This document shows, one piece after another, positions 1 to 16,704 of a DNA stretch of 16,704 nt. The position numbers were made by a program, and so were the translations under genes. The notes below the pieces were generated by a model. It saw nothing but the letters and a program-made list of their open reading frames with translations, was not told where the DNA came from and ran no database searches. The stretch comes from a virus. Lineage: Duplodnaviria; Heunggongvirae; Uroviricota; Caudoviricetes. Positions within the stretch are counted from its first letter, which is position 1. The number at the start of each line of letters is the position of its first letter. The DNA lies in IMG/VR virus record IMGVR_UViG_2541047712_000007. One strand, written 5' to 3'.

Positions 1-1461
1 ATGAAAAAATTACTGCGTCTTTTTTTCCCGCTCTCGCTGCGGGTACGTTTTCTGTTAGCAACGGCAGCAGTAGTATTGGTGCTTTCGCTTGCCTACGGAA
101 TGGTTGCGCTGATCGGTTATAGCGTCAGTTTCGATAAAACCACGTTTCGGCTGTTACGTGGCGAGAGCAATCTGTTCTATACCCTTGCGAAGTGGGAAAA
201 CAATAAGTTGCATGTCGAGTTACCCGAAAATATCGACAAGCAAAGCCCCACTATGACGCTAATTTATGATGAGAACGGGCAGCTTTTATGGGCGCAACGT
301 GACGTGCCCTGGCTGATGAAGATGATCCAGCCTGACTGGCTGAAATCGAATGGTTTTCATGAAATTGAAGCGGATGTTAACGATACCAGCCTCTTGCTGA
401 GTGGAGATCATTCGATACAGCAACAGTTGCAGGAAGTGCGGGAAGATGATGACGACGCGGAGATGACCCACTCGGTGGCGGTAAACGTCTACCCGGCAAC
501 ATCGCGGATGCCAAAGTTGACCATTGTGGTGGTGGATACCATTCCGGTGGAGCTAAAAAGTTCCTATATGGTCTGGAGCTGGTTTATCTATGTGCTCTCA
601 GCCAATCTGCTGTTAGTGATCCCGCTGCTGTGGGTCGCCGCCTGGTGGAGTTTACGCCCCATCGAAGCCCTGGCAAAAGAAGTCCGCGAACTGGAAGAAC
701 ATAACCGCGAATTGCTCAATCCAGCCACAACGCGAGAACTGACCAGTCTGGTACGAAACCTGAACCGATTGTTAAAAAGTGAACGCGAACGTTACGACAA
801 ATATCGTACGACGCTCACCGACCTGACCCATAGTCTGAAAACGCCACTGGCGGTGCTGCAAAGTACGCTGCGTTCTCTGCGTAGTGAGAAGATGAGCGTC
901 AGTGATGCTGAACCGGTAATGCTGGAGCAAATCAGCCGCATTTCACAGCAAATTGGCTACTACCTGCATCGTGCCAGTATGCGCGGCGGGACATTGCTCA
1001 GCCGCGAGCTGCATCCGGTCGCCCCACTGCTGGACAATCTCACCTCGGCGCTGAACAAAGTGTATCAACGCAAAGGGGTCAATATCTCTCTCGATATTTC
1101 GCCAGAGATCAGCTTTGTCGGTGAGCAAAACGATTTTGTCGAGGTGATGGGCAACGTGCTGGATAATGCCTGTAAATATTGCCTCGAGTTTGTCGAAATT
1201 TCTGCAAGGCAAACCGACGAGCATCTCTATATTGTGGTCGAGGATGATGGCCCCGGTATTCCATTAAGCAAGCGAGAGGTCATTTTCGACCGTGGTCAAC
1301 GGGTTGATACTTTACGCCCTGGGCAAGGTGTAGGGCTGGCGGTAGCCCGCGAAATCACCGAGCAATATGAGGGTAAAATCGTCGCCGGAGAGAGCATGCT
1401 GGGCGGTGCGCGGATGGAGGTGATTTTTGGTCGCCAGCATTCTGCGCCGAAAGATGAATAA
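1..1461 (+). CDS. phoQ: Sensor histidine kinase PhoQ (complete, 486 aa)
   Basis: Full-length ORF. Two hydrophobic segments flank a periplasmic domain with an acidic patch ([10 protein letters not shown]). H-box [13 protein letters not shown] and ATP-binding boxes ([25 protein letters not shown]) are present. The sequence matches E. coli PhoQ as I remember it. Confidence 0.97.
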
Positions 1462-1896
1462 ATATGTCCTTTTATCACCACAGCAAGGCAACCCATTGAT
1501 TTAATTAAACAACCCACACTGCAAAAAGTGCTAAAAACAGCAAATTGACTACACCATTAACTACACCGTTCGGTGCACTGTATGAAACAACGTGGAACAA
1601 ATAGACACAAGAAATATACAGGCGGGTAATCTTTCCAGGGGGAAGCGCACCAATTCATGAGGGGCGTTAATGTCGATATGGGGATCCCCATAACGGGGCT
1701 ACCGGATTTTTTTTCCGGTTAACTGTTAATCAGGCTGGTGGGTTTTACCTGTTCGGTAGGTGTTATGATTATCGTAATACCTTTCCCCCAGTGGGGTAAA
1801 AGCTCCAACCGTAACGATGTTCGTTGTGGTTGCCTTGATGGTCTGCGTGGTCATTATGACCATTCCCAAAAACAACATATTCGTTGTTTTTCTGTG

Positions 1897-2350
1897 CCCC
1901 GACCTCCTCAAATTGAGGAGGTCGAAAGTATCAACCAGTTACCGCGCCGACTTCCTCAAATTGAGGTTCCCGAAAATATCAGCGGGTTAACGATCAAACT
2001 GGCGAGTAATTAAACTGCGAAAATTTCGCATGTGAGGGATGTAGTCGGCGCAATTTTGCGCTTTGCTTTAATCTCAGTAAGTTACCGCGCCAACTTCCAC
2101 AGTCTGTGGAAATTGGGAAGAATCAACGGTTTAGGCCTTAATCATCTGCGTAATCATAAGTAATCATAATGTTCATTCAGCCACGCAATTTTGCGTTATC
2201 GGGAATATCAGCAAGTTACCGCGCCGGATTCCGCCAATGGCTGTTTCCGAAAGAATCAACGGGTTAGGCTGGTTTCCCCGATGTTCGCCGCTGGCGAATT
2301 TCGAAAATATCAACCAGTTACCGCCGCAACCGCTCCGGCTTCTTCCAGTG
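1897..2350. repeat. Degenerate direct-repeat array: four units of conserved box, 24-28 bp variable hairpin-prone segment, second conserved box
   Basis: Left boxes aaagtatcaaccagttaccgcgcc (1925-1948), tcagtaagttaccgcgcc (2075-2092), tatcagcaagttaccgcgcc (2206-2225), aaaatatcaaccagttaccgccgc (2303-2326). Right boxes aaaatatcagcgggttaacg (1973-1992), aagaatcaacggtttaggcc (2118-2137), aaagaatcaacgggttaggc (2250-2269). A perfect 9-bp-stem hairpin gacctcctcAAATTgaggaggtc sits at 1901-1923. Spacers carry near-palindromes gcgaaaatttcgc / gcgcaattttgcgc. Confidence 0.65.
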
Positions 2351-2599
2351 GTACGTTATTTTTTCTTTCTCCCGATGCAGTTCAACGCGGCGATTGTAGG
2401 CCAGCATTTCAAGAACGCGGATCCGTATGTTGCGCATATCAACATCATTAAGCTGGATACCATCACGGCACATCACCTCAGCAACAACACGCGCATAATT
2501 TTCGGCTGTCACGCTGTCCGGCTGCGTGGTCTGTTCGTCAGCCTGCTGGCTGATTCCAGATACGCGGCGGATTAATCCCAGTAGTTCGGCTTCTGTCAT
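2318..2599 (-). CDS. Hypothetical protein (93 aa), last gene of the packaging operon
   Basis: ATG at 2599 with a GAGG Shine-Dalgarno about 9 nt upstream, 13 nt after the TerL stop. Helix-rich translation. Its last 13 codons lie inside repeat unit 4. No family recognised. Confidence 0.5.
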   Translation of the reverse strand: MTEAELLGLIRRVSGISQQADEQTTQPDSVTAENYARVVAEVMCRDGIQLNDVDMRNIRIRVLEMLAYNRRVELHREKEKITYHWKKPERLRR

Positions 2600-2612
2600 G
2601 CTGCTGACCTCA

Positions 2613-4274
2613 TTACACCCCGCTGAATTCTTCCAGTTTCTGGCGGTGGCTGTCGCTTATATCAAAAGCAAAATCCTCATGCTCTGCCTGGAATGTACCA
2701 AACGCCATCAGTGCCGCCACGCTCGGGTCTATCTTGTTCGGTGATTTTTTCTTGTTCGGCTTGATATTGGCGTTCGCGTCACTCTGCATCACGACGTTAC
2801 TCATCGACCAGGACAACACCGGATCGCCACGATGCACAATCACCCTGCGGTTAACAAAAACTTCGAACGATTTCGCCGCCGGACTGAATCTGAGGTAGGT
2901 TTGCGGGAACGGCTCCACCTCAAAACCTGCCCCCTGTAATTGCGTTCTGAGATGCGTGGCGTTCCACGTATCAAAGCCCACCAGCCTGATATGAAATTTC
3001 TCCGCGTCCTGCATGATGTCATCTCTGATCCGGTCGTAATCAATGCAGTCGCCAGGCGTTGTGCGTATCCAGCCCGCTTTAGCCCACTGACGATAGACAG
3101 CGCGGTTTTTATTGGCGGGGTTCTGTAGCTGGAACTCCGGCAGATAATGACGGGAAATCAGCATAATGGTTTTACCGACCGGAAAGGCATAGCATACGCT
3201 GGAAATATCGCTGGTTGATGATAAATCCAGCCCCGCGTAACACTCCTGGCCGTGTAAATCTTCCTCCGTGAACGTTCCGGCACACTCAGCCCATGCGCCG
3301 TTACCCATCCACGGGGTAGCCCCCTGGCACCAGATATTAAATCGCTTTGTCATCATCTCCACCCACTGCGACGGTATTCCCCGCGCTTTCTGGATGGTTG
3401 AGGCCAGTTTTTCACGATCGACGGAAACATCGATATTGGGATTCGCCTTTATCCACATCGCCGGATCGTCAACCTCGCTTTCATCATCCAGCTCGTAAAT
3501 CAGCACGAACATGGATTCGTTCACCTCTTCACCATCCAGTATCTGGCAGCAATAGTCGTAGTGTTGTTTACAGGCTGAAACAACGTTGCTCCCCGATGTG
3601 GTGATGGCAAATAACAGCCCCTCCGGACGCGCCCCCATTCCCAGTTCAAGCGCGGAATAAACCCCGTTGTCAGGGTGCAGGTGATATTCATCCACAATGG
3701 CAAGACTCGGGTTTGTACCTTCAATGGTTGCCGCTTTTGCTGCCAGCGGCTTTAACAGGCTGTTGCTTTTCGGGTGTATCACCTTATGCGCCTGAATATT
3801 CACTCTCTTGCGTAACGGTCGGGATAAAAGGCACATCTGACGCGCATCATCAAAAACGATCCGCGCCTGGTCGCGGCTCACCGCTGCGGTGTAAATATCC
3901 TGCTGCCCGTTCTCCATAATCAAAAACCAGTTAGCCAGAATCGCGGCTGTCGTGGATTTCGCATTTTTGCGCGGCACTTCGATAAAGGCGCTCGTGTATT
4001 TGCGCCTTCCGGTGGCCTTAACCTTAAAGCCGAGGATGCACGCAAAGGCAAACTGCTGCCACGGTTCCAGCTCAATGGGTCTTCCACGCATCGGCCCTTT
4101 TACGTGCGGGCACACCCTGGAAAAGGCAATAAACCGCTCAACAACCTCACGATCGAACATGTAAAGGGGGTTTTCAAGGTCCGAAAAGTATCGTTCAACG
4201 GTCTGTTTCAGCCGTTTACAGGCCGGAATCTTGCCCGTTTTTACGTCTTCTGCGTACTTATTCCAGGCGGTCAA
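2613..4274 (-). CDS. terL: Terminase large subunit (553 aa)
   Basis: N-terminus TAWNKYAEDVKTGKIPACKRLKQTVERY is typical of TerL. Size, and position immediately after TerS with a 17-nt overlap, fit. The first codon at 4272-4274 is TTG (GAGGA upstream), so the exact start is uncertain. Confidence 0.92.
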   Translation of the reverse strand: MTAWNKYAEDVKTGKIPACKRLKQTVERYFSDLENPLYMFDREVVERFIAFSRVCPHVKGPMRGRPIELEPWQQFAFACILGFKVKATGRRKYTSAFIEVPRKNAKSTTAAILANWFLIMENGQQDIYTAAVSRDQARIVFDDARQMCLLSRPLRKRVNIQAHKVIHPKSNSLLKPLAAKAATIEGTNPSLAIVDEYHLHPDNGVYSALELGMGARPEGLLFAITTSGSNVVSACKQHYDYCCQILDGEEVNESMFVLIYELDDESEVDDPAMWIKANPNIDVSVDREKLASTIQKARGIPSQWVEMMTKRFNIWCQGATPWMGNGAWAECAGTFTEEDLHGQECYAGLDLSSTSDISSVCYAFPVGKTIMLISRHYLPEFQLQNPANKNRAVYRQWAKAGWIRTTPGDCIDYDRIRDDIMQDAEKFHIRLVGFDTWNATHLRTQLQGAGFEVEPFPQTYLRFSPAAKSFEVFVNRRVIVHRGDPVLSWSMSNVVMQSDANANIKPNKKKSPNKIDPSVAALMAFGTFQAEHEDFAFDISDSHRQKLEEFSGV

Positions 4275-4614
4275 GCTCGTCCTCTTCTTCTGTTTCCGGT
4301 GGATTTTTACGGCGGCTTATCGGGTCAAAACCGAGCAAAGAGGCCATTTTTATCATCACTCTTTCCGCGTCGGATTTCGCGCTTAATGCGGGGTTTCTGC
4401 TCTCTCCGCCCTGACTGTTAACAATGCTGAATCCGCGCGCCGCAAGGTCTGCGACGGCTTTCCGGTATATCGAGTAATTGACGCAATACAGTTCCAGATT
4501 ACTCCAGTCGGCAGGGGTCAGGTCTCCCCGTTCCGCAAGCTGCCGCGATTTTTCCCGCCACTGCTTCACGGCGATATCATCCAGGTAGGCGGGGACTTTC
4601 GGTGGTCTTGCCAT
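4258..4614 (-). CDS. terS: Terminase small subunit, P27-like family (118 aa)
   Basis: N-terminal MARPPKVPAYLD motif, size, acidic C-terminus, and position directly upstream of and overlapping TerL. Confidence 0.85.
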   Translation of the reverse strand: MARPPKVPAYLDDIAVKQWREKSRQLAERGDLTPADWSNLELYCVNYSIYRKAVADLAARGFSIVNSQGGESRNPALSAKSDAERVMIKMASLLGFDPISRRKNPPETEEEDELDRLE

Positions 4615-4903
4615 GCTTATTTTTTCGCCAGATTATTTTTCAAAAAATTACCGTGCATAAAAATTTGGGGAGGCGTTCGGTGCCCGGCGGGGTCGGGTTT
4701 GTCCTGAAAACGCCCCCCACCCCGTCATACAGCCTCATCAGCGATTGCGGAAACATTCCATAACCTCGCAGTCACGGTCGGTTAATCGCTTCGCTGTGAT
4801 GCGTTCTGCGCGTCCTGACGCTTTATCTTTATGCCCTGTTTCTTGTGTCTTCCATGCGTCACGCTGCCTTATAAGTCCACGGATAAGGCGGTTTTGTTCC
4901 CGC
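4615..4903. other. HNH-TerS intergenic region; candidate cos/packaging initiation site
   Basis: A 289-bp non-coding gap between the HNH and TerS genes, the position where HNH-associated cos phages keep cos. It contains an AT-rich tract with tttttcaaaaaa (4621-4660) followed by a GC-rich block ggggaggcgttcggtgcccggcggggtcgggtttgtcctgaaaacgccccccacccc (4667-4724) with an imperfect inverted repeat. Confidence 0.3.
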
Positions 4904-5344
4904 TCATTCATCAGCGTCATACATCCAGTTATTGCGGTTAGCGGCCCGTTCTTCCTCTTCACGAAATCCACCTGCGGCACGCTTGCTTTTTGTTGCCGGA
5001 TCAAGCCATTTCGTTTTCTGGTTATGGCACGCCTGGCACAATGGCTGATGGTTCCATTCGGGCCAGAAGAGAACATCATCACCGCCATTAATCGGGATAA
5101 TGTGATCCACCACCACGGCGGGCGTATATATCCCCTTCTCAAGGCATCGCACGCATAACGGGTTTTTACTCAGATACATGGCGCGGTATTTGTCCCACTG
5201 TCTGGAGTACCCACGCGCGCGGCGGTGTCCTCGTCTGGCATCCTCTGCACGCCATGCCGCCCGCCTGTGCTCCTCACACTTGCCGGACTTCACGCGCCTG
5301 TTACAGCCTGGTTCTGTGCATCGTCTTAATGGTTGCCACGGCAT
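4904..5344 (-). CDS. HNH endonuclease (146 aa)
   Basis: Cys-rich zinc-binding motifs (CTEPGCNRRVKSGKCEEH, CVRC, CQACHNQ) and the HNH core VVDHIIPINGGDD...NHQPLCQACHN. Confidence 0.9.
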   Translation of the reverse strand: MPWQPLRRCTEPGCNRRVKSGKCEEHRRAAWRAEDARRGHRRARGYSRQWDKYRAMYLSKNPLCVRCLEKGIYTPAVVVDHIIPINGGDDVLFWPEWNHQPLCQACHNQKTKWLDPATKSKRAAGGFREEEERAANRNNWMYDADE

Positions 5345-5640
5345 CAGTACACCCCCACATCACGGTAAGCCGTCCAGAGTGCACCAATCGTCATGGGTAC
5401 GCGTGTTTTTGCGTTATCCGCGACAATCTGGCGATTTTCATACAGGTGAGCGATAAACATCATGCAGCCAATCTTTATGGCTGGCGTGAACTCCAGCCCG
5501 TCATCAAAGCGCCTGCCTATGTGTATCTGGCACGCCTCAAGCGATGCGGCGATGTATCCGCTGATTAACTGGTCTTCCTCGTCGCCATCGATGCGGCAAT
5601 GGAGTTTCACTTCTTCCAGGGTGATAAGTTCTTCTGTCAT
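5344..5640 (-). CDS. gp6-like head-tail connector protein (98 aa)
   Basis: MTEELITLEEVKLHCRIDGDEEDQLISGYIAAS matches the N-terminal pattern of phage gp6-type connector proteins. Start overlaps the upstream stop (ATGA). Confidence 0.7.
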   Translation of the reverse strand: MTEELITLEEVKLHCRIDGDEEDQLISGYIAASLEACQIHIGRRFDDGLEFTPAIKIGCMMFIAHLYENRQIVADNAKTRVPMTIGALWTAYRDVGVY

Positions 5641-5975
5641 TTTTCCGCGCCCTCACGACAAAGAATTTCAAGGCGTGTCCTGGCGGCATCCGGCAGCGGC
5701 TGCCCGATGATATTCAGTACACGCCCCGCCAGCGGCCCCGTATTGACCTTTATCCGGCTGGTGGCGTTGATGTCCTTCCTGTAGCGTATCCATATCCTTA
5801 CCGTTCCAGTCGCCAGTTCTGCACCCGATGAAATGGCCTCCTTGCTGCTGATCATGTTCACGCTTGCCCAGAGTGTGTGACCGTCCTCCCACGTTTCGAG
5901 TATTTCGCCGGTTATATCCCTGGTCTGTTTCAGGGTCTGAATCGTTACCCTGTCACGCAGTCGCCCTATGTTCAT
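5637..5975 (-). CDS. Head-tail adaptor / head-closure protein (Phage_H_T_join-like), about 112 aa from the internal ATG
   Basis: RLRDRVTIQ...IRYRKDI...LEILCRE pattern. The ATG at 5975 overlaps the portal stop (ATGA) and has a GAGGGAG upstream. The ORF extends in frame to an ATG at 6017 that has no Shine-Dalgarno. Confidence 0.7.
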   Translation of the reverse strand: MNIGRLRDRVTIQTLKQTRDITGEILETWEDGHTLWASVNMISSKEAISSGAELATGTVRIWIRYRKDINATSRIKVNTGPLAGRVLNIIGQPLPDAARTRLEILCREGAEK

Positions 5976-7183
5976 TCCGGTTTTTCTCCCTCGCTGATTT
6001 TTACTTCCTGTTTCCATGCCTGGCTGAACTCATCACCACCATCACGCGGGGACAGCCCTTCACGTTCGCGGGCTTCGTTCGGGCACATAACGCCGGATTT
6101 GATGCCGCGTTCATAGGTGGCAAAGCGTTCGCCAGGAGTGGCCCGTAACAGGTCCGCGCTGTCAAACTCCACCTGATACCGGATACCAGGTACAGGTGAG
6201 GCCACCAGCAGGGCGTTTTTTATCTGCTGCTCAAAGTTCGCCAGCCACGGGCGCATCGTCATGGTGAGAAATGCGCGGCTTGCCTCGCTGAAATTGCTGT
6301 AGGTGCTGTTGCTGTATTCCTGCAAAAAAATCGGCGAGACGTTGAACATTCGGGCGATGTCTTCAATGGTGAAGCGACGGGAGGCCAGCCATTCAGCATC
6401 CTGATTACTCATGCCCAGCTGCTGATAGCTCATACCCCCTTCAAGGATGGGCGTTTTTCCGGCGTTTCTGGCCCCTTTGTAGCGTTCCAGTGCGGCTAAT
6501 GCCTGTTTGCCCTTCACGCCGTCCAGCCATTCGCCTGACGTGATAACCCCTGCCGCCATCATGCCATCACGCATCACGCTCGCGCCGTGGCGTTGTTGGG
6601 CCAGCCCAAGCCCCAGCGATTCGCGGCAGATGGTTACAGGTGAGCGCCCCATAAAACCGTCATCCGTGGAGTAACGAAGGTGGAGAACCTCCCACGGTAA
6701 ATAGTTGCGGGTGTTTCCGGTGTAGGCGTCAGTGATGCAGTAGCGCCAGTTATGCTCACCTGTCTGCTCAACGTTCACCGACTGCGGCGGGTAAGGATGC
6801 AAAGCGACTGGAAAACCATCACGCCCCCACTGAATCACCGCATAAGCATTACCGTTTAACAGGCAGTGGCGGATCATCATTCGCTTAAACTGGTAGGGGG
6901 TTTGCCATGCGTTCGGGCGCTCGTTGAGGATGTGATCGACCGGATGAGAATCAAGCCACTCTCGGGCCTCCTTCCCCTTCTCATTGCGTACCAGGTACAG
7001 GTAACACGGCATGGTAGCCACCGCCTCAGAGATGACCGTGACGGCGTTCATGACGGCGGGCAGTGATTCCGCTGTCCCCGATGATACGTACTCACCCGCC
7101 CCCGTGTTCGATGTGCCAGCCAGCGCCATAAACTCATCAAGCGTCATGCTGCGCTGCTCTTTTTTTCTTCTGAAAGGCCACAT
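5972..7183 (-). CDS. Portal protein, HK97 family (403 aa)
   Basis: Size and the motif RRFTIEDIARMFNVSPIFL characteristic of HK97-type portals. ATG at 7183 with a G-rich Shine-Dalgarno. Confidence 0.93.
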   Translation of the reverse strand: MWPFRRKKEQRSMTLDEFMALAGTSNTGAGEYVSSGTAESLPAVMNAVTVISEAVATMPCYLYLVRNEKGKEAREWLDSHPVDHILNERPNAWQTPYQFKRMMIRHCLLNGNAYAVIQWGRDGFPVALHPYPPQSVNVEQTGEHNWRYCITDAYTGNTRNYLPWEVLHLRYSTDDGFMGRSPVTICRESLGLGLAQQRHGASVMRDGMMAAGVITSGEWLDGVKGKQALAALERYKGARNAGKTPILEGGMSYQQLGMSNQDAEWLASRRFTIEDIARMFNVSPIFLQEYSNSTYSNFSEASRAFLTMTMRPWLANFEQQIKNALLVASPVPGIRYQVEFDSADLLRATPGERFATYERGIKSGVMCPNEAREREGLSPRDGGDEFSQAWKQEVKISEGEKPE

Positions 7184-7184
7184 A

Positions 7185-7757
7185 TCACACCCCCGCTAAA
7201 TCCGCCCACCAGCGGCGATTATCCGCACGCGGCATTTTTTCGGGGTGCTGCTCGTACAGGGAGCGGCGGGCCAGCTCCACGCCGGAATCAGGGTAAGCCG
7301 GTACGGATGTAACGGTAATTTCGTATAGTTCCGCCACCAGCACGGTGCGCACGCATGGATCTGTTGTGGTATCCCATACATCCTTACGGGAACGAAAGCC
7401 AAAGCTCATGCCGGATATATCACCTCGTTTAACCAGTTCGATAACGTCGCGCCCTGTACTGGTATCCGGTGGGGTCAGTTCAAAGCGTAACCCTGTTTCG
7501 TCCTCTTCCAGTTTCAGCGTGCCGGAACGGGTGCGCCCCAGTAACATGCTGTGGTCATGCTCATACAGGCCGCGAACGTCATTACCCGCCGCAAGCCACT
7601 CAGTAAACGCCCCCCGCTGGAATTTTTCGTAAAACTCCCCCCATAGCAGTTCTGAAAGCTTATCCCAGCGAACAACGTAGCCCGTCAGCGTACCGGCTCC
7701 GCTGGTAGTGATTTCCGATGACCGGATTTCCATACTCTTCATAATTTTTTCACCCAT
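7185..7757 (-). CDS. Prohead maturation protease, HK97 family (about 180-190 aa)
   Basis: GYVVRWDK...LYEHD...LGRTRSGTLKLEEDETGL matches the HK97 prohead protease family. The start could be the ATG at 7757, 7742 or 7733. Confidence 0.88.
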   Translation of the reverse strand: MGEKIMKSMEIRSSEITTSGAGTLTGYVVRWDKLSELLWGEFYEKFQRGAFTEWLAAGNDVRGLYEHDHSMLLGRTRSGTLKLEEDETGLRFELTPPDTSTGRDVIELVKRGDISGMSFGFRSRKDVWDTTTDPCVRTVLVAELYEITVTSVPAYPDSGVELARRSLYEQHPEKMPRADNRRWWADLAGV

Positions 7758-7786
7758 AAAACACTAAAGGGGCTTTTAAGCCCCTT
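7757..7786 (-). terminator. Intrinsic terminator or attenuator between the capsid and protease genes
   Basis: Minus-strand hairpin aaggggcttaaaagcccctt (8-bp stem, 7767-7774 pairing with 7779-7786) followed by a U-rich run (uaguguuuua). Confidence 0.5.
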
Positions 7787-7796
7787 CTGTATGCTG

Positions 7797-8954
7797 TTAA
7801 TCGTCGTCCTGTGGCAGTTCCAGAATCTTGATCGCGTTCGAATCCACCACGCCACCGCCTAAATATTTCTGCGTGAAAATTTTGATGAAGCCCGGCTCTG
7901 TGAGGTTGTCCGGTCTGGTGCGAACACCTGTTTCGTGATCAACAATGTAGTAACCGCGTTTGAAGTCACCCAGGGCAATAACGTTATCAGGCATAAACTC
8001 CAGATATTCGACCGGAAGGCCCAGCAACGTATCAGGATCACCCGCCTGTAAACGGTCGCGCCAGATGTAATCACCGTTCGCGTTCTTCACCTTCTGAAGT
8101 TTTGCCGCCGTCGTGGAGTTAACCACCCAGACCGCGTTTTTGCGGTATTTTTTACGTAATGCAAATTTCAGGTCGATCAGCGGGTCCGCAGATGTCCACG
8201 CCAGAGATTCGGAAGGTTTAATTACCTGCAACGTACCAAAATCACGCTCTTTGTCGTTCTTCTCTGCACGGGGTACGGATAAAAAACCTTTTGCTTTTTT
8301 GTCACCGTCGCCCACAACCAGATCGCTTTCTTCGGTTTCCGTGAAGGTGTCGCCAATCTCACCCGTCAGCCATGAAAGGATGTCCACATCGGAAAAATCC
8401 ACGATTTCCTGTGTGGTGCGCGGGTACGCATAGACCGGATACAGCTTAATGCTCACCTCGTTAATCTGCGGGGTGCTGGTCTGTTCGCGTGTCTTACCCT
8501 CTTCACCGTGGTTAACGGTCGCACCGCCAGCGGAAACAAGCTGCTTAAACTCGTTGCTGCTGATTTTCTTCACGGTACAGATGCGGCGCATGGTGGATTC
8601 ATCCGTCAGCATTCGCATGATTTCGGTGTTCAGTTCGGGGATAACGGTATAACCACCATCAGCGGGAACGCCTGTACTTAATGCGCGGGTTTCACCTGTC
8701 AGAATGTAGTTGCGTAGTTCTGCGGGGTCAGTGGTCTGGCTGCTTTTACCTGGCTTGCTGCGCTCTTCGTCTGCAATGGCTTCAAGGCGGGAAATGTCTT
8801 TATCGAGGGATTCAGCTTTAGCGCGTAATTCGTCAAATTTTGCGCCCTCAGCATCGTTAAGACTGCGGTTTTCTTTTTCCGCGTTCTCCAGCATGTCGCG
8901 CATCTGATTTTTAATGGCGGTTTTCTGCTGGCGTAATTCGATTATTCTCGGCAT
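7797..8954 (-). CDS. Major capsid protein, HK97 fold, with N-terminal coiled-coil delta/scaffold-like domain (385 aa from the ATG at 8954)
   Basis: HK97-family capsid-like C-terminal two thirds. The N-terminal roughly 90 aa are charged and heptad-like, and no separate scaffold gene exists. ATG at 8954 with AGGA upstream; the ORF track extends to a GTG at 9002. Confidence 0.92.
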   Translation of the reverse strand: MPRIIELRQQKTAIKNQMRDMLENAEKENRSLNDAEGAKFDELRAKAESLDKDISRLEAIADEERSKPGKSSQTTDPAELRNYILTGETRALSTGVPADGGYTVIPELNTEIMRMLTDESTMRRICTVKKISSNEFKQLVSAGGATVNHGEEGKTREQTSTPQINEVSIKLYPVYAYPRTTQEIVDFSDVDILSWLTGEIGDTFTETEESDLVVGDGDKKAKGFLSVPRAEKNDKERDFGTLQVIKPSESLAWTSADPLIDLKFALRKKYRKNAVWVVNSTTAAKLQKVKNANGDYIWRDRLQAGDPDTLLGLPVEYLEFMPDNVIALGDFKRGYYIVDHETGVRTRPDNLTEPGFIKIFTQKYLGGGVVDSNAIKILELPQDDD

Positions 8955-9210
8955 AAAAAAAGTCCTGGGGTTAAGTAAGGAACTCCAGGACGCGGCAAAC
9001 ACTCAACCGTTTTTCATAAGGAAATCAGTAATCGCACCGATCGTTTTCCCGCCTGGTAATGAATATTGGCGAGCACATTAACAGGCGGGAAAATGGCCCC
9101 AGCGTCCTGGCACCACGGGCGAGAATAATCATGATTCAGGTCGGGTAAAATATGCCGTTCCGGTCAGCGAGCAACGTGGAACAACCACGAACAAATAATT
9201 TACAAAACAT

Positions 9211-9234
9211 GACAAAAAGCCGGATTGCTCCGGC
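9211..9234 (-). terminator. Rho-independent terminator ending the early/replication operon
   Basis: Minus-strand hairpin gccgga-GCAA-tccggc (GNRA loop; 9219-9234) followed by uuuuugucauguuuug, immediately after the stop at 9242. Confidence 0.7.
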
Positions 9235-9241
9235 TGTGTGA

Positions 9242-9514
9242 TTATCTGTCCTGGTAATTTCGCCATATTTCATCGCTTACACCATCTATACCCATTTCAG
9301 CATAAGTGCGATCTACTGCCTTTCTCAGGTCTCCGAAGTTATCCGGCGGCTCCGGTGGCTTCTGTGCCTTCCTGGAACATTCCAGCCGTCGCATCGTAAC
9401 CTGATGCCGTTCCTTGTCTGTCTCCACCAGCAGCATGACTTCACCCCATCGCGCCGACGCCCTCCGGTAAAAGCCTTTCGCCTCGAGTTCTTCCGCTATG
9501 CGGTCATGTACCAT
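9242..9514 (-). CDS. Hypothetical protein (about 91 aa)
   Basis: ORF downstream of ssb. The ATG at 9514 has a GAGGGG Shine-Dalgarno 6 nt upstream; the track ORF extends to 9634 but would overlap ssb. No family recognised. Confidence 0.5.
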   Translation of the reverse strand: MVHDRIAEELEAKGFYRRASARWGEVMLLVETDKERHQVTMRRLECSRKAQKPPEPPDNFGDLRKAVDRTYAEMGIDGVSDEIWRNYQDR

Positions 9515-9524
9515 CGCCACCCCC

Positions 9525-9935
9525 TCAGAACGGAATACCGTCACCGTAAGGGTCATCGCCTCCCGCTGGTGGCTGATTACCCTGTGTGCCTGTGGTTTTG
9601 CGTCTGTTCCCGCCAGGACGTGCCGCACGGGCACTGATTACGCTGTCTGCAATAACCTGATAACCCTGCCGCGTTTCCCCGTTCTGTCCCGTCCACTGGC
9701 TGACCTGCATCGTGCCGGATACGCTGGCAACGTCGCCTTTTTGATGTTTAGCCAGGAAGTCGGCCTGCTTACCAAATGCGATGACCGATAGCCATAACGT
9801 CGCCTGCCCATCCTGCGCCTGACTACATGGCAACGATACCGCCATACGCGCCAGCGTCATCGGTGTGCCCTTACTGGTCTGTTTTACCTGCGGGTCGTCC
9901 ACCAGCCGCCCGTAAGCCGCTATCTGTGCTGTCAT
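9525..9935 (-). CDS. ssb: Single-stranded DNA-binding protein (136 aa)
   Basis: OB-fold-like N-terminal region (AAYGRLVDDPQV...LWLSVIAFGKQADFL), Gly/Gln/Pro-rich linker, and the C-terminal acidic tail ...DDPYGDGIPF resembling the SSB DDDIPF tip. ATG overlaps the upstream stop; GGAGAGGTGG Shine-Dalgarno. Confidence 0.85.
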   Translation of the reverse strand: MTAQIAAYGRLVDDPQVKQTSKGTPMTLARMAVSLPCSQAQDGQATLWLSVIAFGKQADFLAKHQKGDVASVSGTMQVSQWTGQNGETRQGYQVIADSVISARAARPGGNRRKTTGTQGNQPPAGGDDPYGDGIPF

Positions 9936-10210
9936 GATTCCACCTCTCCGGTTTTAACGTTGATGGTTGTTACCTGTTCCGCTTCGGCAATCTCCCGTTC
10001 TGTCAGCGTGGCAAAGTTTGCCGCCGCCGTGGTCATGAATGCGCTTATCAGTTCGGGATGTGCTTTCGCGTATCCTTCCCCCGCGTGGCGGTCTATCGTT
10101 CTGATTGCCACCTTTAAAGCGTGCTCTGTCATGTCTAACGCGCGATATTTCGGTTCTGTTCTGTCTCTGCGTTTTTTGAGTGATTTATTAAATTTCCCTG
10201 AAGTGTGCAT
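9932..10210 (-). CDS. Hypothetical protein (92 aa), first gene after the origin
   Basis: ATG at 10210 with a GAGGGGG upstream; translationally coupled to ssb. No family recognised. Confidence 0.5.
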   Translation of the reverse strand: MHTSGKFNKSLKKRRDRTEPKYRALDMTEHALKVAIRTIDRHAGEGYAKAHPELISAFMTTAAANFATLTEREIAEAEQVTTINVKTGEVES

Positions 10211-10254
10211 ATTTATTTTTACCCCCTCGTTTAAAAAGTTTTGAGTTGTGCCTC

Positions 10255-10490
10255 CCCTTGTCTACCTTATCTACCTTACTGGCTCTCATGCCAGTAATGG
10301 CGCGGCTTTCAGCGGGGTAGAGTGCTTTTATCCACTATCTACCCCGTGTCTACCTCCCTGTCTGATTCAGGTAAAATCAGGTAGAGAGGGTAGATAGTGG
10401 GTAGACAGTAAAAAAAGGCTATCTACCTAACTTAATGCACTGAATTAAATGTATTTTTCTTTACTCAGGTAGACAGGGTAGACAGCAATT
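10255..10490. repeat. Iteron-type replication origin
   Basis: At least 11 copies of the 7-mer GGTAGA(C/G/T) in both orientations (for example tgtctaccttatctacc 10259-10275, ggtagagagggtagatagtgggtagacag 10380-10408, caggtagacagggtagacag 10466-10485), interspersed with A/T tracts, directly 3' of the primase gene. Confidence 0.75.
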
Positions 10491-10498
10491 ACAAAAAA

Positions 10499-12253
10499 TT
10501 ATAAAAACGCGTCGCACTCGTCTGTTGTTATTGCGTTAGTCTGCGTTACTCCCTTAACTTTCCGCGTAATATATTCATGTCCGTAAACTTTCGCGGCTGG
10601 CTTCATAGCCTTGCCAAAGTCATTTACGTTTAGCGGTTTGCTCCTGCCTGCGTACGCCATAAACGCCAGATAGACGCGGTAAAGACTGTTTCTGGTCGTG
10701 TACTTCACTGAATCGCCACCGCCGCCCATCATCAGGCCGCGTGCTTCCTCCAGAAAATTCAGGAACTGGCAAAACTCAATAACCGGATCCGTCTGTTGCT
10801 TTATTGCCAGAGCTTCATCACCGTCACGCTGTTCCAGTAGTAAAGCCCTCGCCTTCTCAGGGTCGGTAAAGTTCGCCAGCAATCGGCGGATAATGACAGG
10901 GATTTCAGCCGCGATCTTTTCCGGTAGCTCCCTGTCTTTTTCGGCCTCACTGACGATATTGTCGAAACGGAAAATCACGCGACGACGTGCCACACCTCCG
11001 GCCCGTTCGGTGAATATCATCGGGTTATTGTTGGTCGCCAGCACCACCGCCCTGATTACAGCCGTGAAACGCTTTTCGTATTTCGGGTTAATTTCCACGG
11101 GGTCACCGCCCGTGATTTTCTTGATGCCCGTTCCTTCGCCTGTATATTTCGGCTGGTCAGCCAGGACGATAAGACGACTCCCGACAACCTGCGCACGTCC
11201 ACCAGCATCATCAAGCGATGTCATTTCAGCGCTTACCGTGTTCTGTTTCCCTGCCAGAAGGCTGGCTATGTGTGTGAATGTACTTTTACCGCTCCCGCCG
11301 TCTCCGGTGGCCTCAATAAACATCTGCCAGTCGTACCGGTTCGCCATAATCATGTACAGCGCGGCACATATACGCATCATCTTGCGCGGGTCTTTTCCGG
11401 CTGCGTGCTCAAGCCATTTATGAAAGTTTGGCGCGTTATCGCGGATGTTCTCCCCTGGTGCTGGTGGCGTGTACTCAATGCCGTTGTGCGTGGTGATCCA
11501 GTTCTCCGGCGTGTGCGGGGAAAATTCCCCCGTTTTCAGGTCAAGCGCACCATTGGCGAACGGCAGCAAATCGCCGGACGGCTCGCCCATTGGTTCGGCA
11601 ATAACTTTTAACGCTTCCACGGCGTTATTGATTACGCGCTTGCTGAAAGTGGCCCTGTGCTCTGAATAGATCGCCACCATTTCGCGGCTAAGTTCCATTG
11701 TGCTGACCGGACACCATACCCCGCCGCGCCATACGTGAACGATTTCACTTTCAGGATGTACGCAAACGCCATCAAAGCGATCGGCAAGCAGCTGCGCGCG
11801 CTCACTGTCCGCCATCTGCGAAAGTTGCGCCTTTTGCTTTACCGGAAGCTCAATGACCAGACCATCAGAAAGATTCTGGCGCTCACGGGCCAGATATTCG
11901 CGCCAGTTCTCCACCTTCTGACCGTGCATACCCTCAGGATAAAAATTTGCATCCTGTACGCCTGCCGCCGCCAGCTTCTGGCCAATCGCCTTTATCATTA
12001 CTGGCGCAAGATATCCGGCCCTGAATATGCGCACGGATTTTCTGCCTTCCGGCACAATTTGCAGCTTATCCAGTTCTGATAACTGCTGCTCCCCAAGCCA
12101 CACAGGAGGCTCATTATCTCCGGCCATACGCGCATCATGTTCCTGCCATTGTTTCGCGTGTGCCCAGGCATCACTACCCGCAAAAATAATGACTTCTGTT
12201 CCTTTGTGTTTTATGCCGCGTGACTGCTGTTTTACGTTCGGTGCCAGTTTCAT
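10499..12253 (-). CDS. P4-family primase / SF3-type helicase replication protein (584 aa)
   Basis: Walker A motif TGDGGSGKSTF in the C-terminal half, size, and the position upstream of the iteron origin. ATG overlaps the upstream stop (ATGA). Confidence 0.9.
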   Translation of the reverse strand: MKLAPNVKQQSRGIKHKGTEVIIFAGSDAWAHAKQWQEHDARMAGDNEPPVWLGEQQLSELDKLQIVPEGRKSVRIFRAGYLAPVMIKAIGQKLAAAGVQDANFYPEGMHGQKVENWREYLARERQNLSDGLVIELPVKQKAQLSQMADSERAQLLADRFDGVCVHPESEIVHVWRGGVWCPVSTMELSREMVAIYSEHRATFSKRVINNAVEALKVIAEPMGEPSGDLLPFANGALDLKTGEFSPHTPENWITTHNGIEYTPPAPGENIRDNAPNFHKWLEHAAGKDPRKMMRICAALYMIMANRYDWQMFIEATGDGGSGKSTFTHIASLLAGKQNTVSAEMTSLDDAGGRAQVVGSRLIVLADQPKYTGEGTGIKKITGGDPVEINPKYEKRFTAVIRAVVLATNNNPMIFTERAGGVARRRVIFRFDNIVSEAEKDRELPEKIAAEIPVIIRRLLANFTDPEKARALLLEQRDGDEALAIKQQTDPVIEFCQFLNFLEEARGLMMGGGGDSVKYTTRNSLYRVYLAFMAYAGRSKPLNVNDFGKAMKPAAKVYGHEYITRKVKGVTQTNAITTDECDAFL

Positions 12254-12549
12254 TTTTTACCCCTGAATCCTTTAATCATGGTTTTCATCTTCTGAATATT
12301 GGCGCGTGCTTTCTCCCTGCTGGTGGGCACGTTACGCGGTACGGCCTGCACAAGAGAAAAATCACGGTCGAACTGATAAACAGGCATCACGCAATCATAT
12401 TCGTAGCCTTCACGACGGTAGGTTACGCGCCGTTCCTCCACGCCCTTAATCATTACCGTGCCGCCGTACTTATCGCGGTAAATATCACCGCGCATGAATT
12501 TAGTGCGAGTTTTGCCACTGGCAGTTAAGCCAGAATATTTAAGTTTCAT
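12250..12549 (-). CDS. Hypothetical protein (99 aa), basic
   Basis: ATG at 12549 with GGAGAA upstream; translationally coupled to the primase. No family recognised. Confidence 0.6.
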   Translation of the reverse strand: MKLKYSGLTASGKTRTKFMRGDIYRDKYGGTVMIKGVEERRVTYRREGYEYDCVMPVYQFDRDFSLVQAVPRNVPTSREKARANIQKMKTMIKGFRGKK

Positions 12550-12554
12550 TATTT

Positions 12555-12788
12555 TTATTCTCCGGTGTGGGGCGCTTTATACTGGTCGTGTAATGTCTCT
12601 ATTTCCTGCAACTCATTTATTACAGGCTCAAGAAGCGTTATTAATGCCGTGACAATCCTTGATTTCTGTTTATCACGTTCATTATCTCCAAGCGTTTCAA
12701 GACATATGCGCAATATTTCCAACATATTTTCACTGTGAGAAAGTGCAAGAAATGCGCGGTCTATTGTTTCGTGGTAAATATCACGCAT
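12555..12788 (-). CDS. Hypothetical protein (77 aa)
   Basis: ATG at 12788 with GGGGA Shine-Dalgarno; tightly packed in the operon. Confidence 0.55.
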   Translation of the reverse strand: MRDIYHETIDRAFLALSHSENMLEILRICLETLGDNERDKQKSRIVTALITLLEPVINELQEIETLHDQYKAPHTGE

Positions 12789-12789
12789 A

Positions 12790-13011
12790 TTAATCCCCGT
12801 CCGTCGTTTTTCTTAAAATAACCTCTGTCACGAAATCAGCATAATCGGCGGCGATATTCAGTACATCAAGCCCCGTTGATTTATATTCTCTCGTGGAAAG
12901 TAAGAAAAAAGCCGCTCTAATAAGCTCTGGCATTGACGAAAGCGCATCAGCCGCATCATCAGGAACGCCGGAAAATTCCTGTTTCAGGGAATTAAAACGA
13001 TCATCACGCAT
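12790..13011 (-). CDS. Hypothetical protein (73 aa), acidic
   Basis: ATG at 13011 with AGGGGGG Shine-Dalgarno; overlaps the upstream stop. Confidence 0.55.
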   Translation of the reverse strand: MRDDRFNSLKQEFSGVPDDAADALSSMPELIRAAFFLLSTREYKSTGLDVLNIAADYADFVTEVILRKTTDGD

Positions 13012-13369
13012 GTTTACCCCCCTGAATGACCTGATAACCGCAACTGGTCAGCAACTCGATAAATTCCGGCAGTGTGCCGAAACAGCAATCATCACGCAGC
13101 CGTTCGCAGGATACCTCGACGCCGTTTTCGTAGTGACTCACCATACATCCGGTAAAATGCAGATCATCATCGTGATGGCTCGTTGACGGCTTAATCAGTC
13201 GCGCACGTTCCGCCAGTTCCAGCAATGCTTCAACGCTTCCGGCAATTGCACCATCCGGCAGGTGATAATTACGCACTATGCGCCCGTTCTCCACATTGAC
13301 CAGCAACTGCCCGGTAAATTTCTCGTCAAACTGAATGCTGTTAAGGTCAGAAATTGACAGGTTATGCAT
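13004..13369 (-). CDS. Hypothetical protein (about 121 aa)
   Basis: ATG at 13369 (MHNLSISD...) with GGAGG upstream, overlapping the upstream stop; the track ORF extends to 13387. Confidence 0.55.
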   Translation of the reverse strand: MHNLSISDLNSIQFDEKFTGQLLVNVENGRIVRNYHLPDGAIAGSVEALLELAERARLIKPSTSHHDDDLHFTGCMVSHYENGVEVSCERLRDDCCFGTLPEFIELLTSCGYQVIQGGKHA

Positions 13370-13586
13370 GGTGCACCTCCTGCACATCAGCCATGATAAT
13401 TTTTCCGGCCTTATCCAGTGCCTGATCGGCTTTTAGCTGCACAAATGCTAAATAATGGAAGATGCATTCTGATTCTCTGGCTGCGTGTTTATGCGCCCTG
13501 TCAGCAATAACAGAAATATCAATAAGCGCGTGCATCAGCGTAGTGAGCGCGGCGGCTGCTGCGTCCGGTGTGGTTTTATTGCACAT
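13362..13586 (-). CDS. Hypothetical protein (74 aa)
   Basis: ATG at 13586 with AGGGGGT Shine-Dalgarno. Confidence 0.5.
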   Translation of the reverse strand: MCNKTTPDAAAAALTTLMHALIDISVIADRAHKHAARESECIFHYLAFVQLKADQALDKAGKIIMADVQEVHHA

Positions 13587-13782
13587 GGCCTACCCCCTGG
13601 CGAATACGGGCAGCGAATACCATCACGCAGCCATCAGGAGATTGCTGACGCGCTTCCTGTTCGCTGGTGGCCTCGATGGTAATCACGCGCGGTTGTGCCG
13701 TGCTCAGGGCGATAAAACGCCAGATGTATTTATTCAGGTCGTGCGAATCCCGCCCTTGCGGGTGTGTGGTATGATTTCTCAT
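13576..13782 (-). CDS. Hypothetical protein (68 aa), first gene of the leftward operon
   Basis: ATG at 13782 with GAGG 5 nt upstream. It is the C-terminal, plausible part of a 430-aa track ORF whose remainder is antisense to plus-strand genes and the operator region. Confidence 0.45.
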   Translation of the reverse strand: MRNHTTHPQGRDSHDLNKYIWRFIALSTAQPRVITIEATSEQEARQQSPDGCVMVFAARIRQGVGHVQ

Positions 13783-13878
13783 AGCTACCTCGATACTTTC
13801 GCTATCGTTGGTGGTTAGAAGCCCGGTTAGTGTTAGCGCACTGCCGGGTTTCGTCGTTTCTGCACCTTGCGCCAACAA

Positions 13879-13931
13879 GGTGTTGAACACCAATTTAAAC
13901 CCAGGTGTTAAACACGTCAAGTGTTGAACAC
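13879..13931. promoter_or_regulatory. Triple palindromic operator in a divergent promoter region
   Basis: Three copies of the palindrome GTGTT-N-AACAC: gtgttgaacac (13880-13890), gtgttaaacac (13905-13915), gtgttgaacac (13921-13931), lying between the leftward operon start (13782) and the plus-strand RHH gene (13982). Confidence 0.7.
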
Positions 13932-13981
13932 TTATTTTTTTTCCTGCATACTGCATTTGTTTTTTATGAGGGGTACACCAC

Positions 13982-14161
13982 ATGGCGACAAAAGCAGTAA
14001 ACGCAAAATCACAAACCGTTGCGGCAAGGGTTCCGCATGAAGTTATGAACAATGTTGAGGCGGTAAAAATGCCTGGCGAAAGTACGGGGCAATTTGTTAC
14101 TGCGGCATTAAAACGAGAAGTTGAATATCGCCAGCGGCGCAAGGCCAAAGAACCAGAGTAA
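13982..14161 (+). CDS. Ribbon-helix-helix (Arc/CopG-like) DNA-binding protein, 59 aa; candidate island repressor
   Basis: ATG at 13982 with GAGGGG Shine-Dalgarno. The translation has an RHH-like beta-strand (QTVAARVPHEV) followed by two helices. Below the ORF-track length cutoff; I translated it directly. Confidence 0.6.
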   Translation: MATKAVNAKSQTVAARVPHEVMNNVEAVKMPGESTGQFVTAALKREVEYRQRRKAKEPE

Positions 14162-14218
14162 TCACCATCAGCGCCGTGGTGTGAGGAACTACGGCGCATT
14201 GCTATGCAGGACAACACA

Positions 14219-14392
14219 ATGACCGATAAAGAATTGACCAAAACATTATCACCGGCACGGAAAAGACGGCGCAGAAAGATAGAGCATGAATCAGAAAGAT
14301 TCGCGCCATGTGCTTTTGCCCTTGAGCAATTCCTTAAAGAGTACAGGGAAAAGCGCTCATTGCAGGTATGGCAACGAACTGAACCAGACTGA
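14219..14392 (+). CDS. Hypothetical small basic protein (about 57 aa)
   Basis: ATG at 14219 with AGGA 7 nt upstream (track ORF starts at 14204). Arg-rich (RKRRRRK); followed by a plus-strand terminator. Confidence 0.3.
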   Translation: MTDKELTKTLSPARKRRRRKIEHESERFAPCAFALEQFLKEYREKRSLQVWQRTEPD

Positions 14393-14470
14393 TTGCATTG
14401 CCCACCAGCCGCAAATGTGGCATTGTTGGCAATGCTCATGCGTTGGGGATAACGTGTAGCTTGTGTCGAG

Positions 14471-14500
14471 GGGCCACCGTAGCGGGTGGCCTTTGTTTTG
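14471..14500 (+). terminator. Rho-independent terminator (plus strand)
   Basis: Hairpin ggccacc-gtagcg-ggtggcc followed by tttgttttg. Confidence 0.6.
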
Positions 14501-14594
14501 CCCGTTATTCGGCAATTGTGGCGCTTCTCCACATGGTTGATATAATCCCACTGCTCAGATTCATTTTTTGCGCAGTAGGTTAATTGTTCACAAA

Positions 14595-14626
14595 GGCGCT
14601 CCGGCAACGGGGCGCTTTTTGTTTTT
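14595..14626 (+). terminator. Rho-independent terminator (plus strand), GNRA loop
   Basis: Hairpin gcgctccg-GCAA-cggggcgc (8 bp including one G-U) followed by tttttgttttt. Confidence 0.6.
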
Positions 14627-14920
14627 ATTAGTTTGTAGAAACCTGACTCAGAGATAATGCTCATATTCTGATTGCCGTCAGGGGTGTAAGTTAAATTTAC
14701 TCCCTTTTTATCATCAAACATCTGCAACGCTCTGGCGTTAGCAATATTGGTTTCACTCCCGCCAGTAAGGCCGGAAATAACCGGAATAATTTCGGCAAAA
14801 TTTTGCAGATTCTGTTTTTCAGGACGAACGAAGCCCCGCCCTTGTTCGGGAGAATATCCAGTATTCATGGTTAGATCTCTGTATTAGTGGATGGGTGGCG
14901 GCTGTGTGCCGCCAGCCTGA

Positions 14921-15109
14921 TTAGTGAACTGCCTCGCAGCTGTCCTTCCATGCCAGAACTTCGGATAAAGACCAGCCAACGGAACGACCGCCCAGCTTAC
15001 GCCGTGATGGGAATTGTCCGGCTTTTTCCAGGCGGTACCGACATGAGCGGCTCAGGCCTGTAAGTTGCTGACATTCTTTTTCACGTATAAAGCGATCTGT
15101 GCTTAACAC
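14921..15109 (-). CDS. alpA: AlpA-family transcriptional regulator / excisionase-like protein (62 aa)
   Basis: QQLTGLSRSCRYRLEKAGQFP...KLGGRSVGWSLSEVLAW matches the AlpA winged-helix signature. GTG start at 15109 with AGGGGGAA upstream. Confidence 0.8.
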   Translation of the reverse strand: MLSTDRFIREKECQQLTGLSRSCRYRLEKAGQFPSRRKLGGRSVGWSLSEVLAWKDSCEAVH

Positions 15110-15113
15110 AATT

Positions 15114-15195
15114 CCCCCTTTGTTGTTTCTTAAAGAGTCATTGGGTGGATTATTGGGTTGGGTTGTGTCGGATTGTGTCAGGGTGTTTGTGGAAT
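15114..15195. promoter_or_regulatory. TTGT-rich phased direct repeats immediately upstream of alpA
   Basis: 10-bp register: ttgggtggat / tattgggttg / ggttgtgtcg / gattgtgtca / gggtgtttgt (15141-15190), preceded by tttgttgtttc (15117-15127). Confidence 0.45.
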
Positions 15196-15390
15196 GGCAA
15201 ACACTGGCGGCGGTCGTTTTACAGAAGCAGGGGGAATGAGAATAAAAACTCTTTTAATTCATTATGATGCAAAGGCATAAAATTTTACTTTTACGCCTTT
15301 TTTACATATTTTTAAGAGTGATTCGCCAGTGTATAAAAAAACAGTACACCTATAAAAATCAAATGGTTATTACGATGGCTGATTTTTAAC

Positions 15391-15450
15391 CCGTTGTTCC
15401 ATTTTGTTCCTTGTTGTTCGTCGTTGTGTCTCGTTGTTTCACGTTGTCCG
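15391..15450. repeat. Six tandem 10-bp repeats (NCGTTGTNYC) 3' of int
   Basis: ccgttgttcc / attttgttcc / ttgttgttcg / tcgttgtgtc / tcgttgtttc / acgttgtccg in an exact 10-bp register. Confidence 0.6.
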
Positions 15451-15474
15451 CGTCCTGAAAAATCGCAAAAAAAA

Positions 15475-16704
15475 TTATATTTCTCTGGCTATTGGCAATG
15501 TGGTTACGTTTTCATGTGTTCCCGCCAGTATCCCTAACCGCTCCGTCCACATATCCAGCGCGTCACGTTTCGCATCCAGATAACGGGAATGGTTATAGAC
15601 TCGTTGCATCCCTGGCATCTGATGACCTGTAAGCTGCTCCACGACGTGAGGATCCACGCCTAAATCGTTCAGCATCGTTGTAAAGGTGCGCCGGATGTCA
15701 TGCAGTGACCAGTGAGGGTGTTTTAGCCTCCTGTGCGCTAATCTGCCGTACTGCGACACGCTTGTTTCCTGTTTCACTTCCCCCAGCAATAAGCCCGTGT
15801 GCCTGTTCTGCTCCACCAGCTGCGTGACGAACGGCAGTATTGCTTCCGGTATGGGCCGGAATATTGCCACCTTCGTTTTGCTGTGTTCTTTCGGCACGGT
15901 CCAGAGCATTTCGGTAAAATCCCACTCGCTGATCTCCGATAACCTCAGTTCTACCGTCCGGCATCCGAAAACAATCAGGAGGCGGATTAGTGCGACGTAG
16001 TAAGGGGAAAATATTTTTTTGTCCAGTGCCTGCAATAATTCGCCAAGTTCTTTGGTGCTTAAGACGCGCTCGCTTATATCCGGTTTTTTCCCAACGTCCG
16101 CCACACTCATATCATCAAGAACGTTGCTGATTGCATAGCGCCGCCTCCGGCAGAACTTAAGCGCCTGTTTGCACGTCTGTAGCAAGAATCCGGCAGTAAC
16201 AGGCGTTCGCTTTGCCACCTGGTCAAAACAGGCCAGCCAGTGCCGTAGCTCGCATTTATCCAGCGGCATAGCACCAATGTGCTGTATTACGTGATTATTA
16301 AGGCGCTTTTTCAGGGCGGCATAATCCACGCGGTTTTCCTTTGCGTACGACTCAAGCCAGTAGGTGAGCGCATCGCCAACCGTTACCGGCTTTAACGCTT
16401 CCTGTACGGTGTAATTCATTTCATGACGTGGATTTTTCCCCTCTGCCAGCCATGCGCGACACTGGGCGGCTTTTTCCCTGGCTGATTTCAGGCTCAGATC
16501 AGGATAATTTCCCAGCTTAATGCGTTCCGGTGGTGCCCCCCTTCCCGTTCCGGCCCTGTAAGTGAAATACCAGGTTAAAAGGCCACTGGTTGAATGCCTG
16601 ACGCTCAGGTTTCCACCGTCATTAAGAAAGGCTGTTTTTTGGGCGGGTGTGCCGTTGATTTTCCTCAGCTGTGTATCGCTCAGTTTGTTAAGTGCTCTGC
16701 TCAT
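15475..16704 (-). CDS. int: Tyrosine integrase, P4-like family (409 aa)
   Basis: C-terminal catalytic signature LHDIRRTF...GHQMPGMQRVYNHSRY (His-x-x-Arg box plus terminal Tyr) and a long N-terminal arm/core-binding region. Start codon is the last three bases of the window. Confidence 0.93.
   Translation of the reverse strand: MSRALNKLSDTQLRKINGTPAQKTAFLNDGGNLSVRHSTSGLLTWYFTYRAGTGRGAPPERIKLGNYPDLSLKSAREKAAQCRAWLAEGKNPRHEMNYTVQEALKPVTVGDALTYWLESYAKENRVDYAALKKRLNNHVIQHIGAMPLDKCELRHWLACFDQVAKRTPVTAGFLLQTCKQALKFCRRRRYAISNVLDDMSVADVGKKPDISERVLSTKELGELLQALDKKIFSPYYVALIRLLIVFGCRTVELRLSEISEWDFTEMLWTVPKEHSKTKVAIFRPIPEAILPFVTQLVEQNRHTGLLLGEVKQETSVSQYGRLAHRRLKHPHWSLHDIRRTFTTMLNDLGVDPHVVEQLTGHQMPGMQRVYNHSRYLDAKRDALDMWTERLGILAGTHENVTTLPIAREI

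Follow-up and report, generated by a model that had tools for sequence, protein, structure and literature searches.

A capsid-forming satellite island downstream of phoQ in Escherichia coli, very probably an intact natural mosaic of two known PICI types

Introduction

What kind of element carries the genes to build and fill a phage head and none for a tail? The question is raised by a 16,704-nt stretch of DNA (IMG/VR record IMGVR_UViG_2541047712_000007; hereafter the window), in which phoQ is followed by such an island. Before 2022, this locus went under the labels 'CP-933C cryptic prophage', 'Sp7, untypable', and 'highly degraded prophage of P4 remnants', whereas an earlier note, made from the letters of the window alone, read it as a satellite resembling the capsid-forming PICIs (cf-PICIs). 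The latter are an important recent discovery: these satellites make their own DNA-filled heads and borrow only the tails of phages, and can therefore cross species boundaries. We find that the island is a real and complete E. coli phage satellite. More precisely, and with a probability that we put at roughly 93%, the window holds an intact cf-PICI with a P4-family integrase at the phoQ-roxA site, a natural mosaic that combines the early half of EcCICFT073 with the cassette of EcCIEDL933.

Boundaries and Attachment Site

The att core is a 10-bp direct repeat, AAATATGTCC, common to both junctions. Its int-distal copy (1460-1469) overlaps the stop codon of phoQ, the host flank outside the island (1-1461, plus strand), which was delimited from its annotation in L001, a genome differing from the window by 2 nt, and from the empty site of K-12. 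The second copy lies at window-equivalent positions 16876-16885, ~175-180 bp past the end of the window, and is followed by the host gene roxA. The distance between the two copies is 15,416 bp, in line with the size of about 15 kb first claimed. At the unoccupied site of K-12, the core occurs once (AAATATGCCC present once), so that the att duplication is precise. The insertion lies in the 75-bp phoQ-roxA intergenic region. No tRNA gene was found in the window, the att site being intergenic. An IHF-consensus site adjoins the core (1489-1501, minus strand; consensus match), next to two arm-type direct repeats ATT(G/A)ACTACACC (1544-1567, plus strand), and a matching arm-type repeat pair is present on the other attP arm (window-equivalent 16726-16783).

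These data bear out the insertion downstream of phoQ that the earlier note had proposed, together with the extension to the right and the comparison with an unoccupied strain that it had called for. Its limits of 1462-16704 stand only in part: the island is there, but its left edge is the core at 1460-1469 and its right edge lies ~180 bp beyond the window. Tail or lysis genes past that edge would have pointed to an ordinary prophage; in L001, the genes found there are roxA, pepT, potA, and potB. In the four genomes compared (this one, EDL933, Sakai, and CFT073; not a genome-wide survey), the phoQ/roxA core is occupied solely by PICI-type islands.

A Complete Head and Packaging Operon

All island genes but one small plus-strand ORF are on the minus strand. 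Using Pfam, PHROGs, and NCBIfam profiles, we identified an intact operon of eight capsid and packaging genes, ordered as in the prototype cf-PICI, EcCIEDL933 (percentages in this paragraph are amino acid identities to the EDL933 island). The major capsid protein has the HK97 fold (7797-8954; PF05065, E 3e-61); its N-terminus is a ~92-aa coiled-coil delta (scaffold) domain that ends in an SxGxxAD cleavage motif, as expected from the fused scaffold-like domain described earlier, and the protein is identical at 385 of 385 positions to PDB 9GYI, the solved T=4 capsid of EcCIEDL933. It is followed by an S78 prohead serine protease similar to HK97 gp4 (7185-7757; PF04586; 97.9%), the portal protein (5972-7183; PF04860, E 9e-91; 99.5%), the head closure or head completion protein Hc1 (5637-5975; PF05521, TIGR01563; 94.6%), the gp6-like head-tail adaptor Ad1 (5344-5640; PF05135; 100%), an HNH endonuclease, which HK97-type terminases use as their packaging cofactor (4904-5344; PF01844, phrog_144; 99.3%), a P27-family small terminase, TerS (4258-4614; PF05119; 99.2%), and the large terminase TerL, with its ATPase and nuclease domains (2613-4274; PF03354 and PF20441, E 1e-49; phrog_9, E 1.5e-180; 98.7%). 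Two hypothetical genes accompany the operon: orf60 (4738-4920; phrog_3173), between the HNH and TerS genes, which from its position is probably the equivalent of EcCIEDL933 'gene 1792', and the conserved orf93 (2318-2599; phrog_1561), which classical and capsid-forming PICIs alike have at their int-distal end.

The claim of a complete HK97 head and packaging set is thus supported by profile HMMs for every component. The absence of tail and lysis genes also withstood the HMM check that had been suggested: none of the 32 ORFs (22 annotated and 10 spare) belongs to a tail or lysis family in Pfam or PHROGs, the flanks are phoQ and roxA, and searches of the island with Pfam, PHROGs, NCBIfam, and PADLOC returned zero tail, lysis, or defence families.

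Mosaic Structure and Distribution

The 6.6-kb capsid and packaging cassette is of the EcCIEDL933 type and the early half (int, alpA, the small genes, and the primase-helicase) of the EcCICFT073 type, to which it has identities of 94-95% (DNA) and 98-100% (protein); the breakpoints fall at ~2600 and ~9213. Because the two halves match two different islands, we consider this one to be a natural mosaic of them. As the comparison shows, the self-sufficient capsid cassette and its classical, capsid-remodelling counterpart swap as blocks, between the same flanks and at the same att site. In another strain, an island 97.6% identical to this one, but with a different integrase, resides in tqsA, which indicates both mobility and modularity. 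The packaging module is present in 538 of 5,426 complete E. coli genomes, on the chromosome in every case, and 128 complete genomes cover at least 80% of the full window; among 50,697 phage genomes, none exceeds 78% identity.

Might the island nevertheless be an inert, degraded cryptic prophage, whose head genes were kept by chance and which is no longer mobile? The lack of tail and lysis genes is consistent with this view, as is the literature, since the Sakai record calls the homologous island 'prophage Sp7; untypable' and OI-51 has been described as a degraded cryptic prophage (PMC3378721). However, each of the ~20 genes is intact and has its full length when compared with the tested prototype, and the missing functions make up exactly one whole module, with zero remnants or pseudogenes. 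We saw neither the truncated or pseudogenised modules nor the tail or lysis fragments that characterize cryptic prophages. Moreover, the precise att duplication, the near-identical islands that have another integrase and occupy a second att site, and the experimentally demonstrated mobility of EcCIEDL933 all argue against a remnant, which makes this explanation very improbable.

The mosaic structure itself suggests another scenario, in which a functional cf-PICI module is joined to a mismatched early half, recombination and a ~330-bp deletion having uncoupled packaging from induction, so that the island replicates but is poorly packaged. The breakpoints at ~2600 and ~9213 and the absence here of the Sp7 sequence between pchE and the capsid gene are compatible with it. 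Against it, the island in tqsA shares both the short arrangement and the early half, the at least 80% coverage in 128 complete genomes argues for a successful lineage, and int, alpA, and rep of EcCIEDL933 are, according to the cf-PICI paper, common to classical PICIs. We therefore find this scenario scarcely credible and retain the intact mosaic cf-PICI as the explanation.

Integration, Regulation, Replication, and Cargo Genes

The integrase, AlpA, primase, and SSB that the earlier note assigned to the island are each present and supported by profile HMMs. The P4-family tyrosine integrase (15475-16704; PF13356, PF00589), whose start codon is the last triplet of the window, is 98.8-99.0% identical in amino acids to the EDL933 and CFT073 integrases. 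AlpA (14921-15109; PF05930, E 3e-18), an excisionase-type regulator and the induction switch of PICIs, is 98.4% identical to that of EcCICFT073 and 91.9% to that of the EDL933 island. The primase-helicase (10499-12253) is of the D5 type, with D5_N, DUF5906, and Pox_D5 C-terminal domains (PF08706, PF19263, PF03288); it is 99.0% identical to the EcCICFT073 protein, whereas it resembles the EDL933 replication protein over its N-terminal 227 aa only, at 65%. Directly downstream of its gene, a candidate replication origin (10256-10488) contains nine copies of RTCTACC/GGTAGAY (within 10260-10483), in both orientations around an A/T-rich stretch. As a repeat, the iteron origin proposed earlier is real, with 10 copies of RTCTACC across the whole window versus 1.9 expected by chance. 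Then come orf92, a hypothetical gene (9932-10210; phrog_1231), and the single-strand DNA-binding protein (SSB; 9525-9935), 100% identical to that of the EDL933 island.

The integrase family (Arm-DNA-bind_3), AlpA, a primase-helicase related to P4 alpha, and the P4 similarities noted in PMC3378721 might suggest a P4-type satellite that redirects helper capsid proteins instead of building its own, but gene content already refutes this reading, as no ORF belongs to the Sid, Psu, Delta, or Epsilon families and the island encodes a full set of capsid, protease, portal, and terminase proteins itself, with the capsid protein of the solved island capsid.

The cf-PICI described here also carries genes resembling the host regulators pchE and rgdR as cargo. 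The former encodes a PerC-family regulator (9242-9514; PF06069, E 2e-44) orthologous to PchE (ECs_1588 in Sp7; 97.8% amino acid identity), past which a terminator-like hairpin (9218-9235, minus strand; consensus match only) separates the early genes from the packaging operon. The latter encodes a DUF4222 protein (12250-12549), the orthologue of RgdR (ECs1581; PMC3378721), which retains its RGD motif at residues 20-22. Upstream of it are four small hypothetical genes (77, 73, ~121, and 74 aa; 12555-13586), all in PHROG families of unknown function, two of which match their counterparts in EcCICFT073 at 100% identity. Downstream of alpA, a gene in which one stretch weakly resembles BRO-N/Ant (14500-14868) opens into a 430-codon frame (13576-14868) that is probably not all coding: we rejected it as a single gene because, in its middle part, substitutions are evenly spread over codon positions. 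Its C-terminal part, in contrast, encodes an Icd-like protein (13576-13782; NF033153, E 1e-19; phrog_6196), with a codon-position pattern consistent with coding. On the opposite strand, the sole plus-strand island gene encodes a small protein of the YlcI/YnfO family (13982-14161; NF041551; phrog_949), for which substitutions by codon position (23/9/32) show a coding pattern. PADLOC found zero defence matches among the hypothetical proteins. The sole Rfam match over the window, symR-like (13783-13855), is below threshold (33 bits vs a gathering score of 61) and recurs only in the near-identical L005, being absent from L007 and L009; we therefore treat this RNA as unproven.

Class Assignment and Proposed Life Cycle

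With 15,416 bp, the island falls within the ~10-18 kb given for cf-PICIs (10.1101/2025.02.11.637232). It possesses their recombinase, alpA regulation, and replication module (int, AlpA, primase-helicase, and iterons) and lacks lytic genes and a tail module; its attachment site is its own, unused by prophages within the four genomes compared. All features of the class that can be assessed from sequence were found, and the match goes beyond the 'cf-PICI-like' of the earlier note, packaging genes being near-identical to those of the prototype.

Published experiments on EcCIEDL933 showed alpA-dependent induction and small island-encoded capsids, and that every packaging gene is required, as are helper tail genes. 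By analogy, a helper phage would set off alpA expression, and AlpA would promote excision at the AAATATGTCC core and switch on the island. The primase-helicase, assisted by the island SSB, would then replicate the circle, starting at the iteron origin that directly follows the primase-helicase gene. The packaging operon would produce a T=4, ~47-nm procapsid of HK97 fold from the portal, the delta-domain capsid protein, and the S78 protease; TerS, TerL, and HNH would cut cos, probably just upstream of terS, and load one 15.4-kb unit. Once completed by the gp6-like adaptor and head closure protein, the tail-less, DNA-filled head would be infectious only when docked to a siphovirus tail made by the helper, predicted to be of the HK106/HK446 type because the adaptor and closure proteins are 100% and 94.6% identical to those of EcCIEDL933. 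From the identity of the capsid protein to 9GYI, we infer that such small T=4 capsids, encoded by the island, would package island DNA only. Differences from the prototype could affect the induction, expression, or tail choice of this allele.

Candidate cos Region and the Int-Distal Array

Two non-coding regions, a likely cos site that precedes terS and, at the island end, an IHF/hairpin array, are undescribed in the cited cf-PICI literature. The candidate cos region (4615-4737, minus strand) comprises a GC-rich motif, GGGGTGGGGGGCGTTTTCAGGAC (4723-4701), then, immediately before terS, an A/T-rich stretch. The site is tentatively placed at this motif because the linear record LR881103.1 ends exactly in a homologous one. 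The lambda cosN, GGGCGGCGACCT, is absent from the window.

The array (1896-2334, plus strand) is a non-coding region of ~440 bp made of ~7 units, each consisting of a short palindrome and a conserved GAAAATATCAACCAGTTACCGCGCC. The palindromes vary in sequence from unit to unit while preserving their symmetry; GAAAATATCAACCAGTTACCGCGCC contains the IHF consensus (sites of the form WATCAR(N4)TTR), and the sites are co-oriented across units. In E. coli PICIs, whether classical or capsid-forming, the array comes after the conserved orf93 at the int-distal end, and the repeat is carried by roughly 1,300 E. coli islands. Window positions 1473-2330 have zero matches in 50,697 phage records. Folding scores (z = -4.1 for the minus strand and -2.5 for the plus strand) restate the palindromes and leave an RNA and a DNA role unseparated. 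Several identities were considered and rejected: a consensus scan for promoters and terminators gave nothing above chance; lambda cosB is contradicted by the lack of GGGCGGCGACCT, of which the classical PICI of ATCC 25922 (L007) has an exact copy; and the Esr41 sRNA, a lead for this non-coding end, sits on SpLE1, not on this island. That the array is an undescribed cis-acting element of enterobacterial PICIs is a tentative idea that we rate as rather unlikely; its role might possibly be that of an IHF-organised architectural element required for excision or integration, or of an insulator between the late operon and the convergent phoQ.

Comparison with Known Systems

P4 shares with the island its integrase family, an AlpA-type regulator, a primase-helicase with an adjacent origin, and helper dependence. 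However, it uses capsid proteins of its helper P2, resized by Sid, whereas the island encodes a capsid and a terminase itself and lacks sid, psu, delta, and epsilon. HK97 has the same P27-type TerS, TerL, HNH, portal, S78 protease, delta-domain capsid protein with SxGxxAD, gp6 adaptor, and head closure, but in a permuted order (capsid, protease, portal, closure, adaptor, HNH, TerS, and TerL in the island). Sequence similarity to HK97 is low, gp5 not being among the PDB matches of the island capsid at E<1e-5; moreover, the capsid is predicted to be T=4, versus T=7 in HK97, without a capsid crosslink, and the island lacks tail, lysis, and lysogeny modules. The next-best solved relative is the capsid of the Rhodobacter capsulatus gene transfer agent (PDB 6TB9/6TBA; E 3e-46), also a small HK97-fold head, but gene transfer agents package random host DNA, have their own tails, and lack an integrase, a replication module, and cos-specific packaging.

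'Escherichia phage vB_KppS-Ant' (LR881103.1; 16.5 kb), an induced prophage deposited as a phage rather than a satellite, shares the architecture of the island (TerS, TerL, int, primase, capsid, protease, portal, closure, adaptor, and HNH). Its portal-to-HNH DNA is 77% identical to that of the island, and the record ends in the homologue of the 4723-4701 motif. It differs in lineage, integrase, and cargo, the latter including a 765-aa gene after TerL labelled 'tape measure'.

EcCICFT073, the prototype of classical Gram-negative PICIs (Rpp type), occupies the same att site. It is closely related in its integrase (99.0%), AlpA (98.4%), primase (99.0%), and two small ORFs (100%), and its SSB, PerC, and orf93 flanks are homologous. 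Between these flanks, it has a 3.1-kb capsid-remodelling/Rpp module in place of the 6.6-kb self-sufficient HK97-type cassette, and it depends on the capsids and terminase of a helper. The island thus departs from classical PICIs, having neither an Rpp/TerS-like redirecting protein, nor capsid remodelling, nor the lambda-like cosN; cos sites of the lambda type are found in classical PICIs, and lambda cosN has been reported for EcCICFT073.

The closest relative is the experimentally characterised cf-PICI prototype EcCIEDL933, which is O-island 51 (OI-51) or CP-933C in EDL933 and Sp7 in Sakai (both O157:H7). It shares the phoQ/roxA att site, the 15.4-kb size, the gene order, PchE-like and RgdR-like cargo, and the non-coding end with its IHF-site array. 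Sp7 is 98.3% identical in DNA over 1402-9240, including the packaging module, and packaging proteins align over their full length with 94.6-100% identity. The capsid protein, adaptor, SSB, and orf93 are identical. Others carry a few substitutions: head closure differs at 6 of its 112 residues, the protease at 4 of 190, and TerL at 7 of 553. By contrast, the replication protein is a 584-aa D5/DUF5906 type here and a 710-aa DUF927 type in EcCIEDL933, the small genes between alpA and primase differ, and ~330 bp between the pchE-like and capsid genes, holding a 74-aa ORF in EDL933 and Sakai, are missing here. As a close variant of a published prototype at the same chromosomal site, the island is already known. 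With family, locus, capsid structure, and PchE/RgdR cargo all published (family and locus: bioRxiv 10.1101/2022.09.08.507074; 10.1101/2025.02.11.637232; PMC3378721), the window adds no new principle; its value is that of a clean mosaic, which illustrates modular exchange between two satellite types at one att site.

Gene content and boundaries of the island

The window opens with the host gene phoQ of E. coli (1-1461, plus strand), after which coding is almost entirely on the minus strand and the GC skew is negative from about position 2000 onward. Profile searches confirmed every gene assignment of the earlier note. Listed as transcribed, from the right edge and on the minus strand unless stated, the early half comprises a tyrosine integrase (16704-15475), AlpA (15109-14921), a poorly defined gene 3' of alpA (14868-~14500), a YlcI/YnfO-like small gene (13982-14161, plus strand), an Icd-like gene (13782-13576), four small hypothetical genes (13586-12555), a DUF4222 (RgdR-like) protein (12549-12250), a D5-type primase-helicase (12253-10499), an iteron field (10488-10256), a 92 aa hypothetical gene (10210-9932), SSB (9935-9525) and a PerC-family regulator (9514-9242). 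The iteron RTCTACC occurs nine times in a 230 bp stretch of this field and ten times in the whole window, against 1.9 expected. There follow an HK97-fold capsid protein with a delta domain (8954-7797), which carries an SxGxxAD cleavage motif at residues 93-99, an S78 protease (7757-7185), the portal (7183-5972), a head closure protein (5975-5637), a gp6-like adaptor (5640-5344), HNH (5344-4904), a 60 aa ORF (4920-4738), TerS (4614-4258), TerL (4274-2613) and a 93 aa ORF (orf93; 2599-2318), separated from phoQ by about 850 bp of non-coding DNA.

The earlier note had also proposed following the island past the right edge. In the THO-008 genome, which differs from the window by two bases, this revealed a second att copy and then host DNA, with roxA located 249 bp from the integrase start, followed by pepT, potA and potB. 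By comparison with the empty site of K-12, in which the phoQ-roxA spacer is 75 bp, both junctions carry AAATATGTCC, a direct repeat of 10 bp; the first copy overlaps the phoQ stop codon (1460-1469) and the second lies at 16876-16885 in coordinates continued past the window end. These positions give an island of 15,416 bp, the last ~180 bp of which fall outside the window. Each attP arm contains one pair of ATTAACTACACC-type repeats (1544-1567 and, in continued coordinates, 16726-16783), which are plausible arm-type sites for the N-terminal arm-binding domain of the integrase, and an IHF-consensus site adjoins the att core.

Absence of tail, lysis and defense genes

Pfam and PHROGs scans covered 32 ORFs, of which 22 are annotated and 10 are spare six-frame ORFs of non-coding stretches; for hypothetical proteins, NCBIfam and PADLOC were searched as well. 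None of these scans returned a tail, baseplate, tape-measure, holin, endolysin, spanin or defense family, in agreement with the earlier claim that the island lacks tail and lysis genes. Because host core genes also form both flanks, the island has no contiguous tail or lysis genes that would make it an ordinary prophage. The HNH gene is labeled "holin protein" in the Sakai record (ECs_1595, 36296-36736 of the extracted locus), an assignment ruled out by Pfam and PHROGs, which clearly identify an HNH endonuclease; this misannotation could falsely point to a lysis gene. In THO-008, a separate prophage with tail-fiber genes lies beside potB (29814-32704 of the extracted locus), ~5 kb past the island and beyond roxA-pepT-potA-potB, and is thus not contiguous with it; the lambda-like Sp6 occupies the same potB-side place in Sakai.

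Candidate cos site and terminal array

Upstream of terS, within 4615-4737, the GC-rich motif GGGGTGGGGGGCGTTTTCAGGAC (4723-4701, minus strand) precedes an A/T-rich stretch. Its place between the 60 aa ORF and terS is where a cos site would be expected in the HK97-type genomes of HNH-dependent cos phages. The 16.5 kb "phage" vB_KppS-Ant (LR881103.1), which was sequenced from an induced lysate and has a cf-PICI (capsid-forming phage-inducible chromosomal island) architecture, is deposited as a linear record that starts 22 bp before terS and ends exactly in a motif homologous to GGGGTGGGGGGCGTTTTCAGGAC, which makes this motif a candidate cos cleavage region. The record ends are suggestive only, as they may be conventional rather than physical termini. 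The same record contains, after TerL, a 765 aa gene labeled "tail length tape measure protein" (2036-4333), which is probably a mislabeled accessory gene.

The end of the island beside phoQ contains a non-coding array (1896-2334) of about seven units, whose palindromes differ in sequence from unit to unit (e.g., CGACCTCCTCAA/TTGAGGAGGTCG, TTCCACAG/CTGTGGAA and TTCGCC/GGCGAA). After each palindrome comes a conserved GAAAATATCAACCAGTTACCGCGCC. This conserved part of the unit, a 25-mer, contains the IHF consensus WATCARNNNNTTR, exact matches to which number six, all co-oriented, in 400 bp and ten in the window as a whole, where 1.09 are expected. Together with the adjacent orf93, the array occupies this end in classical as well as capsid-forming E. 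coli PICIs, with a copy number that differs between islands. A search of 50,697 phage records returned no match to the array, which is not lambda cos either, as the lambda-type cos sequence is absent from the window.

The reading frame downstream of alpA and other cargo

RefSeq annotates the 430-codon open frame 3' of alpA (13576-14868, minus strand) as an "Icd-like protein" of 310 aa. This frame is composite: only its last ~68 codons are Icd-like, there is no codon-position bias in its middle part, and a coding pattern is seen in the Icd-like C-terminal part and in the antisense YnfO-like ORF (YlcI/YnfO family). The frame is also open in CFT073, with in-frame indels. Rfam gave a hit to the SymR antitoxin RNA that stays below threshold (13783-13855, plus strand; 33 bits where the gathering score is 61; E = 0.005) and is antisense to the stretch immediately preceding the icd-like start. 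Of the islands compared, only a near-identical one at tqsA has this hit as well; the classical PICI of ATCC 25922 and a further comparison locus (L009) do not.

The PerC-family protein is a PchE ortholog (97.8% identical) and the DUF4222 protein an RgdR ortholog (85.9% identical) that keeps the RGD motif at residues 20-22; both are published EHEC virulence and motility regulators. The database matches closest to the window carry no O157 label.

Distribution and proposed life cycle

Among 5,426 complete genomes of E. coli, 538 contain a match to the packaging module, always on the chromosome, and in 412 of these the coverage is 80% or more; the whole window reaches this coverage in 128 genomes. 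None of 50,697 phage records exceeded 78% identity, in line with the published statement that cf-PICIs and phages are distinct.

By analogy with the prototype, a helper phage would induce alpA, and AlpA would trigger excision and island gene expression, while the primase-helicase would fire the iteron origin. The portal, delta-domain capsid protein and protease of the late operon would then build a T=4 head of 47.5 nm, into which TerS, TerL and HNH would package one cos-ended unit; the adaptor and closure proteins would finish this tail-less head, which would bind a helper tail. Tail choice is determined by the adaptor and connector (He et al., 10.1101/2025.02.11.637232). Compared with EcCIEDL933, the window island has an identical adaptor and a closure protein of 94.6% identity, and we therefore predict an HK106/HK446-type tail specificity.

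Relationship to known PICIs

The interpretation as a cf-PICI-like satellite proved correct, and the feature is real and complete. Both the element type and the locus have already been described; proteins nearly identical to those of the window are known, and the capsid structure has been solved. In O157:H7 Sakai, the roxA/phoQ site holds the 15.46 kb "prophage Sp7; untypable", and EDL933 has an island with the same genes at the same site. This locus is O-island 51, also called CP-933C or Sp7, on which pchE and the regulator RgdR (ECs1581, a DUF4222 protein) have been placed (PMC3378721). EcCIEDL933, described by Alqurainy et al. (bioRxiv 10.1101/2022.09.08.507074) as the prototype of the capsid-forming PICIs, is a 15.4 kb EDL933 element with exactly the same content. 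The 385 aa capsid protein of the window has the same sequence as the chain of PDB 9GYI, the EcCIEDL933 capsid model (He et al., 10.1101/2025.02.11.637232), which ties the two islands together. Sp7 shares 98.3% DNA identity across window positions 1402-9240, and the packaging proteins of the EDL933 island are 94.6-100% identical over full-length alignments. About 330 bp between the pchE-like and capsid genes of Sp7/EcCIEDL933, including a 74 aa hypothetical ORF (ECs_1589), are missing in the window (9003-9241), as they are in the tqsA-site island.

The early half differs: the window primase resembles that of EcCIEDL933 only over its first 227 residues (65%), and the small early genes of the two islands are unlike. 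As already published, cf-PICIs have int, alpA and rep in common with classical PICIs and use several attB sites (bioRxiv 10.1101/2022.09.08.507074). The tqsA-site island, found in another strain, is 97.6% identical to that of the window but carries a diverged integrase, which shows that the island is mobile and able to exchange its integration module. In NZ_CP138217.1, a classical PICI adjoins the truncated portal gene of a lambda-like prophage (7452-9322 of the extracted locus), whose head and tail genes continue beyond, a layout that looks like the "helper-embedded satellite" arrangement (bioRxiv 10.1101/2022.07.18.500453).

The window island is a mosaic: its early half is not of EcCIEDL933 type and matches instead EcCICFT073, a classical Rpp-type PICI with the same att site. 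The integrase (99.0%), AlpA (98.4%) and primase (99.0%) are nearly identical, two small ORFs are 100% identical, and DNA identity is 94-95% over 9214-13011 and 13568-16704. Flanking genes are common to the two islands, with SSB and PerC at one end and orf93 at the other, and between them EcCICFT073 carries a 3.1 kb capsid-remodeling module, whereas the window island carries a 6.6 kb HK97-type cassette (about 2600-9213).

Follow-up and report, generated by a model that had tools for sequence, protein, structure and literature searches.

Within the 16,704-nt stretch of viral DNA analysed here (the window), the 13-mer CAACGTGGAACAA occurs on the plus strand at 1588–1600, near the left end of an integrated island, and again at 9172–9184, upstream of the island's capsid operon. 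What, if anything, does the left copy do? The initial annotation had noted the identity, which is exact in both places, and proposed that the left copy marks the left att arm or another promoter under the same regulator, while cautioning that a 13-mer match could plausibly arise by chance. Simulation agrees with the caution, as the window holds 13 direct pairs of exact 13-mer repeats and at least one such pair appears in 97% of Markov-2 simulated sequences. Repeats of this kind are expected by chance in 16.7 kb, and the 13-mer was therefore dropped as evidence by itself. It is the 10-bp phasing of the surrounding sequence, and not 13-mer identity, that makes the motif non-random. Read on the minus strand from 1611 to 1582, this sequence comprises, as annotated, CTTGTGTCTA TTTGTTCCAC GTTGTTTCAT, three units exactly 10 bp apart with the consensus CGTTGTTCCA (motif B). 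The same family is found upstream of the capsid operon, after int, next to alpA and in the right att arm. The arrays in the window, and the candidate promoter that one of them overlaps, are:

1582–1611, minus strand: three 10-bp-phased motif B units (CTTGTGTCTA / TTTGTTCCAC / GTTGTTTCAT), probable AlpA operators in the int-distal arm
9166–9195, minus strand: three phased motif B units (TTTGTTCGTG / GTTGTTCCAC / GTTGCTCGCT) upstream of the capsid-packaging operon, probably an activator site
15140–15191, plus strand: alpA-proximal phased TTG(T/G) units, for example GGTTGTGTCGGATTGTGTCAG, overlapping the candidate alpA promoter
15200→15172, minus strand: candidate alpA promoter, TTGCCA-17-CACAAT
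15392–15451, plus strand: six phased motif B units, right after the int stop codon and ~285 bp upstream of alpA

A weight matrix trained solely on the six copies at 15392–15451, and then used to find same-strand pairs 10 bp apart, recovered phased pairs elsewhere in just three places: 1584–1601, 9168–9195 and the right att arm (4 pairs versus 0.26 expected; none of 300 dinucleotide shuffles reached 4). The 13-mer also has four degenerate copies at 15394–15446 on the minus strand, and at ≤2 mismatches it has 6 matches versus 0.57 expected, a count reached by none of 200 shuffles. The observation thus holds up, its membership of a phased family making it non-random, and the annotated kinship with the repeats by int and alpA is borne out both by these related copies and by the phased-pair test. 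The shared 13-mer itself would represent two adjacent near-consensus operators, TTGTTCC-AC-GTTG. Across loci, we extracted 13 distinct arrays of at least four phased units (66 units), ten of them at the int 3′ end with 5–6 units each and two of them right-arm arrays. Their consensus is (C)(G)TTGT(T)(C/T/G)(C)(A/T), in which the invariance of TTGT is built in because the extraction pattern demanded TTGT at a 10-bp period. Between islands, the int-3′ arrays differ in the sequence and number of their units, and the TTGT period stays at 10 bp, as extraction required. The arrays are conserved in islands at six att sites, strict de novo detection of phased triplets recovered few in distant capsid-forming islands, and the 15392–15451 array is oriented opposite to the others. 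Motif B does not match the IHF consensus, and no known RNA or tRNA was found. Replication iterons were considered and rejected, as the repeat in the ori-like region at 10254–10488 is GGTAGAYAG and bears no relation to the TTGT motif. At least ten GGTAGAYAG copies, in both orientations, occupy this region in the gap downstream of the primase gene and are probably replication-origin iterons.

Whether the left copy belongs to the island or to the host is settled by genomes that lack the island. All 5426 of 5426 complete E. coli genomes match phoQ, and in island-free genomes the match ends at window position 1469, which places the left boundary there and therefore makes 1582–1611 island DNA rather than host DNA of island-free strains. 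The empty site reads AAATATGCCC|ATACTTCAC (identical to the block in other strains), that is, ...GAATAAATATG(C/T)CC|ATACTTCAC; the left junction reads ...GAATAAATATGTCC|TTTTATCAC and the right junction ...GATAAAATATGTCC|ATACTTCAC, that is, AAATATGTCC|ATACTTCAC. Comparison of these three sequences defines AAATATGTCC as a short identity block common to both junctions and the empty site, and its 1460–1469 copy is overlapped by the phoQ stop codon, TAA (1459–1461). The right junction, which is absent from the window, was supplied by E. coli STN0717-11 (L003), which differs from the window at two bases and in which the second AAATATGTCC copy forms the core at 17377–17386. The int promoter and the int-proximal arm fall just past the window end. 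Measured from the crossover centre, the left array spans +118 to +147 bp, some 120–145 bp inside the left junction. The landmarks of the locus are:

1–1461, plus strand: phoQ, a host gene annotated as phoQ in every matching genome
1460–1469, no strand: att identity block AAATATGTCC, the crossover region at the left, int-distal junction, from the island-free match end and junction comparison
2318–2599, minus strand: orf93
2613–4274, minus strand: TerL
7797–8954, minus strand: capsid gene, with its ATG at 8954
10499–12253, minus strand: primase gene
14921–15109, minus strand: alpA, encoding a 62-aa Phage_AlpA winged-helix protein
15475–16704, minus strand: int, encoding a tyrosine integrase with an N-terminal Arm-DNA-bind_3 domain

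Everything in the window beyond phoQ is mobile island with every gene on the minus strand, inserted between phoQ and roxA directly after the phoQ stop codon and spanning ~15.4 kb. From gene content and size, the island is a capsid-forming PICI (cf-PICI) like EcCIEDL933. It carries int, alpA and a primase-type replication gene, identified by annotation or Pfam, at a dedicated att site that prophages do not use. It also encodes ssb and perC together with a full HK97-type head and packaging module (its own capsid, protease, portal, connectors, HNH, TerS and TerL), and tail and lysis genes are absent. The head and packaging genes were taken from the RefSeq annotation of the near-identical L003, with Terminase_4 and HNH confirmed by Pfam. 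For EcCIEDL933, helper-phage-dependent induction and transfer via phage tails have been reported (10.1101/2022.09.08.507074), and O157:H7 islands are 98–100% identical to the window island over the regions compared. The same phoQ–roxA site is occupied by the classical PICI EcCICFT073 (L101, E. coli CFT073 1377681–1389209), whose AlpA protein, att arms and alpA-upstream arrays are identical to those of the window and whose int–alpA spacer is near-identical. The late operon of EcCICFT073 differs from that of the window and has no TTGT array upstream. In the window, 13576–14868 (minus strand) forms a single intact 430-aa ORF without a Pfam match as a whole, which RefSeq divides, in a near-identical genome, into an Icd-like protein and a BRO-N 'pseudogene'.

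Both attachment arms contain one co-oriented composite block, in which a doubled ACTACACC (motif A) is followed by a phased motif B array. The block elements are:

1490–1502, minus strand: exact match to the IHF consensus WATCARNNNNTTR (AATCAATGGGTTG), a putative IHF site by consensus match
1548–1567, plus strand: doubled motif A, ACTACACC-ATTA-ACTACACC, with a 12-bp period, probable Int arm-type half-sites in the int-distal arm
17232–17251, 17257–17296 and 17377–17386 in L003: two copies of motif A, four of motif B and the core, respectively, in the int-proximal arm

In the left arm, a 14-bp gap separates the doubled ACTACACC from the three short direct repeats, which are thus about one helical turn apart and close to a second repeated element; the IHF-consensus match falls between the core and the doubled motif. 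In the right arm, running from the int ATG to the core, ACTACACC-ATTA-ACTACACC is followed by four minus-strand units, CCTTGTTCCA GCTTGTTTCA CGTTGTAGCC CTTTGTGCAA. The doubled motifs of the reconstructed attP have their midpoints at −139.5 and +93.5 relative to the core centre, the latter being the int-distal arm, and exact ACTACACC copies are found only in the two arms. The arm block is present in 1018 of the 5426 E. coli genomes, typically twice per genome, and was found in islands at phoQ–roxA, tqsA, clpS–cspD, smrA and yifB, with the doubled motif A conserved in islands at six att sites. In one island (L024), between-island homology stops right after the third motif B unit, and this end point delimits the functional att site on its outer side. 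In the clpS–cspD island (L021) the spacers differ, yet three to four TTGTTCG units are found in both arms. In the hpt–gcd island (L005) the capsid-promoter array is kept, and the arms show only weak TTCG-type phasing. The boundary at 1469, the occurrence of AAATATGTCC at both junctions and the co-oriented duplication of the block in the int-proximal arm support the first of the two annotated roles: 1582–1611 marks the int-distal att arm of a cf-PICI.

Which proteins might read these two motifs? The doubled ACTACACC is a probable Int arm site, a candidate that we assign to Int because it is exclusive to the arms, tracks the arm-binding domain of Int and matches the architecture of helper-embedded (HE) PICIs. 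The N-terminal arm-binding domain of Int is PF13356 (Arm-DNA-bind_3; E = 5e-18), and the arm motif, repeated on either side of the core, covaries with the integrase. Int residues 29–55 are identical in the window, CFT073 and L021, all three of which carry ACTACACC. The tqsA-type Int has R36K, H37Y, S38L and L42K, and the motif flanks are altered in both of its arms (gtgACTACACCagtgACTACACC). The hpt–gcd island, with an Int that is 48% identical, has GTGATACACC, as GTGATACACCGAGTGATATACC in both arms, and Erwinia and Citrobacter cf-PICIs, with a distant Int, have GGTATCCT, as GGTATCCTATAGGTATCCT in both arms. By eye, TAC-core repeats can also be made out in the Erwinia and Citrobacter islands, both in the arms and ahead of the HTH gene and of capsid. 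In HE-PICI attPs, a tandem 8-mer with a 12-bp period has been described in two co-oriented copies at 81 and 132 bp, and Tommasini et al. (2023) proposed that its four half-sites serve an Int tetramer and did not find the doubled motif in other PICIs (PMC10111431).

The phased array, by comparison of loci, is probably an AlpA operator of the RDF/regulator kind (RDF, recombination directionality factor), an assignment that we make because the array is also present at promoters and tracks the alpA type. The cognate AlpA encoded by the element is a small basic wHTH protein (PF05930, Phage_AlpA; 62 aa), and its AF2 model (pLDDT 88.5) has excisionases as its best PDB matches (8c3t, 8dgl and 1z4h), with TM 0.79/0.85 against GIsul2 Xis and with RdfS and TorI also among the best structural matches. 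The small island ORFs yielded no further Xis-like or HTH protein. Islands with a 62-aa AlpA carry TTGTNNC in the arms and alpA-upstream arrays, and islands with a 69-aa AlpA (58% identical) carry GTTCG at both, with the Int arm-binding core unchanged. Because int and alpA are co-inherited, the two types always occurring together in a search for recombinants among 74 IMG/VR loci and the E. coli loci, covariation cannot cleanly separate Int from AlpA as the motif B binder. The most likely function of 1582–1611 would be cooperative AlpA binding for excision beside Int arm sites.

Published work on relatives bears on this assignment. In EcCICFT073, AlpA without phage activates its own promoter and suffices for int-dependent excision and replication, and Pint is unchanged (PMC6092414); such behaviour would be expected of an RDF that acts directly, and the arms of EcCICFT073, in which AlpA suffices for excision, are identical to those of the window. 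Apl binds att and pR–pL via direct repeats spaced 10–11 bp and needs at least three adjacent sites (PMC7498355), and TorI recognizes GTTCG/GATCG/GTCCG, three such sites with a 10-bp period overlapping the int promoter (PMC2951348). Runs of at least three adjacent direct repeats, spaced by one helical turn and located both at att and at promoters, characterize dual-purpose RDFs such as Apl, Cox, Vis, TorI and RdfS. In PICMI satellites, AlpA is an excisionase and satellite transcription is unchanged (PMC10803314), and dual function is therefore not universal in the AlpA family. CP4-57 AlpA/intA was considered as a direct precedent and dropped; that AlpA shares only 33% identity, and clean TTGT/GTTC phasing could not be seen in the CP4-57 arm. 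We rejected the antiterminator model of Pseudomonas AlpA (21Q-like), a protein of ~140+ aa that forms a ring at the RNA exit channel and uses a single ABE (GGGACG) between −35 and −10 (PMC9371919); the island AlpA is 62 aa and wHTH only, and its sites would be multi-copy phased repeats.

The capsid-upstream copy is the promoter-associated member of the 13-mer pair. Its array covers roughly −33 to −62 relative to a weak candidate promoter of the capsid operon, and it is conserved in cf-PICIs with other int/alpA types (L004, L005 and L021). Two further elements adjoin it:

9196–9207, minus strand: box TTTTGTAAATTAT, immediately upstream of the array
9218–9235, minus strand: intrinsic terminator of the upstream perC-ssb unit

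The terminator ends the perC-ssb unit, and the capsid operon therefore needs its own promoter. When the window, L004, L005 and L010–L013 were compared, the box was kept in cf-PICIs from E. coli, Shigella, Rosenbergiella and Erwinia; the Citrobacter variant is TTTTGTAAATTTT, and Gilliamella has no clear match. Downstream of the box, lineages other than that of the window have a different common leader, GTGGCACTCAGACGTGAGCCGCCAC ... TGGTTTCACGTC, that contains complementary GACGTGA/TCACGTC segments. In place of the TTGTTC array, the Rosenbergiella, Citrobacter and Erwinia islands (L010–L012) have 10-bp-phased GTACCC/TTACCC units. L011 and L012 encode an HTH_17 protein, not Phage_AlpA, and have arms with doubled GGTATCCT next to a tRNA att site. 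These sequences suggest that regulator and operator pairs could be swapped at the capsid promoter across genera. The capsid-operon leader of the window (8945–9165, minus strand) has a predicted fold of −78.7 kcal/mol (z = −4.66 versus shuffles), and its terminal hairpin (GUCCUGG..CCAGGAC, then U7) sequesters the AGGA ribosome-binding site right before the capsid ATG (8954). The hairpin may be a terminator or a translational gate.

We therefore consider that 1582–1611 is the outer int-distal att arm of a cf-PICI, in which AlpA would bind the phased units and Int would bind ACTACACC, with shared AlpA operators coupling excision to late expression, a reading to which we give a probability of about 0.6. 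The island boundary, the duplicated arm block, phasing and enrichment, conservation and the protein families are shown directly, and we infer which protein would bind which motif and how the bending and activation steps might proceed. The four ACTACACC half-sites would be bound by the arm-binding domains of an Int tetramer, and the 62-aa AlpA, acting as the RDF, would bind the phased units cooperatively, head to tail, bending the arms and stabilizing Int on them for excision. AlpA operators next to alpA could mediate autoregulation, and those at about −33 to −62 of the weak capsid-operon promoter could mediate activation. In this way, one helper-induced protein would couple excision to late gene expression. 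Some features run contrary to this explanation: the array is present in both arms and, in the int-distal arm, outside the doubled motif, whereas known RDFs usually occupy one arm, between the Int arm site and the core. The weak arm phasing of the hpt–gcd island, the reversed orientation of the int-3′ array and the PICMI result likewise count against it. A wider proposal, which we hold tentatively and rate somewhat below an even chance, is that the AlpA of E. coli PICIs and cf-PICIs is a bifunctional excisionase/activator with the operator CGTTGTTCCA at 10 bp, which would assemble on the two att arms in a constant register with the doubled Int arm site, build a two-armed, pseudo-symmetric intasome and use the same operator for the capsid operon, other genera having swapped in TTACCC arrays and HTH_17. 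If true, such a two-armed intasome would set these islands apart from lambda, 186 and KplE1, in which the RDF arrangement is one-armed.

Two unlikely alternatives, which we consider equally improbable, assign the phased arrays to a protein other than AlpA. For example, the TTGTTCC units could be Int arm-type sites, with the doubled ACTACACC bound by AlpA or a host factor; the choice between Int and AlpA for the doubled motif was left undecided by the authors of PMC10111431, Int has an Arm-DNA-bind_3 domain, and the units form 10-bp tandem direct repeats in both arms, as do lambda P′1–P′3. The covariation of Int and array flavour would also fit this assignment, int and alpA being co-inherited, but flavour differs between the window and L021 types despite identical Int residues 29–55, whereas ACTACACC is arm-exclusive, changes with the Int N-domain and, with four half-sites, fits a tetramer. 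Moreover, arrays are also present at 9166–9195, at 15392–15451 and next to alpA, 1.2–7.5 kb from the core, and we know of no Int role at such positions. Alternatively, the arrays might be bound by a helper-phage inducer, a host nucleoid protein or an island protein such as PerC, given that perC lies directly upstream of the capsid-operon array, that arrays also lie upstream of alpA and that the helper-phage signal for alpA has not been identified (PMC6092414). Against such a factor, AlpA alone, in the absence of phage, gives autoactivation and excision in EcCICFT073, where the arrays are identical; L004 and L005 keep the capsid array without PerC; and the small island ORFs contain no other HTH or Xis-like protein and the units no IHF-consensus match.

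Still less probable is the second role suggested by the initial annotation, in which 1582–1611 would be a promoter element under the same regulator. The left copy is identical in sequence to part of the capsid-promoter array, but no sigma-70-like promoter was found on either strand of 1440–2400, and no island gene lies downstream of the array in either direction, as the phoQ 3′ end is to its left and non-coding DNA followed by convergent genes to its right. With neither a promoter nor a gene to serve, the 1582–1611 copy is better read as a recombination site than as an operator, and classical PICIs carry the same block amid different flanking DNA. At the bottom of our ranking, by a narrow distance below the promoter element, is chance similarity or a non-functional relic of arm duplication. 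A single exact 13-mer repeat is indeed expected in 16.7 kb, and the arms are clearly homologous, so that the array could be a passenger; yet the phasing is enriched, the arm block recurs in 1018/5426 E. coli genomes, the units are kept while the spacers diverge in L021, and homology ends exactly after the third unit.

The att-arm reading, with AlpA on the phased units, has close parallels among known recombination systems. One is attL of KplE1 (CPS-53) with its TorI and IntS sites (Panis et al. 2010), where a small winged-helix RDF uses short units, three at a 10-bp period, in an att arm (PMC2951348) that overlaps the int promoter, with int facing inward and Int having separate arm-type sites. 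TorI sites, by contrast, have been described solely for the int-proximal arm, and TorI acts as an int repressor; in the island studied here, arrays occupy both arms and distant promoters, and the sister island's AlpA left Pint unchanged. In 186 (Apl), P2 (Cox) and P4 (Vis), one small HTH protein serves direct repeats a helical turn apart at att and far promoters, binding cooperatively and needing about three adjacent units (PMC7498355), an arrangement like that proposed here. Apl and Cox, however, operate a lysis–lysogeny switch and mostly repress, whereas autoactivation and late-operon activation in a satellite would apply here, and the sequence families differ, AlpA belonging to PF05930 with Vis as only a remote relative. 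The doubled motif of HE-PICI attPs, tgTGTATTGCantgTGTATTGCa, likewise consists of co-oriented tandem 8-bp cores with a 12-bp period on both sides of the crossover (PMC10111431), at 81 and 132 bp as compared with 93.5 and 139.5 bp here; its core differs from ACTACACC, and that study describes no adjacent phased array common to promoters. Lambda attP (P1, P2, X1–X1.5–X2, P′1–P′3 and IHF sites) resembles this locus in its heterobivalent Int, its arm sites on both sides of the core, its phased RDF sites beside an arm site and the IHF-like site between core and arm sites. It differs in that Xis sites are confined to a single arm, int is oriented towards the att site, and an activator role of this sort is lacking in Xis. 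Finally, RdfS of ICEMlSymR7A is a wHTH RDF that acts at attP beside an Int arm site and at its own and other promoters (PMC11963761), and its TM against the AlpA model is about 0.66; RdfS has no clear consensus motif and oligomerizes via an extra helix, whereas the motif here is distinct.

More broadly, the switching-on of Gram-negative PICIs is only partly understood, with AlpA's role as excisionase, activator or both at issue, and AlpA is necessary and sufficient for the PICI excision–replication cycle, although its DNA targets are unmapped (PMC6092414, PMC10803314, PMC10111431). Probable AlpA sites such as these are a well-known kind of site that has not yet been mapped in this satellite family, and the phased arrays offer a concrete candidate operator with four testable loci. 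They lie in an element carried in some form by about one in five complete E. coli genomes, and they extend the doubled arm-motif architecture beyond helper-embedded PICIs. Phased arrays are what would be expected of a tyrosine-integrase element with a dual-purpose RDF, and their description should be useful to PICI specialists without being surprising in principle.

Further into the left end, TCGTTGT at 1821 and 1881 and a palindrome around the latter, which the initial annotation had grouped with the phased family, all exist, but their kinship with that family does not hold. None of them passes the phased-pair test. The 1821 copy falls inside a conserved block; of the four other aligned islands, three have TCGTTATGGTTGCC there and the fourth has TCGCTATGGTTGCC, and TTGT is therefore not conserved. 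The palindrome, AAAAACAAC-ATATTC-GTTGTTTTT (1868–1891), lies in a region without conservation even in a near-identical Shigella island. The non-coding block at 1660–1860, which contains a CGATATGGGGATCCCCAT palindrome, a ACCGGATTTTTTTTCCGGTTAAC hairpin, CAGGCTGGTGGG and AACCGTAACG..TCGTTATGGTTGCC, is conserved in aligned cf-PICIs from phoQ–roxA, tqsA and clpS–cspD and in the classical PICI EcCICFT073. A cos/pac element was rejected as an explanation for the motif, as hairpin repeats lie further right (1896–2340) and classical PICIs whose packaging modules differ likewise carry the arm block. In the 1896–2340 segment, directly downstream of the last packaging gene, a ~48-nt unit is repeated four to five times, consisting of AATATCAAC..GTTACCGCGCC and a short perfect hairpin (for example, CGACCTCCTCAA/TTGAGGAGGTCG at 1900–1924); the segment is a candidate cos/terminase-recognition region.

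What the first reader, a model, noticed from the sequence alone, without database searches (positions are those of the whole stretch)
1897..2350. Structured repeat array with conserved boxes flanking variable hairpin segments, between the island packaging genes and phoQ
Four units each place a conserved box (consensus about aRtatcaRcMagttaccgcgcc) before a 24-28 bp variable segment and a related second box (aaRaatcaRcgggttaRg). The variable segments differ but share a frame (RRMTTCC, internal mini-palindrome, TTYCCG); the first is a perfect hairpin, duplicated in degenerate form as the variable segment of unit 1. Spacers carry further palindromes (gcgaaaatttcgc, gcgcaattttgcgc) and three taatcat repeats. 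Possible explanations are stacked att-site remnants from serial integrations, a binding-site array, or a structured non-coding RNA locus.
Basis: seen in the sequence. Interest (0 to 1): 0.7.

Follow-up and report, generated by a model that had tools for sequence, protein, structure and literature searches.

The report
IHF-site and hairpin array in satellite
The repeat tract is real: it is a run of seven consensus binding sites for the host DNA-bending protein IHF, each preceded at a fixed distance by a short hairpin-forming palindrome, and it sits at the end of a phage-satellite island in about a quarter of complete E. coli genomes; no paper in the library searched describes it, and its function is untested.

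Summary
Window 1897-2322 holds seven co-oriented boxes (W of the IHF core at 1929, 1977, 2072, 2121, 2206, 2254, 2308) and seven perfect short palindromes.

The window is E. coli phoQ followed by a capsid-forming phage-inducible chromosomal island (cf-PICI). The array is island DNA. It lies about 430 bp inside the att core (about 1462-1472) and directly downstream of the last late gene, a 93-aa ORF.

The box is the IHF consensus WATCARNNNNTTR. Six of the seven boxes match it exactly, against about 0.03 expected in the tract. Its invariant columns are the positions the consensus specifies.

In 78% of 46 distinct units from 20 satellite versions, a palindrome is centred 16.5-18 bp upstream of the box. 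The stems differ between units through compensatory changes.

The 93-aa gene plus array travels with different packaging modules and at least four integration sites. Box number ranges from 1 to 7.

The array is not the att site, cos/cosB or the ori, and it matches no Rfam family.

Best reading: a satellite-borne array resembling E. coli BIME-1/RIB repeats (IHF site plus REP-like hairpins). It probably folds into an IHF nucleoprotein boundary between the late operon and attP-int. That function is inferred, not shown.

The parts
1462..1472 (.). att core (attR junction), AAATATGTCC, directly after the phoQ stop codon. This is the island boundary.
   Evidence: alignment of the window with the K-12 phoQ-roxA junction and the int-side junction of L001.
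1489..1501 (-). IHF consensus site of the attP arm (AATCAATGGGTTG), between the core and the arm-type repeats.
   Evidence: The NNNN positions vary among satellite versions.
1544..1567 (+). Doubled arm-type motif ATTGACTACACC/ATTAACTACACC, also present just upstream of int in L001.
   Evidence: (D12). Compare the doubled attP motif of helper-embedded PICIs in PMC10111431.
1900..1924 (+). Hairpin P0, a perfect 12-bp-arm palindrome CGACCTCCTCAAATTGAGGAGGTCG. Its centre is 17 bp upstream of box A1.
   Evidence: (I5).
1927..1947 (+). Box A1. IHF core TATCAACCAGTTA at 1929-1941.
1954..1966 (+). Hairpin P1, CCTCAAATTGAGG. It is the degenerate copy of P0 (whole segment 1948-1971).
   Evidence: (I1).
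1975..1991 (+). Box B1. IHF core TATCAGCGGGTTA at 1977-1989.
2016..2030 (+). Spacer palindrome TGCGAAAATTTCGCA, with no intact box after it. The O157 version has the compensated form CTACGAAAATTTCGTAG.
2048..2061 (+). Hairpin GCGCAATTTTGCGC, a member of the NNN-CAATTTTG-NNN family. Its centre is 17.5 bp upstream of box A2.
2070..2090 (+). Box A2. Core TCTCAGTAAGTTA at 2072-2084, with one mismatch to the IHF consensus.
2095..2111 (+). Hairpin TTCCACAGTCTGTGGAA (8-bp arms). Its centre is 18 bp upstream of box B2.
   Evidence: (I9).
2118..2136 (+). Box B2. IHF core AATCAACGGTTTA at 2121-2133.
2139..2167 (+). Three TAATCAT copies (2139, 2151, 2161). Other versions have the palindrome TAATCATAATGATTA here.
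   Evidence: (D15).
2183..2196 (+). Hairpin ACGCAATTTTGCGT. Its centre is 16.5 bp upstream of box A3.
2204..2225 (+). Box A3. IHF core TATCAGCAAGTTA at 2206-2218.
2233..2241 (+). Short or imperfect hairpin GCCAATGGC. Its centre is 17 bp upstream of box B3.
2251..2269 (+). Box B3. IHF core AATCAACGGGTTA at 2254-2266.
2284..2298 (+). Hairpin TTCGCCGCTGGCGAA. Its centre is 17 bp upstream of box A4.
2306..2322 (+). Terminal box A4. IHF core TATCAACCAGTTA at 2308-2320. Its TTA is the reverse complement of the stop codon of the 93-aa gene.
   Evidence: This unit sits at offset -13 from the stop codon in 18 of the 20 versions (absent at that offset in L039 and L007).
2318..2599 (-). 93-aa gene (phrog_1561, function unknown). 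It is the last gene of the late operon and travels with the array.

Best explanation
The tract is a cis-acting, non-coding module of an E. coli phage satellite. It carries seven co-oriented consensus binding sites for the host integration host factor (IHF). They are spaced 48-95 bp apart, and paired A and B boxes are 48-49 bp apart. Each is preceded, 16.5-18 bp upstream of the core, by a short palindrome that can form a hairpin.

Proposed mechanism:
1. IHF occupies the boxes and bends the DNA sharply at each one. This folds about 430 bp into a compact nucleoprotein tract at the boundary between the late (capsid/packaging) operon and attP-int.
2. The palindromes form hairpins in the untranslated 3' end of the late transcript, or in transiently single-stranded DNA.
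3. Together they act like an E. coli BIME-1/RIB element placed at an operon end. They would protect the 3' end of the late mRNA. They would also stop transcription and supercoiling from spreading into attP and int in the excised circle, where terL, the 93-aa gene, the array, attP, int and alpA are all co-directional. In the integrated island, the protected neighbour would be phoQ.

What is shown: the sequence anatomy, the match to the IHF consensus, the fixed hairpin-to-box geometry with covarying stems, the restriction to satellites, the variable unit number, and the exclusion of att, cos and ori roles.

What is inferred: actual IHF binding, which strand or molecule forms the hairpins, and the boundary function.
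For: Box identity:
- Six of seven boxes match WATCARNNNNTTR exactly, and four match the stricter WATCAANNNNTTR. In the whole window there are 10 and 7 matches against 1.09 and 0.62 expected.
- Two of the other matches lie near the attachment region: 1489-1501 in the attP arm and 15357 in the int-alpA spacer.
- In 25 distinct units the invariant columns are ATCA, the first T of TT, and the final A. G44 and T46 are more than 90% conserved. The NNNN positions vary.
- The attP IHF site AATCAATGGGTTG is almost identical to the array boxes.

Host factor rather than island protein:
- In Xenorhabdus cf-PICIs the flanks are unrelated and the 93-aa gene is absent. IHF-consensus boxes nevertheless sit 1 nt after the stop codon of the last late gene (TerL). 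Further boxes lie downstream in both orientations, paired boxes are 48 bp apart, and the hairpin is centred 17-18 bp upstream.
- In Proteus cf-PICIs, IHF-consensus boxes lie 192 and 355 nt downstream of TerL.
- Exact-consensus density is 0.56 per kb downstream of TerL against 0.11 per kb in coding DNA.

Hairpins:
- 78% of 46 distinct units, chosen only by box plus spacer, have a palindrome with arms of at least 5 bp centred at -18 to -16.5. The figure is 0% at five control offsets and 0.8% after shuffling.
- Five of six stem pairs show changes on both sides, giving 29 compensatory cells against 9.3 in shuffles. Slid-partner controls are 27-49% paired against 96%.

Position and portability:
- In 18 of the 20 E. 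coli versions the array starts at the stop codon of the last late gene.
- It occurs with cf-PICI and lambda-cos PICI packaging modules and at least four att sites.
- It is absent from 50,697 phage records and from the island-free K-12 locus.

Precedent: BIME-1 linkers carry an IHF site between REP hairpins. REPs are reported to act as terminators, mRNA stabilisers and topological insulators (PMC3333891).
Against: - No binding, transcript or phenotype data exist, and nothing was found in the library searched.
- The usual A/T-rich element 5' of IHF cores is not obvious here.
- Conservation extends beyond the IHF core (YCGRAAR upstream, GGC or CCGCGCC downstream). IHF alone does not explain that.
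- Six-bp arms are short for cruciform extrusion in duplex DNA.
- On neither strand do the hairpins carry convincing U-tracts: 3 terminator-like sites against 1.7 expected.
- G.T wobbles favour the plus strand, which is antisense to the late operon, by only 4 events to 1. This is weak evidence, and it points away from late-mRNA hairpins.
- Eight enterobacterial cf-PICIs from other genera (including Klebsiella, Kosakonia and Citrobacter) have other genes and no such array after TerL. The module is therefore not essential to the satellite life cycle.
- Compensatory change in DNA palindromes can arise by template-switch correction without selection.
Confidence: 0.45

Rival explanations
1. The array is an extended accessory arm of attP. 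The IHF array folds the long arm so that Int and AlpA assemble or control the integrative or excisive complex. It would work like accessory sequences of other site-specific recombination sites.
For: - The array lies on the arm of attP that is distal to int, and the true attP uses an almost identical IHF site.
- Position next to att is its most consistent positional feature across satellite types.
- attP function classically depends on IHF and supercoiling (established knowledge of lambda attP).
Against: - The attP core, IHF site and doubled arm motif already lie within about 150 bp of the core.
- Spacing from core to array is not fixed: about 5, 453, 465 and 609 bp at the same phoQ site.
- Box number varies from 1 to 7.
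- The array is unchanged across integrases with different att sites.
- Real arm sites are positioned to within +/-2 bp (PMC10111431).
Confidence: 0.15
2. The array is a structured RNA locus. It would be transcribed, either as the 3' UTR of the late operon or as an antisense RNA. Each hairpin plus conserved flank would be an RNA-level unit, such as a processing site, a stabiliser or a small-RNA array, and the resemblance to IHF sites would be incidental.
For: - The stems covary with compensatory changes.
- Both strands fold better than shuffles (z = -2.5 plus strand, -3.9 minus strand).
- The tract follows directly after a stop codon in the direction of transcription.
- On the minus-strand RNA each hairpin is preceded by an AU-rich single-stranded stretch (UUGAUAUUUUCG). 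This is the kind of context RNase E prefers (inference).
Against: - There is no Rfam match, even at E <= 5.
- Promoter-like sites number 0 against 2.0 expected.
- The positions conserved in the box are exactly those of a DNA-binding consensus.
- In Xenorhabdus the boxes occur in both orientations. This fits a duplex-DNA motif and not a strand-specific RNA motif.
Confidence: 0.15
3. The boxes are bound by a satellite-encoded protein, for example the adjacent 93-aa product or AlpA, rather than by IHF.
For: - Conservation extends beyond the IHF core.
- In E. coli the 93-aa gene always accompanies the array, and its stop codon lies inside the terminal box.
- The protein has a conserved basic C-terminus, WKKPERLRR.
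Against: - The 93-aa protein has no Pfam, PDB-sequence or fold match to DNA-binding proteins. The model has pLDDT 72 and three helices, and no Foldseek hit reached E < 0.9.
- Xenorhabdus and Proteus elements lack the gene but keep IHF-consensus boxes after TerL, abutting its stop codon in Xenorhabdus.
- A different repeat (GAAACAAC/GGAACAA, near both att arms and downstream of int at 15390-15450) is the more plausible AlpA or Int target.
Confidence: 0.1
4. The array is functionless repeat DNA. It would be a satellite-specific BIME- or MITE-like repeat that expands and contracts by recombination and is tolerated at the gene-poor end of the island.
For: - Unit number and order are mosaic and vary from 1 to 7.
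- Eight cf-PICIs from other enterobacterial genera lack it.
- One island (L016) has lost everything between the att core and a box.
- Palindromes can be perfected by template switching (established knowledge of quasipalindrome mutagenesis).
Against: - Units within one array are only 63-83% identical, yet they keep the consensus core, the spacer and the hairpin position.
- The terminal unit is present, abutting the stop codon, in 18 of the 20 versions.
- An analogous arrangement recurs in Xenorhabdus with unrelated sequence.
Confidence: 0.1
5. The array is a packaging site (cosB or pac) or a second replication site like the P4 crr.
For: - It lies next to terminase genes.
- Lambda cosB contains an IHF site (PMC9026076).
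- P4 needs a repeat region distant from its ori (recalled knowledge, not tested here).
Against: - In the lambda-cos PICI of O157 (L003), a lambda-like cosN (GGGCGGCGACCT) and three R-like repeats (TCAGATCCKWTCT) lie on the other side of the 93-aa gene.
- The same array serves satellites with unrelated terminases.
- The ori iterons GGTAGAYAG cluster only at 10258-10485, downstream of the primase gene, and none lies in the array.
Confidence: 0.04

Closest known systems
E. coli BIME-1 / RIB-RIP elements (IHF site in the L linker between two REP hairpins)
   Same: Both are extragenic composites of hairpin-forming palindromes and a consensus IHF site, placed at the 3' end of a transcription unit. 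Stem bases differ between copies but stay complementary. Copy number varies between loci and strains (PMC3333891).
   Different: - There is no conserved GTAG at the hairpin foot (present in 1 of 7 units).
- Stems are 6-12 bp perfect palindromes, not 30-40-nt imperfect ones.
- The boxes that orient the units are all direct, instead of REP/iREP inverted pairs.
- There is one hairpin per IHF site at a fixed 17-bp offset.
- The array is restricted to satellites, with 1-6 places per genome, not hundreds of dispersed copies.
- There is no sequence similarity to REPs.
IHF sites of lambda-type attP (H1, H2, H') and cosB (I1)
   Same: The same host-factor consensus is used. The island's own attP has such a site at 1489-1501.
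   Different: Those are single sites at fixed distances from recombinase or terminase sites. Here there are seven sites, with variable number and variable distance to att, and no Int- or TerS-type repeats between them.
Plasmid centromere-like arrays (F sopC: 43-bp tandem repeats, each with an inverted repeat). This comparison is recalled, not tested.
   Same: Both are tandem units of about 45-50 bp, each containing a short inverted repeat.
   Different: sopC inverted repeats are identical because one protein reads them. Here the palindromes differ and only the adjacent box is constant. The island has no partition genes.
REP325 / naRNA4 cluster (PMC4550694, abstract seen)
   Same: Both are clusters of repeats, each with cruciform-capable palindromes separated by linkers. 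Both are linked to a nucleoid protein of the HU/IHF family.
   Different: REP325 is built from canonical REPs and acts through an RNA with HU. No transcript is known here.
CRISPR arrays
   Same: Both show a regular alternation of constant and variable segments, and both involve IHF (at the leader in type I-E).
   Different: Here the constant part is 13-21 bp and non-palindromic. The variable part is a short palindrome, not a unique spacer. The period is 48 bp, and there are no cas genes.

Membership tests
IHF binding site | Match to the core consensus WATCARNNNNTTR | tested here: met
   Six of seven boxes match exactly and one has a single mismatch. About 0.03 matches are expected in the tract. 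The invariant columns coincide with the specified consensus positions.
IHF binding site | A/T-rich element upstream of the core | tested here: inconclusive
   GAAAA/GAAAG lies directly 5' of the core, and the AT-rich palindrome centre lies at -15 to -19. Neither sits where the A-tract of lambda H' sits (sequence inspection; the H' comparison is from memory).
IHF binding site | Physical binding and bending by IHF | not testable with these tools
   This needs EMSA, footprinting or ChIP.
REP/BIME (PMC3333891) | Imperfect palindrome of 30-40 nt with conserved GTAG 5' of the foot | tested here: not met
   The palindromes are 9-25 nt and mostly perfect. GTAG precedes only the 2048 hairpin.
REP/BIME (PMC3333891) | REP and iREP in inverse orientation separated by a linker | tested here: not met
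   All boxes, which define unit orientation, are in the same orientation in all 20 E. coli versions. The Xenorhabdus analogues do have inverted boxes.
REP/BIME (PMC3333891) | Linker carrying an IHF site (BIME-1) | tested here: met
   A consensus IHF core lies between successive hairpins.
REP/BIME (PMC3333891) | Hundreds of copies dispersed in intergenic regions of the host chromosome | tested here: not met
   Matches occur in 1449 of 5426 genomes, with a median of 1 and a maximum of 6 places per genome. In the loci examined, all lie in satellite elements next to the 93-aa gene. The K-12 locus lacks it.
att site / stacked att remnants | Sequence identity with the attL/attR/attB core | tested here: not met
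   The core AAATATGTCC is at about 1462-1472, and no unit contains it.
att site / stacked att remnants | Fixed spacing of arm elements to the core | tested here: not met
   The first box lies about 5, 453, 465 or 609 bp from the core in four islands at the phoQ site.
cos / cosB | Adjacency to cosN and repeats read by terminase small subunit | tested here: not met
   In L003, cosN and the R-like repeats lie beyond the 93-aa gene. The array is shared by satellites with different terminases.
Replication origin / iteron region | Iterons recognised by the element's initiator | tested here: not met
   GGTAGAYAG iterons occur only at 10258-10485.
Described RNA families (Rfam 15) | Covariance-model match | tested here: not met
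   There is no match at gathering score. The only match at E <= 5 is a chance microRNA hit.
Intrinsic terminators | GC-rich hairpin followed by a T-run | tested here: not met
   Three weak candidates were found against 1.7 expected. Most hairpins are followed by YCGRAA.
CRISPR array | Near-identical repeats of 23-50 bp separated by unique spacers | tested here: not met
   The constant segment is 13-21 bp at 60-83% identity. The variable segments are related palindromes.

The most novel reading that the evidence does not exclude
The hairpin-plus-IHF unit may be a previously unrecognised class of cis-acting element specific to phage satellites, with a dedicated job that host BIMEs do not have. 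One possibility is a multi-roadblock stop for terminator-resistant transcription of the single long alpA-to-late operon. This would prevent that transcription from circling through attP into int on the excised molecule. Another possibility is a unit that is read in single-stranded form (hairpin plus adjacent conserved strand) during satellite replication or transfer. The recurrence of the same geometry in Escherichia and Xenorhabdus cf-PICIs with unrelated sequence would then reflect convergent or deeply conserved function.
Probability: 0.15. Interest if true: 0.7.

Novelty: new variant of a known kind. Interest (0 to 1): 0.5.

Why it matters
PICIs and cf-PICIs are being studied intensively as gene-transfer agents. 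Their known cis-acting sites are att, ori and cos. This tract would be a fourth conserved cis-element. Together with the 93-aa gene it is present in about 27% of complete E. coli genomes, including O157:H7 and Nissle 1917.

It points to a direct dependence on the host factor IHF. That dependence is easy to test by deleting the array, using ihfA/ihfB hosts, and running IHF ChIP.

It may also offer a compact natural system for asking what composites of an IHF site and a hairpin (BIME-1/RIB), whose function is still debated, do at operon ends.

If the tract turns out to be inert repeat DNA, it is still a useful marker for the att-proximal end of this satellite lineage.

Tried and rejected
- tRNA scan and Rfam at gathering and permissive thresholds: nothing.
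- Promoter and terminator scan of 1400-2700: no excess.
- The 93-aa protein: no Pfam family; PHROG of unknown function only; no PDB sequence match; AF2 model with pLDDT 72 and no fold match. Its family is narrow, with 38 representatives at 50% identity.
- First genome-contig scan, using the 93-aa protein: no confirmed relatives.
- blastn of the array against 50,697 phage records: no match.
- Origin hypothesis: rejected, because the iterons lie elsewhere.
- cosB hypothesis: rejected using the O157 PICI, which has its own cosN and R-like repeats.
- Coding hypothesis: rejected. Unit spacings are not consistently multiples of three, and no ORF spans the array.
- Integron attC, Xer/dif, IS200/IS605 ends, Fur, ArgR, CRP and Fis boxes, and lambda nut sites: considered by eye against recalled consensus sequences. 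None fits. These are leads, not tests.
- An attempt to obtain an annotated K-12 BIME-1 for direct comparison failed. The RefSeq record shown listed no repeat features, and no REP-flanked IHF site lay in the 50 kb fetched.
- The covariance model of the E. coli unit found only marginal hits in other genera: Proteus E = 0.03, Xenorhabdus E = 0.65. The cross-genus similarity is therefore architectural, not sequence homology.
- Strand assignment from G.T versus A.C mismatches: 4 events against 1, too few to decide.
Full report
**Context**

The window begins with phoQ (1-1461, plus strand). The rest is a mobile element whose genes all lie on the minus strand. The order is:
- integrase (16704-15475)
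- a primase-type replication gene (12253-10499)
- major capsid (9002-7797)
- prohead protease (7757-7185)
- portal (7183-5972)
- head completion and connector proteins
- HNH endonuclease (5344-4904)
- P27-family small terminase (4614-4258)
- large terminase (4274-2613)
- a 93-aa ORF (2599-2318)

I compared the window with the island-free K-12 phoQ-roxA junction and with the int-side junction of an E. coli chromosome (L001) that is identical to window 1462-2620. This places the att core (AAATATGTCC) at about 1462-1472, directly after the phoQ stop codon. The whole 850-bp non-coding stretch 1473-2317, including the reported tract, is therefore island DNA. K-12 has only a 75-bp spacer at this position.

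The repeat finder recovers the boxes and the palindromes at the stated positions.
- Seven perfect palindromes (arm >=6, loop <=5) lie in 1897-2330. Dinucleotide shuffles give 0.69 +/- 0.86, with none of 1000 reaching seven. No other part of the window is as dense.
- A covariance model built from units of related elements scores five units in the window at E between 4e-15 and 3e-7. All are on the plus strand and inside the tract. Nothing else in the window scores below E = 0.4.

The array ends at 2322.

**What the box is**

The conserved core of every box is the binding consensus of integration host factor, WATCARNNNNTTR.
- Six of the seven boxes match exactly: 1929, 1977, 2121, 2206, 2254 and 2308.
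- The seventh (2072, TCTCAGTAAGTTA) has one mismatch.
- The window has ten exact matches against 1.09 expected. Six fall in 2.6% of the sequence.
- With the stricter WATCAANNNNTTR there are seven matches against 0.62 expected, four of them in the array.
- Two of the remaining matches lie near the attachment region. One is at 1489-1501, between the att core and a doubled arm-type motif (ATTGACTACACC ATTAACTACACC, 1544-1567) that recurs just upstream of int. The other is in the int-alpA spacer.
- The attP site reads AATCAATGGGTTG, almost the sequence of the array boxes.
- In an ungapped alignment of 25 distinct units from related elements, the invariant columns are ATCA, the first T of TT, and the final A. 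The four N positions vary.

**The hairpins**

I collected 20 distinct versions of the tract from E. coli chromosomes and IMG/VR contigs. From these I extracted 46 distinct units, defined only by the box and its short spacer.
- In 78% of units a palindrome with arms of at least 5 bp is centred 16.5-18 bp upstream of the first base of the core.
- The figure is 0% at five control offsets and 0.8% after shuffling the upstream sequence.
- The stems differ between units. Examples are CCTCAAATTGAGG, CCTCAATTTGAGG, CCCCCAATGGGGG, CCTGCATTGCAGG, CAGCCGTTGGCTG, TTCGCCGCTGGCGAA and TTCCACAGTCTGTGGAA. Another set is the NNN-CAATTTTG-NNN series, with GCG/CGC, ACG/CGT, GCT/AGC and GTG/CAC.
- On the 25-unit alignment, five of six stem pairs show changes on both sides. 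This gives 29 compensatory cells against 9.3 in shuffles. Sliding the partners drops pairing from 96% to 27-49%. Those 25 units were preselected for at least 4 of 6 pairs, so the percentage paired is biased. The unbiased figure is the 78% above.
- G.T wobbles favour the plus strand by four independent events to one, which is too few to decide.
- Both strands fold better than shuffles (z = -2.5 and -3.9).

**Distribution**

Some part of 1462-2620 is found in 1449 of 5426 complete E. coli genomes, and the full version in 111.

The 93-aa gene and the array travel together at the att-proximal end of different satellite types:
- cf-PICIs with HNH, TerS and TerL (the window; MS8320)
- PICIs with capsid and decoration genes plus a terS-like gene; two of them show a lambda-like cos next to the 93-aa gene (O157:H7 CP-933C; Nissle 1917, by gene spacing), and two others have the same gene set
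- a satellite embedded in a prophage terminase gene

They also occur at at least four integration sites.

Box number ranges from 1 to 7, and the order of units is mosaic. In 18 of the 20 versions the last unit abuts the stop codon: the TTA of the core is the reverse complement of TAA. The tract has no match in 50,697 phage records.

Among TerL relatives from 80 other species, eight enterobacterial cf-PICIs from other genera carry other genes after TerL and no such array.

In Xenorhabdus cf-PICIs the 93-aa gene is absent and the surrounding sequence is unrelated.
- IHF-consensus boxes again sit one base after the stop codon of the last late gene.
- Further boxes lie downstream in both orientations, and paired boxes are 48 bp apart.
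- A hairpin is centred 17-18 bp from the box.

In Proteus cf-PICIs, IHF-consensus boxes lie 192 and 355 nt downstream of TerL.

The recurrence of a host-factor consensus where everything else has diverged, and its appearance in both orientations, argue for a duplex-DNA motif read by a conserved host protein. They argue against an RNA motif and against a site for the 93-aa protein.

**What it is not**

- Not the att site or stacked att remnants. The core is elsewhere, and the units do not contain it. The distance from core to first box is about 5, 453, 465 or 609 bp in four islands at the same site.
- Not cos or cosB. In the O157 PICI, a lambda-like cosN (GGGCGGCGACCT) with three R-like repeats lies on the far side of the 93-aa gene. 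The array also serves satellites with unrelated terminases.
- Not the origin. The iterons GGTAGAYAG cluster only at 10258-10485, just downstream of the primase gene.
- Not a known RNA family, not a tRNA, and not enriched in promoter- or terminator-like signals.
- Not coding. No ORF spans it, and unit spacings are not multiples of three.
- The 93-aa protein gives no functional lead.

**Mechanism**

What the sequence supports is a cluster of IHF sites interleaved with short hairpins. It begins at the end of the last late gene and lies between that operon and attP-int.

In the excised circle, terL, the 93-aa gene, the array, attP, int and alpA are all co-directional. Anything reading out of the late operon would therefore run into attP and int. 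In the integrated state it would run antisense into phoQ.

The closest described objects are E. coli BIME-1/RIB elements. These have an IHF site in the linker between two REP hairpins. REPs have been credited with termination, mRNA stabilisation and topological insulation (PMC3333891).

I therefore propose that IHF folds the tract into a compact nucleoprotein boundary, and that the hairpins cap the late transcript. This step is inference. I give the whole statement 0.45. Within it, the claim that this is an IHF-site array is much firmer (about 0.8) than the boundary function (about 0.35).

The main rivals are:
- an accessory arm of attP
- an RNA-level element
- binding by a satellite protein
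- inert repeat DNA

Three caveats apply.
- Conservation extends beyond the IHF core.
- The hairpins lack U-tracts.
- Palindromes can be perfected by template switching without selection.

**Comparison and novelty**

The tract works like a BIME-1 but fails its membership tests. It has no GTAG foot and no 30-40-nt imperfect palindrome. The E. coli version has no REP/iREP inversion. It is not dispersed across the genome.

Papers on PICIs, cf-PICIs, helper-embedded PICIs and PICI cos sites in the searched library do not mention it. I rate it a new variant of a known kind. It is moderately interesting because it is widespread, cleanly defined and directly testable.

Noticed in passing
window 1734-15820 (15 sites, e.g. 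1734+, 2978-, 5757+, 7206-, 9565+, 11199-, 13663+, 15813-): The recombination hotspot Chi (GCTGGTGG) occurs 15 times in the island and not once in phoQ. Shuffles give 0.61, and the E. coli average is roughly one per 4.5 kb. In most of the 20 satellite versions, at least one Chi in the plus orientation lies in the non-coding tract between att and the array. This suggests protection of linear or rolling-circle satellite DNA from RecBCD.
   Followed up: partly
window 10258-10485: This is the likely replication origin. Ten copies of the iteron GGTAGAYAG lie in both orientations, flanking an A/T-rich centre, just downstream of the primase gene.
   Followed up: partly
window 1462-1610 and 15390-15450; L001 31290-31480: attP anatomy: core TTGATAAAA-TATGTCC-TTTTATCA (inverted 8-mers around a 7-bp overlap, reconstructed from both junctions), an IHF site at 1489-1501, and a doubled arm motif ATTRACTACACC x2 on both arms. 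GAAACAAC/GGAACAA-type repeats lie near both arms and downstream of int. They may be AlpA or Int sites.
   Followed up: partly
window 4615-4740: This is the probable cos region of the cf-PICI. GC-rich dyads (GGGAGGCGTT/AACGCCCCCC, CGGGGTCGGG/CCCCACCCCG) are flanked by A/T-rich sequence, between the 60-aa ORF after hnh and terS.
   Followed up: no
L016 (IMG/VR contig 2872693482_000001), unit at -166 from the 93-aa stop codon: In this island the phoQ end and att core (…AAATATGTCC) are fused directly to GAAAG-AATCAACGGGTTA of an array unit. The whole attP arm has been deleted, so the element is probably immobilised.
   Followed up: no
L018-L032, L043, L057, L059, L078, L081, L083-L085, L089, L091 (IMG/VR contigs): An unrelated viral repeat shares the ATCAACGAGTTA core. 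Two copies lie back to back and form a palindrome of about 26 bp (GTAAsTCnTTGAnwATCAACGAGTTAC). This recurs every 55-60 bp across a GC-rich spacer. Its nature is unknown.
   Followed up: no
L106, L107, L126, L136, L145, L151 (Xenorhabdus kozodoii) and other Xenorhabdus loci: Single Xenorhabdus genomes carry many cf-PICI-type TerL loci: six in X. kozodoii, and three or four each in X. innexi, X. miraniensis, X. khoisanae, X. mauleonii and X. yunnanensis. There the IHF boxes form long imperfect inverted repeats around a central hairpin.
   Followed up: partly
L003 3440-3640 (O157:H7 CP-933C / OI-51): A lambda-like cosN (GGGCGGCGACCT) is followed by three repeats TCAGATCCKWTCT arranged like R3, R2 and R1. 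This could be the PICI-specific cosB that earlier papers could not define.
   Followed up: no
window 2329-2349, 2617-2637 versus 1941-1961, 2218-2238: The last about 20 coding bases of the 93-aa gene and of terL resemble the sequence that follows A-type boxes inside the array (ACCGCNCCGRNTTC…, 76% identity). The units may have arisen by duplication of a gene-end segment.
   Followed up: no
window 1817-1990 (+): A small plus-strand ORF begins with a hydrophobic stretch, MFVVVALMVCVVIMTI. That stretch is conserved in the O157 island, and the sequence diverges once the ORF enters the array. There is no clear ribosome-binding site, so it is probably not a gene.
   Followed up: no

Follow-up and report, generated by a model that had tools for sequence, protein, structure and literature searches.

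The window, that is, the whole 16,704-nt stretch of DNA analysed here, carries an Escherichia coli capsid-forming PICI (cf-PICI) of the EcCIEDL933 type inserted beside phoQ (1-1461, + strand), which lies at the window start. cf-PICIs are recently described, widespread satellites that assemble capsids of their own and package no DNA but their own, and the family has been reported to use HNH-dependent packaging. In transcription order, the - strand of the island begins with the integrase gene (15475-16704) and continues with the primase gene (10499-12253), followed by the SSB gene, and with the genes for the major capsid protein (7797-9002), the prohead protease (7185-7757) and the portal protein (5972-7183), then those for a head closure protein and a connector. 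Next come the HNH endonuclease gene (4904-5344, 146 aa; PF01844, E=1.8e-8; phrog_144, E=8e-45), coding for a packaging accessory nuclease, terS (4258-4614, 118 aa; PF05119, E=1.3e-23; phrog_83, E=6e-39), coding for a small terminase of the P27 family, and terL (2613-4274; PF03354 and PF20441), coding for the large terminase (ATPase and nuclease). From the capsid gene to terL, the genes for the capsid, protease, portal, head closure, connector, HNH, TerS and TerL proteins form one - strand block that adjoins phoQ.

The layout of an island of ~15 kb, with integration, replication and regulation genes followed by the genes from capsid to terL, was recognized by Pfam matches and in the RefSeq annotation of a 99.9% identical copy, and the island contains no tail or lysis genes. 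This gene order matches that of the capsid-forming PICIs typified by EcCIEDL933 (10.1101/2022.09.08.507074). The HNH-terS region was matched in 533 of 5426 complete E. coli genomes, with an identity of 98.5% in the O157:H7 genomes listed and of 99.9% in the best match. Directly after terL, as the last island gene before the phoQ-side junction, lies a 93-aa ORF (2318-2599, - strand) that matches phrog_1561 (E=7e-57), of unknown function.

The preliminary description of this DNA had placed a candidate cos site in a 289-bp non-coding gap between the HNH gene and terS. The size of the interval was right (on the - strand, which carries both genes, the HNH end is at 4904 and the terS start at 4614), but the interval is not non-coding, as it contains a small ORF at 4738-4911 on the - strand. 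This ORF overlaps the HNH stop codon (ATGAATGA) and encodes 57 aa, or 60 aa from a start at 4920 according to PGAP. It matches phrog_3173, of unknown function (E=3.7e-36, residues 4-60), is annotated by RefSeq as hypothetical protein WP_000174067, and was annotated in every copy inspected. It is also conserved as a protein in divergent elements, with in-frame length variants and the C-terminus RDRExxECFRNR. Because the small ORF codes for a conserved protein, the true intergenic region is 4615-4737 (123 bp). The phrog_3173 ORF is kept in E. coli, Klebsiella-like, Proteus, Serratia and Erwinia elements and is absent from Xenorhabdus-type elements, where the HNH stop abuts the G-block described below.

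The AT-rich tract beside a GC-rich block that had been described was confirmed, as the GC content is 25% at 4615-4666 and 69% at 4667-4737, reaching 74% at 4667-4724 compared to 51% for the whole window. The imperfect inverted repeat reported at the GC block also exists, with arms GGGAGGCGTT (4668-4677) and AACGCCCCCC (4709-4718) that are 9/10 complementary and 31 nt apart. Together with the AAATTTTT that follows it on the - strand, this repeat could be read as a hairpin downstream of the small ORF, serving as a terminator or as a structured element in RNA or DNA. However, the repeat does not exceed chance, as an inverted repeat of at least 9/10 was found in 21% of dinucleotide shuffles of the 123-bp region. 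Furthermore, its arms did not covary across 65 related elements, in which complementarity was 7.8/10 for arms of the same element versus 7.87 for arms paired across elements. The absence of covariation indicates that the repeat arises incidentally from two conserved runs, one of G and one of C; it reflects composition and carries no signal. A loop of 31 nt is likewise atypical for a hairpin, and the RNA fold of the region was unremarkable (z=0.29). Searches of the region returned no Rfam family and no terminator-like site, hence neither a stable hairpin with a T-run nor a known structured RNA, and no promoter-like match on the gene strand. On these grounds the RNA or hairpin reading was rejected as highly improbable.

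Related loci were collected by two DNA-pattern scans of IMG/VR and by a TerS protein-based scan, limited to one genome per species, which provided 80 more. For the analysis of conservation, loci were chosen by the TerS protein alone, and 57 unique loci were scored. The protein-selected loci come from Enterobacterales, Aeromonas, Pasteurellales and Orbales, and 70 of 79 exhibited the same architecture, the other nine being minor sequence variants or truncated contigs. Mean pairwise identity over the 57 unique loci was 0.81 in a 51-nt core, 0.77 in the G-block and 0.79 in a C-rich 10-mer. Conversely, it was only 0.375 in the variable spacer, 0.365 in the upstream flank and 0.37 in the terS leader. 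Conservation of the GC block among related islands, a check that the preliminary description had called for, is thereby confirmed for both the G-block and the 10-mer relative to a flank at about 0.37. In comparison, codon positions 1, 2 and 3 of terS gave 0.75, 0.80 and 0.44, respectively. Since this non-coding element is conserved like second codon positions, it must be functional, and the alignments indicate strong purifying selection on a non-coding element within the 123-bp intergenic region.

The conserved element (4633-4723) sits between hnh and terS, on the same strand and directly upstream of terS. Read along the - strand, its upstream part is the G-block and T-run, GGGGTGGGGGGCGTTTTCAGGAC (4701-4723). 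The spacer AAACCCGACCCCGCCGGGCAC (4680-4700) follows, with ~13 variable nt that evolve as if unconstrained and then a semi-conserved GG(C/A)AC that ends at the predicted bottom-strand nick, between 4680 and 4679; the GGAACC block next to the variable spacer has an identity of 0.80. The C-rich 10-mer CGAACGCCTC (4679-4670; GAGGCGTTCG on the + strand) is the putative 10-nt 3' cohesive end. It is followed by the left-end conserved block CCCAAATTTTTATGCACGGTAATTTTTTGAAAAATAA (4669-4633), with an identity of 0.79-0.85 in the 57 protein-selected elements and the pattern C(T/C)CAAATTTTT, then A(C/T)GCACGG, then a T-tract with GAAAATAA. Counted from the predicted cut, a conserved CACGG..TTTTTT lies at +15 to +29. 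The terS 5' leader (4615-4632), which includes the ribosome-binding region, is variable, and several unrelated leader types occur in the family. The hairpin potential of the variable spacer showed a modest excess over shuffles, which we did not use as evidence because the sequences are not independent.

Several relatives carry rearrangements at this locus. In Xenorhabdus hominickii (L256), the G-block upstream of cos has grown to five GGGGTA units in tandem. Four Pasteurellaceae loci (L285, L296, L297 and L301) bear palindromic REP-like insertions of ~60-130 bp between the conserved cos block and terS, indicating that the distance from cos to the terS ATG is not constrained. In Shigella flexneri SFBU1023 (L230; CP182556.1, 1161608-1164940), a deletion between two CCCCGCC heptamers fused the spacer to terS codon 8. 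The deletion removes the terS start together with the overhang and the candidate TerS site, and this island copy can probably no longer be packaged.

A metagenome contig of a related element, IMGVR_UViG_3300022664_000095 (contig 000095), provided physical ends. This contig is 15,518 bp long, the size of a cf-PICI, lacks host genes, and combines two of our loci, L215 at its start and L089, with HNH and the small ORF, at its end. It reads cos, terS, terL, a 199-aa ORF, integrase, DUF6387, AntA, primase, capsid, protease, portal, HNH, the small ORF and cos, and is the excised form of the element, from cos to cos. It starts with CTCAAATTTTTACGC (CTCAAATTTTTACGCACGG), 60 nt before the terS ATG, and ends with ...GGCAC (...GCAAGGCAC; ...TTTTCAGGACAAAACCCAAGCCGCAAGGCAC). 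At the cut, integrated relatives read GGCAC-CACCCGCCCC-CTCAAATTTTT, showing that exactly 10 nt (CACCCGCCCC) are missing between the two ends of the contig. If the ends were an artefact of circular permutation, no gap would be expected, and with a 5' overhang the terminal bases would be duplicated. A gap of 10 nt is the expected signature of 10-nt 3' single-stranded ends lost to end polishing. The 3' polarity would thus follow from the missing 10 nt, assuming end polishing during library preparation, and from the analogy with HK97. The fixed ends of unit-length DNA at this site are those of this relative.

Other records bear on the ends to a lesser degree. Contig L066 ends with ...GGGCACC, 1 nt away from the end of contig 000095; breaks in draft genomes near the site can also arise from multi-copy repeats, as in Xenorhabdus contigs, which weakens this contig as evidence. 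GenBank record LR881103.1 (L004, 16,548 bp), "Escherichia phage vB_KppS-Ant", is a cf-PICI that was assembled from induced particles and submitted as a phage genome, and carries after terL a 765-aa ORF annotated as a tape measure protein. The record stops at TTTTCAGGAC and resumes 22 nt before terS, with the loss of ~69 nt around the cut, which offers weaker support. Three subtype-complete viral scans and one metagenome scan returned no other contigs ending at cos. The locus ends of L025/L129, L052, L113 and L127 were discarded as evidence, being storage chunk boundaries and not contig ends. We also dropped Klebsiella phage P12620-1 (H23), which had looked like a phage with this terS but has an unrelated flank and is probably a chimeric assembly: in this 106-kb record (L006, PQ569648.1, at ~90.6 kb), the cf-PICI-like terS, unannotated there, starts abruptly in unrelated sequence.

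The end information comes from one contig only, and pac phages too have their TerS recognition sites within or close to terS. One could thus propose headful (pac) packaging, or a lambda-type cos with 5' overhangs, the conserved site being pac-like or cosB-like and not subject to a fixed 3'-overhang cut. However, contig 000095 is a unit-length molecule with defined ends that are separated by a 10-nt gap instead of sharing a terminal duplication. The HNH gene lies beside terS, TerL is HK97-like, and cf-PICI DNA has been reported with cohesive ends, as cohesive-end concatemers. In addition, no R-site-like repeats were found, as the region contains no direct-repeat family beyond chance pairs. We consider both forms of packaging very unlikely here, and favor a cos site, probably with 3' overhangs.

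Location of cos between hnh and terS is the established arrangement in HK97-like systems, and finding it here will not surprise a specialist. To compare the two at the level of DNA, a profile made from the protein-selected cf-PICI elements was used in an nhmmer search of whole circularised phage genomes. In HK97, the best profile match (39676-39747, E=0.0019) spans the mapped cos junction. The alignment sets GGCAC-C opposite ATGAC-C of HK97 (the hyphen marking the cut), such that the cut sites are aligned, and sets the 10-mer CGAACGCCTC against the HK97 overhang CGCCGCCAAA. The ends of the HK97 record read ...GGGCAGGGGGGGGGATCAAATCTTCAAAACCTTTGCCCCAAATGAC CGCCGCCAAA on one side of the junction and GTTTGAATTTAACGCTAACCCGATTTTTTTAG on the other. 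This similarity was seen only with the profile search and not with BLASTN, as BLASTN of the 126-nt region against phages returned another cf-PICI fragment only. Besides the hnh-terS position, the window and the HK97 cos share a G-run, a ~30-nt spacer and a C-rich overhang of the (A/C)ACCGCC type, followed by ACGC at +12 to +15 and a T-tract from +23/+24 to about +30, which in HK97 occupies +24 to +30. Counterparts of the G-block occur at a similar distance from the overhang in HK97 (GGGCAGGGGGGGGGA) and in phages AbIPP1 and PhiS63. The similarity extends to the proteins, as TerL is 27% identical to HK97 gp2 over 507 aa (E=2e-47) and the HNH protein is 39% identical to gp74 over 85 aa (E=2e-19).

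The cohesive end of HK97 has been reported as a 10-nt 3' overhang (PMC11331095) and as a 12-nt 3' overhang (PMC9410871) by the same group, and the 10-nt gap in the cf-PICI relative matches the former. Cleavage of HK97 cos needs TerL and is stimulated by HNH (PMC11331095, PMC9410871), and the HK97 TerS site was mapped at +15 to +29, a segment that includes an A-tract (PMC11331095). The two systems differ in their overhang sequences, CGCCGCCAAA in HK97 and CGAACGCCTC in the window, by the presence of the phrog_3173 ORF between hnh and cos in the window, and in scale, HK97 being a 40-kb phage and the cf-PICI a 15-kb satellite that builds its own small capsids. They also differ in TerS: BLASTP, Pfam and hhalign comparisons all failed to detect homology between the window TerS (P27 family, PF05119) and HK97 gp1. 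The window TerS has no relative in the PDB, and its single-sequence AF2 model (pLDDT 51) was too poor for a fold search. Since TerS is not detectably related to gp1, the transfer of the TerS site from HK97 is an analogy only.

The main role of the conserved block could instead be to signal transcription of terS-terL, for example as a late promoter or an activator site in the AT-rich tract, with cos located elsewhere. terS does have AT-rich sequence immediately before it, the terminase genes could conceivably have a promoter of their own, and the region contains a weak sigma-70-like match, though this match is on the + strand and the gene strand has none. Yet the small ORF and terS belong to one gene block and are 123 bp apart. 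The conserved block continues for 110 nt upstream, where the sequence is GC-rich; it matches the HK97 cos junction, and both ends of the unit-length contig lie inside it. A promoter could coexist with cos, yet would leave these data unexplained, and we regard a signal of this kind as an improbable main function of the block.

Taken together, the conserved element, its similarity to the HK97 cos and the ends of the relative's contig, which flank a 10-nt gap inside the element, support the initial proposal of a cos between HNH and TerS. With the hnh-terS position, the HK97-like TerL and the gp74 homologue, they make it very likely that a cos site of the HK97 (HNH-dependent) type lies within 4615-4737. 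Ungapped correspondence with the ends of contig 000095 and with HK97 gave the nick positions in the window; the nicks are probably within 1-2 nt of these positions and would generate a 10-nt 3' overhang. The earlier suggestion that the GC block bounded by the repeat is the cleavage site holds insofar as the predicted cut falls within the GC block. The cut is not at its centre, however, but in the terS-proximal arm, as the predicted overhang (4670-4679) overlaps the left arm of the inverted repeat. The region CACGGTAATTTTTTG (4655-4641, +15 to +29) is a candidate TerS-binding site by equivalence with HK97. Analogy and conservation moderately favor binding of TerS to this block of CACGG and T-tract, and a role of the AT-rich tract as the TerS site is plausible by the same analogy.

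Based on these observations, we propose the following model. On replicated concatemers, the island's own TerS would bind the conserved block downstream of the cut, at ~4655-4641 (...CACGG-TAATTTTTT...). TerL, aided by the HNH protein, would then introduce two nicks, at 4670/4669 on the gene (-) strand and at 4679/4680 on the + strand, leaving 10-nt 3' cohesive ends made of CGAACGCCTC and its complement. Packaging would start at 4669, proceed in the direction of terS and terL around the excised element, and stop at the next cos, the G-block and variable spacer being the last DNA to enter the small capsid made by the island.

A more speculative extension, to which we give little weight, is that cos is modular and consists of a nuclease core, an exchangeable TerS site and a spacer acting as a possible discriminator. 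The core, formed by the G-block and an ACCGCC-type overhang common to HK97, Acinetobacter and Clostridium phages and cf-PICIs, may be read by homologous TerL-HNH pairs. The spacer, neutral-looking, weakly dyad-symmetric and adjacent to the bottom-strand nick, might then be an element-specific discriminator, in which case co-resident cf-PICIs and HK97-like helpers would be kept from cutting each other's DNA. Our literature search found no paper mapping the cos of a cf-PICI or the DNA signal behind exclusive packaging. With the cut, the overhang and the probable TerS site predicted at single-base level, exclusive packaging becomes directly testable, and a compact motif is available for finding cf-PICI satellites and their packaged ends in genomes and viromes.

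The same layout is found in phages with P27-type TerS proteins, although these proteins are only 37-38% identical to the window TerS. Acinetobacter phage AbIPP1, whose TerS belongs to the same family, has the order hnh, small ORF, 123-nt gap and terS, and its best profile match (E=0.0045) falls in the HNH-terS gap, which reads GGGGGAGGGTGGGTTTT...AATGACCGCCCCCTAAAGTACATTTTTACG. The AbIPP1 record was re-oriented to start at the terS ATG and therefore provides no end information. The small ORF of AbIPP1, at the position equivalent to that of the phrog_3173 ORF, is unrelated to it. Clostridium phage PhiS63 displays the same layout around a duplicated terminal 11-mer: its record has CGCAGTGTCTA at both ends, with a GGTGGGGAC block ~32 nt upstream and a T-tract downstream. 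The overhang sequence of PhiS63 is unrelated to that of the window.

The arrangement also recalls the cosQ-cosN-cosB organization of lambda, in which a TerS-binding region lies downstream of the nicking site and a conserved element upstream of it. The G-block might be cosQ-like and act in termination, or it might serve to dock the nucleases. Unlike the window, for which the data point to a 10-nt gap of the 3' type, lambda has 12-nt 5' overhangs, repeated R sites and an IHF site. Finally, the cos-type SaPI SaPIbov5 and the classical E. coli PICI EcCICFT073 with Rpp are, like the element described here, satellites packaged as cos-delimited units. These satellites copy the cos of their helper or retarget the helper's TerS, and use its terminase and capsid proteins, whereas the island in the window has HNH, TerS, TerL and capsid genes of its own to go with its cos.

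Follow-up and report, generated by a model that had tools for sequence, protein, structure and literature searches.

We analysed a 16,704-nt stretch of DNA (the window) and found that the region under study is the head morphogenesis and DNA packaging operon of an E. coli Proteobacterial cf-PICI, a capsid-forming phage-inducible chromosomal island. We give a probability of about 0.85 to the joint explanation that this is the cf-PICI packaging operon of the EcCIEDL933 allele at phoQ/roxA, expressed, as we infer, as a single unit with a leaky hairpin. The preliminary description, made from the raw sequence, had correctly recognised a satellite building its own capsid; element and gene order alike had already been published and experimentally dissected.

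Identity of the element

The window showed 100% DNA identity with several E. coli chromosomes, and in the genome (a chromosomal record) the element was flanked by phoQ and roxA. It measured about 14.4 kb (2318-16704), which fits the cf-PICI size range of about 10-17 kb. All 11 'Type A' cf-PICI core components (definition in PMC10085698) were found with Pfam and PHROGs, while no tail or lysis/holin genes were detected among the scanned ORFs (Pfam, PHROGs) or in the RefSeq annotation. The PICI backbone was present, with the integrase matching PF00589/PF13356:

15475..16704, minus strand: tyrosine integrase, left end of the element, adjoining roxA in the genome (Pfam, PHROGs, RefSeq)
14921..15109, minus strand: AlpA regulator (PF05930, E 3e-18)
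10499..12253, minus strand: D5-type primase/replicase (PF08706, PF19263, PF03288; phrog_864)

The packaging module showed 98.2% DNA identity over 6.9 kb with the CP-933C/EcCIEDL933 site of O157:H7 strain 86-24, this locus having been aligned in place of the EDL933 sequence itself. The protein accessions of the capsid, Ad1 and TerS were identical to those of strain 86-24. EcCIEDL933, also called CP-933C, O-island 51 (OI-51) or Sp7, is the prototype Proteobacterial cf-PICI (Alqurainy et al. 2022/2023; He et al. 2025). It makes its own small T=4 capsid of the HK97 fold, packages its own DNA and takes only tails from the helper phage; helper-induced excision, self-made small capsids and transfer with borrowed tails have all been shown experimentally. 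Production of this capsid was seen in an alpA-overexpressing strain, the packaging module was found by mutagenesis to be needed for transfer, and the capsid structure was solved by cryo-EM. Because of the near-identity to this tested prototype, an element without its own capsids is very unlikely.

The window resembled EcCIEDL933 in integration site, gene order and the capsid, Ad1 and TerS accessions (via strain 86-24), and the hairpin following the capsid gene was identical. No functional difference was found in the packaging operon. The replication and accessory half differs: strain 86-24 has a DUF927 protein in place of the window's D5-type primase, the small ORFs are not the same, and there is a BRO-N pseudogene. 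The classical Gram-negative PICIs EcCICFT073 and EcCIED1a share the int-alpA-rep backbone with the window, and EcCICFT073 also shares its integration site. However, both lack capsid, portal and TerL, redirect the helper terminase (Rpp) and use helper capsids. Some relatives were observed inserted within a prophage terL gene.

Genes and gene order of the packaging operon

The gene calls of the preliminary description were all upheld by Pfam and PHROGs profile searches, with none reassigned and every gene on the minus strand. In the direction of transcription the operon consists of:

7797..8954, minus strand: major capsid protein with the HK97 fold, 385 aa, opening the operon (PF05065, E 2.6e-61; phrog_10; WP_001137345.1)
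7185..7757, minus strand: prohead serine protease, S78 (PF04586, E 7e-48; phrog_80)
5972..7183, minus strand: portal, starting 1 nt past the protease stop (PF04860, E 9.2e-91; phrog_12)
5637..5975, minus strand: head closure Hc1 (Phage_HCP), in ATGA overlap with the portal stop (PF05521, E 9.8e-24; phrog_25)
5344..5640, minus strand: gp6-like adaptor Ad1, in ATGA overlap with Hc1 (PF05135, E 8.4e-12; phrog_40, E 7.9e-36)
4904..5344, minus strand: HNH endonuclease (PF01844, E 1.8e-08; phrog_144, E 8.1e-45)
4738..4920, minus strand: small hypothetical ORF overlapping the HNH 3' end (RefSeq annotation), for which the Pfam search gave no hit
4615..4737, minus strand: probable cos gap, 123 nt, non-coding, with G-rich and C-rich runs
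4258..4614, minus strand: small terminase TerS, P27 family (PF05119, E 1.3e-23; phrog_83)
2613..4274, minus strand: large terminase TerL, ATPase and nuclease domains, overlapping the TerS stop (PF03354 and PF20441; phrog_9, E 1.5e-180)

What we call Hc1 is the 'head-tail adaptor' of the cf-PICI papers, and Ad1 is their 'head-tail connector'. The HNH protein is a terminase accessory factor in HK97-type cos packaging. Taken together, these calls and the capsid match identify an HK97-type module, with an HK97-fold capsid, S78 protease, portal, P27-type TerS and packaging of the HNH-assisted cos type. The capsid start had been placed at GTG 9002 in the preliminary description and was corrected to ATG 8954, the RefSeq call, which gives 385 aa, the length of the PDB 9GYI chain; residues 1-385 matched 9gyi_B over the full length (E 6.9e-257). 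For Hc1, RefSeq places the start at 5975 rather than 6017, and from our reading of the capsid-protease junction sequence the true start of the protease may be ATG 7742 instead of 7757. The position of cos is probable, deduced from the non-coding gap at 4615-4737; the linear record of the cf-PICI 'phage' vB_KppS-Ant terminates in a homologous GGGGTGGGGG..TTTTCAGGAC motif and resumes 22 nt before TerS.

The order on the minus strand was capsid-protease-portal-Hc1-Ad1-HNH-gap (likely cos)-TerS-TerL, the same sequence of genes as first described. The canonical order, likewise given correctly there and verified by us in the annotated HK97, ST64B and Pseudomonas VW-6S records, is TerS-TerL-portal-protease-capsid-Ad1-Hc1, with the HNH gene of HK97 at the right end, adjoining cos. 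This synteny was absent from the window. The change had been described as a rearrangement and not an inversion, and the comparison agreed: two sub-blocks were reversed in order with strand unchanged (portal-protease-capsid to capsid-protease-portal, and Ad1-Hc1 to Hc1-Ad1), while HNH-cos-TerS-TerL retained the canonical order. The HK97-type modules share their protein families with the window, including HNH next to cos. In contrast, no tail or lysis genes were detected in the window, and in the circular form of the element the int, regulation and replication genes lie between TerL and capsid, unlike in HK97-type phages. The proteins shared no more than about 37% identity with those of any tailed phage in the collection.

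The synteny comparison proposed in the preliminary description gave the window's order in capsid-forming satellites and the canonical order in phages. The order is no chance arrangement peculiar to this window: among 160 related loci (80 genome loci and 80 IMG/VR loci), the capsid-first order was found in every locus with a long enough contig. The 80 genome loci, with capsid identities of 63-98%, came from Enterobacterales and the Gilliamella/Frischella group, and the order was shared by the Pasteurella 'phage' Pmp8 (58% capsid identity) and by vB_KppS-Ant. Exactly this order, with hnh-terS-terL last, was stated for Proteobacterial cf-PICIs by Alqurainy et al., and Moura de Sousa et al. (PMC10085698) called the cfPICI core organisation 'very conserved'. 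The capsid-first order is thus a fixed, published hallmark of the Proteobacterial cf-PICI clade. Since the original description of the family already gives it, the preliminary description lacks the novelty that it implied, and the finding is a correct rediscovery.

The post-capsid hairpin and the capsid leader

From the capsid gene down to the putative cos gap, only the capsid-protease junction leaves space between genes; the other junctions overlap or abut. The candidate regulatory features around the capsid gene were:

7753..7787, minus strand: post-capsid hairpin GAAGGGGCU-UAAA-AGCCCCUUU (stem 7766-7787) with the interrupted U-rich tail AGUGUUUUAU; possibly a leaky intrinsic terminator, or a stabiliser of the 3' end
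8962..8991, minus strand: predicted leader stem-loop GUCCUGGAGUU-8 nt-AACCCCAGGAC, lying ahead of U7 and the capsid AUG; -17.9 kcal/mol, a value for a 66-nt leader segment that includes a second small hairpin
9044..9093, minus strand: inverted repeat with 18-nt arms (94% complementary) and a 14-nt spacer, non-coding and upstream of the capsid gene; candidate operator or RNA structure
9218..9235, minus strand: terminator-like hairpin with T5, immediately past the PerC-family gene (9242-9514), dividing the upstream genes from the packaging operon

The post-capsid hairpin has a 9-bp stem with 5 GC pairs and a 4-nt loop (-14.8 kcal/mol), which fits the GC-rich stem and 3-8 nt loop of an intrinsic terminator. 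The preliminary description had placed a hairpin with a U-tract at 7757-7786; the hairpin is there, but the stem lies at 7766-7787 with the U-rich tail reaching about 7753. UUU lies inside the stem base and is followed by AGUGUUUUAU; the tract UUUAGUGUUUUAU is short and interrupted; relatives have 2 to 6 U, often only 3-4. Among the 86 distinct capsid-protease junctions examined, 79 had such a hairpin, with varied loops and some compensatory stem variants (GGGGU/ACCCC, GGGAU/AUCCC, GAGGC/GCCUC, a 14-bp alternative stem). RNAalifold on a MAFFT alignment gave a consensus stem of only 4 bp with one pair changed on both sides, because the stem sequence is largely invariant. Terminator-like hits were not enriched in the window (24, versus 17 ± 3.9 in shuffles).

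HK97, ST64B and VW-6S, as well as Pmp8, likewise have a hairpin just past the capsid gene, which is GC-rich in the three phages of canonical order. The putative terminator after HK97 gene 5 (NC_002167, 5192-5213) lies a few nt past the capsid stop and resembles that of the window, with a GC-rich stem, a tetraloop and a short U run; however, it precedes Ad1 and the tail genes, whereas the window's precedes protease and portal. Canonical-order phages share a hairpin at this site, so the reordering did not give rise to it, and these comparisons suggest an ordinary post-capsid feature that belongs to HK97-type head modules and moved together with the capsid gene.

The only SD-like AGGA of the capsid leader sits in the 3' arm of the predicted stem-loop, which is kept in E. 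coli variants, and the capsid ribosome-binding site is thus predicted to be base-paired. Analogous predicted stems burying the capsid start site were seen in several other lineages. The preliminary description was right that the capsid gene is placed first. On the other hand, the high capsid expression it derived from this placing is complicated by the predicted stem-loop: first position in the operon does not guarantee high capsid output, because the ribosome-binding site is predicted to be base-paired. The inverted repeat further upstream folds at -30 kcal/mol (z -3.2), with 0 of 200 shuffles as good.

In our reading, the packaging operon would be one transcription unit starting within the 287 non-coding nt that precede the capsid gene. 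The unit would be silent without induction, and the genes downstream of the capsid would be translationally coupled via ATGA or 1-nt junctions. The transcript data available, an EDL933 RNA-seq expression table with the operon uninduced, showed RPKM 0-4 from capsid through TerL, so that the operon is silent in that table, and RPKM 69-154 in 5 of 11 conditions for the gene just upstream of the capsid. Neither cf-PICI preprint contains 'promoter' or 'terminator', and transcription of the packaging operon is undiscussed in the available cf-PICI texts. The conserved GC-rich hairpin with its short U-tract could act as a leaky intrinsic terminator, a 3'-end stabiliser or both, and would raise capsid mRNA above that of protease, portal and enzymes. 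A T=4 shell holds about 235 capsid copies by arithmetic, and the portal has 12. Attenuation of read-through into protease and portal by the hairpin is not established; the interrupted U-tract, the unenriched terminator-like hits, the 4-bp consensus stem and the junction variants without a hairpin count against it. The hairpin before protease and portal, together with the predicted buried capsid start, would offer handles on head-protein ratios without helper late regulators.

Alternative accounts of the order and the hairpin

The order raises an evolutionary question: a single clade fixed three same-strand transpositions, and the Firmicutes satellites retained or adopted different arrangements. 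One answer, which we rate a little short of an even chance, is that the capsid-first order has no expression logic and is a frozen accident of ancestral module assembly, with the hairpin an ancestral post-capsid terminator kept by descent. The hairpin directly after the capsid gene in canonical-order phages agrees with this, as do L008, L013 and L048, three of the loci that carry one of the 7 (of 86) junction variants without the hairpin; all three keep the full downstream gene set. The two groups of Firmicutes cf-PICIs have the same minimal gene content and tail-only theft as the window, but begin either with portal-protease-capsid or with hnh-terS-terL and have an independent phylogenetic origin (Alqurainy et al.), so no single order is needed for a satellite capsid. 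Overlapping or abutting genes would by themselves hinder later rearrangement and preserve any order. However, the order does not vary between Pasteurella and Escherichia, across capsid identities of 58 to 100%, and selection would give the same result. Gene rank also tracks expected copy number (capsid, protease, portal and the two joining proteins, enzymes), and by our own count three separate same-strand transpositions are needed from the canonical order, which is odd for neutral drift. None of these opposing arguments is decisive.

It is also possible, though rather unlikely, that the hairpin shields a processed capsid mRNA against exonucleases at its 3' end without terminating transcription, so that the capsid segment outlives the rest. 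The stable GC stem, the stable tetraloops (UUCG, GAAA and similar) and the weak U-tract in most relatives are in keeping with such protection, and the outcome would be the same as with attenuation, an excess of capsid mRNA. In contrast, the Pmp8 and Proteus hairpins have 5-6 consecutive U after the stem, like true intrinsic terminators, and the HK97 counterpart is annotated 'putative terminator'.

More doubtful is the proposal that the capsid-first order, the conserved leaky hairpin and the buried capsid ribosome-binding site work together as a self-contained programme of expression, which would have arisen because head production in the satellite runs through its own AlpA cascade without helper late-gene antitermination. 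The gated leader would open only upon induction, and transcriptional polarity with translational coupling would set capsid above protease, protease above portal and connector, and these above terminase. If this were true, gene reordering or leader opening would alter capsid yield or size.

The remnant of a decayed HK97-like prophage whose genes were scrambled, a reading implicit in the former name 'cryptic prophage CP-933C', would account for the absence of tail and lysis genes, but it is extremely improbable given eight packaging genes all intact and tightly coupled, with their order kept across the 160 loci, and it is ruled out by the published EcCIEDL933 genetics and cryo-EM, in which a near-identical module was required for transfer and its capsid structure solved.

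Gene content and identity of the element

Genes were called from a six-frame ORF listing together with Pfam and PHROG scans, and the family assignments were all far above threshold.

Features of the window (coordinates, strand, feature)
1-1461, plus, phoQ, at the window start; every other notable feature is on the minus strand
15475-16704, minus, integrase
14921-15109, minus, AlpA
between AlpA and the primase, minus, several small ORFs, one of them a DUF4222 protein
10499-12253, minus, D5-type primase
between the primase and the PerC-family gene, minus, SSB
9242-9514, minus, PerC-family regulator
7797-8954, minus, major capsid protein (PF05065, E 2.6e-61)
7185-7757, minus, S78 prohead protease
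5972-7183, minus, portal (PF04860, E 9.2e-91)
5637-5975, minus, head-closure protein Hc1 (Phage_HCP)
5344-5640, minus, gp6-like adaptor Ad1
4904-5344, minus, HNH endonuclease
4738-4920, minus, small ORF
4615-4737, minus, non-coding gap of 123 nt
4258-4614, minus, P27-type small terminase (TerS)
2613-4274, minus, large terminase (TerL)

The Pfam and PHROG searches reassigned neither the capsid nor the portal, and the head genes lay on a single strand in the order that the preliminary description had given, from capsid, protease and portal to TerS and TerL. Its capsid start, a GTG at 9002, was wrong; the ATG at 8954 (385 aa) is the RefSeq call and agrees with the length of the solved chain. The Hc1 start is at 5975 in RefSeq. 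The protease and portal genes are separated by 1 nt, ATGA overlaps link portal to Hc1 and Hc1 to Ad1, Ad1 and HNH share 1 nt, and TerS and TerL also overlap.

Several E. coli chromosomes carry the whole element at 100% identity, between phoQ and roxA. In E. coli O157:H7 strain 86-24 the element at this site has a packaging module 98.2% identical over 6.9 kb, and the capsid, Ad1 and TerS accessions and the hairpin after the capsid gene were identical to those of the window. The strain 86-24 element is CP-933C, or O-island 51, which is EcCIEDL933, the prototype capsid-forming phage-inducible chromosomal island (cf-PICI). CP-933C was long labelled a degraded cryptic prophage (PMC3378721). PDB chain 9gyi_B matched the window capsid over all 385 residues (E 6.9e-257) and was taken to be the EcCIEDL933 capsid of He et al., for which the PDB table gives just the name 'Major head protein'. 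The window contains all eleven core components of a 'Type A' cfPICI, and no tail or lysis gene was seen in the Pfam and PHROG scans of its ORFs or in the RefSeq annotation.

EcCIEDL933 drew notice by its 'unusual genetic organisation', and mutation of each gene of its module abolished transfer every time; the same study gave the capsid-first order for Proteobacterial cf-PICIs, contrasted it with two others in Firmicutes cf-PICIs and argued for three independent origins (bioRxiv 10.1101/2022.09.08.507074). Moura de Sousa et al. found the cfPICI core organisation 'very conserved' (PMC10085698). The capsid-first gene order is not new, and the observation is a rediscovery of the published prototype cf-PICI architecture; the items worth passing on are the structure of the capsid leader and the relatives inside a prophage terL.

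Elsewhere in the window, a 430-aa minus-strand ORF at 13576-14868 was rejected as a gene. RefSeq places three features there (an Icd-like gene, a plus-strand YlcI/YnfO gene and a BRO-N pseudogene). GC skew becomes positive in this stretch. The strongest terminator-like hairpin of the window is on the plus strand at 14592-14619 (12-bp stem and T run), with no obvious gene for it to terminate. Rfam and tRNA scans of the window gave no match. The 99-aa DUF4222 ORF (12250-12549) was likened by size and position only to RgdR, a regulator of type III secretion known from CP-933C/OI-51 (PMC3378721), and the PerC-family gene (9242-9514) resembles by position and family the PerC-like (PchE) gene listed in that paper.

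Comparison with HK97-type phages and satellite relatives

The canonical order quoted in the preliminary description was checked on the annotated records of HK97, Salmonella phage ST64B and Pseudomonas phage VW-6S and was right. HK97 has TerS, TerL, portal, protease, capsid, Ad1 and Hc1, with HNH at the right end adjoining cos, and the order was the same in ST64B and VW-6S, whose capsids rank with the tailed-phage capsids nearest to that of the window (34-37% identity). In contrast, portal-protease-capsid is reversed to capsid-protease-portal in the window and Ad1-Hc1 is reversed to Hc1-Ad1, while the HNH-cos-TerS-TerL order is kept and every gene is on one strand. Two sub-blocks are thus reversed with the strand unchanged, and the preliminary description was correct in calling this a 'rearrangement, not an inversion'; by our own count the two orders differ by at least three same-strand block transpositions.

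The order also held in a synteny survey, in all satellite relatives wherever the contig allowed. It was identical in 80 genome loci with capsid identity of 63-98% (Shigella, Citrobacter, Proteus, Providencia, Xenorhabdus, Photorhabdus, Erwinia, Serratia, Gilliamella and other genera) and in 80 IMG/VR loci, and was found in vB_KppS-Ant and Pasteurella Pmp8, two cf-PICIs deposited as phages. The protease-portal pair was tandemly duplicated within an otherwise normal module in one locus (L112, 10557-14564), and in another (L018, 1489-2978) a complete module was preceded by an additional capsid and a truncated protease. These local same-strand duplications, if not assembly artefacts, are the type of intermediate through which genes could be reordered without inversion.

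Capsid identity in the phage collection showed a gap, with satellites at 58% or more and the nearest tailed phages at 37% or less. Records above 58% were cf-PICIs of at most 16.5 kb deposited as phages, one fragment (S.Kent 1-2-1, unannotated, 3.8 kb), or composite. No tailed phage with the capsid-protease-portal order was seen in this collection, and the next-best phages inspected had the canonical order. To ask whether the module came en bloc from one phage lineage and was then shuffled, or was assembled piecemeal, we ran tblastn on 50,697 phage records with the capsid, portal and TerL as queries. The best tailed-phage matches differed (VW-6S, YeP1 and ST64B for the capsid; Ralstonia YO103_6 and Klebsiella phages for the portal; Brucella BiPBO1 for TerL), all at 31-37% identity, which is too deep for meaningful ranking. 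Beyond the near-identical 9GYI chain, the solved capsids nearest in sequence belonged to the gene transfer agent of Rhodobacter capsulatus (6TB9, 6TBA; E about 3e-46), and no HK97 capsid chain fell below the 1e-05 cutoff in the PDB sequence search with the window capsid.

Klebsiella phage P12620-1 (PQ569648.1, a 106.5-kb record) carries cf-PICI-like genes at one end, at about 90.9-106.5 kb (TerL 90984-92642, capsid 102271-103419, portal 104060-105271), with portal and TerL at 80-82% identity. The record looks like a 90-kb genome to which a satellite in virion permutation has been joined, by artefactual co-assembly or as a real composite. The linear record of the virion-derived vB_KppS-Ant ends in GGGGTGGGGGAGGTTTTCAGGAC, homologous to window 4701-4723 (minus strand), and restarts 22 nt before TerS. 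These ends hint at the approximate position of the cos cut.

Post-capsid hairpin, operon expression and capsid leader

The hairpin reported after the capsid gene was present, with its stem at 7766-7787 rather than 7757-7786. From the capsid stop (7797) to the protease start the RNA reads GAAGGGGCU-UAAA-AGCCCCUUU, then AGUGUUUUAU; the stem-loop alone folds at -14.8 kcal/mol and fills the sole intergenic gap that precedes the putative cos gap. The 160 loci gave 86 distinct capsid-protease junctions, and 79 of these had a GC-rich hairpin a few nt after the stop. Loops varied (UUCG, UGCG, GAAA, pentaloops), and a minority of stems varied compensatorily (GGGGU/ACCCC, GGGAU/AUCCC, GAGGC/GCCUC, and an unrelated 14-bp stem in Proteus). 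The location, recurrence and stem variation of the hairpin favour a function, with the weak covariation, short U-tract and hairpin-free variants described next as counterweights. Formal covariation was weak because most stems share GGGGC/GCCCC: MAFFT and RNAalifold on 32 junctions gave a consensus stem of only 4 bp with one pair changed on both sides, small because variable loops shift the register and the stem itself hardly varies. The counts rest on per-sequence hairpin detection in place of covariation. The U-tract after the stem was usually only 3-5 U, and among the carriers of the seven junction variants without a hairpin, three loci (L008, L013 and L048) had the full downstream gene set.

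A hairpin directly 3' of the capsid gene was also found in HK97 (GGGGGCGGG-GAAA-CCCGCCCUUUU, annotated 'putative terminator'), and one of the same kind in ST64B and VW-6S. Such a hairpin thus accompanies HK97-type capsid genes generally. The genes behind it are the protease and portal in the window, as opposed to connector and tail genes in the canonical-order phages, and the reordering changes which genes stand behind the hairpin. The preliminary description had proposed that it attenuates read-through into the protease and portal genes. Differential expression at this site, via a leaky terminator or a protected 3' end, is a reasonable reading to which we assign a probability of about one half.

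In strand-specific RNA-seq of EDL933, Z1846, just upstream of the capsid gene, reached RPKM 69-154 in five of eleven conditions and 8-38 in the remainder, and the genes from capsid through TerL (Z1847-Z1855) were at RPKM 0-4 in all eleven, except the last small ORF Z1855 at up to 9 (PMC4048457, Table S4). The packaging operon is off without induction and receives no read-in from upstream transcription, and at such levels no ratio of capsid to downstream genes can be read from the EDL933 table. A ciprofloxacin study names CP-933C only in passing (PMC11125564). Head expression is governed by the island's own cascade and not by helper late-gene control, which makes a built-in stoichiometry device in the packaging operon plausible.

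Upstream of the operon, a terminator-like hairpin (9218-9235) follows the PerC gene, then 287 nt of non-coding sequence precede the capsid gene; a sigma-70 promoter scan gave no minus-strand candidate in 8955-9241. A non-coding inverted repeat upstream of the capsid gene (9044-9093; 18 nt, 94% complementary, 14 nt between arms) folds at -30 kcal/mol (z -3.2, 0/200 shuffles as good), and its 3' arm, the part covered by the comparison, was unchanged in O157:H7 strain 86-24.

Immediately 5' of the capsid AUG, a stem-loop at 8962-8991 (minus strand) holds the sole Shine-Dalgarno-like AGGA in its 3' arm and is followed by U7 and the AUG. We compared the 60 nt upstream of each capsid start in loci L002-L168. 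Other lineages, of many genera, had a GGUUUCACG...CGGAAACC stem ending 5 nt before the AUG; one Xenorhabdus group had CUGCAUG...CAUGCAG, and in another a CAUGGUGUU...AACACCAUG stem pairs the start codon itself. Across cf-PICI lineages, at least four stem-loop versions with unrelated sequences are predicted to bury the capsid ribosome-binding site or start codon. By partition function, the mean unpaired probability over -14 to +3 in 119 distinct leaders was 0.37, against 0.58 with the upstream sequence shuffled (median z -1.9, which is not a probability as the sequences are related), and no burial effect was seen at the starts of portal and TerL, which served as internal controls (z about +0.1). 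Being the first gene is therefore not by itself evidence of high capsid output. TTAAC occurred at -45 to -12 in 52 of 116 leaders, with about 8 expected. The leader stem could act as RNA, either hiding the start site or terminating transcription in the leader; an equally possible role is that of a DNA operator surrounding an activator-dependent promoter.

Satellites within a prophage terL

In four IMG/VR loci (L113, L117, L119 and L126), the terL of an HK97-type prophage with canonical gene order is interrupted by a complete cf-PICI lying on the prophage's own strand. The satellite integrase is preceded by the phage HNH, TerS and TerL N-terminal portion; the satellite TerL is followed by the C-terminal portion of the phage TerL and then by phage portal, protease, capsid and Ad1.

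Split phage terL (locus, coordinates of the two parts)
L113, 864-1871 and 16506-17213
L126, 1476-2096 and 17065-18102

The phage TerL is broken near residue 311 in L113, at the conserved motif F/L-T-K, and near residue 198 in L126, at the conserved motif DEYHEH; a short shared core at both junctions (7-mer and 12-mer, respectively) is probably the crossover. GTGTATTGC repeats lie just inside each end of these satellites; terL fragments joined there gave no open frame, and the repeats are more probably internal arm-type sites of the element. Integration of satellites into prophages is a known phenomenon, and a keyword literature search found no report of a cf-PICI inside a prophage terL. The arrangement suggests that satellites use the prophage terminase gene as an attachment site, and in these loci the two gene orders stand next to each other on one strand.

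What the first reader, a model, noticed from the sequence alone, without database searches (positions are those of the whole stretch)
9003..9210. Late-operon control region carrying the TTGTTCC motif directly after a strong terminator
The early operon ends at a GNRA-loop terminator (9211-9234), so the capsid and packaging genes need their own promoter in this 200-bp gap. The gap contains ttgttcgtggttgttccacgttg on the coding strand (9170-9192) and an 8-bp inverted repeat cccgcctg ... caggcggg (9049-9090), consistent with an activator-dependent late promoter.
Basis: partly seen in the sequence, partly recalled or inferred. Interest (0 to 1): 0.55.

Follow-up and report, generated by a model that had tools for sequence, protein, structure and literature searches.

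The report
Satellite capsid-operon promoter and RNA leader
The 287-base gap in front of the capsid gene of this E. coli phage satellite (a close relative of EcCIEDL933) holds a terminator, a conserved promoter preceded by helically phased repeats, and a roughly 160-base folded RNA leader that hides the capsid ribosome-binding site; none of this has been described in the papers I could search.

Summary
All three observed features are real, 1-2 bases off the stated coordinates. The window is a capsid-forming PICI (cf-PICI); its leader is 96% identical to that of EcCIEDL933 and its capsid protein is identical. All genes lie on the minus strand.

The true gap is 8955-9241, because the capsid starts at ATG 8954, not GTG 9002. 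Reading 5' to 3', it holds:
- The early-operon terminator (9235-9214).
- A TTTTGTAAAT box, invariant in position: 86-88 nt upstream of a conserved hairpin in 59/59 relatives.
- Three 10-bp-phased TTGTTC units.
- A sigma-70-type promoter, TTTACC-N16-TATTCT. Its T, A and T positions are invariant in 29 diverged leaders.
- A transcribed leader.

It is not an operator. Covariation supports hairpins P1 and P2. The Shine-Dalgarno sequence is predicted to be fully paired. A 9-nt stretch of P1 can instead pair with the anti-SD strand.

The claim of a separate late promoter behind a terminator is supported. Dependence on an activator, and AlpA as that activator, remain inferences: the repeats do not co-vary with AlpA alleles. 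A helper-phage late activator is probably not needed, since alpA overexpression alone is used to make capsids. No Rfam family matches. No transcription start has been mapped.

The parts
9242..9514 (-). PerC-family gene, last gene of the early (alpA to primase to ssb) operon in this element. It sits in the variable cargo slot.
   Evidence: Pfam PF06069, E = 7e-45. RefSeq annotation of an identical locus. Relatives carry other genes in this slot.
9214..9235 (-). Intrinsic terminator of the early operon: stem AGCCGGA/TCCGGCT, GCAA loop, T5 tract.
   Evidence: -13.2 kcal/mol. Identical in EDL933, Shigella and IMG/VR relatives. Homology between elements with different upstream genes begins right at its 5' edge.
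9198..9207 (-). Conserved upstream box TTTTGTAAAT, about -92 to -83 from the predicted start.
   Evidence: Present in E. coli, Shigella, Citrobacter, Erwinia and Rosenbergiella, and with one change (TGTAATT) in Gilliamella. TGTAAAT starts 86-88 nt before hairpin P1 in 59/59 leaders. 55 of 63 distinct IMG/VR contexts of the 18-mer have P1 at that distance.
9165..9194 (-). Three 10-bp-phased units, TTGTTCgtgg TTGTTCcacg TTGCTCgctg, about -79 to -50.
   Evidence: The third unit is TTGTTC in EDL933. Other lineages have different phased units at the same place (GTAC/TTTAC/TTAC, TGTTTn).
9144..9149 (-). Predicted -35 hexamer TTTACC (16-bp spacer).
   Evidence: TTT invariant and [TA]C[TA] preferred at these positions in 29 leaders below 90% identity. 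The aligned site in sister lineage L014 is called as TTTACA-16-TATGTT by the promoter scan.
9122..9127 (-). Predicted -10 hexamer TATTCT.
   Evidence: In 29 representatives, T, A and the final T are 100% conserved, two further T positions 93%, and the fourth position is free. It always lies exactly 5 nt before P1.
9114..9116 (-). Predicted transcription start, 6-8 nt after the -10 hexamer and at the first bases of P1. Inferred, not mapped.
   Evidence: Geometry. There are no insertions or deletions between the -10 and P1 in any leader.
9093..9116 (-). Leader hairpin P1: GUGGU-G-CCAG-GACG-CUGG-G-GCCAU, at the 5' end of the transcript, with an invariant GACG loop.
   Evidence: -14.3 kcal/mol. 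Three upper-stem pairs differ on both sides between the window type and the main family (UA to CG, CG to AU, AU to GC), and two further pairs in L088. A covariance model built without window-type sequences finds it (20.7 bits, E about 3e-4, best hit in the window).
9045..9092 (-). Leader hairpin P2: 11 bp, a mismatch, 5 bp, and a 14-nt loop.
   Evidence: -24 kcal/mol. In the main family 7 of 9 P2 pairs change on both sides while keeping pairing.
9023..9042 (-). Small hairpin GAUCGGUG-CGAU-UACUGAUU, a possible remnant of the main-family P3 stem.
   Evidence: Minimum-free-energy fold. The homology is only suggested by position.
9002..9016 (-). Four-codon mini-ORF AUG AAA AAC GGU UGA with no Shine-Dalgarno sequence, probably a relic of the ancestral capsid start. 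In the predicted fold it pairs with the U-tract and AUG of the real start.
   Evidence: The covariance model aligns it to the capsid start codon of the main family. Fold.
9102..9110 (-). CCAGGACGC (P1 5' arm plus loop): a copy of the SD context CCAGGAC, and the 5' partner of the alternative long-range helix.
   Evidence: It and its exact complement each occur once in the window. Inverted repeat I6. Forcing this helix costs only 4.7 kcal/mol relative to the minimum free energy.
8985..8993 (-). GCGUCCUGG: the anti-SD strand, which can pair either with the SD region or with 9110-9102.
   Evidence: The equivalent helix in the main family (AGACGUGA with UCACGUCU) is 97.7% paired with one compensatory change.
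8962..8991 (-). SD-sequestering hairpin GUCCUGGAGUU...AACCCCAGGAC. The SD AGGA is at 8966-8963.
   Evidence: -14.1 kcal/mol. Probability that the SD is unpaired is about 0 in the ensemble. Natural variants keep the pairing: C to U giving G-U in L020 and L026, and A-C becoming A-U in L026.
8952..8954 (-). Capsid start codon ATG. The protein is identical to the EcCIEDL933 major capsid protein WP_001137345.1.

Best explanation
The gap 8955-9241 is the control region of the packaging (late) operon of a capsid-forming PICI.

Proposed mechanism:
1. Early transcripts stop at the terminator at 9235-9214.
2. Late transcripts start at a sigma-70 promoter of the element's own (-35 TTTACC 9149-9144, -10 TATTCT 9127-9122, start about 9116-9114).
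3. Upstream of this promoter, at a fixed distance, lie the TTTTGTAAAT box and three TTGTTC units spaced one helical turn apart, about -92 to -50. The most likely reading is that a protein bound along one face of this array helps RNA polymerase. In this element the leading candidate is the Xis-like winged-helix protein AlpA, but a host factor or intrinsic DNA bending is nearly as likely.
4. The mRNA begins with a 5'-terminal hairpin (P1), followed by a long hairpin (P2). It ends in a hairpin that buries the capsid Shine-Dalgarno sequence, so the leader is expected to stabilise the message and keep capsid translation low by default.
5. Translation would open when the P1 segment CCAGGACGC, a copy of the SD context, pairs with the anti-SD strand GCGUCCUGG.

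Status of each step:
- Shown by sequence and comparison: the terminator, the phased array at fixed distance, the -35/-10 conservation pattern, the P1/P2 covariation, and the predicted SD sequestration.
- Inferred: the transcription start, activation, the identity of the binder, and what triggers the RNA switch.
For: - Identity: a cf-PICI. The leader is 96.2% identical to that of EDL933 and the capsid protein is identical.
- Terminator. Module homology starts at its 5' edge. In lineages that lack an upstream terminator, a covarying hairpin plus T-run sits between the repeats and the -10.
- Promoter: invariant TTT in the -35, and T, A and the last T invariant in the -10, across 29 leaders below 90% identity, while flanking positions are near random. 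The aligned site in L014 is scored 9/12 by the scan.
- Geometry: box to P1 is 86-88 nt in 59/59 leaders and 55/55. The -10 to P1 gap is constant.
- Separability: the promoter module is retained in relatives whose leader lacks P1-P3.
- Phased repeats: 10 matches against 1.9 expected, 0/200 shuffles.
- RNA: z-scores of -4.8 and -4.4. 94.5% of cells paired against 37-48% in slid controls, 9 pairs with changes on both sides, 0/500 shuffles. Three further compensatory pairs in P1 between leader types. The covariance model hits once per element, always just upstream of the capsid gene, and hits the window at 9116-9006.
- SD pairing and the alternative helix.
- Literature: alpA is required for induction (10.1101/2022.09.08.507074). 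An alpA-overexpressing strain is used to produce EcCIEDL933 capsids, and capsids form without a helper phage (10.1101/2025.02.11.637232). AlpA activates PICI genes (PMC6092414).
Against: - No 5' end has been mapped. I found no transcript data for this locus.
- The window promoter matches only 8/12 consensus positions and was not called by the scan.
- In the terminator-internal lineages the -35 is merely a T-run (TTTTCT).
- The repeat type does not co-vary with the AlpA allele. Elements with non-TTGTTC leaders show no matching arrays near alpA.
- TTGTTC arrays outside the leader are commoner in elements with TTGTTC leaders (10/15 against 7/31), but those lineages are not independent.
- P3 and the long-range helix are almost invariant, so covariation cannot test them.
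- In the main family the long-range helix overlaps only two pairs of the SD stem, so the switch logic is clear only in the window type.
- A sequestered ribosome-binding site is odd for a protein needed in hundreds of copies.
Confidence: 0.6

Rival explanations
1. There is no independent late promoter. The capsid operon is transcribed by read-through of the 9235-9214 terminator from the AlpA-driven early promoter, for example by polymerase made terminator-resistant. The conserved leader elements act only on that long transcript.
For: All genes from int to terL share one orientation. AlpA alone switches the whole cycle on (PMC6092414; 10.1101/2025.02.11.637232). A Pseudomonas protein also named AlpA is a Q-like antiterminator (PMC7969949).
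Against: A terminator is conserved with covariation in front of the capsid gene in most lineages. The -35/-10 pattern is conserved at fixed distance from P1. The Pseudomonas AlpA-RNA polymerase cryo-EM structures are published (PMC9371919), yet no such chain appears among the PDB matches of the window AlpA at E <= 1; only 8c3t does. No Q-like gene is annotated in the island.
Confidence: 0.15
2. The late promoter exists but needs no specific activator. The phased T-rich units and the box form an intrinsically bent or host-factor-bound upstream element. For example, the 15-mer GTAAATTATTTGTTC has the G-N13-C, AT-rich-centre shape of a Fis site, and TGTTyN-N4-TGTTyA resembles sites of winged-helix response regulators. 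Late expression then rises mainly through template amplification after AlpA-induced replication.
For: The repeats do not track AlpA alleles. The G and C of the 15-mer and the TGT periodicity are kept across lineages with different unit sequences. The sister lineage has a respectable core promoter. The window promoter has a 16-bp spacer and a GC-rich discriminator, CGCCCGT, as growth-rate-regulated promoters do (own knowledge). Capsids are reported to appear spontaneously without a helper phage (10.1101/2025.02.11.637232).
Against: The motif resemblances come from memory and were not scored. The strict invariance of TGTAAAT and the fixed 86-88 nt spacing suggest a specific protein contact rather than bending alone. 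TTGTTC arrays recur near alpA and at the island end in the same element.
Confidence: 0.3
3. The real start is at the TGTAAAT box, using TAAATT as the -10 (the same hexamer as lambda PR') with a start near 9190. The downstream 'promoter' is an RNA-level or pause element. The hairpin plus T-run seen in other lineages is a regulated attenuator of the Q or attenuation type.
For: The box is the best-conserved DNA element. In many lineages a terminator-like hairpin lies 45-70 nt downstream of it, as in promoter-proximal attenuators.
Against: No -35 is conserved upstream of the box in any lineage. The last T of TAAATT varies (TAAATA, TAAATG, TAATTA). The window and its E. coli sister lineage have no terminator after the box. 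The invariant T-A-n-n-n-T pattern sits at the downstream site.
Confidence: 0.1
4. The conserved DNA is a packaging (cos/pac) or replication site rather than an expression signal.
For: Phased direct repeats and conserved inverted repeats are typical of terminase-binding or initiator-binding sites.
Against: A virion-derived cf-PICI record starts 22 nt before terS and has this leader in its interior. Compensatory changes in P1 and P2 point to strand pairing, and the structure ends at the ribosome-binding site. The usual PICI origin position is downstream of the primase gene (own knowledge).
Confidence: 0.03

Closest known systems
Late promoters of satellite phage P4 (Psid, PLL), regulated by the AlpA homologue Vis and by P2 Cox or Ogr/Delta
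   Same: Both are satellite elements. A small Xis-like winged-helix protein acts both in excision and at late, capsid-related promoters. Such proteins bind direct repeats spaced about one helical turn apart (own knowledge; Vis is called the AlpA homologue of P4 in PMC6092414).
   Different: The TGT-N12-ACA motif of Ogr/Delta-dependent promoters is absent. The repeat sequence differs. Binding of AlpA here is untested and is not supported by co-variation. P4 has no structured capsid leader of this type, as far as I know.
Lambda PR'-qut-tR' (Q-dependent late antitermination)
   Same: A late-operon entry point with a terminator nearby. TAAATT occurs in the box. In some lineages a terminator lies just downstream of the box.
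   Different: No Q gene, no conserved -35 for the box, no -10-like pause element right after it, and in the window the terminator is upstream of the box.
HK022 put RNA (cis-acting antiterminator RNA)
   Same: Two stem-loops at the very 5' end of a long phage-type operon, a few bases apart, in a module derived from HK97/HK022-like phages (PMC9378689 for put architecture).
   Different: P1 plus P2 is about 72 nt in the window and up to about 95 nt in relatives, against about 70 nt for put. There is no sequence or covariance-model similarity: the best hit in the HK022 PL/PR region is 3.3 bits. Antitermination activity is untested.
5'-terminal stem-loop mRNA stabilisers (ompA type) and RBS-sequestering leaders with an anti-anti-SD element
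   Same: A hairpin that starts at the first transcribed bases. The SD is buried in a local hairpin. An upstream copy of the SD context can displace it.
   Different: No trigger (ligand, protein, sRNA, temperature or uORF translation) is identified. P1 and its partner are conserved in sequence far beyond what stability alone requires.

Membership tests
Intrinsic (Rho-independent) terminator | G+C-rich stem, short loop, and a run of U immediately 3' of the stem | tested here: met
   7-bp stem (5 G-C), GCAA loop, T5 tract. -13.2 kcal/mol.
Intrinsic (Rho-independent) terminator | Termination of transcripts in vivo or in vitro | not testable with these tools
   No transcript data available.
Sigma-70 promoter | -35 and -10 hexamers with a 16-18 bp spacer, and T-12, A-11 and T-7 conserved | tested here: met
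   TTTACC-16-TATTCT, 8/12 matches. TTT, T, A and the final T are invariant in 29 diverged leaders. The aligned L014 site is called at 9/12. The window site falls below the scan threshold.
Sigma-70 promoter | A primary transcript 5' end 6-8 nt downstream of the -10 | not testable with these tools
   Needs 5'-RACE or dRNA-seq.
Activator-dependent promoter with phased upstream sites (Xis/Cox/Vis/AlpA type) | At least three direct repeats at about 10-11 bp spacing, upstream of the core promoter at a fixed distance | tested here: met
Activator-dependent promoter with phased upstream sites (Xis/Cox/Vis/AlpA type) | Repeats co-vary with the cognate DNA-binding protein, and the same repeats occur at its other targets | tested here: inconclusive
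   The same array occurs with at least five AlpA alleles, and similar alleles occur with different arrays. TTGTTC arrays do recur near alpA and at the island end in this element and in 10/15 elements with a TTGTTC leader.
Ogr/Delta-dependent P2/P4 late promoter | TGT-N12-ACA dyad centred near -55 | tested here: not met
   Read from the sequence: TGT at 9204-9202 is followed after 12 nt by CGT, and there is no ACA dyad.
Q-type antitermination site | A Q gene, a promoter-proximal -10-like pause element, and a downstream terminator | tested here: not met
   No Q-like gene is annotated. In the window the terminator is upstream of the box.
HK022 put RNA | Sequence and structure homology to putL/putR | tested here: not met
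   The leader covariance model scores at most 3.3 bits over HK022 27000-30500.
Any Rfam 15 family | A score at or above the gathering threshold | tested here: not met
   Searches returned only chance-level hits.
Structured cis-regulatory leader that sequesters the RBS | Conserved helices with compensatory changes | tested here: met
   P1 and P2. P3 and the long-range helix are too invariant to test.
Structured cis-regulatory leader that sequesters the RBS | SD paired in the dominant fold, with a competing alternative helix | tested here: met
   Probability that the SD is unpaired is about 0. The alternative fold is +4.7 kcal/mol. These are predictions only.
cos/pac packaging site | Coincides with the ends of virion DNA | tested here: not met
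   The linear virion-derived record LR881103.1 begins 22 nt before terS, and the leader lies at 12059-12292 of that record.

The most novel reading that the evidence does not exclude
The cf-PICI capsid leader (P1, variable P2, and an invariant P1-loop partner next to the ribosome-binding site) is a new class of regulatory RNA switch. It would gate capsid translation, or transcript survival, in response to a specific signal such as an island, host or helper factor. In that way it would time or limit production of the satellite's own tail-less capsids.
Probability: 0.25. Interest if true: 0.7.

Novelty: new member of a known kind. Interest (0 to 1): 0.45.

Why it matters
Capsid-forming PICIs make their own DNA-filled, tail-less capsids and borrow tails from phages of several species. 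How and when they switch on the packaging operon has not been described in the papers I could search; none of them discusses a promoter, terminator or leader for this operon.

This analysis gives testable coordinates in the prototype EcCIEDL933, which carries the same elements:
- a terminator that insulates the late genes
- a promoter with an unusually rigid upstream geometry
- a conserved leader RNA that should hold capsid translation down

If the leader is a real switch, it is a handle on why capsids appear spontaneously without a helper phage, and a way to tune or block satellite spread. If not, the region is an ordinary late promoter with a stabilising 5' hairpin.

Tried and rejected
1. 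Leader peptide. ATGs at 9210 and 9132 open 24- and 35-codon frames without an SD sequence. The conserved CATG near the -10 is absent in L075, L087, L088 and L095. Rejected.

2. Antisense gene (plus-strand ORF 8914-9081). It is incompatible with the covariation and the sequence turnover of P2. Rejected.

3. cos site. Rejected by the ends of record LR881103.1.

4. Known RNA family. Three Rfam searches were negative.

5. put-like RNA. No model hit in HK022.

6. Homology of the island AlpA to the Pseudomonas antiterminator AlpA. No such chain is among the PDB matches at E <= 1; only 8c3t, an 'AlpA family phage regulatory protein', is found.

7. AlpA allele against repeat type. No co-variation.

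8. GTAAA repeats upstream of alpA as a second copy of the box. They are present only in the window-type module.

9. PerC, or the conserved 80-aa upstream ORF, as an obligatory late activator. PerC is missing in L014 and L016. The 80-aa ORF is missing in the window.

10. The 11-nt complement between 9130-9120 and capsid codons 2-5. Natural variants are not compensated, so it is probably chance.

11. Presence of the leader in true phages. Only three hits in 50,697 records: one is a cf-PICI deposited as a phage, and the other two were not examined.

12. The box in other contexts. The 8 of 63 contexts without P1 are unrelated AT-rich phage DNA.

Full report
**What the window is.** All genes of interest lie on the minus strand: int (16704-15475), an AlpA-family gene (15109-14921; Pfam PF05930), a primase, ssb, a PerC-family gene (9514-9242), then capsid, protease, portal, connectors, HNH, terS and terL. 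The 401 bases around the finding occur in 440 of 5,426 complete E. coli genomes. The leader is 96.2% identical to that of E. coli O157:H7 EDL933 (H42). There the downstream capsid protein has the same accession as in the 100%-identical locus. The window is therefore a capsid-forming PICI (cf-PICI) very close to the prototype EcCIEDL933 (10.1101/2022.09.08.507074).

**Checking the observation.** The terminator, the TTGTTC string and the inverted repeat are all present, 1-2 bases from the stated coordinates.
- The lone heptamer TTGTTCC is not enriched: 5 matches against 2.9 expected.
- The phased form TTGTTC-N4-TTGTTC is enriched: 10 against 1.9 expected, 0/200 shuffles.
- The '8-bp' inverted repeat is the core of 18-nt arms.
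The gap is therefore 8955-9241.

**Comparative material.** I collected capsid-upstream regions from several sources:
- Shigella, Rosenbergiella, Citrobacter, Erwinia and Gilliamella
- three other E. coli cf-PICI lineages
- 80 IMG/VR contigs, fetched with short and then long flanks
- EDL933

A blastn search in E. coli genomes had already shown that about 80 records share only the first 60 bases after the terminator with the window, with unrelated sequence downstream. That pointed to a separable upstream module.

**DNA-level architecture.**
- A box, TTTTGTAAAT, opens the region in the Enterobacterales relatives, with one change in Gilliamella.
- TGTAAAT starts 86, 87 or 88 nt before a conserved hairpin (P1) in 59 of 59 leaders. 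In an independent pattern scan, 55 of 63 distinct contexts of the 18-mer have P1 at that distance. The other 8 are unrelated AT-rich phage DNA.
- After the box come three units spaced 10 bp apart. They read TTGTTC in the E. coli lineages, and GTAC/TTTAC/TTAC or TGTTTn elsewhere. A variable segment of fixed length follows.
- I aligned 29 leaders that are below 90% identical on the first base of P1. TTT is invariant at -33 to -31. T, A and T are invariant at -11, -10 and -6, with T at 93% at -9 and -7 and a free base at -8. Neighbouring positions carry almost no information.
- This is the signature of a sigma-70 promoter, TTTAC[AT]-N16-TATnTT, with a start 6-8 nt later at the first bases of P1.
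- In the window the hexamers are TTTACC (9149-9144) and TATTCT (9127-9122). At 8/12 matches this is just below the scan threshold. The aligned site in sister lineage L014 is called as TTTACA-16-TATGTT.
- Relatives with a short, unstructured leader keep the box, units and T-run. The promoter module and the RNA leader are therefore separable.

**Insulation from the early operon.** In the window type and its E. coli sister lineage a terminator lies just upstream of the box. Sequence homology between elements with different upstream genes begins exactly at the terminator. In most other lineages the upstream gene runs straight into the box. There, a hairpin followed by a T-run sits between the third unit and the -10, and its T-run occupies the -35 position. 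Its stems differ in sequence but keep pairing. A terminator in front of the capsid gene is thus selected in most lineages examined. This argues against simple read-through and for a late promoter of the element's own.

**Who binds the array?** The literature held here says three things. AlpA is required for induction and activates PICI genes (PMC6092414; 10.1101/2022.09.08.507074). A strain overexpressing alpA is used to produce EcCIEDL933 capsids. Tail-less capsids form without a helper phage (10.1101/2025.02.11.637232). A helper late activator is therefore probably not needed.

- In favour of AlpA: the window has six phased TTGTTC units between int and alpA (15394-15449) and three near the island's right end (1610-1585). 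This is the distribution expected for an Xis-like protein that also regulates promoters, as P4 Vis and P2 Cox do (own knowledge). Extra TTGTTC arrays are also commoner in elements with TTGTTC-type leaders (10/15 against 7/31; lineages not independent).
- Against AlpA: the same leader array occurs with at least five very different AlpA alleles, and near-identical alleles occur with different arrays. Elements with other leader types show no matching arrays near alpA.
- The leader clearly travels with the packaging module, not with int-alpA.
- PerC and a conserved 80-aa ORF that usually sits just upstream are each absent from some elements with this array.

I therefore regard 'an activator binds here' as likely, given the fixed-distance, fixed-phase geometry. 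I regard 'it is AlpA' as a weak lead, at about one in three. A host factor or intrinsic bending is the main alternative. The Pseudomonas antiterminator also named AlpA (PMC7969949) has published cryo-EM structures with RNA polymerase (PMC9371919). No such chain appears among the PDB matches of the island protein; only 8c3t does.

**The transcribed leader.** From the predicted start to the ATG the window RNA is 162 nt. It folds far better than shuffles (-66.4 kcal/mol, z = -4.8), as does a main-family leader (z = -4.4).
- P1 (9116-9093) has an invariant GACG loop. Its upper stem is CCAG/CUGG in the window type and CUCA/UGAG in the main family, which gives three pairs changed on both sides. L088 adds two more.
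It is replaced by unrelated sequences that keep a 9-12-bp stem, and 7 of 9 pairs covary.
- Over P1, P2 and P3, 94.5% of cells are paired against 37-48% when partners are slid. There are 61 double-change cells, and 0 of 500 shuffles reach the observed score.
- A covariance model built without any window-type sequence finds one hit per element, always abutting the capsid start. Its best hit in the window is 9116-9006 (20.7 bits, E about 3e-4).
- Rfam has no matching family. The model does not hit the HK022 put region. True phages lack the leader.

**Ribosome-binding site.** In the window the SD (AGGA, 8966-8963) lies in the hairpin 8991-8962. The U-tract and AUG pair with the mini-ORF segment AUGAAAAA. 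The SD is unpaired with probability about 0. The 9-mer CCAGGACGC in P1 (9110-9102) repeats the SD context. It is exactly complementary to the anti-SD strand GCGUCCUGG (8993-8985), and each occurs once in the window. Forcing that helix frees the SD at a cost of 4.7 kcal/mol. In the main family the P1 loop and 3' arm (AGACGUGA) match UCACGUCU in the loop of the stem that holds the SD-like GGAA. That helix is 97.7% paired, with one compensatory change (U-A to G-C) in L088. The register differs between the two leader types, but in both the GACG loop pairs with CGUC near the ribosome-binding site. I take that as the best sign that the contact matters. What triggers it is unknown. The constant 5-nt gap between the -10 and P1 also fits a 5'-terminal stabilising hairpin (own knowledge of ompA-type stabilisers).

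**Other readings.** A cos or pac site is excluded: the linear virion-derived record LR881103.1 starts 22 nt before terS and has the leader at 12059-12292. A promoter at the box itself lacks any conserved -35, and its last hexamer base varies. Leader peptides and an antisense ORF do not survive comparison.

**Verdict.** The finding is real and its central idea holds: a separate late promoter behind a terminator. The motif is part of a phased upstream array, and the inverted repeat belongs to a conserved leader RNA. The region is a new, well-defined example of a known kind of control region. Its most interesting part is the undescribed structured leader. Nothing here is proven at the transcript level.

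Noticed in passing
window 15390-15455 (between the int stop and alpA) and 1585-1610 (island right end): Arrays of six and three 10-bp-phased TTGTTC units. They are in the opposite orientation upstream of alpA and in the same orientation as the leader at the right end. Related elements have such arrays at both ends and next to alpA (L097: 577, 2551, 15426). They are likely binding arrays for AlpA/Xis or for the arm-binding domain of Int.
   Followed up: partly
window 7766-7787, minus strand: Strong hairpin GAAGGGGCU-UAAA-AGCCCCUUU directly after the capsid stop codon, followed by AGUGUUUUAU. It is a possible partial terminator or 3' stabiliser that would raise capsid mRNA relative to downstream genes.
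   Followed up: no
window 9120-9130 and 8940-8950: An 11-nt perfect complement between the -10 region (upstream of the predicted start) and capsid codons 2-5. Only read-through transcripts would contain both. Natural variants (L017, L002) break it without compensation, so it is probably chance.
   Followed up: partly
window 9002-9016, minus strand: Mini-ORF ATG AAA AAC GGT TGA. The covariance model aligns it to the capsid start codon of the main leader family. The window-type leader seems to have gained about 60 nt, with a new SD hairpin, downstream of an ancestral start.
   Followed up: partly
window 13576-14868, minus strand: A 430-aa ORF just downstream of alpA with no Pfam match. The otherwise near-identical locus L001 has Icd-like and YlcI-like genes here instead. 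It is possibly cargo or a defence gene in the variable slot after alpA.
   Followed up: no
L014 2730-2978, L177 2271-2495, and many IMG/VR loci: A conserved ORF of about 74-82 aa, without annotation, usually lies 9-64 nt upstream of the box (also in EDL933). It is absent from the window, where perC abuts the terminator. Some elements carry 0.4-1.7 kb of cargo between it and the leader.
   Followed up: partly
window about 4618-4741 (gap between the small ORF after HNH and terS): Probable cos region. The linear virion-derived cf-PICI record LR881103.1 begins 22 nt before terS and ends 37 nt after the small ORF.
   Followed up: partly
L141 787-1038, L155 2181-2415, L147 2768-2913: The int-alpA intergenic regions of other cf-PICIs carry several different tandem arrays of 10-bp period: GCATTCAACA up to 9 times, GACACGTAAT 3 times, GCACCTAACA 3 times, GGTTCATCAC 4-5 times.
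   Followed up: no
L006, L066, L070, L089, L096 (Gilliamella-type loci): The capsid leaders here lack P1-P3 but contain a different long-range stem (GTTAGACTGC...GCAGTCTA). This is possibly an analogous but unrelated structured leader.
   Followed up: no

Follow-up and report, generated by a model that had tools for sequence, protein, structure and literature searches.

A GGTAGA iteron cluster of EcCICFT073 origin type in a capsid-forming PICI of Escherichia coli

The gap that follows the pri-rep initiator gene of the viral record IMGVR_UViG_2541047712_000007 (16,704 nt, the whole stretch of DNA that we analysed, hereafter the window) contains 11 copies of GGTAGA. This cluster is the already known EcCICFT073-type origin, described and deletion-tested in 2018, because the sequences tested in that year comprise ori DNA 95.5% identical, and an initiator 99% identical, to those of the window. 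We are confident that the cluster serves as the Pri-Rep-dependent, cis-acting replication origin of the island, because its repeats are strongly enriched, it is orthologous to a tested ori, its cores appear to be under selection, its iteron word covaries with the initiator, it shares homology with the P4 and SaPI systems, and it travels together with its initiator gene.

By its gene content, compared with the published criteria for cf-PICIs, the element is a capsid-forming PICI of E. coli. It has an integrase gene (15475-16704), a one-directional regulatory and replication module, packaging genes, a size in the range of 10-18 kb and a specific att site, and in E. coli 266917_2 an identical copy of the island has phoQ and roxA as its neighbours. 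The genes flanking the ori are all on the minus strand, with a 288-bp gap separating pri-rep from an ORF of 92 aa (9932-10210) that starts at position 10210, and the first iteron is found 16 nt past the pri-rep stop. The original prediction had set the cluster inside the operon, between the primase gene and the next ORF, and this placement was correct. The RefSeq annotation of E. coli 266917_2 has nothing in this gap. Downstream of the ori, the 92-aa ORF is followed by the gene for an SSB, probably a replication accessory protein, by a PerC homolog and by an HK97-type module, which is here complete, with capsid, protease, portal, connector, HNH, TerS (4258-4614) and TerL (2613-4274) genes, the last two at 5.5 kb from the array. 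The left half additionally includes HTH and DUF4222 genes. A promoter and terminator scan of the ori region found neither a terminator nor a sigma-70-like promoter on the gene strand. Elsewhere in the window, a mechanically called ORF of 430 aa (13576-14868, minus strand) is unannotated in RefSeq; the identical genome has Icd-like and YlcI/YnfO small genes and a truncated BRO-N pseudogene across the same interval, and this ORF is therefore probably spurious.

Motif counts returned 12 copies of GGTAGAB in the window, 11 of them at 10260-10483, as compared with 2.74 ± 1.65 expected for its whole length; none of 200 dinucleotide-preserving shuffles reached 12 copies, ruling out a chance origin of the cluster. 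Likewise, there are 13 copies of the bare hexamer GGTAGA, 11 of which fall within 222 bp (10261-10482), whereas the expectation is 3.85 ± 1.92 per 16.7 kb, or around 0.05 per stretch of 222 bp. Outside the cluster there are only single copies, at 488 and 15950, and the count revealed no second GGTAGA cluster in the 16.7-kb window. The cores, six on the plus and five on the minus strand (Table 1), are followed by C in five cases, by T in four and by G in two, and together with their flanks they define the extended consensus RGGTAGAYAG. Within a group, neighbouring iterons start 9 or 11 bp from each other, about one helical turn. The 11 cores follow the orientation string <<(40 nt, 78% AT)><<<>><>>, in which the AT-rich spacer is off-centre, with two iterons on one side and nine on the other; a run of seven A residues lies near 10410. 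The sequence had originally been described as a dense cluster of GGTAGA(C/G/T) in both orientations with interspersed A/T tracts, and both parts of this description are borne out, the former by 11 perfect cores and the outcome of the shuffles, and the latter by the A+T-rich spacer and the A7 run.

Table 1. Features of the ori region and its surroundings in the window, and window equivalents of published plasmid constructs.
Feature	Coordinates	Strand	Remarks
Whole intergenic ori region	10211-10498	-	288 bp; from pri-rep stop to next ORF
Iteron 1	10477-10482	+	Nearest to pri-rep stop; GGTAGA core, context GGGTAGACAG
Iteron 2	10468-10473	+	AGGTAGACAG; 9 bp from iteron 1
A+T-rich spacer	10428-10467	.	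40 nt, 78% AT; presumed DNA-unwinding element
Iteron 3	10422-10427	-	AGGTAGATAG; orientation opposite to iterons 1-2
Iteron 4	10400-10405	+	GGGTAGACAG
Iteron 5	10389-10394	+	GGGTAGATAG
Iteron 6	10380-10385	+	AGGTAGAGAG
Iteron 7	10349-10354	-	AGGTAGACAC
Iteron 8	10338-10343	-	GGGTAGATAG
Iteron 9	10316-10321	+	GGGTAGAGTG
GC-rich block	10292-10311	-	20 nt, non-iteron; TGAAAGCCGCGCCATTACTG
Iteron 10	10270-10275	-	AGGTAGATAA
Iteron 11	10261-10266	-	AGGTAGACAA
Pri-Rep initiator gene	10499-12253	-	584 aa
Pri-Rep winged helix	10517-10792	-	Residues 488-579; presumed iteron reader; homology to 1KA8
Island SSB gene	9525-9935	-	Two genes downstream of ori
pJP2027	about 10188-12297		pri-ori; window equivalent
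pJP2028	stops at about 10495		pri-Δori
pJP2029	without about 10828-11800		Δpri-ori; missing part lies within pri-rep

Besides the iterons, the block TGAAAGCCGCGCCATTACTG is nearly invariant in eight E. coli alleles while the spacer around it drifts, and it is absent from the relatives of TGTTCAC type described below. Other candidate elements were discarded. The sequence TTATCCACT (10328-10336, plus strand, between iterons 8 and 9) matches the DnaA box TTATCCACA at eight of nine positions; it is confined to the allele shared by the window, CFT073 and Shigella, so that it does not represent a conserved feature, and the window has 7 near-matches to the DnaA box where 3.1 are expected, a number that does not exceed chance. 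A hairpin formed by TTACTGGC/GCCAGTAA, at about 10283-10304, has a stem that CFT073 retains and other alleles do not. An RNA gene was likewise rejected, as an Rfam scan of 9800-10900 with a permissive threshold gave only sub-threshold matches to microRNA hairpins, which are due to the inverted iterons.

Iteron origins situated 3' of pri-rep in Gram-negative PICIs were described by Fillol-Salom et al. 2018 (ISME J, PMC6092414). The gap of the window has its counterpart in the chromosome of E. coli CFT073, in a segment that conserves all 11 cores, within an island occupying the same phoQ-roxA site and having the same left half (int, alpA-type HTH, DUF4222, pri-rep, ori, ssb and perC). We identify this island as EcCICFT073, because the supplement of PMC6092414 gives c1493 (DUF4222) as a gene of EcCICFT073 and the recombineering primer pri-4c, used in that study for Δpri and containing the two primase-proximal iterons, matches the CFT073 locus exactly. 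The initiator of the window is identical to the EcCICFT073 Pri-Rep at 578 of 584 residues. The two ori sequences differ by 13 substitutions over 288 bp, none of them inside a GGTAGA hexamer and four beside the cores, at the base 5' of the core or at the seventh base. The AT-rich spacer is also shared, whereas the right halves differ, being of HK97 type in the window (capsid, protease, portal, HNH, TerS and TerL) and containing capsid and decoration genes in EcCICFT073.

We mapped the published cloning primers (PMC6092414) onto the CFT073 locus, where they matched exactly, and onto their window equivalents (Table 1). The published Δori removes the equivalent of 10188-10494, that is, the whole iteron cluster; therefore, the published 'ori' deletion is a deletion of the very cluster that had been flagged from the sequence. 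According to PMC6092414, the pri-ori fragment of EcCICFT073 maintained a temperature-sensitive plasmid at 44 °C, the restrictive temperature, while colony numbers were 'significantly reduced' with pri-Δori and Δpri-ori, and are not stated to have been abolished. Others have thus shown for a near-identical ortholog that plasmid maintenance needs the ori region in cis and pri-rep in trans. A cloning test resembling the one put forward with the original prediction was in this way already published (PMC6092414), and the prediction of a satellite replication origin gains support from the orthology to the EcCICFT073 ori together with these deletions.

Of 5,426 complete genomes of E. coli, 564 contain related gap sequences. 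We aligned eight E. coli alleles, six of them in addition to those of the window and CFT073, with gaps either 73-78% identical to that of the window or alignable over part of their length only. The six diverged alleles keep 9-11 GGTAGA cores in the same positions and orientations. Additionally, 54 of the 66 core columns of the eight-allele alignment are invariant, versus 41 of 170 non-core columns over the same span, a pattern that points to purifying selection on cores and core positions, with drift in the spacers. The last 35 nt or so before the ATG of the downstream ORF are also highly conserved in this alignment.

Among islands, the array is always 3' of the initiator gene and the downstream packaging modules vary. 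The left half, from int to perC and including the ori, is joined to unlike right halves (2613-9002 in the window, 4629-7821 in locus L002, and others in loci L003-L008); in other islands, ClpP protease is fused to capsid, or the right half has TerS with ProQ. Classical and capsid-forming PICIs have in this way exchanged modules at a single att site. We also observed that the 3' flank of the iteron tracks the start of the recognition helix among E. coli alleles, with YAG accompanying NVNDFG and RGG accompanying NVA(E/D)FS; the helix is a predicted one, placed by alignment to 1KA8 and from the description in PMC2777425. With two or three lineages sampled, this pairing of YAG and RGG with the helix is suggestive and no more.

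Pri-Rep consists, in this order, of an N-terminal domain with no known match, D5_N, an SF3 helicase and a winged helix. Its domain matches are D5_N, DUF5906 (SF3 helicase) and Pox_D5, with a further match to TIGR01613, 'primase, P4 family, C-terminal domain'. The helicase core resembles PriRep5 of SaPI5 (7OLA, E 3.7e-15), residues 488-579 resemble the origin-binding winged-helix domain of P4 α (1KA8, E 7e-7), and P4 α shows 40.2% identity over residues 141-579 in tblastn. Conversely, the N-terminal 140 residues or so (11834-12253, minus strand) had no match in Pfam, in NCBIfam or among PDB sequences; no alignment to P4 α was obtained for residues 1-140, and hhalign against the primase region of α returned a probability of 0.4%. 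A primase catalytic domain was thus undetectable in Pri-Rep with Pfam, NCBIfam and hhalign against P4 α. The N-terminus is hypervariable among E. coli alleles, with 46-98% identity as compared with 83-100% for the rest of the protein, and a single-sequence AlphaFold model of this domain (pLDDT 53.6) was too poor for a fold search. The gene had originally been called a primase, a name that holds as a P4-family label but not as a description of the protein, which has D5_N, SF3 helicase and winged-helix parts; the name derives only from TIGR01613, a family that covers the helicase part. Homology and covariation lead us to presume that the iterons are read by the C-terminal winged helix of Pri-Rep.

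A genome scan with a single protein yielded only three loci, which limits the sample for covariation. The strongest comparative argument comes from more distant relatives, in Serratia aquatilis, Morganella morganii and the 16.5-kb Klebsiella-type element vB_KppS-Ant, whose initiators are, respectively, 53%, 52% and 41% identical to that of the window (overall range 40-53%). Each contains 10-11 repeats directly past the stop codon of the initiator gene, but these repeat TGTTCAC/T instead of GGTAGA. The second repeat is followed in these three relatives by a spacer of 38-39 nt with 77-89% A+T, and spacers across all the relatives examined measure 38-40 nt with 69-89% AT. The string <<(AT)><<<>><>> is common to the window, Serratia and vB_KppS-Ant, and Morganella keeps its opening, <<(AT)>. 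The winged helices of the TGTTCAC group are only 31-34% identical to that of the window, and the genes downstream of the ori also differ, with a capsid gene in vB_KppS-Ant and an HTH/TerS-like ORF in Serratia. In this limited sample, the iteron word appears to covary with the winged helix of the initiator, with the geometry kept. The repeats used by Serratia (locus L010, 3268-3540) and vB_KppS-Ant (L013, 4253-4520) are the type-1 repeat of P4, TGTTCACC (L012, 4291-4590). The presence of TGTTCACC in the same 11-site string links the origins of Gram-negative PICIs to P4 crr.

These data are compatible with the following course of replication. Helper-phage induction, as published for EcCICFT073, would turn on the rightward operon, leading to production of Pri-Rep, whose winged helix would bind the 11 RGGTAGAYAG iterons in their pairs or triplets 9-11 bp apart. 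Following the precedents of SaPI Rep and P4 α, Pri-Rep bound at both sides of the A+T-rich spacer would then oligomerise and melt it, and would load itself as an SF3 hexamer without a separate loader. The island SSB would probably coat and stabilise the single strands, with synthesis carried out by host enzymes and polymerase. Points that weigh against the origin reading are the off-centre position of the AT-rich spacer, the absence of a detectable primase domain in Pri-Rep, and a Δori that lowered colony numbers but is not said to have abolished them. The array may also have a second role, for example as a roadblock or in autoregulation, between pri-rep and the genes after it.

The array could instead be an accessory cis element similar to P4 crr, with the true start of replication elsewhere, for example inside pri-rep. 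P4 crr indeed occupies the same place, 3' of α, with type-1 repeats in both orientations and with the ori 4.5 kb away, initiator and P4 α share 40% identity over residues 141-579, and the Δori cut colony numbers, with no abolition reported in PMC6092414. We nevertheless consider this reading unlikely: other than the strays at 488 and 15950, the window has no GGTAGA outside the array that could form a second cluster, the pri-ori fragment of EcCICFT073 gave maintenance by itself (PMC6092414), and the array possesses its own conserved AT-rich spacer of unwinding type.

A regulatory function, with the repeats being operators for a regulator of the downstream ssb, perC and packaging genes and not replication sites, would suit a cluster that sits just ahead of the next ORF in a one-directional operon, as well as the high conservation of the 35 nt or so ahead of the ATG of that ORF and the lack of a terminator found between pri-rep and the downstream genes. 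However, the scan found no sigma-70-like promoter on the gene strand, and the iteron changes with the winged helix of the initiator but with none of the downstream genes, which themselves differ among relatives, as seen with the vB_KppS-Ant capsid and the Serratia HTH/TerS-like ORF. Deletion of the region, moreover, impairs replication-dependent maintenance (PMC6092414); we thus hold an operator role to be very improbable. Arrays of short repeats are often bound by terminase small subunits, and the array might accordingly be taken for the packaging (cos/pac) recognition site of a capsid-forming island. Yet the same array is found in EcCICFT073 and in islands whose packaging modules are of quite another kind, or which lack any of this type, terS and terL of the window are 5.5 kb from it, and the cos sites of EcCICFT073 are separate and were handled as mutants of their own, Δcos.1 and Δcos.2 (PMC6092414), so that this explanation has a negligible probability. 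We therefore maintain the reading of the cluster as a Pri-Rep-dependent origin.

That PICIs are defined in part by an iteron origin 3' of pri-rep has been published, and the discovery value of this origin is consequently small; its value is one of annotation, filling a 288-bp gap that is blank in RefSeq, and of showing a capsid-forming PICI with the replication module of the classical EcCICFT073. It is modestly new that the 11-site geometry is deeply conserved although the iteron word has switched, and that a so-called primase occurs without a primase domain. One 11-site geometry with two iteron words and two types of winged helix constitutes a natural experiment on initiator-iteron specificity, and this pattern could guide swap experiments.

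The SaPI Reps are self-loading initiator-helicases in which a C-terminal winged helix recognises the iterons, and the SaPI ori, which follows rep directly on its 3' side, has 6-12 oppositely oriented iterons surrounding an AT-rich centre (PMC9371898). The origin of the window is alike in its position immediately 3' of the initiator gene and in having as initiator an SF3 helicase with a C-terminal winged helix. Unlike in SaPIs, its iterons have another sequence and its host is Gram-negative, the AT region is off-centre (2 + 9) instead of roughly symmetric, and the N-terminal domain of the initiator is unrelated and has no recognisable primase part. At the sequence level, the array nevertheless has every feature that characterises a PICI origin, with its location 3' of the initiator and its opposed iterons placed on both sides of an AT-rich segment, if asymmetrically (2 + 9), and the functional evidence is provided by the published EcCICFT073 ortholog.

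P4 α bears a DnaG-type primase domain at its N-terminus, in place of which the initiator of the window has an unrelated domain of around 140 aa. The similarities to P4 are an SF3 helicase initiator with a C-terminal winged helix homologous to that of α, iterons paired at 9 bp, in both orientations, around an AT-rich stretch, and an array positioned directly 3' of the initiator gene, like crr. In the P4 record X51522, the α gene is followed directly on its 3' side by crr, with copies of TGTTCACC, the 'ori type 1 repeats', pointing both ways, and the ori is about 4.5 kb from crr. Conversely, the iteron of the window is GGTAGA and not the type-1 TGTTCACC, a single cluster stands in place of an ori plus a distant crr, and no terminator is found between the gene and the array. 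Tentatively, and with a probability that we place well below even, the GGTAGA ori could be a replicon of P4 α/crr type with a switched iteron specificity, a swapped primase domain and orthogonal variants within E. coli. The scaffold of 11 sites, <<(AT)><<<>><>>, would have been kept while TGTTCAC changed to GGTAGA together with the winged helix, the P4 primase domain would have been replaced by the hypervariable N-terminal domain, and the E. coli pairs YAG/NVNDFG and RGG/NVA(E/D)FS could represent mutually orthogonal replicon types. If true, such types would let several islands coexist in one cell, and the switch of specificity would contradict the published view that the P4 and Gram-negative PICI replicons evolved independently. 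Whatever its ancestry, the GGTAGA ori works like the crr/ori of P4 but belongs outside the P4 replicon type.

Follow-up and report, generated by a model that had tools for sequence, protein, structure and literature searches.

Six small genes leading into the primase of a capsid-forming PICI of Escherichia coli, and a candidate small RNA antisense to the first of them

The island and its setting

The window, that is, the whole stretch of 16,704 nt which was analysed, is 100% identical to E. coli chromosome 266917_2 and carries a complete capsid-forming PICI (cf-PICI). At this chromosomal locus, as annotated in RefSeq, the island is approximately 14.4 kb in length and is flanked by phoQ and roxA, with no tail or lysis genes listed. 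Its backbone is that of a cf-PICI, i.e., a tyrosine integrase (int), an AlpA regulator, and a pri/rep replicase (the primase), with one direction of transcription. So too are its own head and packaging genes, which are those for an HK97 capsid, protease, portal, head-tail connectors, HNH, TerS, and TerL, as well as its size, which falls within the ~15 kb class. SSB is encoded as well, and a PerC-family gene also is found on the island. AlpA is the activator of Gram-negative PICI cycles (PMC6092414), and with EcCIEDL933 it is via alpA that a helper phage induces the island, which is then transferred in its own capsids joined to helper tails (literature on EcCIEDL933). The backbone genes are as follows:

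16704-15475, minus strand (coordinates descending): tyrosine integrase
14921..15109, minus strand: AlpA-family regulator (PF05930 at 3e-18)
10499..12253, minus strand: P4-family primase / D5_N replicase, the downstream gene of the same operon as the small genes described below (TIGR01613, D5_N, DUF5906, Pox_D5); an allele of 584 aa with dN/dS 0.15

Six small genes read into the primase

Between the regulatory switch and the primase, i.e., at the head of the replication operon and just as originally predicted, lie six minus-strand open reading frames of 68, 74, 121, 73, 77, and 99 aa, running from 13782 to 12250 and then into the P4-family primase. I use here the terms O1 to O6, in order of transcription:

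13576..13782, minus strand: O1, Icd-like leader ORF, 68 aa, first gene of the operon (NF033153; P1 Icd homology)
13362..13586, minus strand: O2, predicted helical protein, 74 aa, a highly polymorphic cassette (phrog_5146 at 1e-44)
13004..13369, minus strand: O3, acidic protein, 121 aa, a sporadic cassette between O2 and O4 (phrog_340)
12790..13011, minus strand: O4, acidic protein, 73 aa, pI 4.4 (phrog_24341 plus the C-terminal half of phrog_2512)
12555..12788, minus strand: O5, acidic protein, 77 aa, an ORFan family (phrog_2196)
12250..12549, minus strand: O6, DUF4222 protein, 99 aa, basic (pI 10.2), overlapping the primase start by ATGA (PF13973)

These six are real genes, all of them annotated by RefSeq, which are read one way into the primase via overlapping or abutting stop and start codons. 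The overlap that had been claimed for these codons is literal at four of the six junctions, namely O1/O2 (11 nt), O2/O3 (8 nt), O3/O4 (8 nt), and O6/primase (4 nt, ATGA); the remaining two are nearly abutting instead, with gaps of 1 nt at O4/O5 and 5 nt at O5/O6. The Shine-Dalgarno (SD) sequences are indeed good, with a purine-rich example found 5-10 nt before every start (from O1 to O6, GAGGT, GGGGGT, AGGAGGT, GGGGGGT, GGGGA, and GGAGA).

Parts of the block are present in 1715 of 5426 complete E. coli genomes. Purifying selection, on whose presence along with conservation the original prediction had been staked, is seen with all six genes (dN/dS 0.25-0.50), that is, 0.27-0.50 for the annotated frames of O1, O2, O4, O5, and O6 and 0.25-0.38 for that of O3, versus approximately 0.7-2.3 for shifted frames. 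Diversifying selection was not seen, with dN/dS below 1 throughout the block. Gene order is kept among islands while identities disagree (distance correlations 0.1-0.44), there are 22 architectures among 55 complete slots, and in a comparison of distances no small gene co-varies strongly with the replicase allele.

It had been thought that none of the six would match a recognisable family. All six proteins, however, match PHROG families, and O1 and O6 match NF033153 (70.4 bits) and DUF4222 (85 bits), respectively. The suggestion that the two genes beginning MRD, O4 and O5, might be paralogues does not hold, as BLASTP returns no alignment at E <= 100 and hhalign a probability of 0.6%; indeed, all 15 pairs of the six families are at or below 2.6% hhalign probability. 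None of the six families matches a solved structure, and none was matched by PADLOC-DB 2.0 defence models at E <= 0.1. With structure prediction followed by structural-similarity search, the approach proposed along with the original prediction, a core of beta-beta-alpha-beta topology could be modelled for O1 (AF2, pLDDT ~80), fold searches with which gave no significant structural neighbour and no functional match, and for O3 the AF2 model is unusable (pLDDT 47).

The leader, O1

As judged by sequence homology, O1 is an Icd-like protein related to Icd of phage P1. It matches NCBIfam NF033153 (Icd-like) at 9.7e-20 and 70.4 bits, well above the cutoff of 25 bits and over profile positions 1-48, which is the 48-position core; P1 Icd itself scores 52.6 bits against that profile. 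Compared directly, O1 and P1 Icd are 37% identical over 43 aa (E 2e-7). Inhibition of host cell division is annotated for P1 Icd, and it is from this identity over 43 residues that O1, too, would be expected to inhibit division. The dN/dS of O1 is 0.37. Its maximum Kyte-Doolittle score is 0.71, unlike the small hydrophobic peptides that are classical type I toxins. Leaders of a 121-122 aa class are also found in this island family.

A candidate antisense RNA, and the operon promoter

Opposite the start of O1, and upstream of it, are the following features:

13783..13862, plus strand: candidate cis-antisense small RNA of ~80 nt, two hairpins and then a U-rich tail, opposite the O1 5' UTR and SD
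13767..13775, plus strand: extended -10 element TGgTATGAT for the antisense RNA, read from the sequence, inside O1 codons 3-5
13880..13931, no strand: three palindromic operators GTGTT(G/A)AACAC (at 13880, 13905, and 13921), straddling the predicted leftward promoter
-35 at 13920-13915 and -10 at 13897-13892, leftward: predicted operon promoter (promoter scan)
13982..14161, plus strand: divergent YlcI/YnfO-family gene, 59 aa, candidate operon repressor (NF041551 at 2.1e-16; allele-operator covariation)

Comparative evidence points to a conserved, structured RNA gene of ~80 nt that is exactly antisense to the O1 leader and SD. Its fold z-score is -5.2 and, among 23 base pairs, 9 display compensatory changes, with none of 500 shuffles reaching the observed values. 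That covariation is strand-specific, i.e., 97.9% standard pairs versus 70.5% on the other strand. A covariance model built for the RNA (R1) finds 79 matching places, always opposite the operon, and at every one of the 45 sites checked it either abuts on the leader ATG or overlaps it. In both N-terminal allele classes of O1 the -10 element is conserved, as TATGAT or TATAAT. The terminator scan made no call at this RNA, the U-tract of which is weak in the window's allele. It would appear that a small antisense RNA, one not annotated before, restrains O1; the transcription start of this RNA, its promoter activity, and its effect on O1 we infer.

The Rfam symR model (RF01809) matches over its full length (1-77) at 33.3 bits, E 7.9e-5 on 261 nt. 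Membership in the SymR family was rejected, as this is below the gathering score of 61. The layout nonetheless is of the SymR type, that is, cis-antisense to the 5' end of a target with a predicted promoter inside of the target ORF, here O1. No C4-type RNA was found upstream of the Icd-like ORF, neither in the window, where no Rfam family reaches its gathering score, nor in a permissive scan of 13500-15300.

The operator palindrome has 7 matches versus 0.49 expected. Sites of the form GTGTT(G/A)AACAC occur only along with the window's YlcI allele, with other alleles carrying other palindromes. By sequence comparison, that is, operators over the operon promoter co-vary with the divergent YlcI allele.

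The cassettes, O2 to O5

O2 to O5 are four unrelated, narrow, satellite-restricted small proteins, three of which (O3, O4, and O5, pI 4.4-5.1) are acidic, and which recombine freely as independent cassettes. None has a Pfam, NCBIfam, PADLOC, or PDB match. O2 varies in identity among islands from 30 to 100% (dN/dS 0.50), and in other islands is found fused to an O4-type C-terminus, e.g., as in the 154-aa WP_000336167 and phrog_2512. O3, with its SD-preceded ATG start which is also the choice of RefSeq, contains an internal duplication of ~40 aa, with single-copy relatives being 83 aa in length (alignment A1); its 70 clusters are restricted to E. coli, Salmonella, and E. albertii. O4 and O5 both have a dN/dS of 0.38. 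O5 is near-universal, being present in 74 of 78 slots, and its family has 8 representatives in total among 1.84 billion clusters.

O6 and RgdR

O6 belongs to Pfam DUF4222 (PF13973; 2.5e-24, 85 bits versus a gathering score of 27, residues 17-68) and, from residue comparison as well as island position, is orthologous to RgdR (ECs1581 of EHEC O157:H7), a regulator which has been characterised. Like RgdR it is a 99-aa DUF4222 protein with RGD at residues 20-22, K35, and matching pI and mass, and it too is encoded directly 5' of the island replicase. It shares 85 of 99 residues with a copy in which each of the six residues diagnostic of ECs1581 is found. At four of the diagnostic positions (A10, K27, R45, and D61) O6 resembles instead the commensal ED1a variant, whereas at R20 and K35, both positions shown to matter, it resembles the active EHEC protein. 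At the diagnostic positions, that is, O6 is the same as the engineered, active C20R+N35K form of the ED1a protein.

RgdR activates LEE1 and type III secretion and represses motility, as published for ECs1581 and C1493, and it binds DNA non-specifically (PMC3378721). The gene is described as "encoded by all analysed E. coli PICIs" (PMC6092414). Among islands O6 is always the last small gene, overlapping the start of the replicase, be that a primase, a RepA-type helicase, or DUF927; these differing replicases have a common N-terminal region of ~125 aa (64% identity).

Likeness to known systems

Gene order in this island is int, alpA, small genes, rgdR, pri/rep, ssb, perC, HK97 capsid, protease, portal, connectors, HNH, terS, and terL. 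The cf-PICIs EcCIEDL933 / O-island 51 / CP-933C and the classical EcCICFT073 possess the same gene set and order, and related islands also have in common the chromosomal neighbourhood, phoQ to roxA-pepT, and rgdR immediately 5' of the replicase. The EDL933-type relatives that were examined differ in having four small genes, including an O2::O4 fusion, and a RepA-type helicase, versus here a six-gene slot with the sporadic O3 cassette and the 584-aa primase allele. Published PICI descriptions make no mention of an antisense RNA, of a YlcI repressor, or of O2-O5 function.

In phage P1 immI (C4 RNA, icd, ant), a homologous Icd-like leader likewise heads an operon and overlaps the next gene. There the overlap of icd with ant1 is 4 nt, and according to its annotation icd is needed for ant to be expressed, with a small RNA controlling downstream genes at the level of leader translation. 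Unlike the candidate cis-antisense RNA here, C4 RNA is encoded ahead of icd and on its strand, and it is of another RNA family. What lies downstream also differs, being an antirepressor in P1 but unrelated small proteins and a primase here.

The left operon of satellite P4 (vis, Icd-like ORF137, epsilon, ORF151, ORF106, alpha) is similar too in consisting of an AlpA/Vis-type regulator, then an Icd-like first ORF (7.8e-21) which overlaps epsilon by 8 nt, then several small overlapping ORFs, and then a P4-family primase. Epsilon is a helper-derepression factor. Apart from the Icd-like domain and primase family, however, the small ORFs of the two operons have no sequence relationship, and even O1 and ORF137 align directly only weakly (E 0.07). 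P4 immunity, in addition, is by CI RNA, and covariance model R1 has no match in P4.

The SymE/SymR type I toxin-antitoxin pair of E. coli is similar in layout (as compared with PMC1891008) as well as in the weak, full-length match to the SymR model. It differs in that the target here is an Icd-like protein rather than the AbrB-fold SymE, in that the sense promoter has YlcI-type operators rather than LexA boxes, and in that the target heads a seven-gene operon. Lastly, in strain ECOR61 a phage accessory gene, orf24, triggers a growth arrest, for which mapping points to a pair of small overlapping ORFs together with an Icd-like gene of 121 aa. This Icd-like gene, the removal of which abolishes the effect, is probably what brings about the phage-triggered cell death; it lies within a prophage locus of six linked genes, including a primase, all of which are needed for reconstitution (bioRxiv 10.1101/2023.04.06.535777). 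The leaders of 121-122 aa that occur in this island family are of the same size as this ECOR61 gene.

Function of the block

The best overall explanation, to which I would assign a probability of roughly 0.6, is that the six ORFs are the promoter-proximal, early part of the cf-PICI replication operon, which would be both antisense- and repressor-gated as well as translationally coupled. In the resting island a YlcI-type repressor would shut the operon promoter and the antisense RNA would block translation of the Icd-like leader. As downstream genes are translationally coupled, it is proposed that this leader block would silence O2-O6 and the primase as well, by analogy to P1 C4 RNA, which acts through icd on ant, and to P4 CI RNA, which acts through the Icd-like first ORF on alpha. 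Helper induction, via AlpA as per the literature, would then result in expression of the operon. The role of O1 would be to stop the host from dividing and that of O6, as a basic protein which binds DNA, to modulate host transcription; O2-O5 would serve as variable host- or helper-takeover factors, made just prior to the start of replication. The two genes with functional precedents, O1 (cell division) and O6 (host transcription), point to the host rather than to the helper.

There is a complication, which is that deletion of rgdR or of OI-51 results in less LEE expression, less type III secretion, and less sheep colonisation, all without helper induction (PMC3378721). Since the effect of RgdR on type III secretion is seen in EHEC that was not induced, at least O6 must be expressed without induction of the island, and this counts against a tight silencing of the whole operon. 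From a different perspective, these same phenotypes along with the repression of motility would be those of lysogenic-conversion cargo, with the block, or most of it, regulating host virulence, motility, or surface and playing no role in the satellite cycle. RgdR and PerC in fact are listed by Fillol-Salom et al. (PMC6092414) as accessory virulence regulators of PICIs, and this island carries a PerC-family gene also. Such cargo is nonetheless an unlikely account of genes found within a replication operon and coupled to the primase, as the usual accessory hot-spots flank the packaging module; O5 and O6, moreover, are near-universal also in islands of LEE-negative strains, and an Icd-like, gated leader is typical of lytic-cycle genes. 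Equally improbable is that O6, and perhaps O5, are replication accessory factors which work with the replicase at the island origin, effects on host transcription then being side effects of non-specific binding. The constant overlap of O6 with the replicase start, whatever the replicase type, is consistent with such a role, as are its very basic nature and RgdR's non-specific DNA binding, and the ~125-aa region common to the replicases could be a docking surface. O6 and primase distances, however, correlate weakly (rho 0.27), the literature provides no link from RgdR to replication, and the requirement shown with EcCICFT073 is for pri-rep rather than for neighbouring genes (PMC6092414).

Somewhat less unlikely, though still doubtful, is that the block serves as a module for abortive infection or superinfection exclusion, one with which a phage protein relieves the gate and the Icd-like protein, with small partners, stops the cell. 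This is suggested by the ECOR61 locus, to which the block is likened based on published description, by the leader size class noted above, and by the resemblance, as an analogy, of an antisense RNA plus potentially toxic leader to a type I toxin-antitoxin pair. Against it are the lack of a PADLOC match for any of the six and the hydropathy of O1, which is not that of a small hydrophobic toxin peptide. In addition, that the primase and the full set of six genes are required is compatible as well with ordinary island induction, which if uncontrolled is itself toxic (PMC6092414). A helper-directed role for O2-O5, i.e., sensing or derepression, interference, or anti-defence, as the original prediction had favoured, is possible by likeness to the equivalent position of P4 epsilon, between an Icd-like ORF and alpha in an operon of the same architecture. 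Three of these proteins are small and acidic, a trait often seen in the inhibitors that phages direct at host or phage proteins; their extreme cassette mosaicism and allelic diversity are as in an arms-race locus, and the genes are found in satellites only rather than in phages. This idea too seems on balance rather unlikely, if the least so of these alternatives, given families without match to P4 ORFs, to defence or anti-defence models, or to solved structures, dN/dS values indicating no diversifying selection, and a PICI literature in which experiments on these genes were not found.

Implications

Returning to the gated early operon, a more speculative extension, and one which probably overreaches, is that the Icd-like leader and its conserved cis-antisense RNA together constitute an immunity switch, not described before, that belongs with type I toxin-antitoxin systems and is common to Escherichia and Salmonella PICIs. 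If so, then the whole of the replication operon would be kept silent through translational coupling, and perturbation of the switch by an incoming phage would release the division-arresting protein. Satellite induction and abortive infection would then both be functions of a single module, which would explain ECOR61 cell death. The mosaic, acidic O2-O5 proteins would be exchangeable effectors against helpers or host defences, and YlcI would turn out to be the master repressor that has long been sought for Gram-negative PICIs.

Six Coupled Genes Ahead of a Primase

The six small genes O1 to O6, read from the minus strand between a regulatory switch and a primase, are an ordinary, if little understood, region of a known family of satellites, i.e., the capsid-forming PICIs (cf-PICIs) of E. 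coli. The most interesting result is found beside them, and consists of a candidate antisense RNA along with a YlcI-type operator system.

Genes of the early operon
13782-13576, minus strand: O1, 68 aa
13586-13362, minus strand: O2, 74 aa
13369-13004, minus strand: O3, 121 aa
13011-12790, minus strand: O4, 73 aa
12788-12555, minus strand: O5, 77 aa
12549-12250, minus strand: O6, 99 aa
12253-10499, minus strand: P4-family primase, 584 aa, the next gene after O6

The original prediction had the anatomy of this block right, as coordinates, overlapping or near-abutting junctions, and Shine-Dalgarno sequences all were found. Particularly, O1/O2, O2/O3 and O3/O4 overlap by 11, 8 and 8 nt, gaps of 1 and 5 nt separate O4 from O5 and O5 from O6, the end of O6 overlaps the start of the primase as ATGA, and a purine-rich Shine-Dalgarno precedes the start codon of all six ORFs.

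Selection was assessed as dN/dS (Nei-Gojobori) in the annotated frames, with shifted frames as controls, among 80 related viral-contig loci as well as loci surrounding O6 homologues in Shigella and E. albertii. Median values are 0.37 for O1, 0.50 for O2, 0.38 for both O4 and O5, and 0.27 for O6, with 0.15 for the primase and 0.12 for alpA, versus roughly 0.7-1.6 in the shifted-frame controls. Variation in O3 is too low in the viral-contig loci, and Salmonella and metagenomic copies were used instead, giving 0.25-0.38 at dS of 0.23-0.69 (shifted frames, 0.7-2.3). From this comparison of annotated with shifted frames, all six genes therefore are under purifying selection, somewhat relaxed versus core genes. 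That is, rather than the absence of conservation or of purifying selection which the original prediction had named as counting against it, annotated-frame values of 0.25-0.50 are seen throughout.

An Icd-like Leader and an RgdR Orthologue

That none of the six proteins matches a family had also been claimed, and this stands only for O2 to O5, which match PHROG families of unknown function and give no matches in Pfam, NCBIfam, PADLOC or PDB. It does not stand for O1, which is Icd-like, nor for O6, which belongs to DUF4222/RgdR. A PDB sequence search with all six gave no meaningful matches, and there were no hits from PADLOC, from a tRNA scan, or from Rfam at its gathering score. The structure prediction that had been proposed as a check was informative in part: O1 has a beta-beta-alpha-beta core, predicted with moderate confidence, for which structural-similarity search returned no significant neighbour, and the AlphaFold model of O3, from 29 homologues, has a pLDDT of 47 and was judged unusable.

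O1 is 37% identical to Icd of phage P1 over a 43-residue core (E 2e-7), with P1 Icd matching the same Icd-like model, NCBIfam NF033153, as does O1. The immI operon of P1 has icd as its leader ORF, which overlaps ant1 by 4 nt, a layout like that seen here; icd is annotated as required for ant expression, and target sites of the C4 RNA lie just upstream. Phage P4 too has an Icd-like protein (NF033153, 7.8e-21), encoded by ORF137, formerly ‘cI’, the ORF translated first in its left operon.

Icd-like leader of phage P4
L094 (X51522), 8168-8584, minus strand: ORF137 (‘cI gene product’), with Icd-like domain

ORF137 overlaps epsilon by 8 nt, with ORF151, ORF106 and the alpha primase following. Given this Icd-like domain, an Icd-like leader therefore stands first in an early operon in P1, in P4 and in these PICIs alike. 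The link between O1 and ORF137 is treated here as family-level only: the O1 profile that we built does not detect ORF137, though the NCBIfam model does. O2 to O6 display no homology to P4 epsilon, ORF151 or ORF106.

An alignment of Icd-like proteins (A3) reveals the 45-residue Icd core to be an intragenic mosaic of exchangeable segments. In some proteins of that alignment (A3; P0246) the core is fused behind an Ash-family (PF10554) N-terminus, and in some an insertion of ~55 residues within the core gives rise to 120-122-aa forms. In strain ECOR61, growth arrest triggered by phage is probably brought about by an Icd-like gene, which belongs to a prophage locus of six genes, a primase among them (bioRxiv 10.1101/2023.04.06.535777). 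At 366 nt, that gene agrees in size with the 121-122-aa leader class of the present island family.

O6, at the other end of the block, passes Pfam DUF4222, possesses an RGD motif at residues 20-22 along with K35, is identical at 85/99 positions to a copy bearing all six diagnostic residues of ECs1581, and agrees in mass and pI with published values for RgdR. By sequence, O6 is orthologous to RgdR (ECs1581), which is encoded by O-island 51 of EHEC O157 and has 99 aa and a pI of 10. This regulator is an activator of LEE1 and of type III secretion and a repressor of motility, and its DNA binding is non-specific (PMC3378721). Every E. coli PICI analysed by Fillol-Salom et al. encodes RgdR (PMC6092414).

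A Candidate Antisense RNA Opposite the Leader

One base outside of the six-gene block, on the opposite strand, is found what appears, from its conservation and pairing, to be an antisense RNA that gates the Icd-like leader.

Features opposite the start of O1
13783-13862, plus strand: candidate ~80-nt antisense RNA, opposite the O1 leader and Shine-Dalgarno
13767-13775, plus strand: extended -10, TGgTATGAT, inside O1 codons 3-5

A permissive Rfam scan matches 13783-13862 (+) over the full length of SymR, the antitoxin RNA of SymE/SymR, though at a sub-threshold 33.3 bits versus a gathering score of 61; the same scan returned no C4/CI-type RNA. The fold of this stretch comprises two hairpins and a U-rich tail (z = -5.2), and the extended -10 is kept in both N-terminal allele classes of O1. 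Among 23 distinct antisense-RNA sequences, 23 pairs are predicted, 9 of them with compensatory changes, with pairing retained in 97.9% of cells versus 91.1% in shuffles. None of 500 shuffles reached the observed value on any of five measures, and pairing falls to 35-59% when partners are slid.

The structure is specific to the antisense strand. Mirrored on the O1 mRNA strand, it pairs in only 70.5% of cells, as 28% of the pairs are G·U. Alifold energies similarly are -24.1 kcal/mol for the antisense strand versus -5.2 kcal/mol for the O1 mRNA strand, with the antisense strand more stable in 23/23 sequences. Opposite the translation-initiation region of O1, that is, there is a conserved, strand-specific structured element.

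With these sequences as input, a covariance model finds 79 places in 88 sources, the window once, and opposite the operon every time. Its matches include loci outside of the building set, Salmonella-type islands, and one metagenomic island, with no match in P4 or P1. At all 45 of the sites examined an ATG ORF begins at +1 or -5 relative to the RNA 5' end, with that ORF being Icd-like at 41 of the 45. The locus is present in at least 844 of 5426 complete E. coli genomes, where RefSeq gives it no RNA annotation, and no description of the RNA was found in the searchable literature.

A second, weaker copy of the element is seen about 750 nt upstream in some islands (L035, 2025-2104; L052, 2332-2411; L067, 2586-2666; L081, 2331-2410; L085, 2227-2307). 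These copies adjoin an ORF of 224-316 aa which starts MAIKEHSLLF and is mostly not Icd-like, so that the element would be able to gate another leader gene as well.

Operators Matching YlcI Alleles

Divergent from the operon, at 13982-14161 on the plus strand, is the gene for a 59-aa YlcI/YnfO-family protein, and between this gene and O1 are repeated palindromes.

Candidate operators
13880, 13905 and 13921, within 13880-13931: three palindromes, GTGTT(G/A)AACAC

This motif has 7 matches, reverse strands included, versus 0.49 expected, and the three palindromes straddle the predicted leftward -35 and -10. Comparison of related loci (L010, L013, L032, L060, L064, L074, L081 and others) reveals three copies of GTGTTnAACAC only where YlcI/YnfO is 98-100% identical to that of the window, with the other 13 YlcI allele groups displaying different repeated palindromes in the same place, such as CTGGAATCCAG/GTGGATTCCAC in L081 and TGTGCGCACA in L074. 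Because operator sequence covaries with YlcI allele, YlcI is a candidate repressor, and the pattern suggests more specifically a sequence-specific repressor of the island early operon. This pointer is notable since whether Gram-negative PICIs have a master repressor has been described as unclear (PMC6092414). In the PICI literature consulted, no such role is assigned to YlcI.

About 430 nt downstream of ylcI is a strong terminator-like hairpin (14592-14619, plus strand; 12-bp stem and T-run), which may end the ylcI transcript. Between alpA and ylcI is a truncated BRO-N domain pseudogene (RefSeq; about 14137-14664, minus strand), the position of which is occupied in related islands by other remnants or by an intact AntA/BRO-type gene.

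Source Island and Exchange of Its Cassettes

E. coli 266917_2 carries the block in its chromosome at 100% identity, and RefSeq annotates all six genes there, O1 as Icd-like, O6 as a DUF4222 domain-containing protein, and the remaining four as hypothetical proteins. The element, of ~14.4 kb, sits there between phoQ and roxA. It encodes an integrase, an AlpA-type regulator, the divergent YlcI/YnfO gene, the six small genes, primase, SSB, and a PerC-family protein; its head and packaging genes supply an HK97 capsid, protease, portal, head-closure and connector proteins, HNH, TerS and TerL. The RefSeq annotation of this identical locus includes no tail or lysis genes, and overall gene content is that published for the capsid-forming PICI EcCIEDL933. 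The PerC-family gene (9242-9634, minus strand), downstream of ssb, has a weak ANR-family regulator match (E 0.013); published reports have the LEE both activated and silenced by PICI PerC homologues.

Parts of the block are found in 1715 of 5426 complete E. coli genomes, with only 137 of the 5426 carrying at least 80% of this particular arrangement, and a phage collection holds a relative in one satellite-sized record only. In a scan of species-representative genomes with O6, Shigella and E. albertii alone came up, since single-protein patterns reach close relatives only.

Across loci, gene order is constant (divergent ylcI, Icd-like leader, variable middle, O5, O6, replicase), with 22 architectures nevertheless present among 55 complete slots. 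The six-gene form seen here, with O3 located between O2 and O4, is the commonest (11/55), followed by the same form without O3 (9/55) and then by a fusion of O2 with O4 into one ~154-aa protein (7/55). That fusion is a hint, of the Rosetta-stone kind, that O2 and O4 may act jointly. Adjacent genes diverge in their identity to the window within a single locus, e.g., O1 61%, O4 99.5%, O5 86% and primase 99.5%, and between neighbouring genes there is only weak correlation of pairwise distances (rho 0.1-0.44). Covariation of the small genes with replicase allele, sought as a hint of partnership, is weak also (correlations of at most 0.35), with none tracking the replicase. The first ~125 residues of the primase (11879-12253) are about 64% identical to RepA-helicase-type replicases in L002 and many other loci, and match a separate PHROG, phrog_2850, which suggests that different replicase bodies share one N-terminal module.

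Kinship among the six was not found. All 15 hhalign pairs are at or below 2.6%, and for O4 and O5, which had been thought possible paralogues, that value is 0.6% with BLASTP finding nothing, their common MRD start being coincidental. O2 and O3 both match the N-terminal half of phrog_2512, and there too BLASTP and hhalign show nothing; phrog_2512 is better explained as the family of the O2::O4 fusion.

O3, O4 and O5 are acidic (pI 4.4-5.1). O3 possesses an internal duplication of ~40 residues, a strand-plus-helix module, which is absent from ~83-aa relatives (O3 alignment A1) that look like recombination products with one copy lost. Its PDB matches to designed armadillo repeats cover only about 23 residues of a helix, and a zinc site in this Cys/His-rich protein was rejected, C75 and C89 being Arg in many homologues. 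The O3 family is restricted to Escherichia and Salmonella, occurring also in another Salmonella island backbone (int, AlpA, AntA ... O3, DUF4222, primase or helicase, ProQ, PerC). An exhaustive search of 1.84 billion protein clusters brought up just 8 representatives of O5, making it an extreme ORFan.

A Model of Early-Operon Control

Helper induction is followed by activation of Gram-negative PICI operons by AlpA, and induction that escapes control is toxic (PMC6092414). Under the model which we propose, the antisense RNA would be transcribed and would block O1 translation, with that block silencing the coupled downstream genes. Once expressed, O1 would arrest division, and O2 to O5 would serve as early host- or helper-takeover factors. 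As rgdR affects EHEC phenotypes without induction (PMC3378721), either such silencing is not absolute or O6 has its own route of expression.

An anonymous block of six hypothetical genes in this way becomes a structured, testable model, consisting of an Icd-like leader of the sort also found in P1 and P4, a conserved antisense RNA opposite the ribosome-binding site of that leader, allele-matched operators for a YlcI-type repressor, four cassette genes that exchange freely, and RgdR in coupling with the replicase. PICIs and cf-PICIs are found in about one third of complete E. coli genomes, and mobilise virulence and defence genes. Should the RNA gate not be real, then the block is the well-documented, ordinary early region of a known satellite family. 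If the gate is real, then P1 immI, P4 immunity and SymE/SymR would all be linked to PICI control, and a possible explanation would be had for the published phage-triggered cell-death phenotype.

Follow-up and report, generated by a model that had tools for sequence, protein, structure and literature searches.

How phage satellites of Gram-negative bacteria stay silent is the question raised by this locus. We know of no repressor described so far for these elements. The founding paper on Gram-negative PICIs left their global repressor unclear and identified AlpA as an activator (PMC6092414). The window, by which we mean the whole stretch of 16,704 nucleotides analysed here, contains a region that is probably the control switch of an E. 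coli phage satellite, where a small DNA-binding protein and sites matched to it would keep the satellite silent.

The element contains int, alpA, primase, its own capsid, portal, protease, connector, HNH and terminase genes, reads in one direction and has a chromosomal att site, as expected of the capsid-forming PICI (cf-PICI) family (10.1101/2022.09.08.507074). The annotation on which the cf-PICI assignment is based comes from an identical locus in RefSeq, located between phoQ and roxA. We consider it likely that the region provides a P4-related cf-PICI with its immunity and control switch, made up of a ribbon-helix-helix (RHH) repressor, an antisense RNA and an induction route through alpA and an eta-like frame. 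The features are collected in Table 1. The start codon of the leftward gene ends at 13782, and the intergenic region is corrected to 13783–13981.

Table 1. Features of the control region, with positions in the window.
Feature	Position	Strand	Remarks
Icd-like / P4 Kil homologue, 68 aa	13576-13782	-	first gene of the leftward operon; NF033153; RefSeq Icd-like
Eta-like long open frame, 430 codons	13576-14868	-	in phase with the icd-like gene; ATG 50 nt below alpA
Candidate extended -10 promoter of the antisense RNA, TGgTATGAT	13767-13775	+	inside the icd-like coding region; read from the sequence
SymR-like cis-antisense RNA (candidate)	13781-13866	+	two hairpins, U-rich tail; complementary to the icd-like Shine-Dalgarno and start region
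Operator O1, GTGTTGAACAC	13880-13890		directly downstream of the P(L) -10, over the predicted P(L) start
Leftward promoter P(L) (candidate)	13892-13920	-	-35 TTGACG (13915-13920), 17-nt spacer, -10 TAAATT (13892-13897)
Operator O2, GTGTTAAACAC	13905-13915		within the P(L) spacer, adjoins the P(L) -35
Operator O3, GTGTTGAACAC	13921-13931		overlaps the P(R) -35
Rightward promoter P(R) (candidate)	13924-13952	+	-35 TTGAAC (13924-13929), 17-nt spacer, -10 CATACT (13947-13952)
YlcI/YnfO-family protein, 59 aa, RHH-like fold, predicted repressor	13982-14161	+	family model, homologue alignment
Conserved hairpin in the 57-nt spacer between the plus-strand genes	14171-14197	+	MFE -19.4 kcal/mol, z -3.5; no U-tract
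orf57, 57 aa, Arg-rich, probable second gene of the rightward operon	14219-14392	+	62 aa if read from 14204
Intrinsic terminator of the rightward operon	14469-14502	+	hairpin 14469-14494, -18.5 kcal/mol, then UUGUUUUG
alpA	14921-15109	-	upstream, same direction; Pfam Phage_AlpA, E 3e-18

Candidate operators and promoters

An earlier note on this DNA had described three copies of GTGTT-N-AACAC between the leftward operon and a plus-strand gene for 59 amino acids, and all three are exact, starting at 13880, 13905 and 13921. By our own arithmetic, about 0.016 exact matches are expected in 16.7 kb, against the three found within 52 bp. With up to one mismatch allowed, the window contains four matches where 0.41 are expected, a number reached in none of 200 shuffles. 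The fourth match (15099–15109), which has one mismatch and covers the start-codon region of alpA, is treated as chance, because the island of CFT073 (EcCICFT073) encodes the same AlpA yet has operators of a different class. The hairpin loop GTGTTAGCGCAC, which resembles an operator, was rejected as a fourth one; it is constant across the operator classes.

The candidate promoter P(L) obtains 9 out of 12 in the promoter scan and P(R) 8 out of 12, below the threshold. Comparison of about 20 related islands from eight genera reveals that the sites occupy constant places on a pair of back-to-back promoters, with distances tabulated for about 17 loci. Almost all loci have a site B at -76 from the ATG, the P(L) -35 at -66 (GTCAA; TTCAA in two), the P(R) -10 at -36 and a site C at -31; a site A directly follows the P(L) -10. 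The site at -76, equivalent to O2, was detected in 16 of the 18 loci scanned. The P(L) -35 is TTGACG in 14 of 17 loci and a one-base variant of it in the other three, and in 16 of 17 a TAnnnT -10 lies 17–18 nt after it. The P(R) -10, situated 29–30 nt before the ATG, is TATACT or CATACT in 14 of the 17 tabulated loci and TATATT or TACAAT in the remaining three. In most relatives a site is present immediately after this -10, instead of over the -35 as O3 is.

The YlcI/YnfO-family protein

The 59-residue protein matches NCBIfam model NF041551 with 59.7 bits (E 2e-16, cut-off 30) and is named YlcI/YnfO family in RefSeq. Its gene has a dN/dS of 0.12 in its frame. The earlier assignment to the RHH class agrees with the strand-helix-helix fold of about 45 residues, with R16 and G32-E33-S34, both invariant across 29 homologues and the latter matching the G-x-S/T/N turn ahead of helix 2, and with the alternation in the strand of mainly hydrophobic or small residues (13 and 15) and variable, mostly polar ones (12 and 14). 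When aligned with hhalign, the protein falls in register on Arc, with R16 on Arc R13 and P18 on Arc P15, at an E-value of 0.008 and a probability of only 4.8%. The assignment did not extend to a significant match with any curated RHH model or solved RHH protein: none of the Pfam RHH models scored above threshold, only CB_ParB_C and PSK_trans_fac matched faintly, and sequence and profile searches of the PDB were empty. Some relatives are 101-residue variants with a carboxy-terminal extension.

Among the papers that a literature search for ylcI and ynfO listed, none was a functional study of the family, for which the role suggested here, from sequence comparison, would be the first function proposed. 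Part or whole of the family is found in about one third of complete E. coli genomes. The YlcI of K-12 was considered as a member of the same system and rejected; it sits near the cos site of DLP12, without this operator layout.

Matched variation of protein and operators

The central operator bases covary with protein residues 12 and 14, and eight classes are distinguished. Proteins with QT[VLI]AAR go with GTGTT[GA]AACAC, Q[SA]LK[SA]R with GTGTGG[CT]CCAC, [KR]KLEAR with GTGTCAGCCAC, QS[VL]TAR with GTGTAAGACAC, QMTTVR with GTGTATTTCAC, QLTTVR with GTGTGTTTCAC, KRFDVR with GTGTCGGACAC and AQKKIR with GTG[CT]ACCC[CT]CAC. The pairing recurs across different genera and different replicases, and the operator core follows the RHH allele only, not AlpA, orf57 or the type of replicase. 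Once the classes had been set, three further look-ups all agreed with expectation (KKLEAR in E. coli, QTIAAR in Klebsiella and a new class for KRFDVR).

A natural swap is found between the window and EcCICFT073, which are near-identical outside a block of about 300 bp (around 13825–14130) containing the operators and most of the RHH gene. They have AlpA (WP_000953274.1) and orf57 in common and differ in RHH allele and operator class. Three loci (L023, L024 and L029) have an unrelated, Arc-like RHH protein in the same slot (PHROG 228, E 2e-6), together with inverted repeats of their own. The matched variation is partly inheritance, because the gene of the protein is physically linked to the DNA upstream of it, a concern that the swap and the cross-genus cases lessen but do not remove. 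Given operators fixed on two promoters, bases that change with residues 12 and 14 and the CFT073 swap, the repressor-operator module that the earlier note had placed between divergent promoters is well supported by comparison, as a reading in which residues 12 and 14 would contact the DNA.

The rightward operon

The 57-codon reading frame noted earlier behind the RHH gene does exist and is conserved, and in CFT073 it is annotated as a hypothetical protein (WP_000130015.1). It is probably a real gene, judging from its homologues (36 clusters, with all named ones from Escherichia or Shigella), in which the core is conserved, an indel is in frame and the start is always 57 nt after the RHH gene. 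Substitution patterns leave the coding strand unseparated: the codon tests give orf57 and the eta-like frame on the opposite strand dN/dS values of 0.27 and 0.38 and 6 and 5 discriminating substitutions, respectively, and cannot tell them apart because their third codon positions coincide. No match to orf57 was found in Pfam, NCBIfam or PADLOC, nor a fold match with Foldseek; the one PHROG match is of unassigned function, and a profile search of 1.8 billion proteins returned only 9 representatives. Homologues were not found in the Xenorhabdus, Klebsiella, Pectobacterium, Dryocola, Yokenella and Edwardsiella loci that keep the RHH gene and operators.

The length of the spacer between the two genes is fixed at 57 nt and the sequence of its hairpin is retained in loci L022–L028. 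The terminator that had been proposed after orf57 is borne out by a plus-strand hairpin and T-tract (Table 1); a hairpin and T-tract occupy the corresponding position in relatives, where the stems are different.

A candidate antisense RNA and the eta-like frame

The icd-like gene, with which the leftward operon begins, scores 70.4 bits against NF033153, and P4 Kil scores 76.1 bits. Across its start lies a candidate antisense RNA resembling SymR. The Rfam model SymR (RF01809) matches it with 33.3 bits (E 6e-4), short of the gathering score of 61, and matches locus L025 with 36 bits. In the other direction, our model R1, built from island sequences only, matches the annotated symR of K-12 with 30.4 bits (E 9e-7), the CAU of the start codon being aligned. 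Compensatory changes are present in 12 pairs of the RNA, and wobble pairs valid on one strand only number 59 for the plus strand and 2 for the minus strand. The folding energy likewise differs between the strands, -36.5 kcal/mol (z -4.8) for plus and -20.8 kcal/mol (z -1.2) for minus. The candidate -10 of the RNA aligns with the TAGAAT -10 of K-12, which precedes the annotated start of symR by 7 nt, and relatives retain TAnnnT at this position although the amino-termini of their proteins differ. The target is the Kil/Icd-like gene and not symE, as it would be for SymR itself. A sense-strand leader like the CI RNA of P4 was considered for the hairpin at 13818–13852 and rejected, in view of the wobble-pair asymmetry, the folding energy and the lack of C4 matches.

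The icd-like gene also forms the last part of a longer frame in the same phase, which starts upstream of P(L), beside alpA, and crosses the operators, the RHH gene and orf57 in antisense orientation, a nested layout like that of P4. In 13 of 16 loci the intergenic region has no stop codon in this phase, against about 5–6 in each of the other frames. RefSeq is inconsistent between genomes about the minus strand of 14137–14664, calling it a "BRO-N pseudogene" in one and the equivalent stretch an "Icd-like pseudogene" in another; we rejected a decayed gene here and take it as part of the eta-like frame. Its match to Bro-N is faint (E 0.022, residues 49–91, approximately 14595–14721). In P4, translation of eta prevents termination, and a comparable "Bro zone" has been described in PICIs (PMC10111431). 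According to published work, AlpA activates the induction of Gram-negative PICIs, and an ORF3 reporter depended on it (PMC6092414). The two-layer circuit with AlpA suggested earlier was right in that AlpA is encoded in the island. It overlooked the SymR-like RNA and the eta-like frame; with these added, the circuit would be of P4 type and have at least three layers.

Proposed mechanism and alternatives

From this anatomy we infer DNA binding, repression and a route of induction as follows. The YlcI/YnfO protein, made from P(R), would act as an RHH repressor and bind the 11-bp GTG-N5-CAC sites. O1 and O2 lie over the P(L) start point and spacer, and their occupation would shut off the leftward operon, which begins with a Kil/Icd-like, toxic protein and continues with replication and packaging genes. 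With O3 lying over the P(R) -35, the protein would hold down its own production as well. P(L) transcripts that slip through would encounter the SymR-like RNA from the opposite strand, and this RNA would hide the ribosome-binding site of the first gene. For induction, by analogy with PLL, eta and kil of P4, a helper phage would turn on alpA, and transcripts from the alpA promoter could be translated through the long frame, escape termination, pass the operators into the operon and collide with transcription of the repressor gene.

Some observations count against this scheme. The window has no site after the P(R) -10, where one is otherwise conserved, the P(R) -35 is weak in most relatives and both start sites are predicted ones. 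Furthermore, AlpA is necessary for induction of EcCICFT073 and its over-expression alone is sufficient (PMC6092414), so any repressor must be open to bypass. The effect of AlpA, together with a poor -35 that might need help, would also fit a protein that binds the sites mainly as an activator or architectural factor, or that regulates its own gene only, with silencing left to the antisense RNA and the absence of AlpA. Sites in the spacer and over the start point are, however, in typical repressor positions, and in most relatives P(L) and P(R) both have a site directly after the -10; such a role is unlikely, with a small but real chance of being the right one. The repeats might instead be bound by AlpA, by orf57 or by the primase or replicase, since clustered short repeats near replication genes can be origin iterons and the ori and crr of P4 are repeat-rich, the RHH-like protein then doing something else. 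This we find very improbable: the window and CFT073 have different operator classes with identical AlpA and orf57, a single class occurs with D5_N primases and with DUF927 and AAA_25 replicases, and the sites abut promoter hexamers at fixed distances, their class being tracked by the RHH allele only.

The two plus-strand genes could also be read as a type II toxin-antitoxin pair, in which the RHH protein is an autoregulating antitoxin, orf57 is the toxin and neither has a part in the control of the leftward operon. The position of two of the three sites on the leftward promoter rather than that of the RHH gene speaks against such a pair, and so do the absence of an orf57 homologue from the loci searched in other genera that keep the RHH gene and operators, the lack of a match of orf57 to any toxin family, defence model or fold, and the 57-nt spacer with its hairpin, which would be unusual; we judge it improbable. 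That palindromes and small reading frames arose by chance and have no function has next to no probability. The small size of the frames fits with it, but it is already contradicted by three exact copies of the site against about 0.016 expected, an architecture kept across eight genera and the dN/dS of 0.12 of the RHH gene.

The region gives a concrete candidate for what keeps Gram-negative PICIs silent, a small predicted repressor with a readable recognition code in which residues 12 and 14 would correspond to the bases at the operator centre, and the natural allele swaps are usable as ready-made controls. Three systems usually kept apart, P4 immunity, P22-type RHH control and the SymE/SymR toxin-antitoxin locus, are now linked. 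A defined off-switch is of practical use, because cf-PICIs cross between species and work is under way to engineer them into delivery vehicles. One joint reading, which we put forward tentatively and think rather less likely to be right than wrong, goes further. According to it, the YlcI/YnfO cassette would be the missing master repressor, or immunity determinant, of Gram-negative PICIs and cf-PICIs, exchangeable among at least eight specificity classes, so that islands would be heteroimmune like lambdoid imm regions; AlpA-driven, translation-protected antisense transcription would silence the repressor and bypass the operators in one step; and SymE/SymR on the chromosome would represent the leader and antisense RNA of this module in a domesticated copy.

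Comparison with known systems

The divergent orientation of the repressor gene and the replication and packaging operon is shared with Stl/Rpr of the Gram-positive PICIs (SaPIs) (PMC6092414). The proteins show no evident kinship in size or family. A helper-phage protein binds Stl and thereby relieves it, whereas the published trigger here is helper-dependent expression of alpA, with no anti-repressor known.

The omega repressor of plasmid pSM19035 is an RHH protein that binds heptad repeats in either orientation. Several of our operator classes are non-palindromic and found in either orientation; binding may therefore resemble that of omega, with one dimer per asymmetric repeat, rather than that of Arc. 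Omega differs in the length and sequence of the repeats and in its plasmid context, and there is no sequence similarity.

The similarity to SymE/SymR of K-12 lies in RNAs that match in both directions by covariance model and in an RNA that starts at the start codon of its target and runs antisense through the leader. In both, a repressor site is located just past the 3' end of the RNA, O1 here and CTGT-N8-ACAG at symE, the latter presumably a LexA box. The differences are the score (33 against 61 bits), the target (Kil/Icd-like instead of SymE) and the repressor, which would be the RHH protein of the island instead of LexA.

With P4 (PLL, vis, nested eta and kil, PLE and the CI RNA) the island shares an AlpA/Vis homologue followed by a long frame, the last 65 or so codons of which are of the Kil/Icd family, a promoter inside that frame and a primase operon downstream. 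Unlike P4, the window has no CI/seqA RNA; the Rfam C4 and isrK models, both with matches in P4 and in L025, have none in the window at the gathering score or at E-values up to 10. Inside the frame are instead the divergent RHH gene with its operators and the SymR-like RNA, neither of which is present in P4.

The immI region of P22 encodes the RHH repressors Mnt and Arc, with divergent Pant and Pmnt promoters and the sar antisense RNA. The island has one repressor gene where immI has two, without detectable sequence relationship to Arc or Mnt, it belongs to a satellite and not a phage, and its repressed operon leads from a Kil/Icd-like gene into replication genes, not ant. Common to both are a small protein of RHH type as (here predicted) repressor, operators that overlap back-to-back divergent promoters and a short antisense RNA over the ribosome site of the gene that heads the repressed operon, and the carboxy-terminal extension of the 101-residue relatives is a further likeness, to Mnt.

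Island and regulatory region

The window is part of an E. coli chromosome, and the island extends from about nucleotide 2318 to the end of the window. The island has the genes of a capsid-forming PICI (10.1101/2022.09.08.507074), all of them running leftward except those of the cassette formed by the RHH gene and the 57-residue ORF (orf57). Several complete genomes carry the window sequence at 100% identity. Among 5426 complete E. coli genomes, 1758 carry parts of nucleotides 13500-14700, and 45 of these contain at least 80% of this stretch.

Features of the island, and the layout of the switch in related loci
Feature	Position	Strand	Remarks
phoQ	1-1461		precedes the island
Terminase, HNH, connector, portal, protease, capsid			first block of island genes
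PerC, SSB, primase, several small ORFs	10499-12253 (primase)		next, followed by the Icd-like gene and the region under study
Icd-like gene	13576-13782	-	first leftward gene
Eta-like frame	13576-14868	-
Extended -10 TGgTATGAT	13767-13775		just upstream of the RNA element, within the Icd-like gene
Two-hairpin RNA element	13781-13866	+	conserved; between the Icd-like start codon and O1
Operators O1, O2, O3	13880, 13905, 13921		palindromic 11-mers
Leftward promoter	13920-13892	-
RHH gene	13982-14161	+	59 residues
Spacer hairpin	14171-14197	+	10 bp, no U-tract
orf57	14219-14392	+	57 residues
Terminator	14469-14502	+
Second strong hairpin	14590-14632
alpA	14921-15109		after the region under study
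Integrase	15475-16704		after the region under study
Operator site	-76 from RHH ATG		related loci
GTCAA	-66 from RHH ATG		related loci; complement of leftward -35 TTGACG
Leftward -10 TAnnnT	17-18 nt beyond its -35		operator site directly after
Rightward -10, mostly TATACT	-36 from RHH ATG		third site directly after in most loci

Predicted operators and promoters

The earlier note had proposed three palindromic operators, a 59-residue ORF read as ribbon-helix-helix, a possible 57-residue basic ORF and a terminator. The three 11-mers, both ORFs and a plus-strand terminator are present, the first ORF encoding a member of the YlcI/YnfO family. With up to one mismatch allowed, the operator pattern matches the window four times, against 0.41 expected. 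Related loci were compared from Pectobacterium, Dryocola, Yokenella, Xenorhabdus, Klebsiella and Edwardsiella, from one enterobacterial metagenome-assembled genome and from several E. coli islands differing in integrase, AlpA allele and replicase; the layout of sites and promoters is nearly constant among them. A site lies on the rightward -35 in the window, Edwardsiella and one Klebsiella locus (L032), while the site after the rightward -10 is absent from the window and Edwardsiella. A promoter scan independently recovered the leftward promoter. A one-mismatch operator copy, GTGCTTAACAC, covers the GTG start codon of alpA (15099-15109); it is probably due to chance, since CFT073 encodes the same AlpA protein with a different operator class.

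Matched variation of protein and operator

GTG and CAC at the two ends of the operator sites are invariant, and the centre varies by class. Eight classes were seen, each pairing with one version of residues 11-15 of the RHH protein, and loci obtained once the classes were set matched the prediction. As judged from the sequences, several features argue against simple co-inheritance of these residues with the operator class. The pairing of QT[VLI]AAR with GTGTT[GA]AACAC (class 1) is found in E. coli, Edwardsiella, Pectobacterium and Klebsiella, and that of class 3, with [KR]KLEAR, in E. coli, Pectobacterium, Xenorhabdus and the enterobacterial metagenome-assembled genome. An identical pairing is seen alongside different replicases, and two classes are separated by a single residue (M12 or L12) and a single base (A or G). 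The window and the published island EcCICFT073 are near-identical over nucleotides 13568-15299, apart from roughly 300 bp (13825-14130) in which the operators, the two promoters, the upper part of the RNA hairpin and most of the RHH gene are located. The AlpA accession and the orf57 sequence are identical in these two islands, and therefore neither determines the operator class. In three loci (L023, L024 and L029) an unrelated Arc-like RHH protein (PHROG 228) takes the slot and comes with inverted repeats of its own.

An Edwardsiella hoshinae island (L020) encodes an RHH protein identical across 57 residues and has the same three operators; its nucleotides 3733-4170 are 92% identical to window 13714-14151, with primase, integrase and AlpA being 52%, 23% and 33% identical, respectively. 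In E. coli, L021 and L036-L038 encode 101-residue variants of the predicted repressor that are longer by about 45 residues at the C-terminus; the added part recalls the oligomerisation tail of P22 Mnt. E. coli CP028381 (L029, 2501-3625) contains two regulatory cassettes in tandem. One pairs a YlcI-type gene with a 75-residue ORF that has a related motif, KFALEDFVDKY, at its C-terminus; the other pairs the Arc-like RHH gene with an orf57 homologue and has a remnant copy of the antisense-RNA element in front of it. At L031 (1467-2677, Logan SRR10075306) the RHH-operator layout, with GTGTCGGACAC three times, adjoins a KilA-N gene that it is predicted to control directly; the SymR-like RNA is absent at this locus. 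The RHH-operator cassette is thus not confined to PICIs.

A candidate SymR-like antisense RNA

RNAalifold predicts 24 pairs in the two-hairpin element, 12 of them with compensatory changes. Strand-specific wobble pairs number 59 for the plus strand only versus 2 for the minus strand only, and the folding energy is -36.5 kcal/mol (z -4.8) on the plus strand versus -20.8 kcal/mol (z -1.2) on the minus strand. Only the plus strand continues into a U-rich tail. The extended -10 is retained as TAnnnT in relatives whose Icd-like N-termini differ. The Rfam SymR match is sub-threshold (33.3 bits, E 6e-4); a covariance model built from 17 island sequences alone matches the annotated K-12 symR (E 9e-7), with the start-codon complement aligned. 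This match holds in both directions, suggesting shared ancestry of the satellite module with the SymE/SymR leader. At symE, the position that O1 holds in the window is occupied by CTGT-N8-ACAG, which we take to be a LexA box. From its position, the candidate RNA would mask the first leftward gene around its Shine-Dalgarno sequence and start.

Eta-like frame

The Icd-like frame runs without a stop for 430 codons through promoters, operators and two antisense genes, and reaches an ATG that lies 50 nt below alpA. In 13 of 16 relatives, the intergenic region of about 190 nt contains zero in-phase stops, versus about five to six in each of the other two frames; in L036-L038 the frame is likewise open, even where a separate intact Bro-N gene occurs. 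The Icd-like protein and P4 Kil belong to one NCBIfam family, and the nesting mirrors that of P4, in which the 199-codon eta frame follows vis (the AlpA homologue) and has kil as its tail. P4 has an internal constitutive promoter, with termination unless eta is translated; eta is read from a late promoter upstream, and PICIs have a comparable 'Bro zone' (PMC10111431). By Rfam, P4-type CI/seqA RNAs are absent from the window and present in P4 and E. coli island L025. The PHROG label of the Icd-like protein, 'transcriptional repressor', we believe to derive from the old, obsolete P4 'cI' ORF annotation.

In RefSeq, the minus-strand annotation here (window 14137-14664; L021 3386-3865) varies: one genome has a 'BRO-N' pseudogene, another an 'Icd-like' pseudogene, and in CFT073 the minus strand carries no annotation. 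Where the frame faintly resembles Bro-N, between the plus-strand operon and alpA, it contains the second strong hairpin, at -20.5 kcal/mol (z -5.2); with a long plus-strand T-tract after it and an A-tract in front, this hairpin may terminate both ways. In L025, P4-type C4/CI and isrK/seqA RNA elements (2037-2225, minus; 2565-2637, plus) sit inside the island's Ash-family first gene. L025 additionally carries the RHH cassette and SymR-like RNA, so RNA-based and protein-based immunity systems can coexist.

orf57

It is likely that orf57 is a real gene. Annotated in CFT073, it has 36 homologue clusters, every named one from Escherichia or Shigella. Their core sequence, SPARKRRRRK..EHESERFAPCAFALEQFLKEY, is conserved; the C-termini vary, and there is an in-frame indel of two residues. 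Its start is always 57 nt past the RHH gene, including after Arc-like replacement, and relatives have a terminator at the equivalent downstream position, with differing stems. The AF2 model has two helices (pLDDT 70); fold and family searches gave no match. Third codon positions of orf57 and the eta frame coincide, so substitution patterns do not discriminate which is selected; the identical test on the RHH gene favoured the plus frame 17 to 5. As homologues were not found in the loci from other genera, orf57 does not belong to the core of the switch. The spacer hairpin, kept across E. coli islands, is a candidate processing site, attenuator or protein target.

Proposed mechanism and comparison with known systems

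The best-supported reading has three parts: repressor, antisense RNA and AlpA-driven bypass. We infer its binding, repression and induction route as follows. The RHH repressor would close the leftward promoter via O1 and O2 and restrain its own through O3, and the SymR-like RNA would stop translation of the first gene on escaped transcripts. AlpA-dependent upstream transcription, translated along the eta-like frame, would evade both repressor and antisense RNA, and may also oppose transcription of the repressor gene. This agrees with published data, in which AlpA is an activator, an ORF3 reporter needed AlpA and helper phages switch on alpA (PMC6092414).

The same study called the repressor of Gram-negative PICIs unclear; in the open-access papers searched we found no description of it, no functional study of YlcI/YnfO among those listed and no link between SymR and Icd-like genes. 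RHH repressors on divergent promoters combined with an antisense RNA are already familiar from P22 immI, as are the nested frame from P4 and the antisense RNA from SymR.
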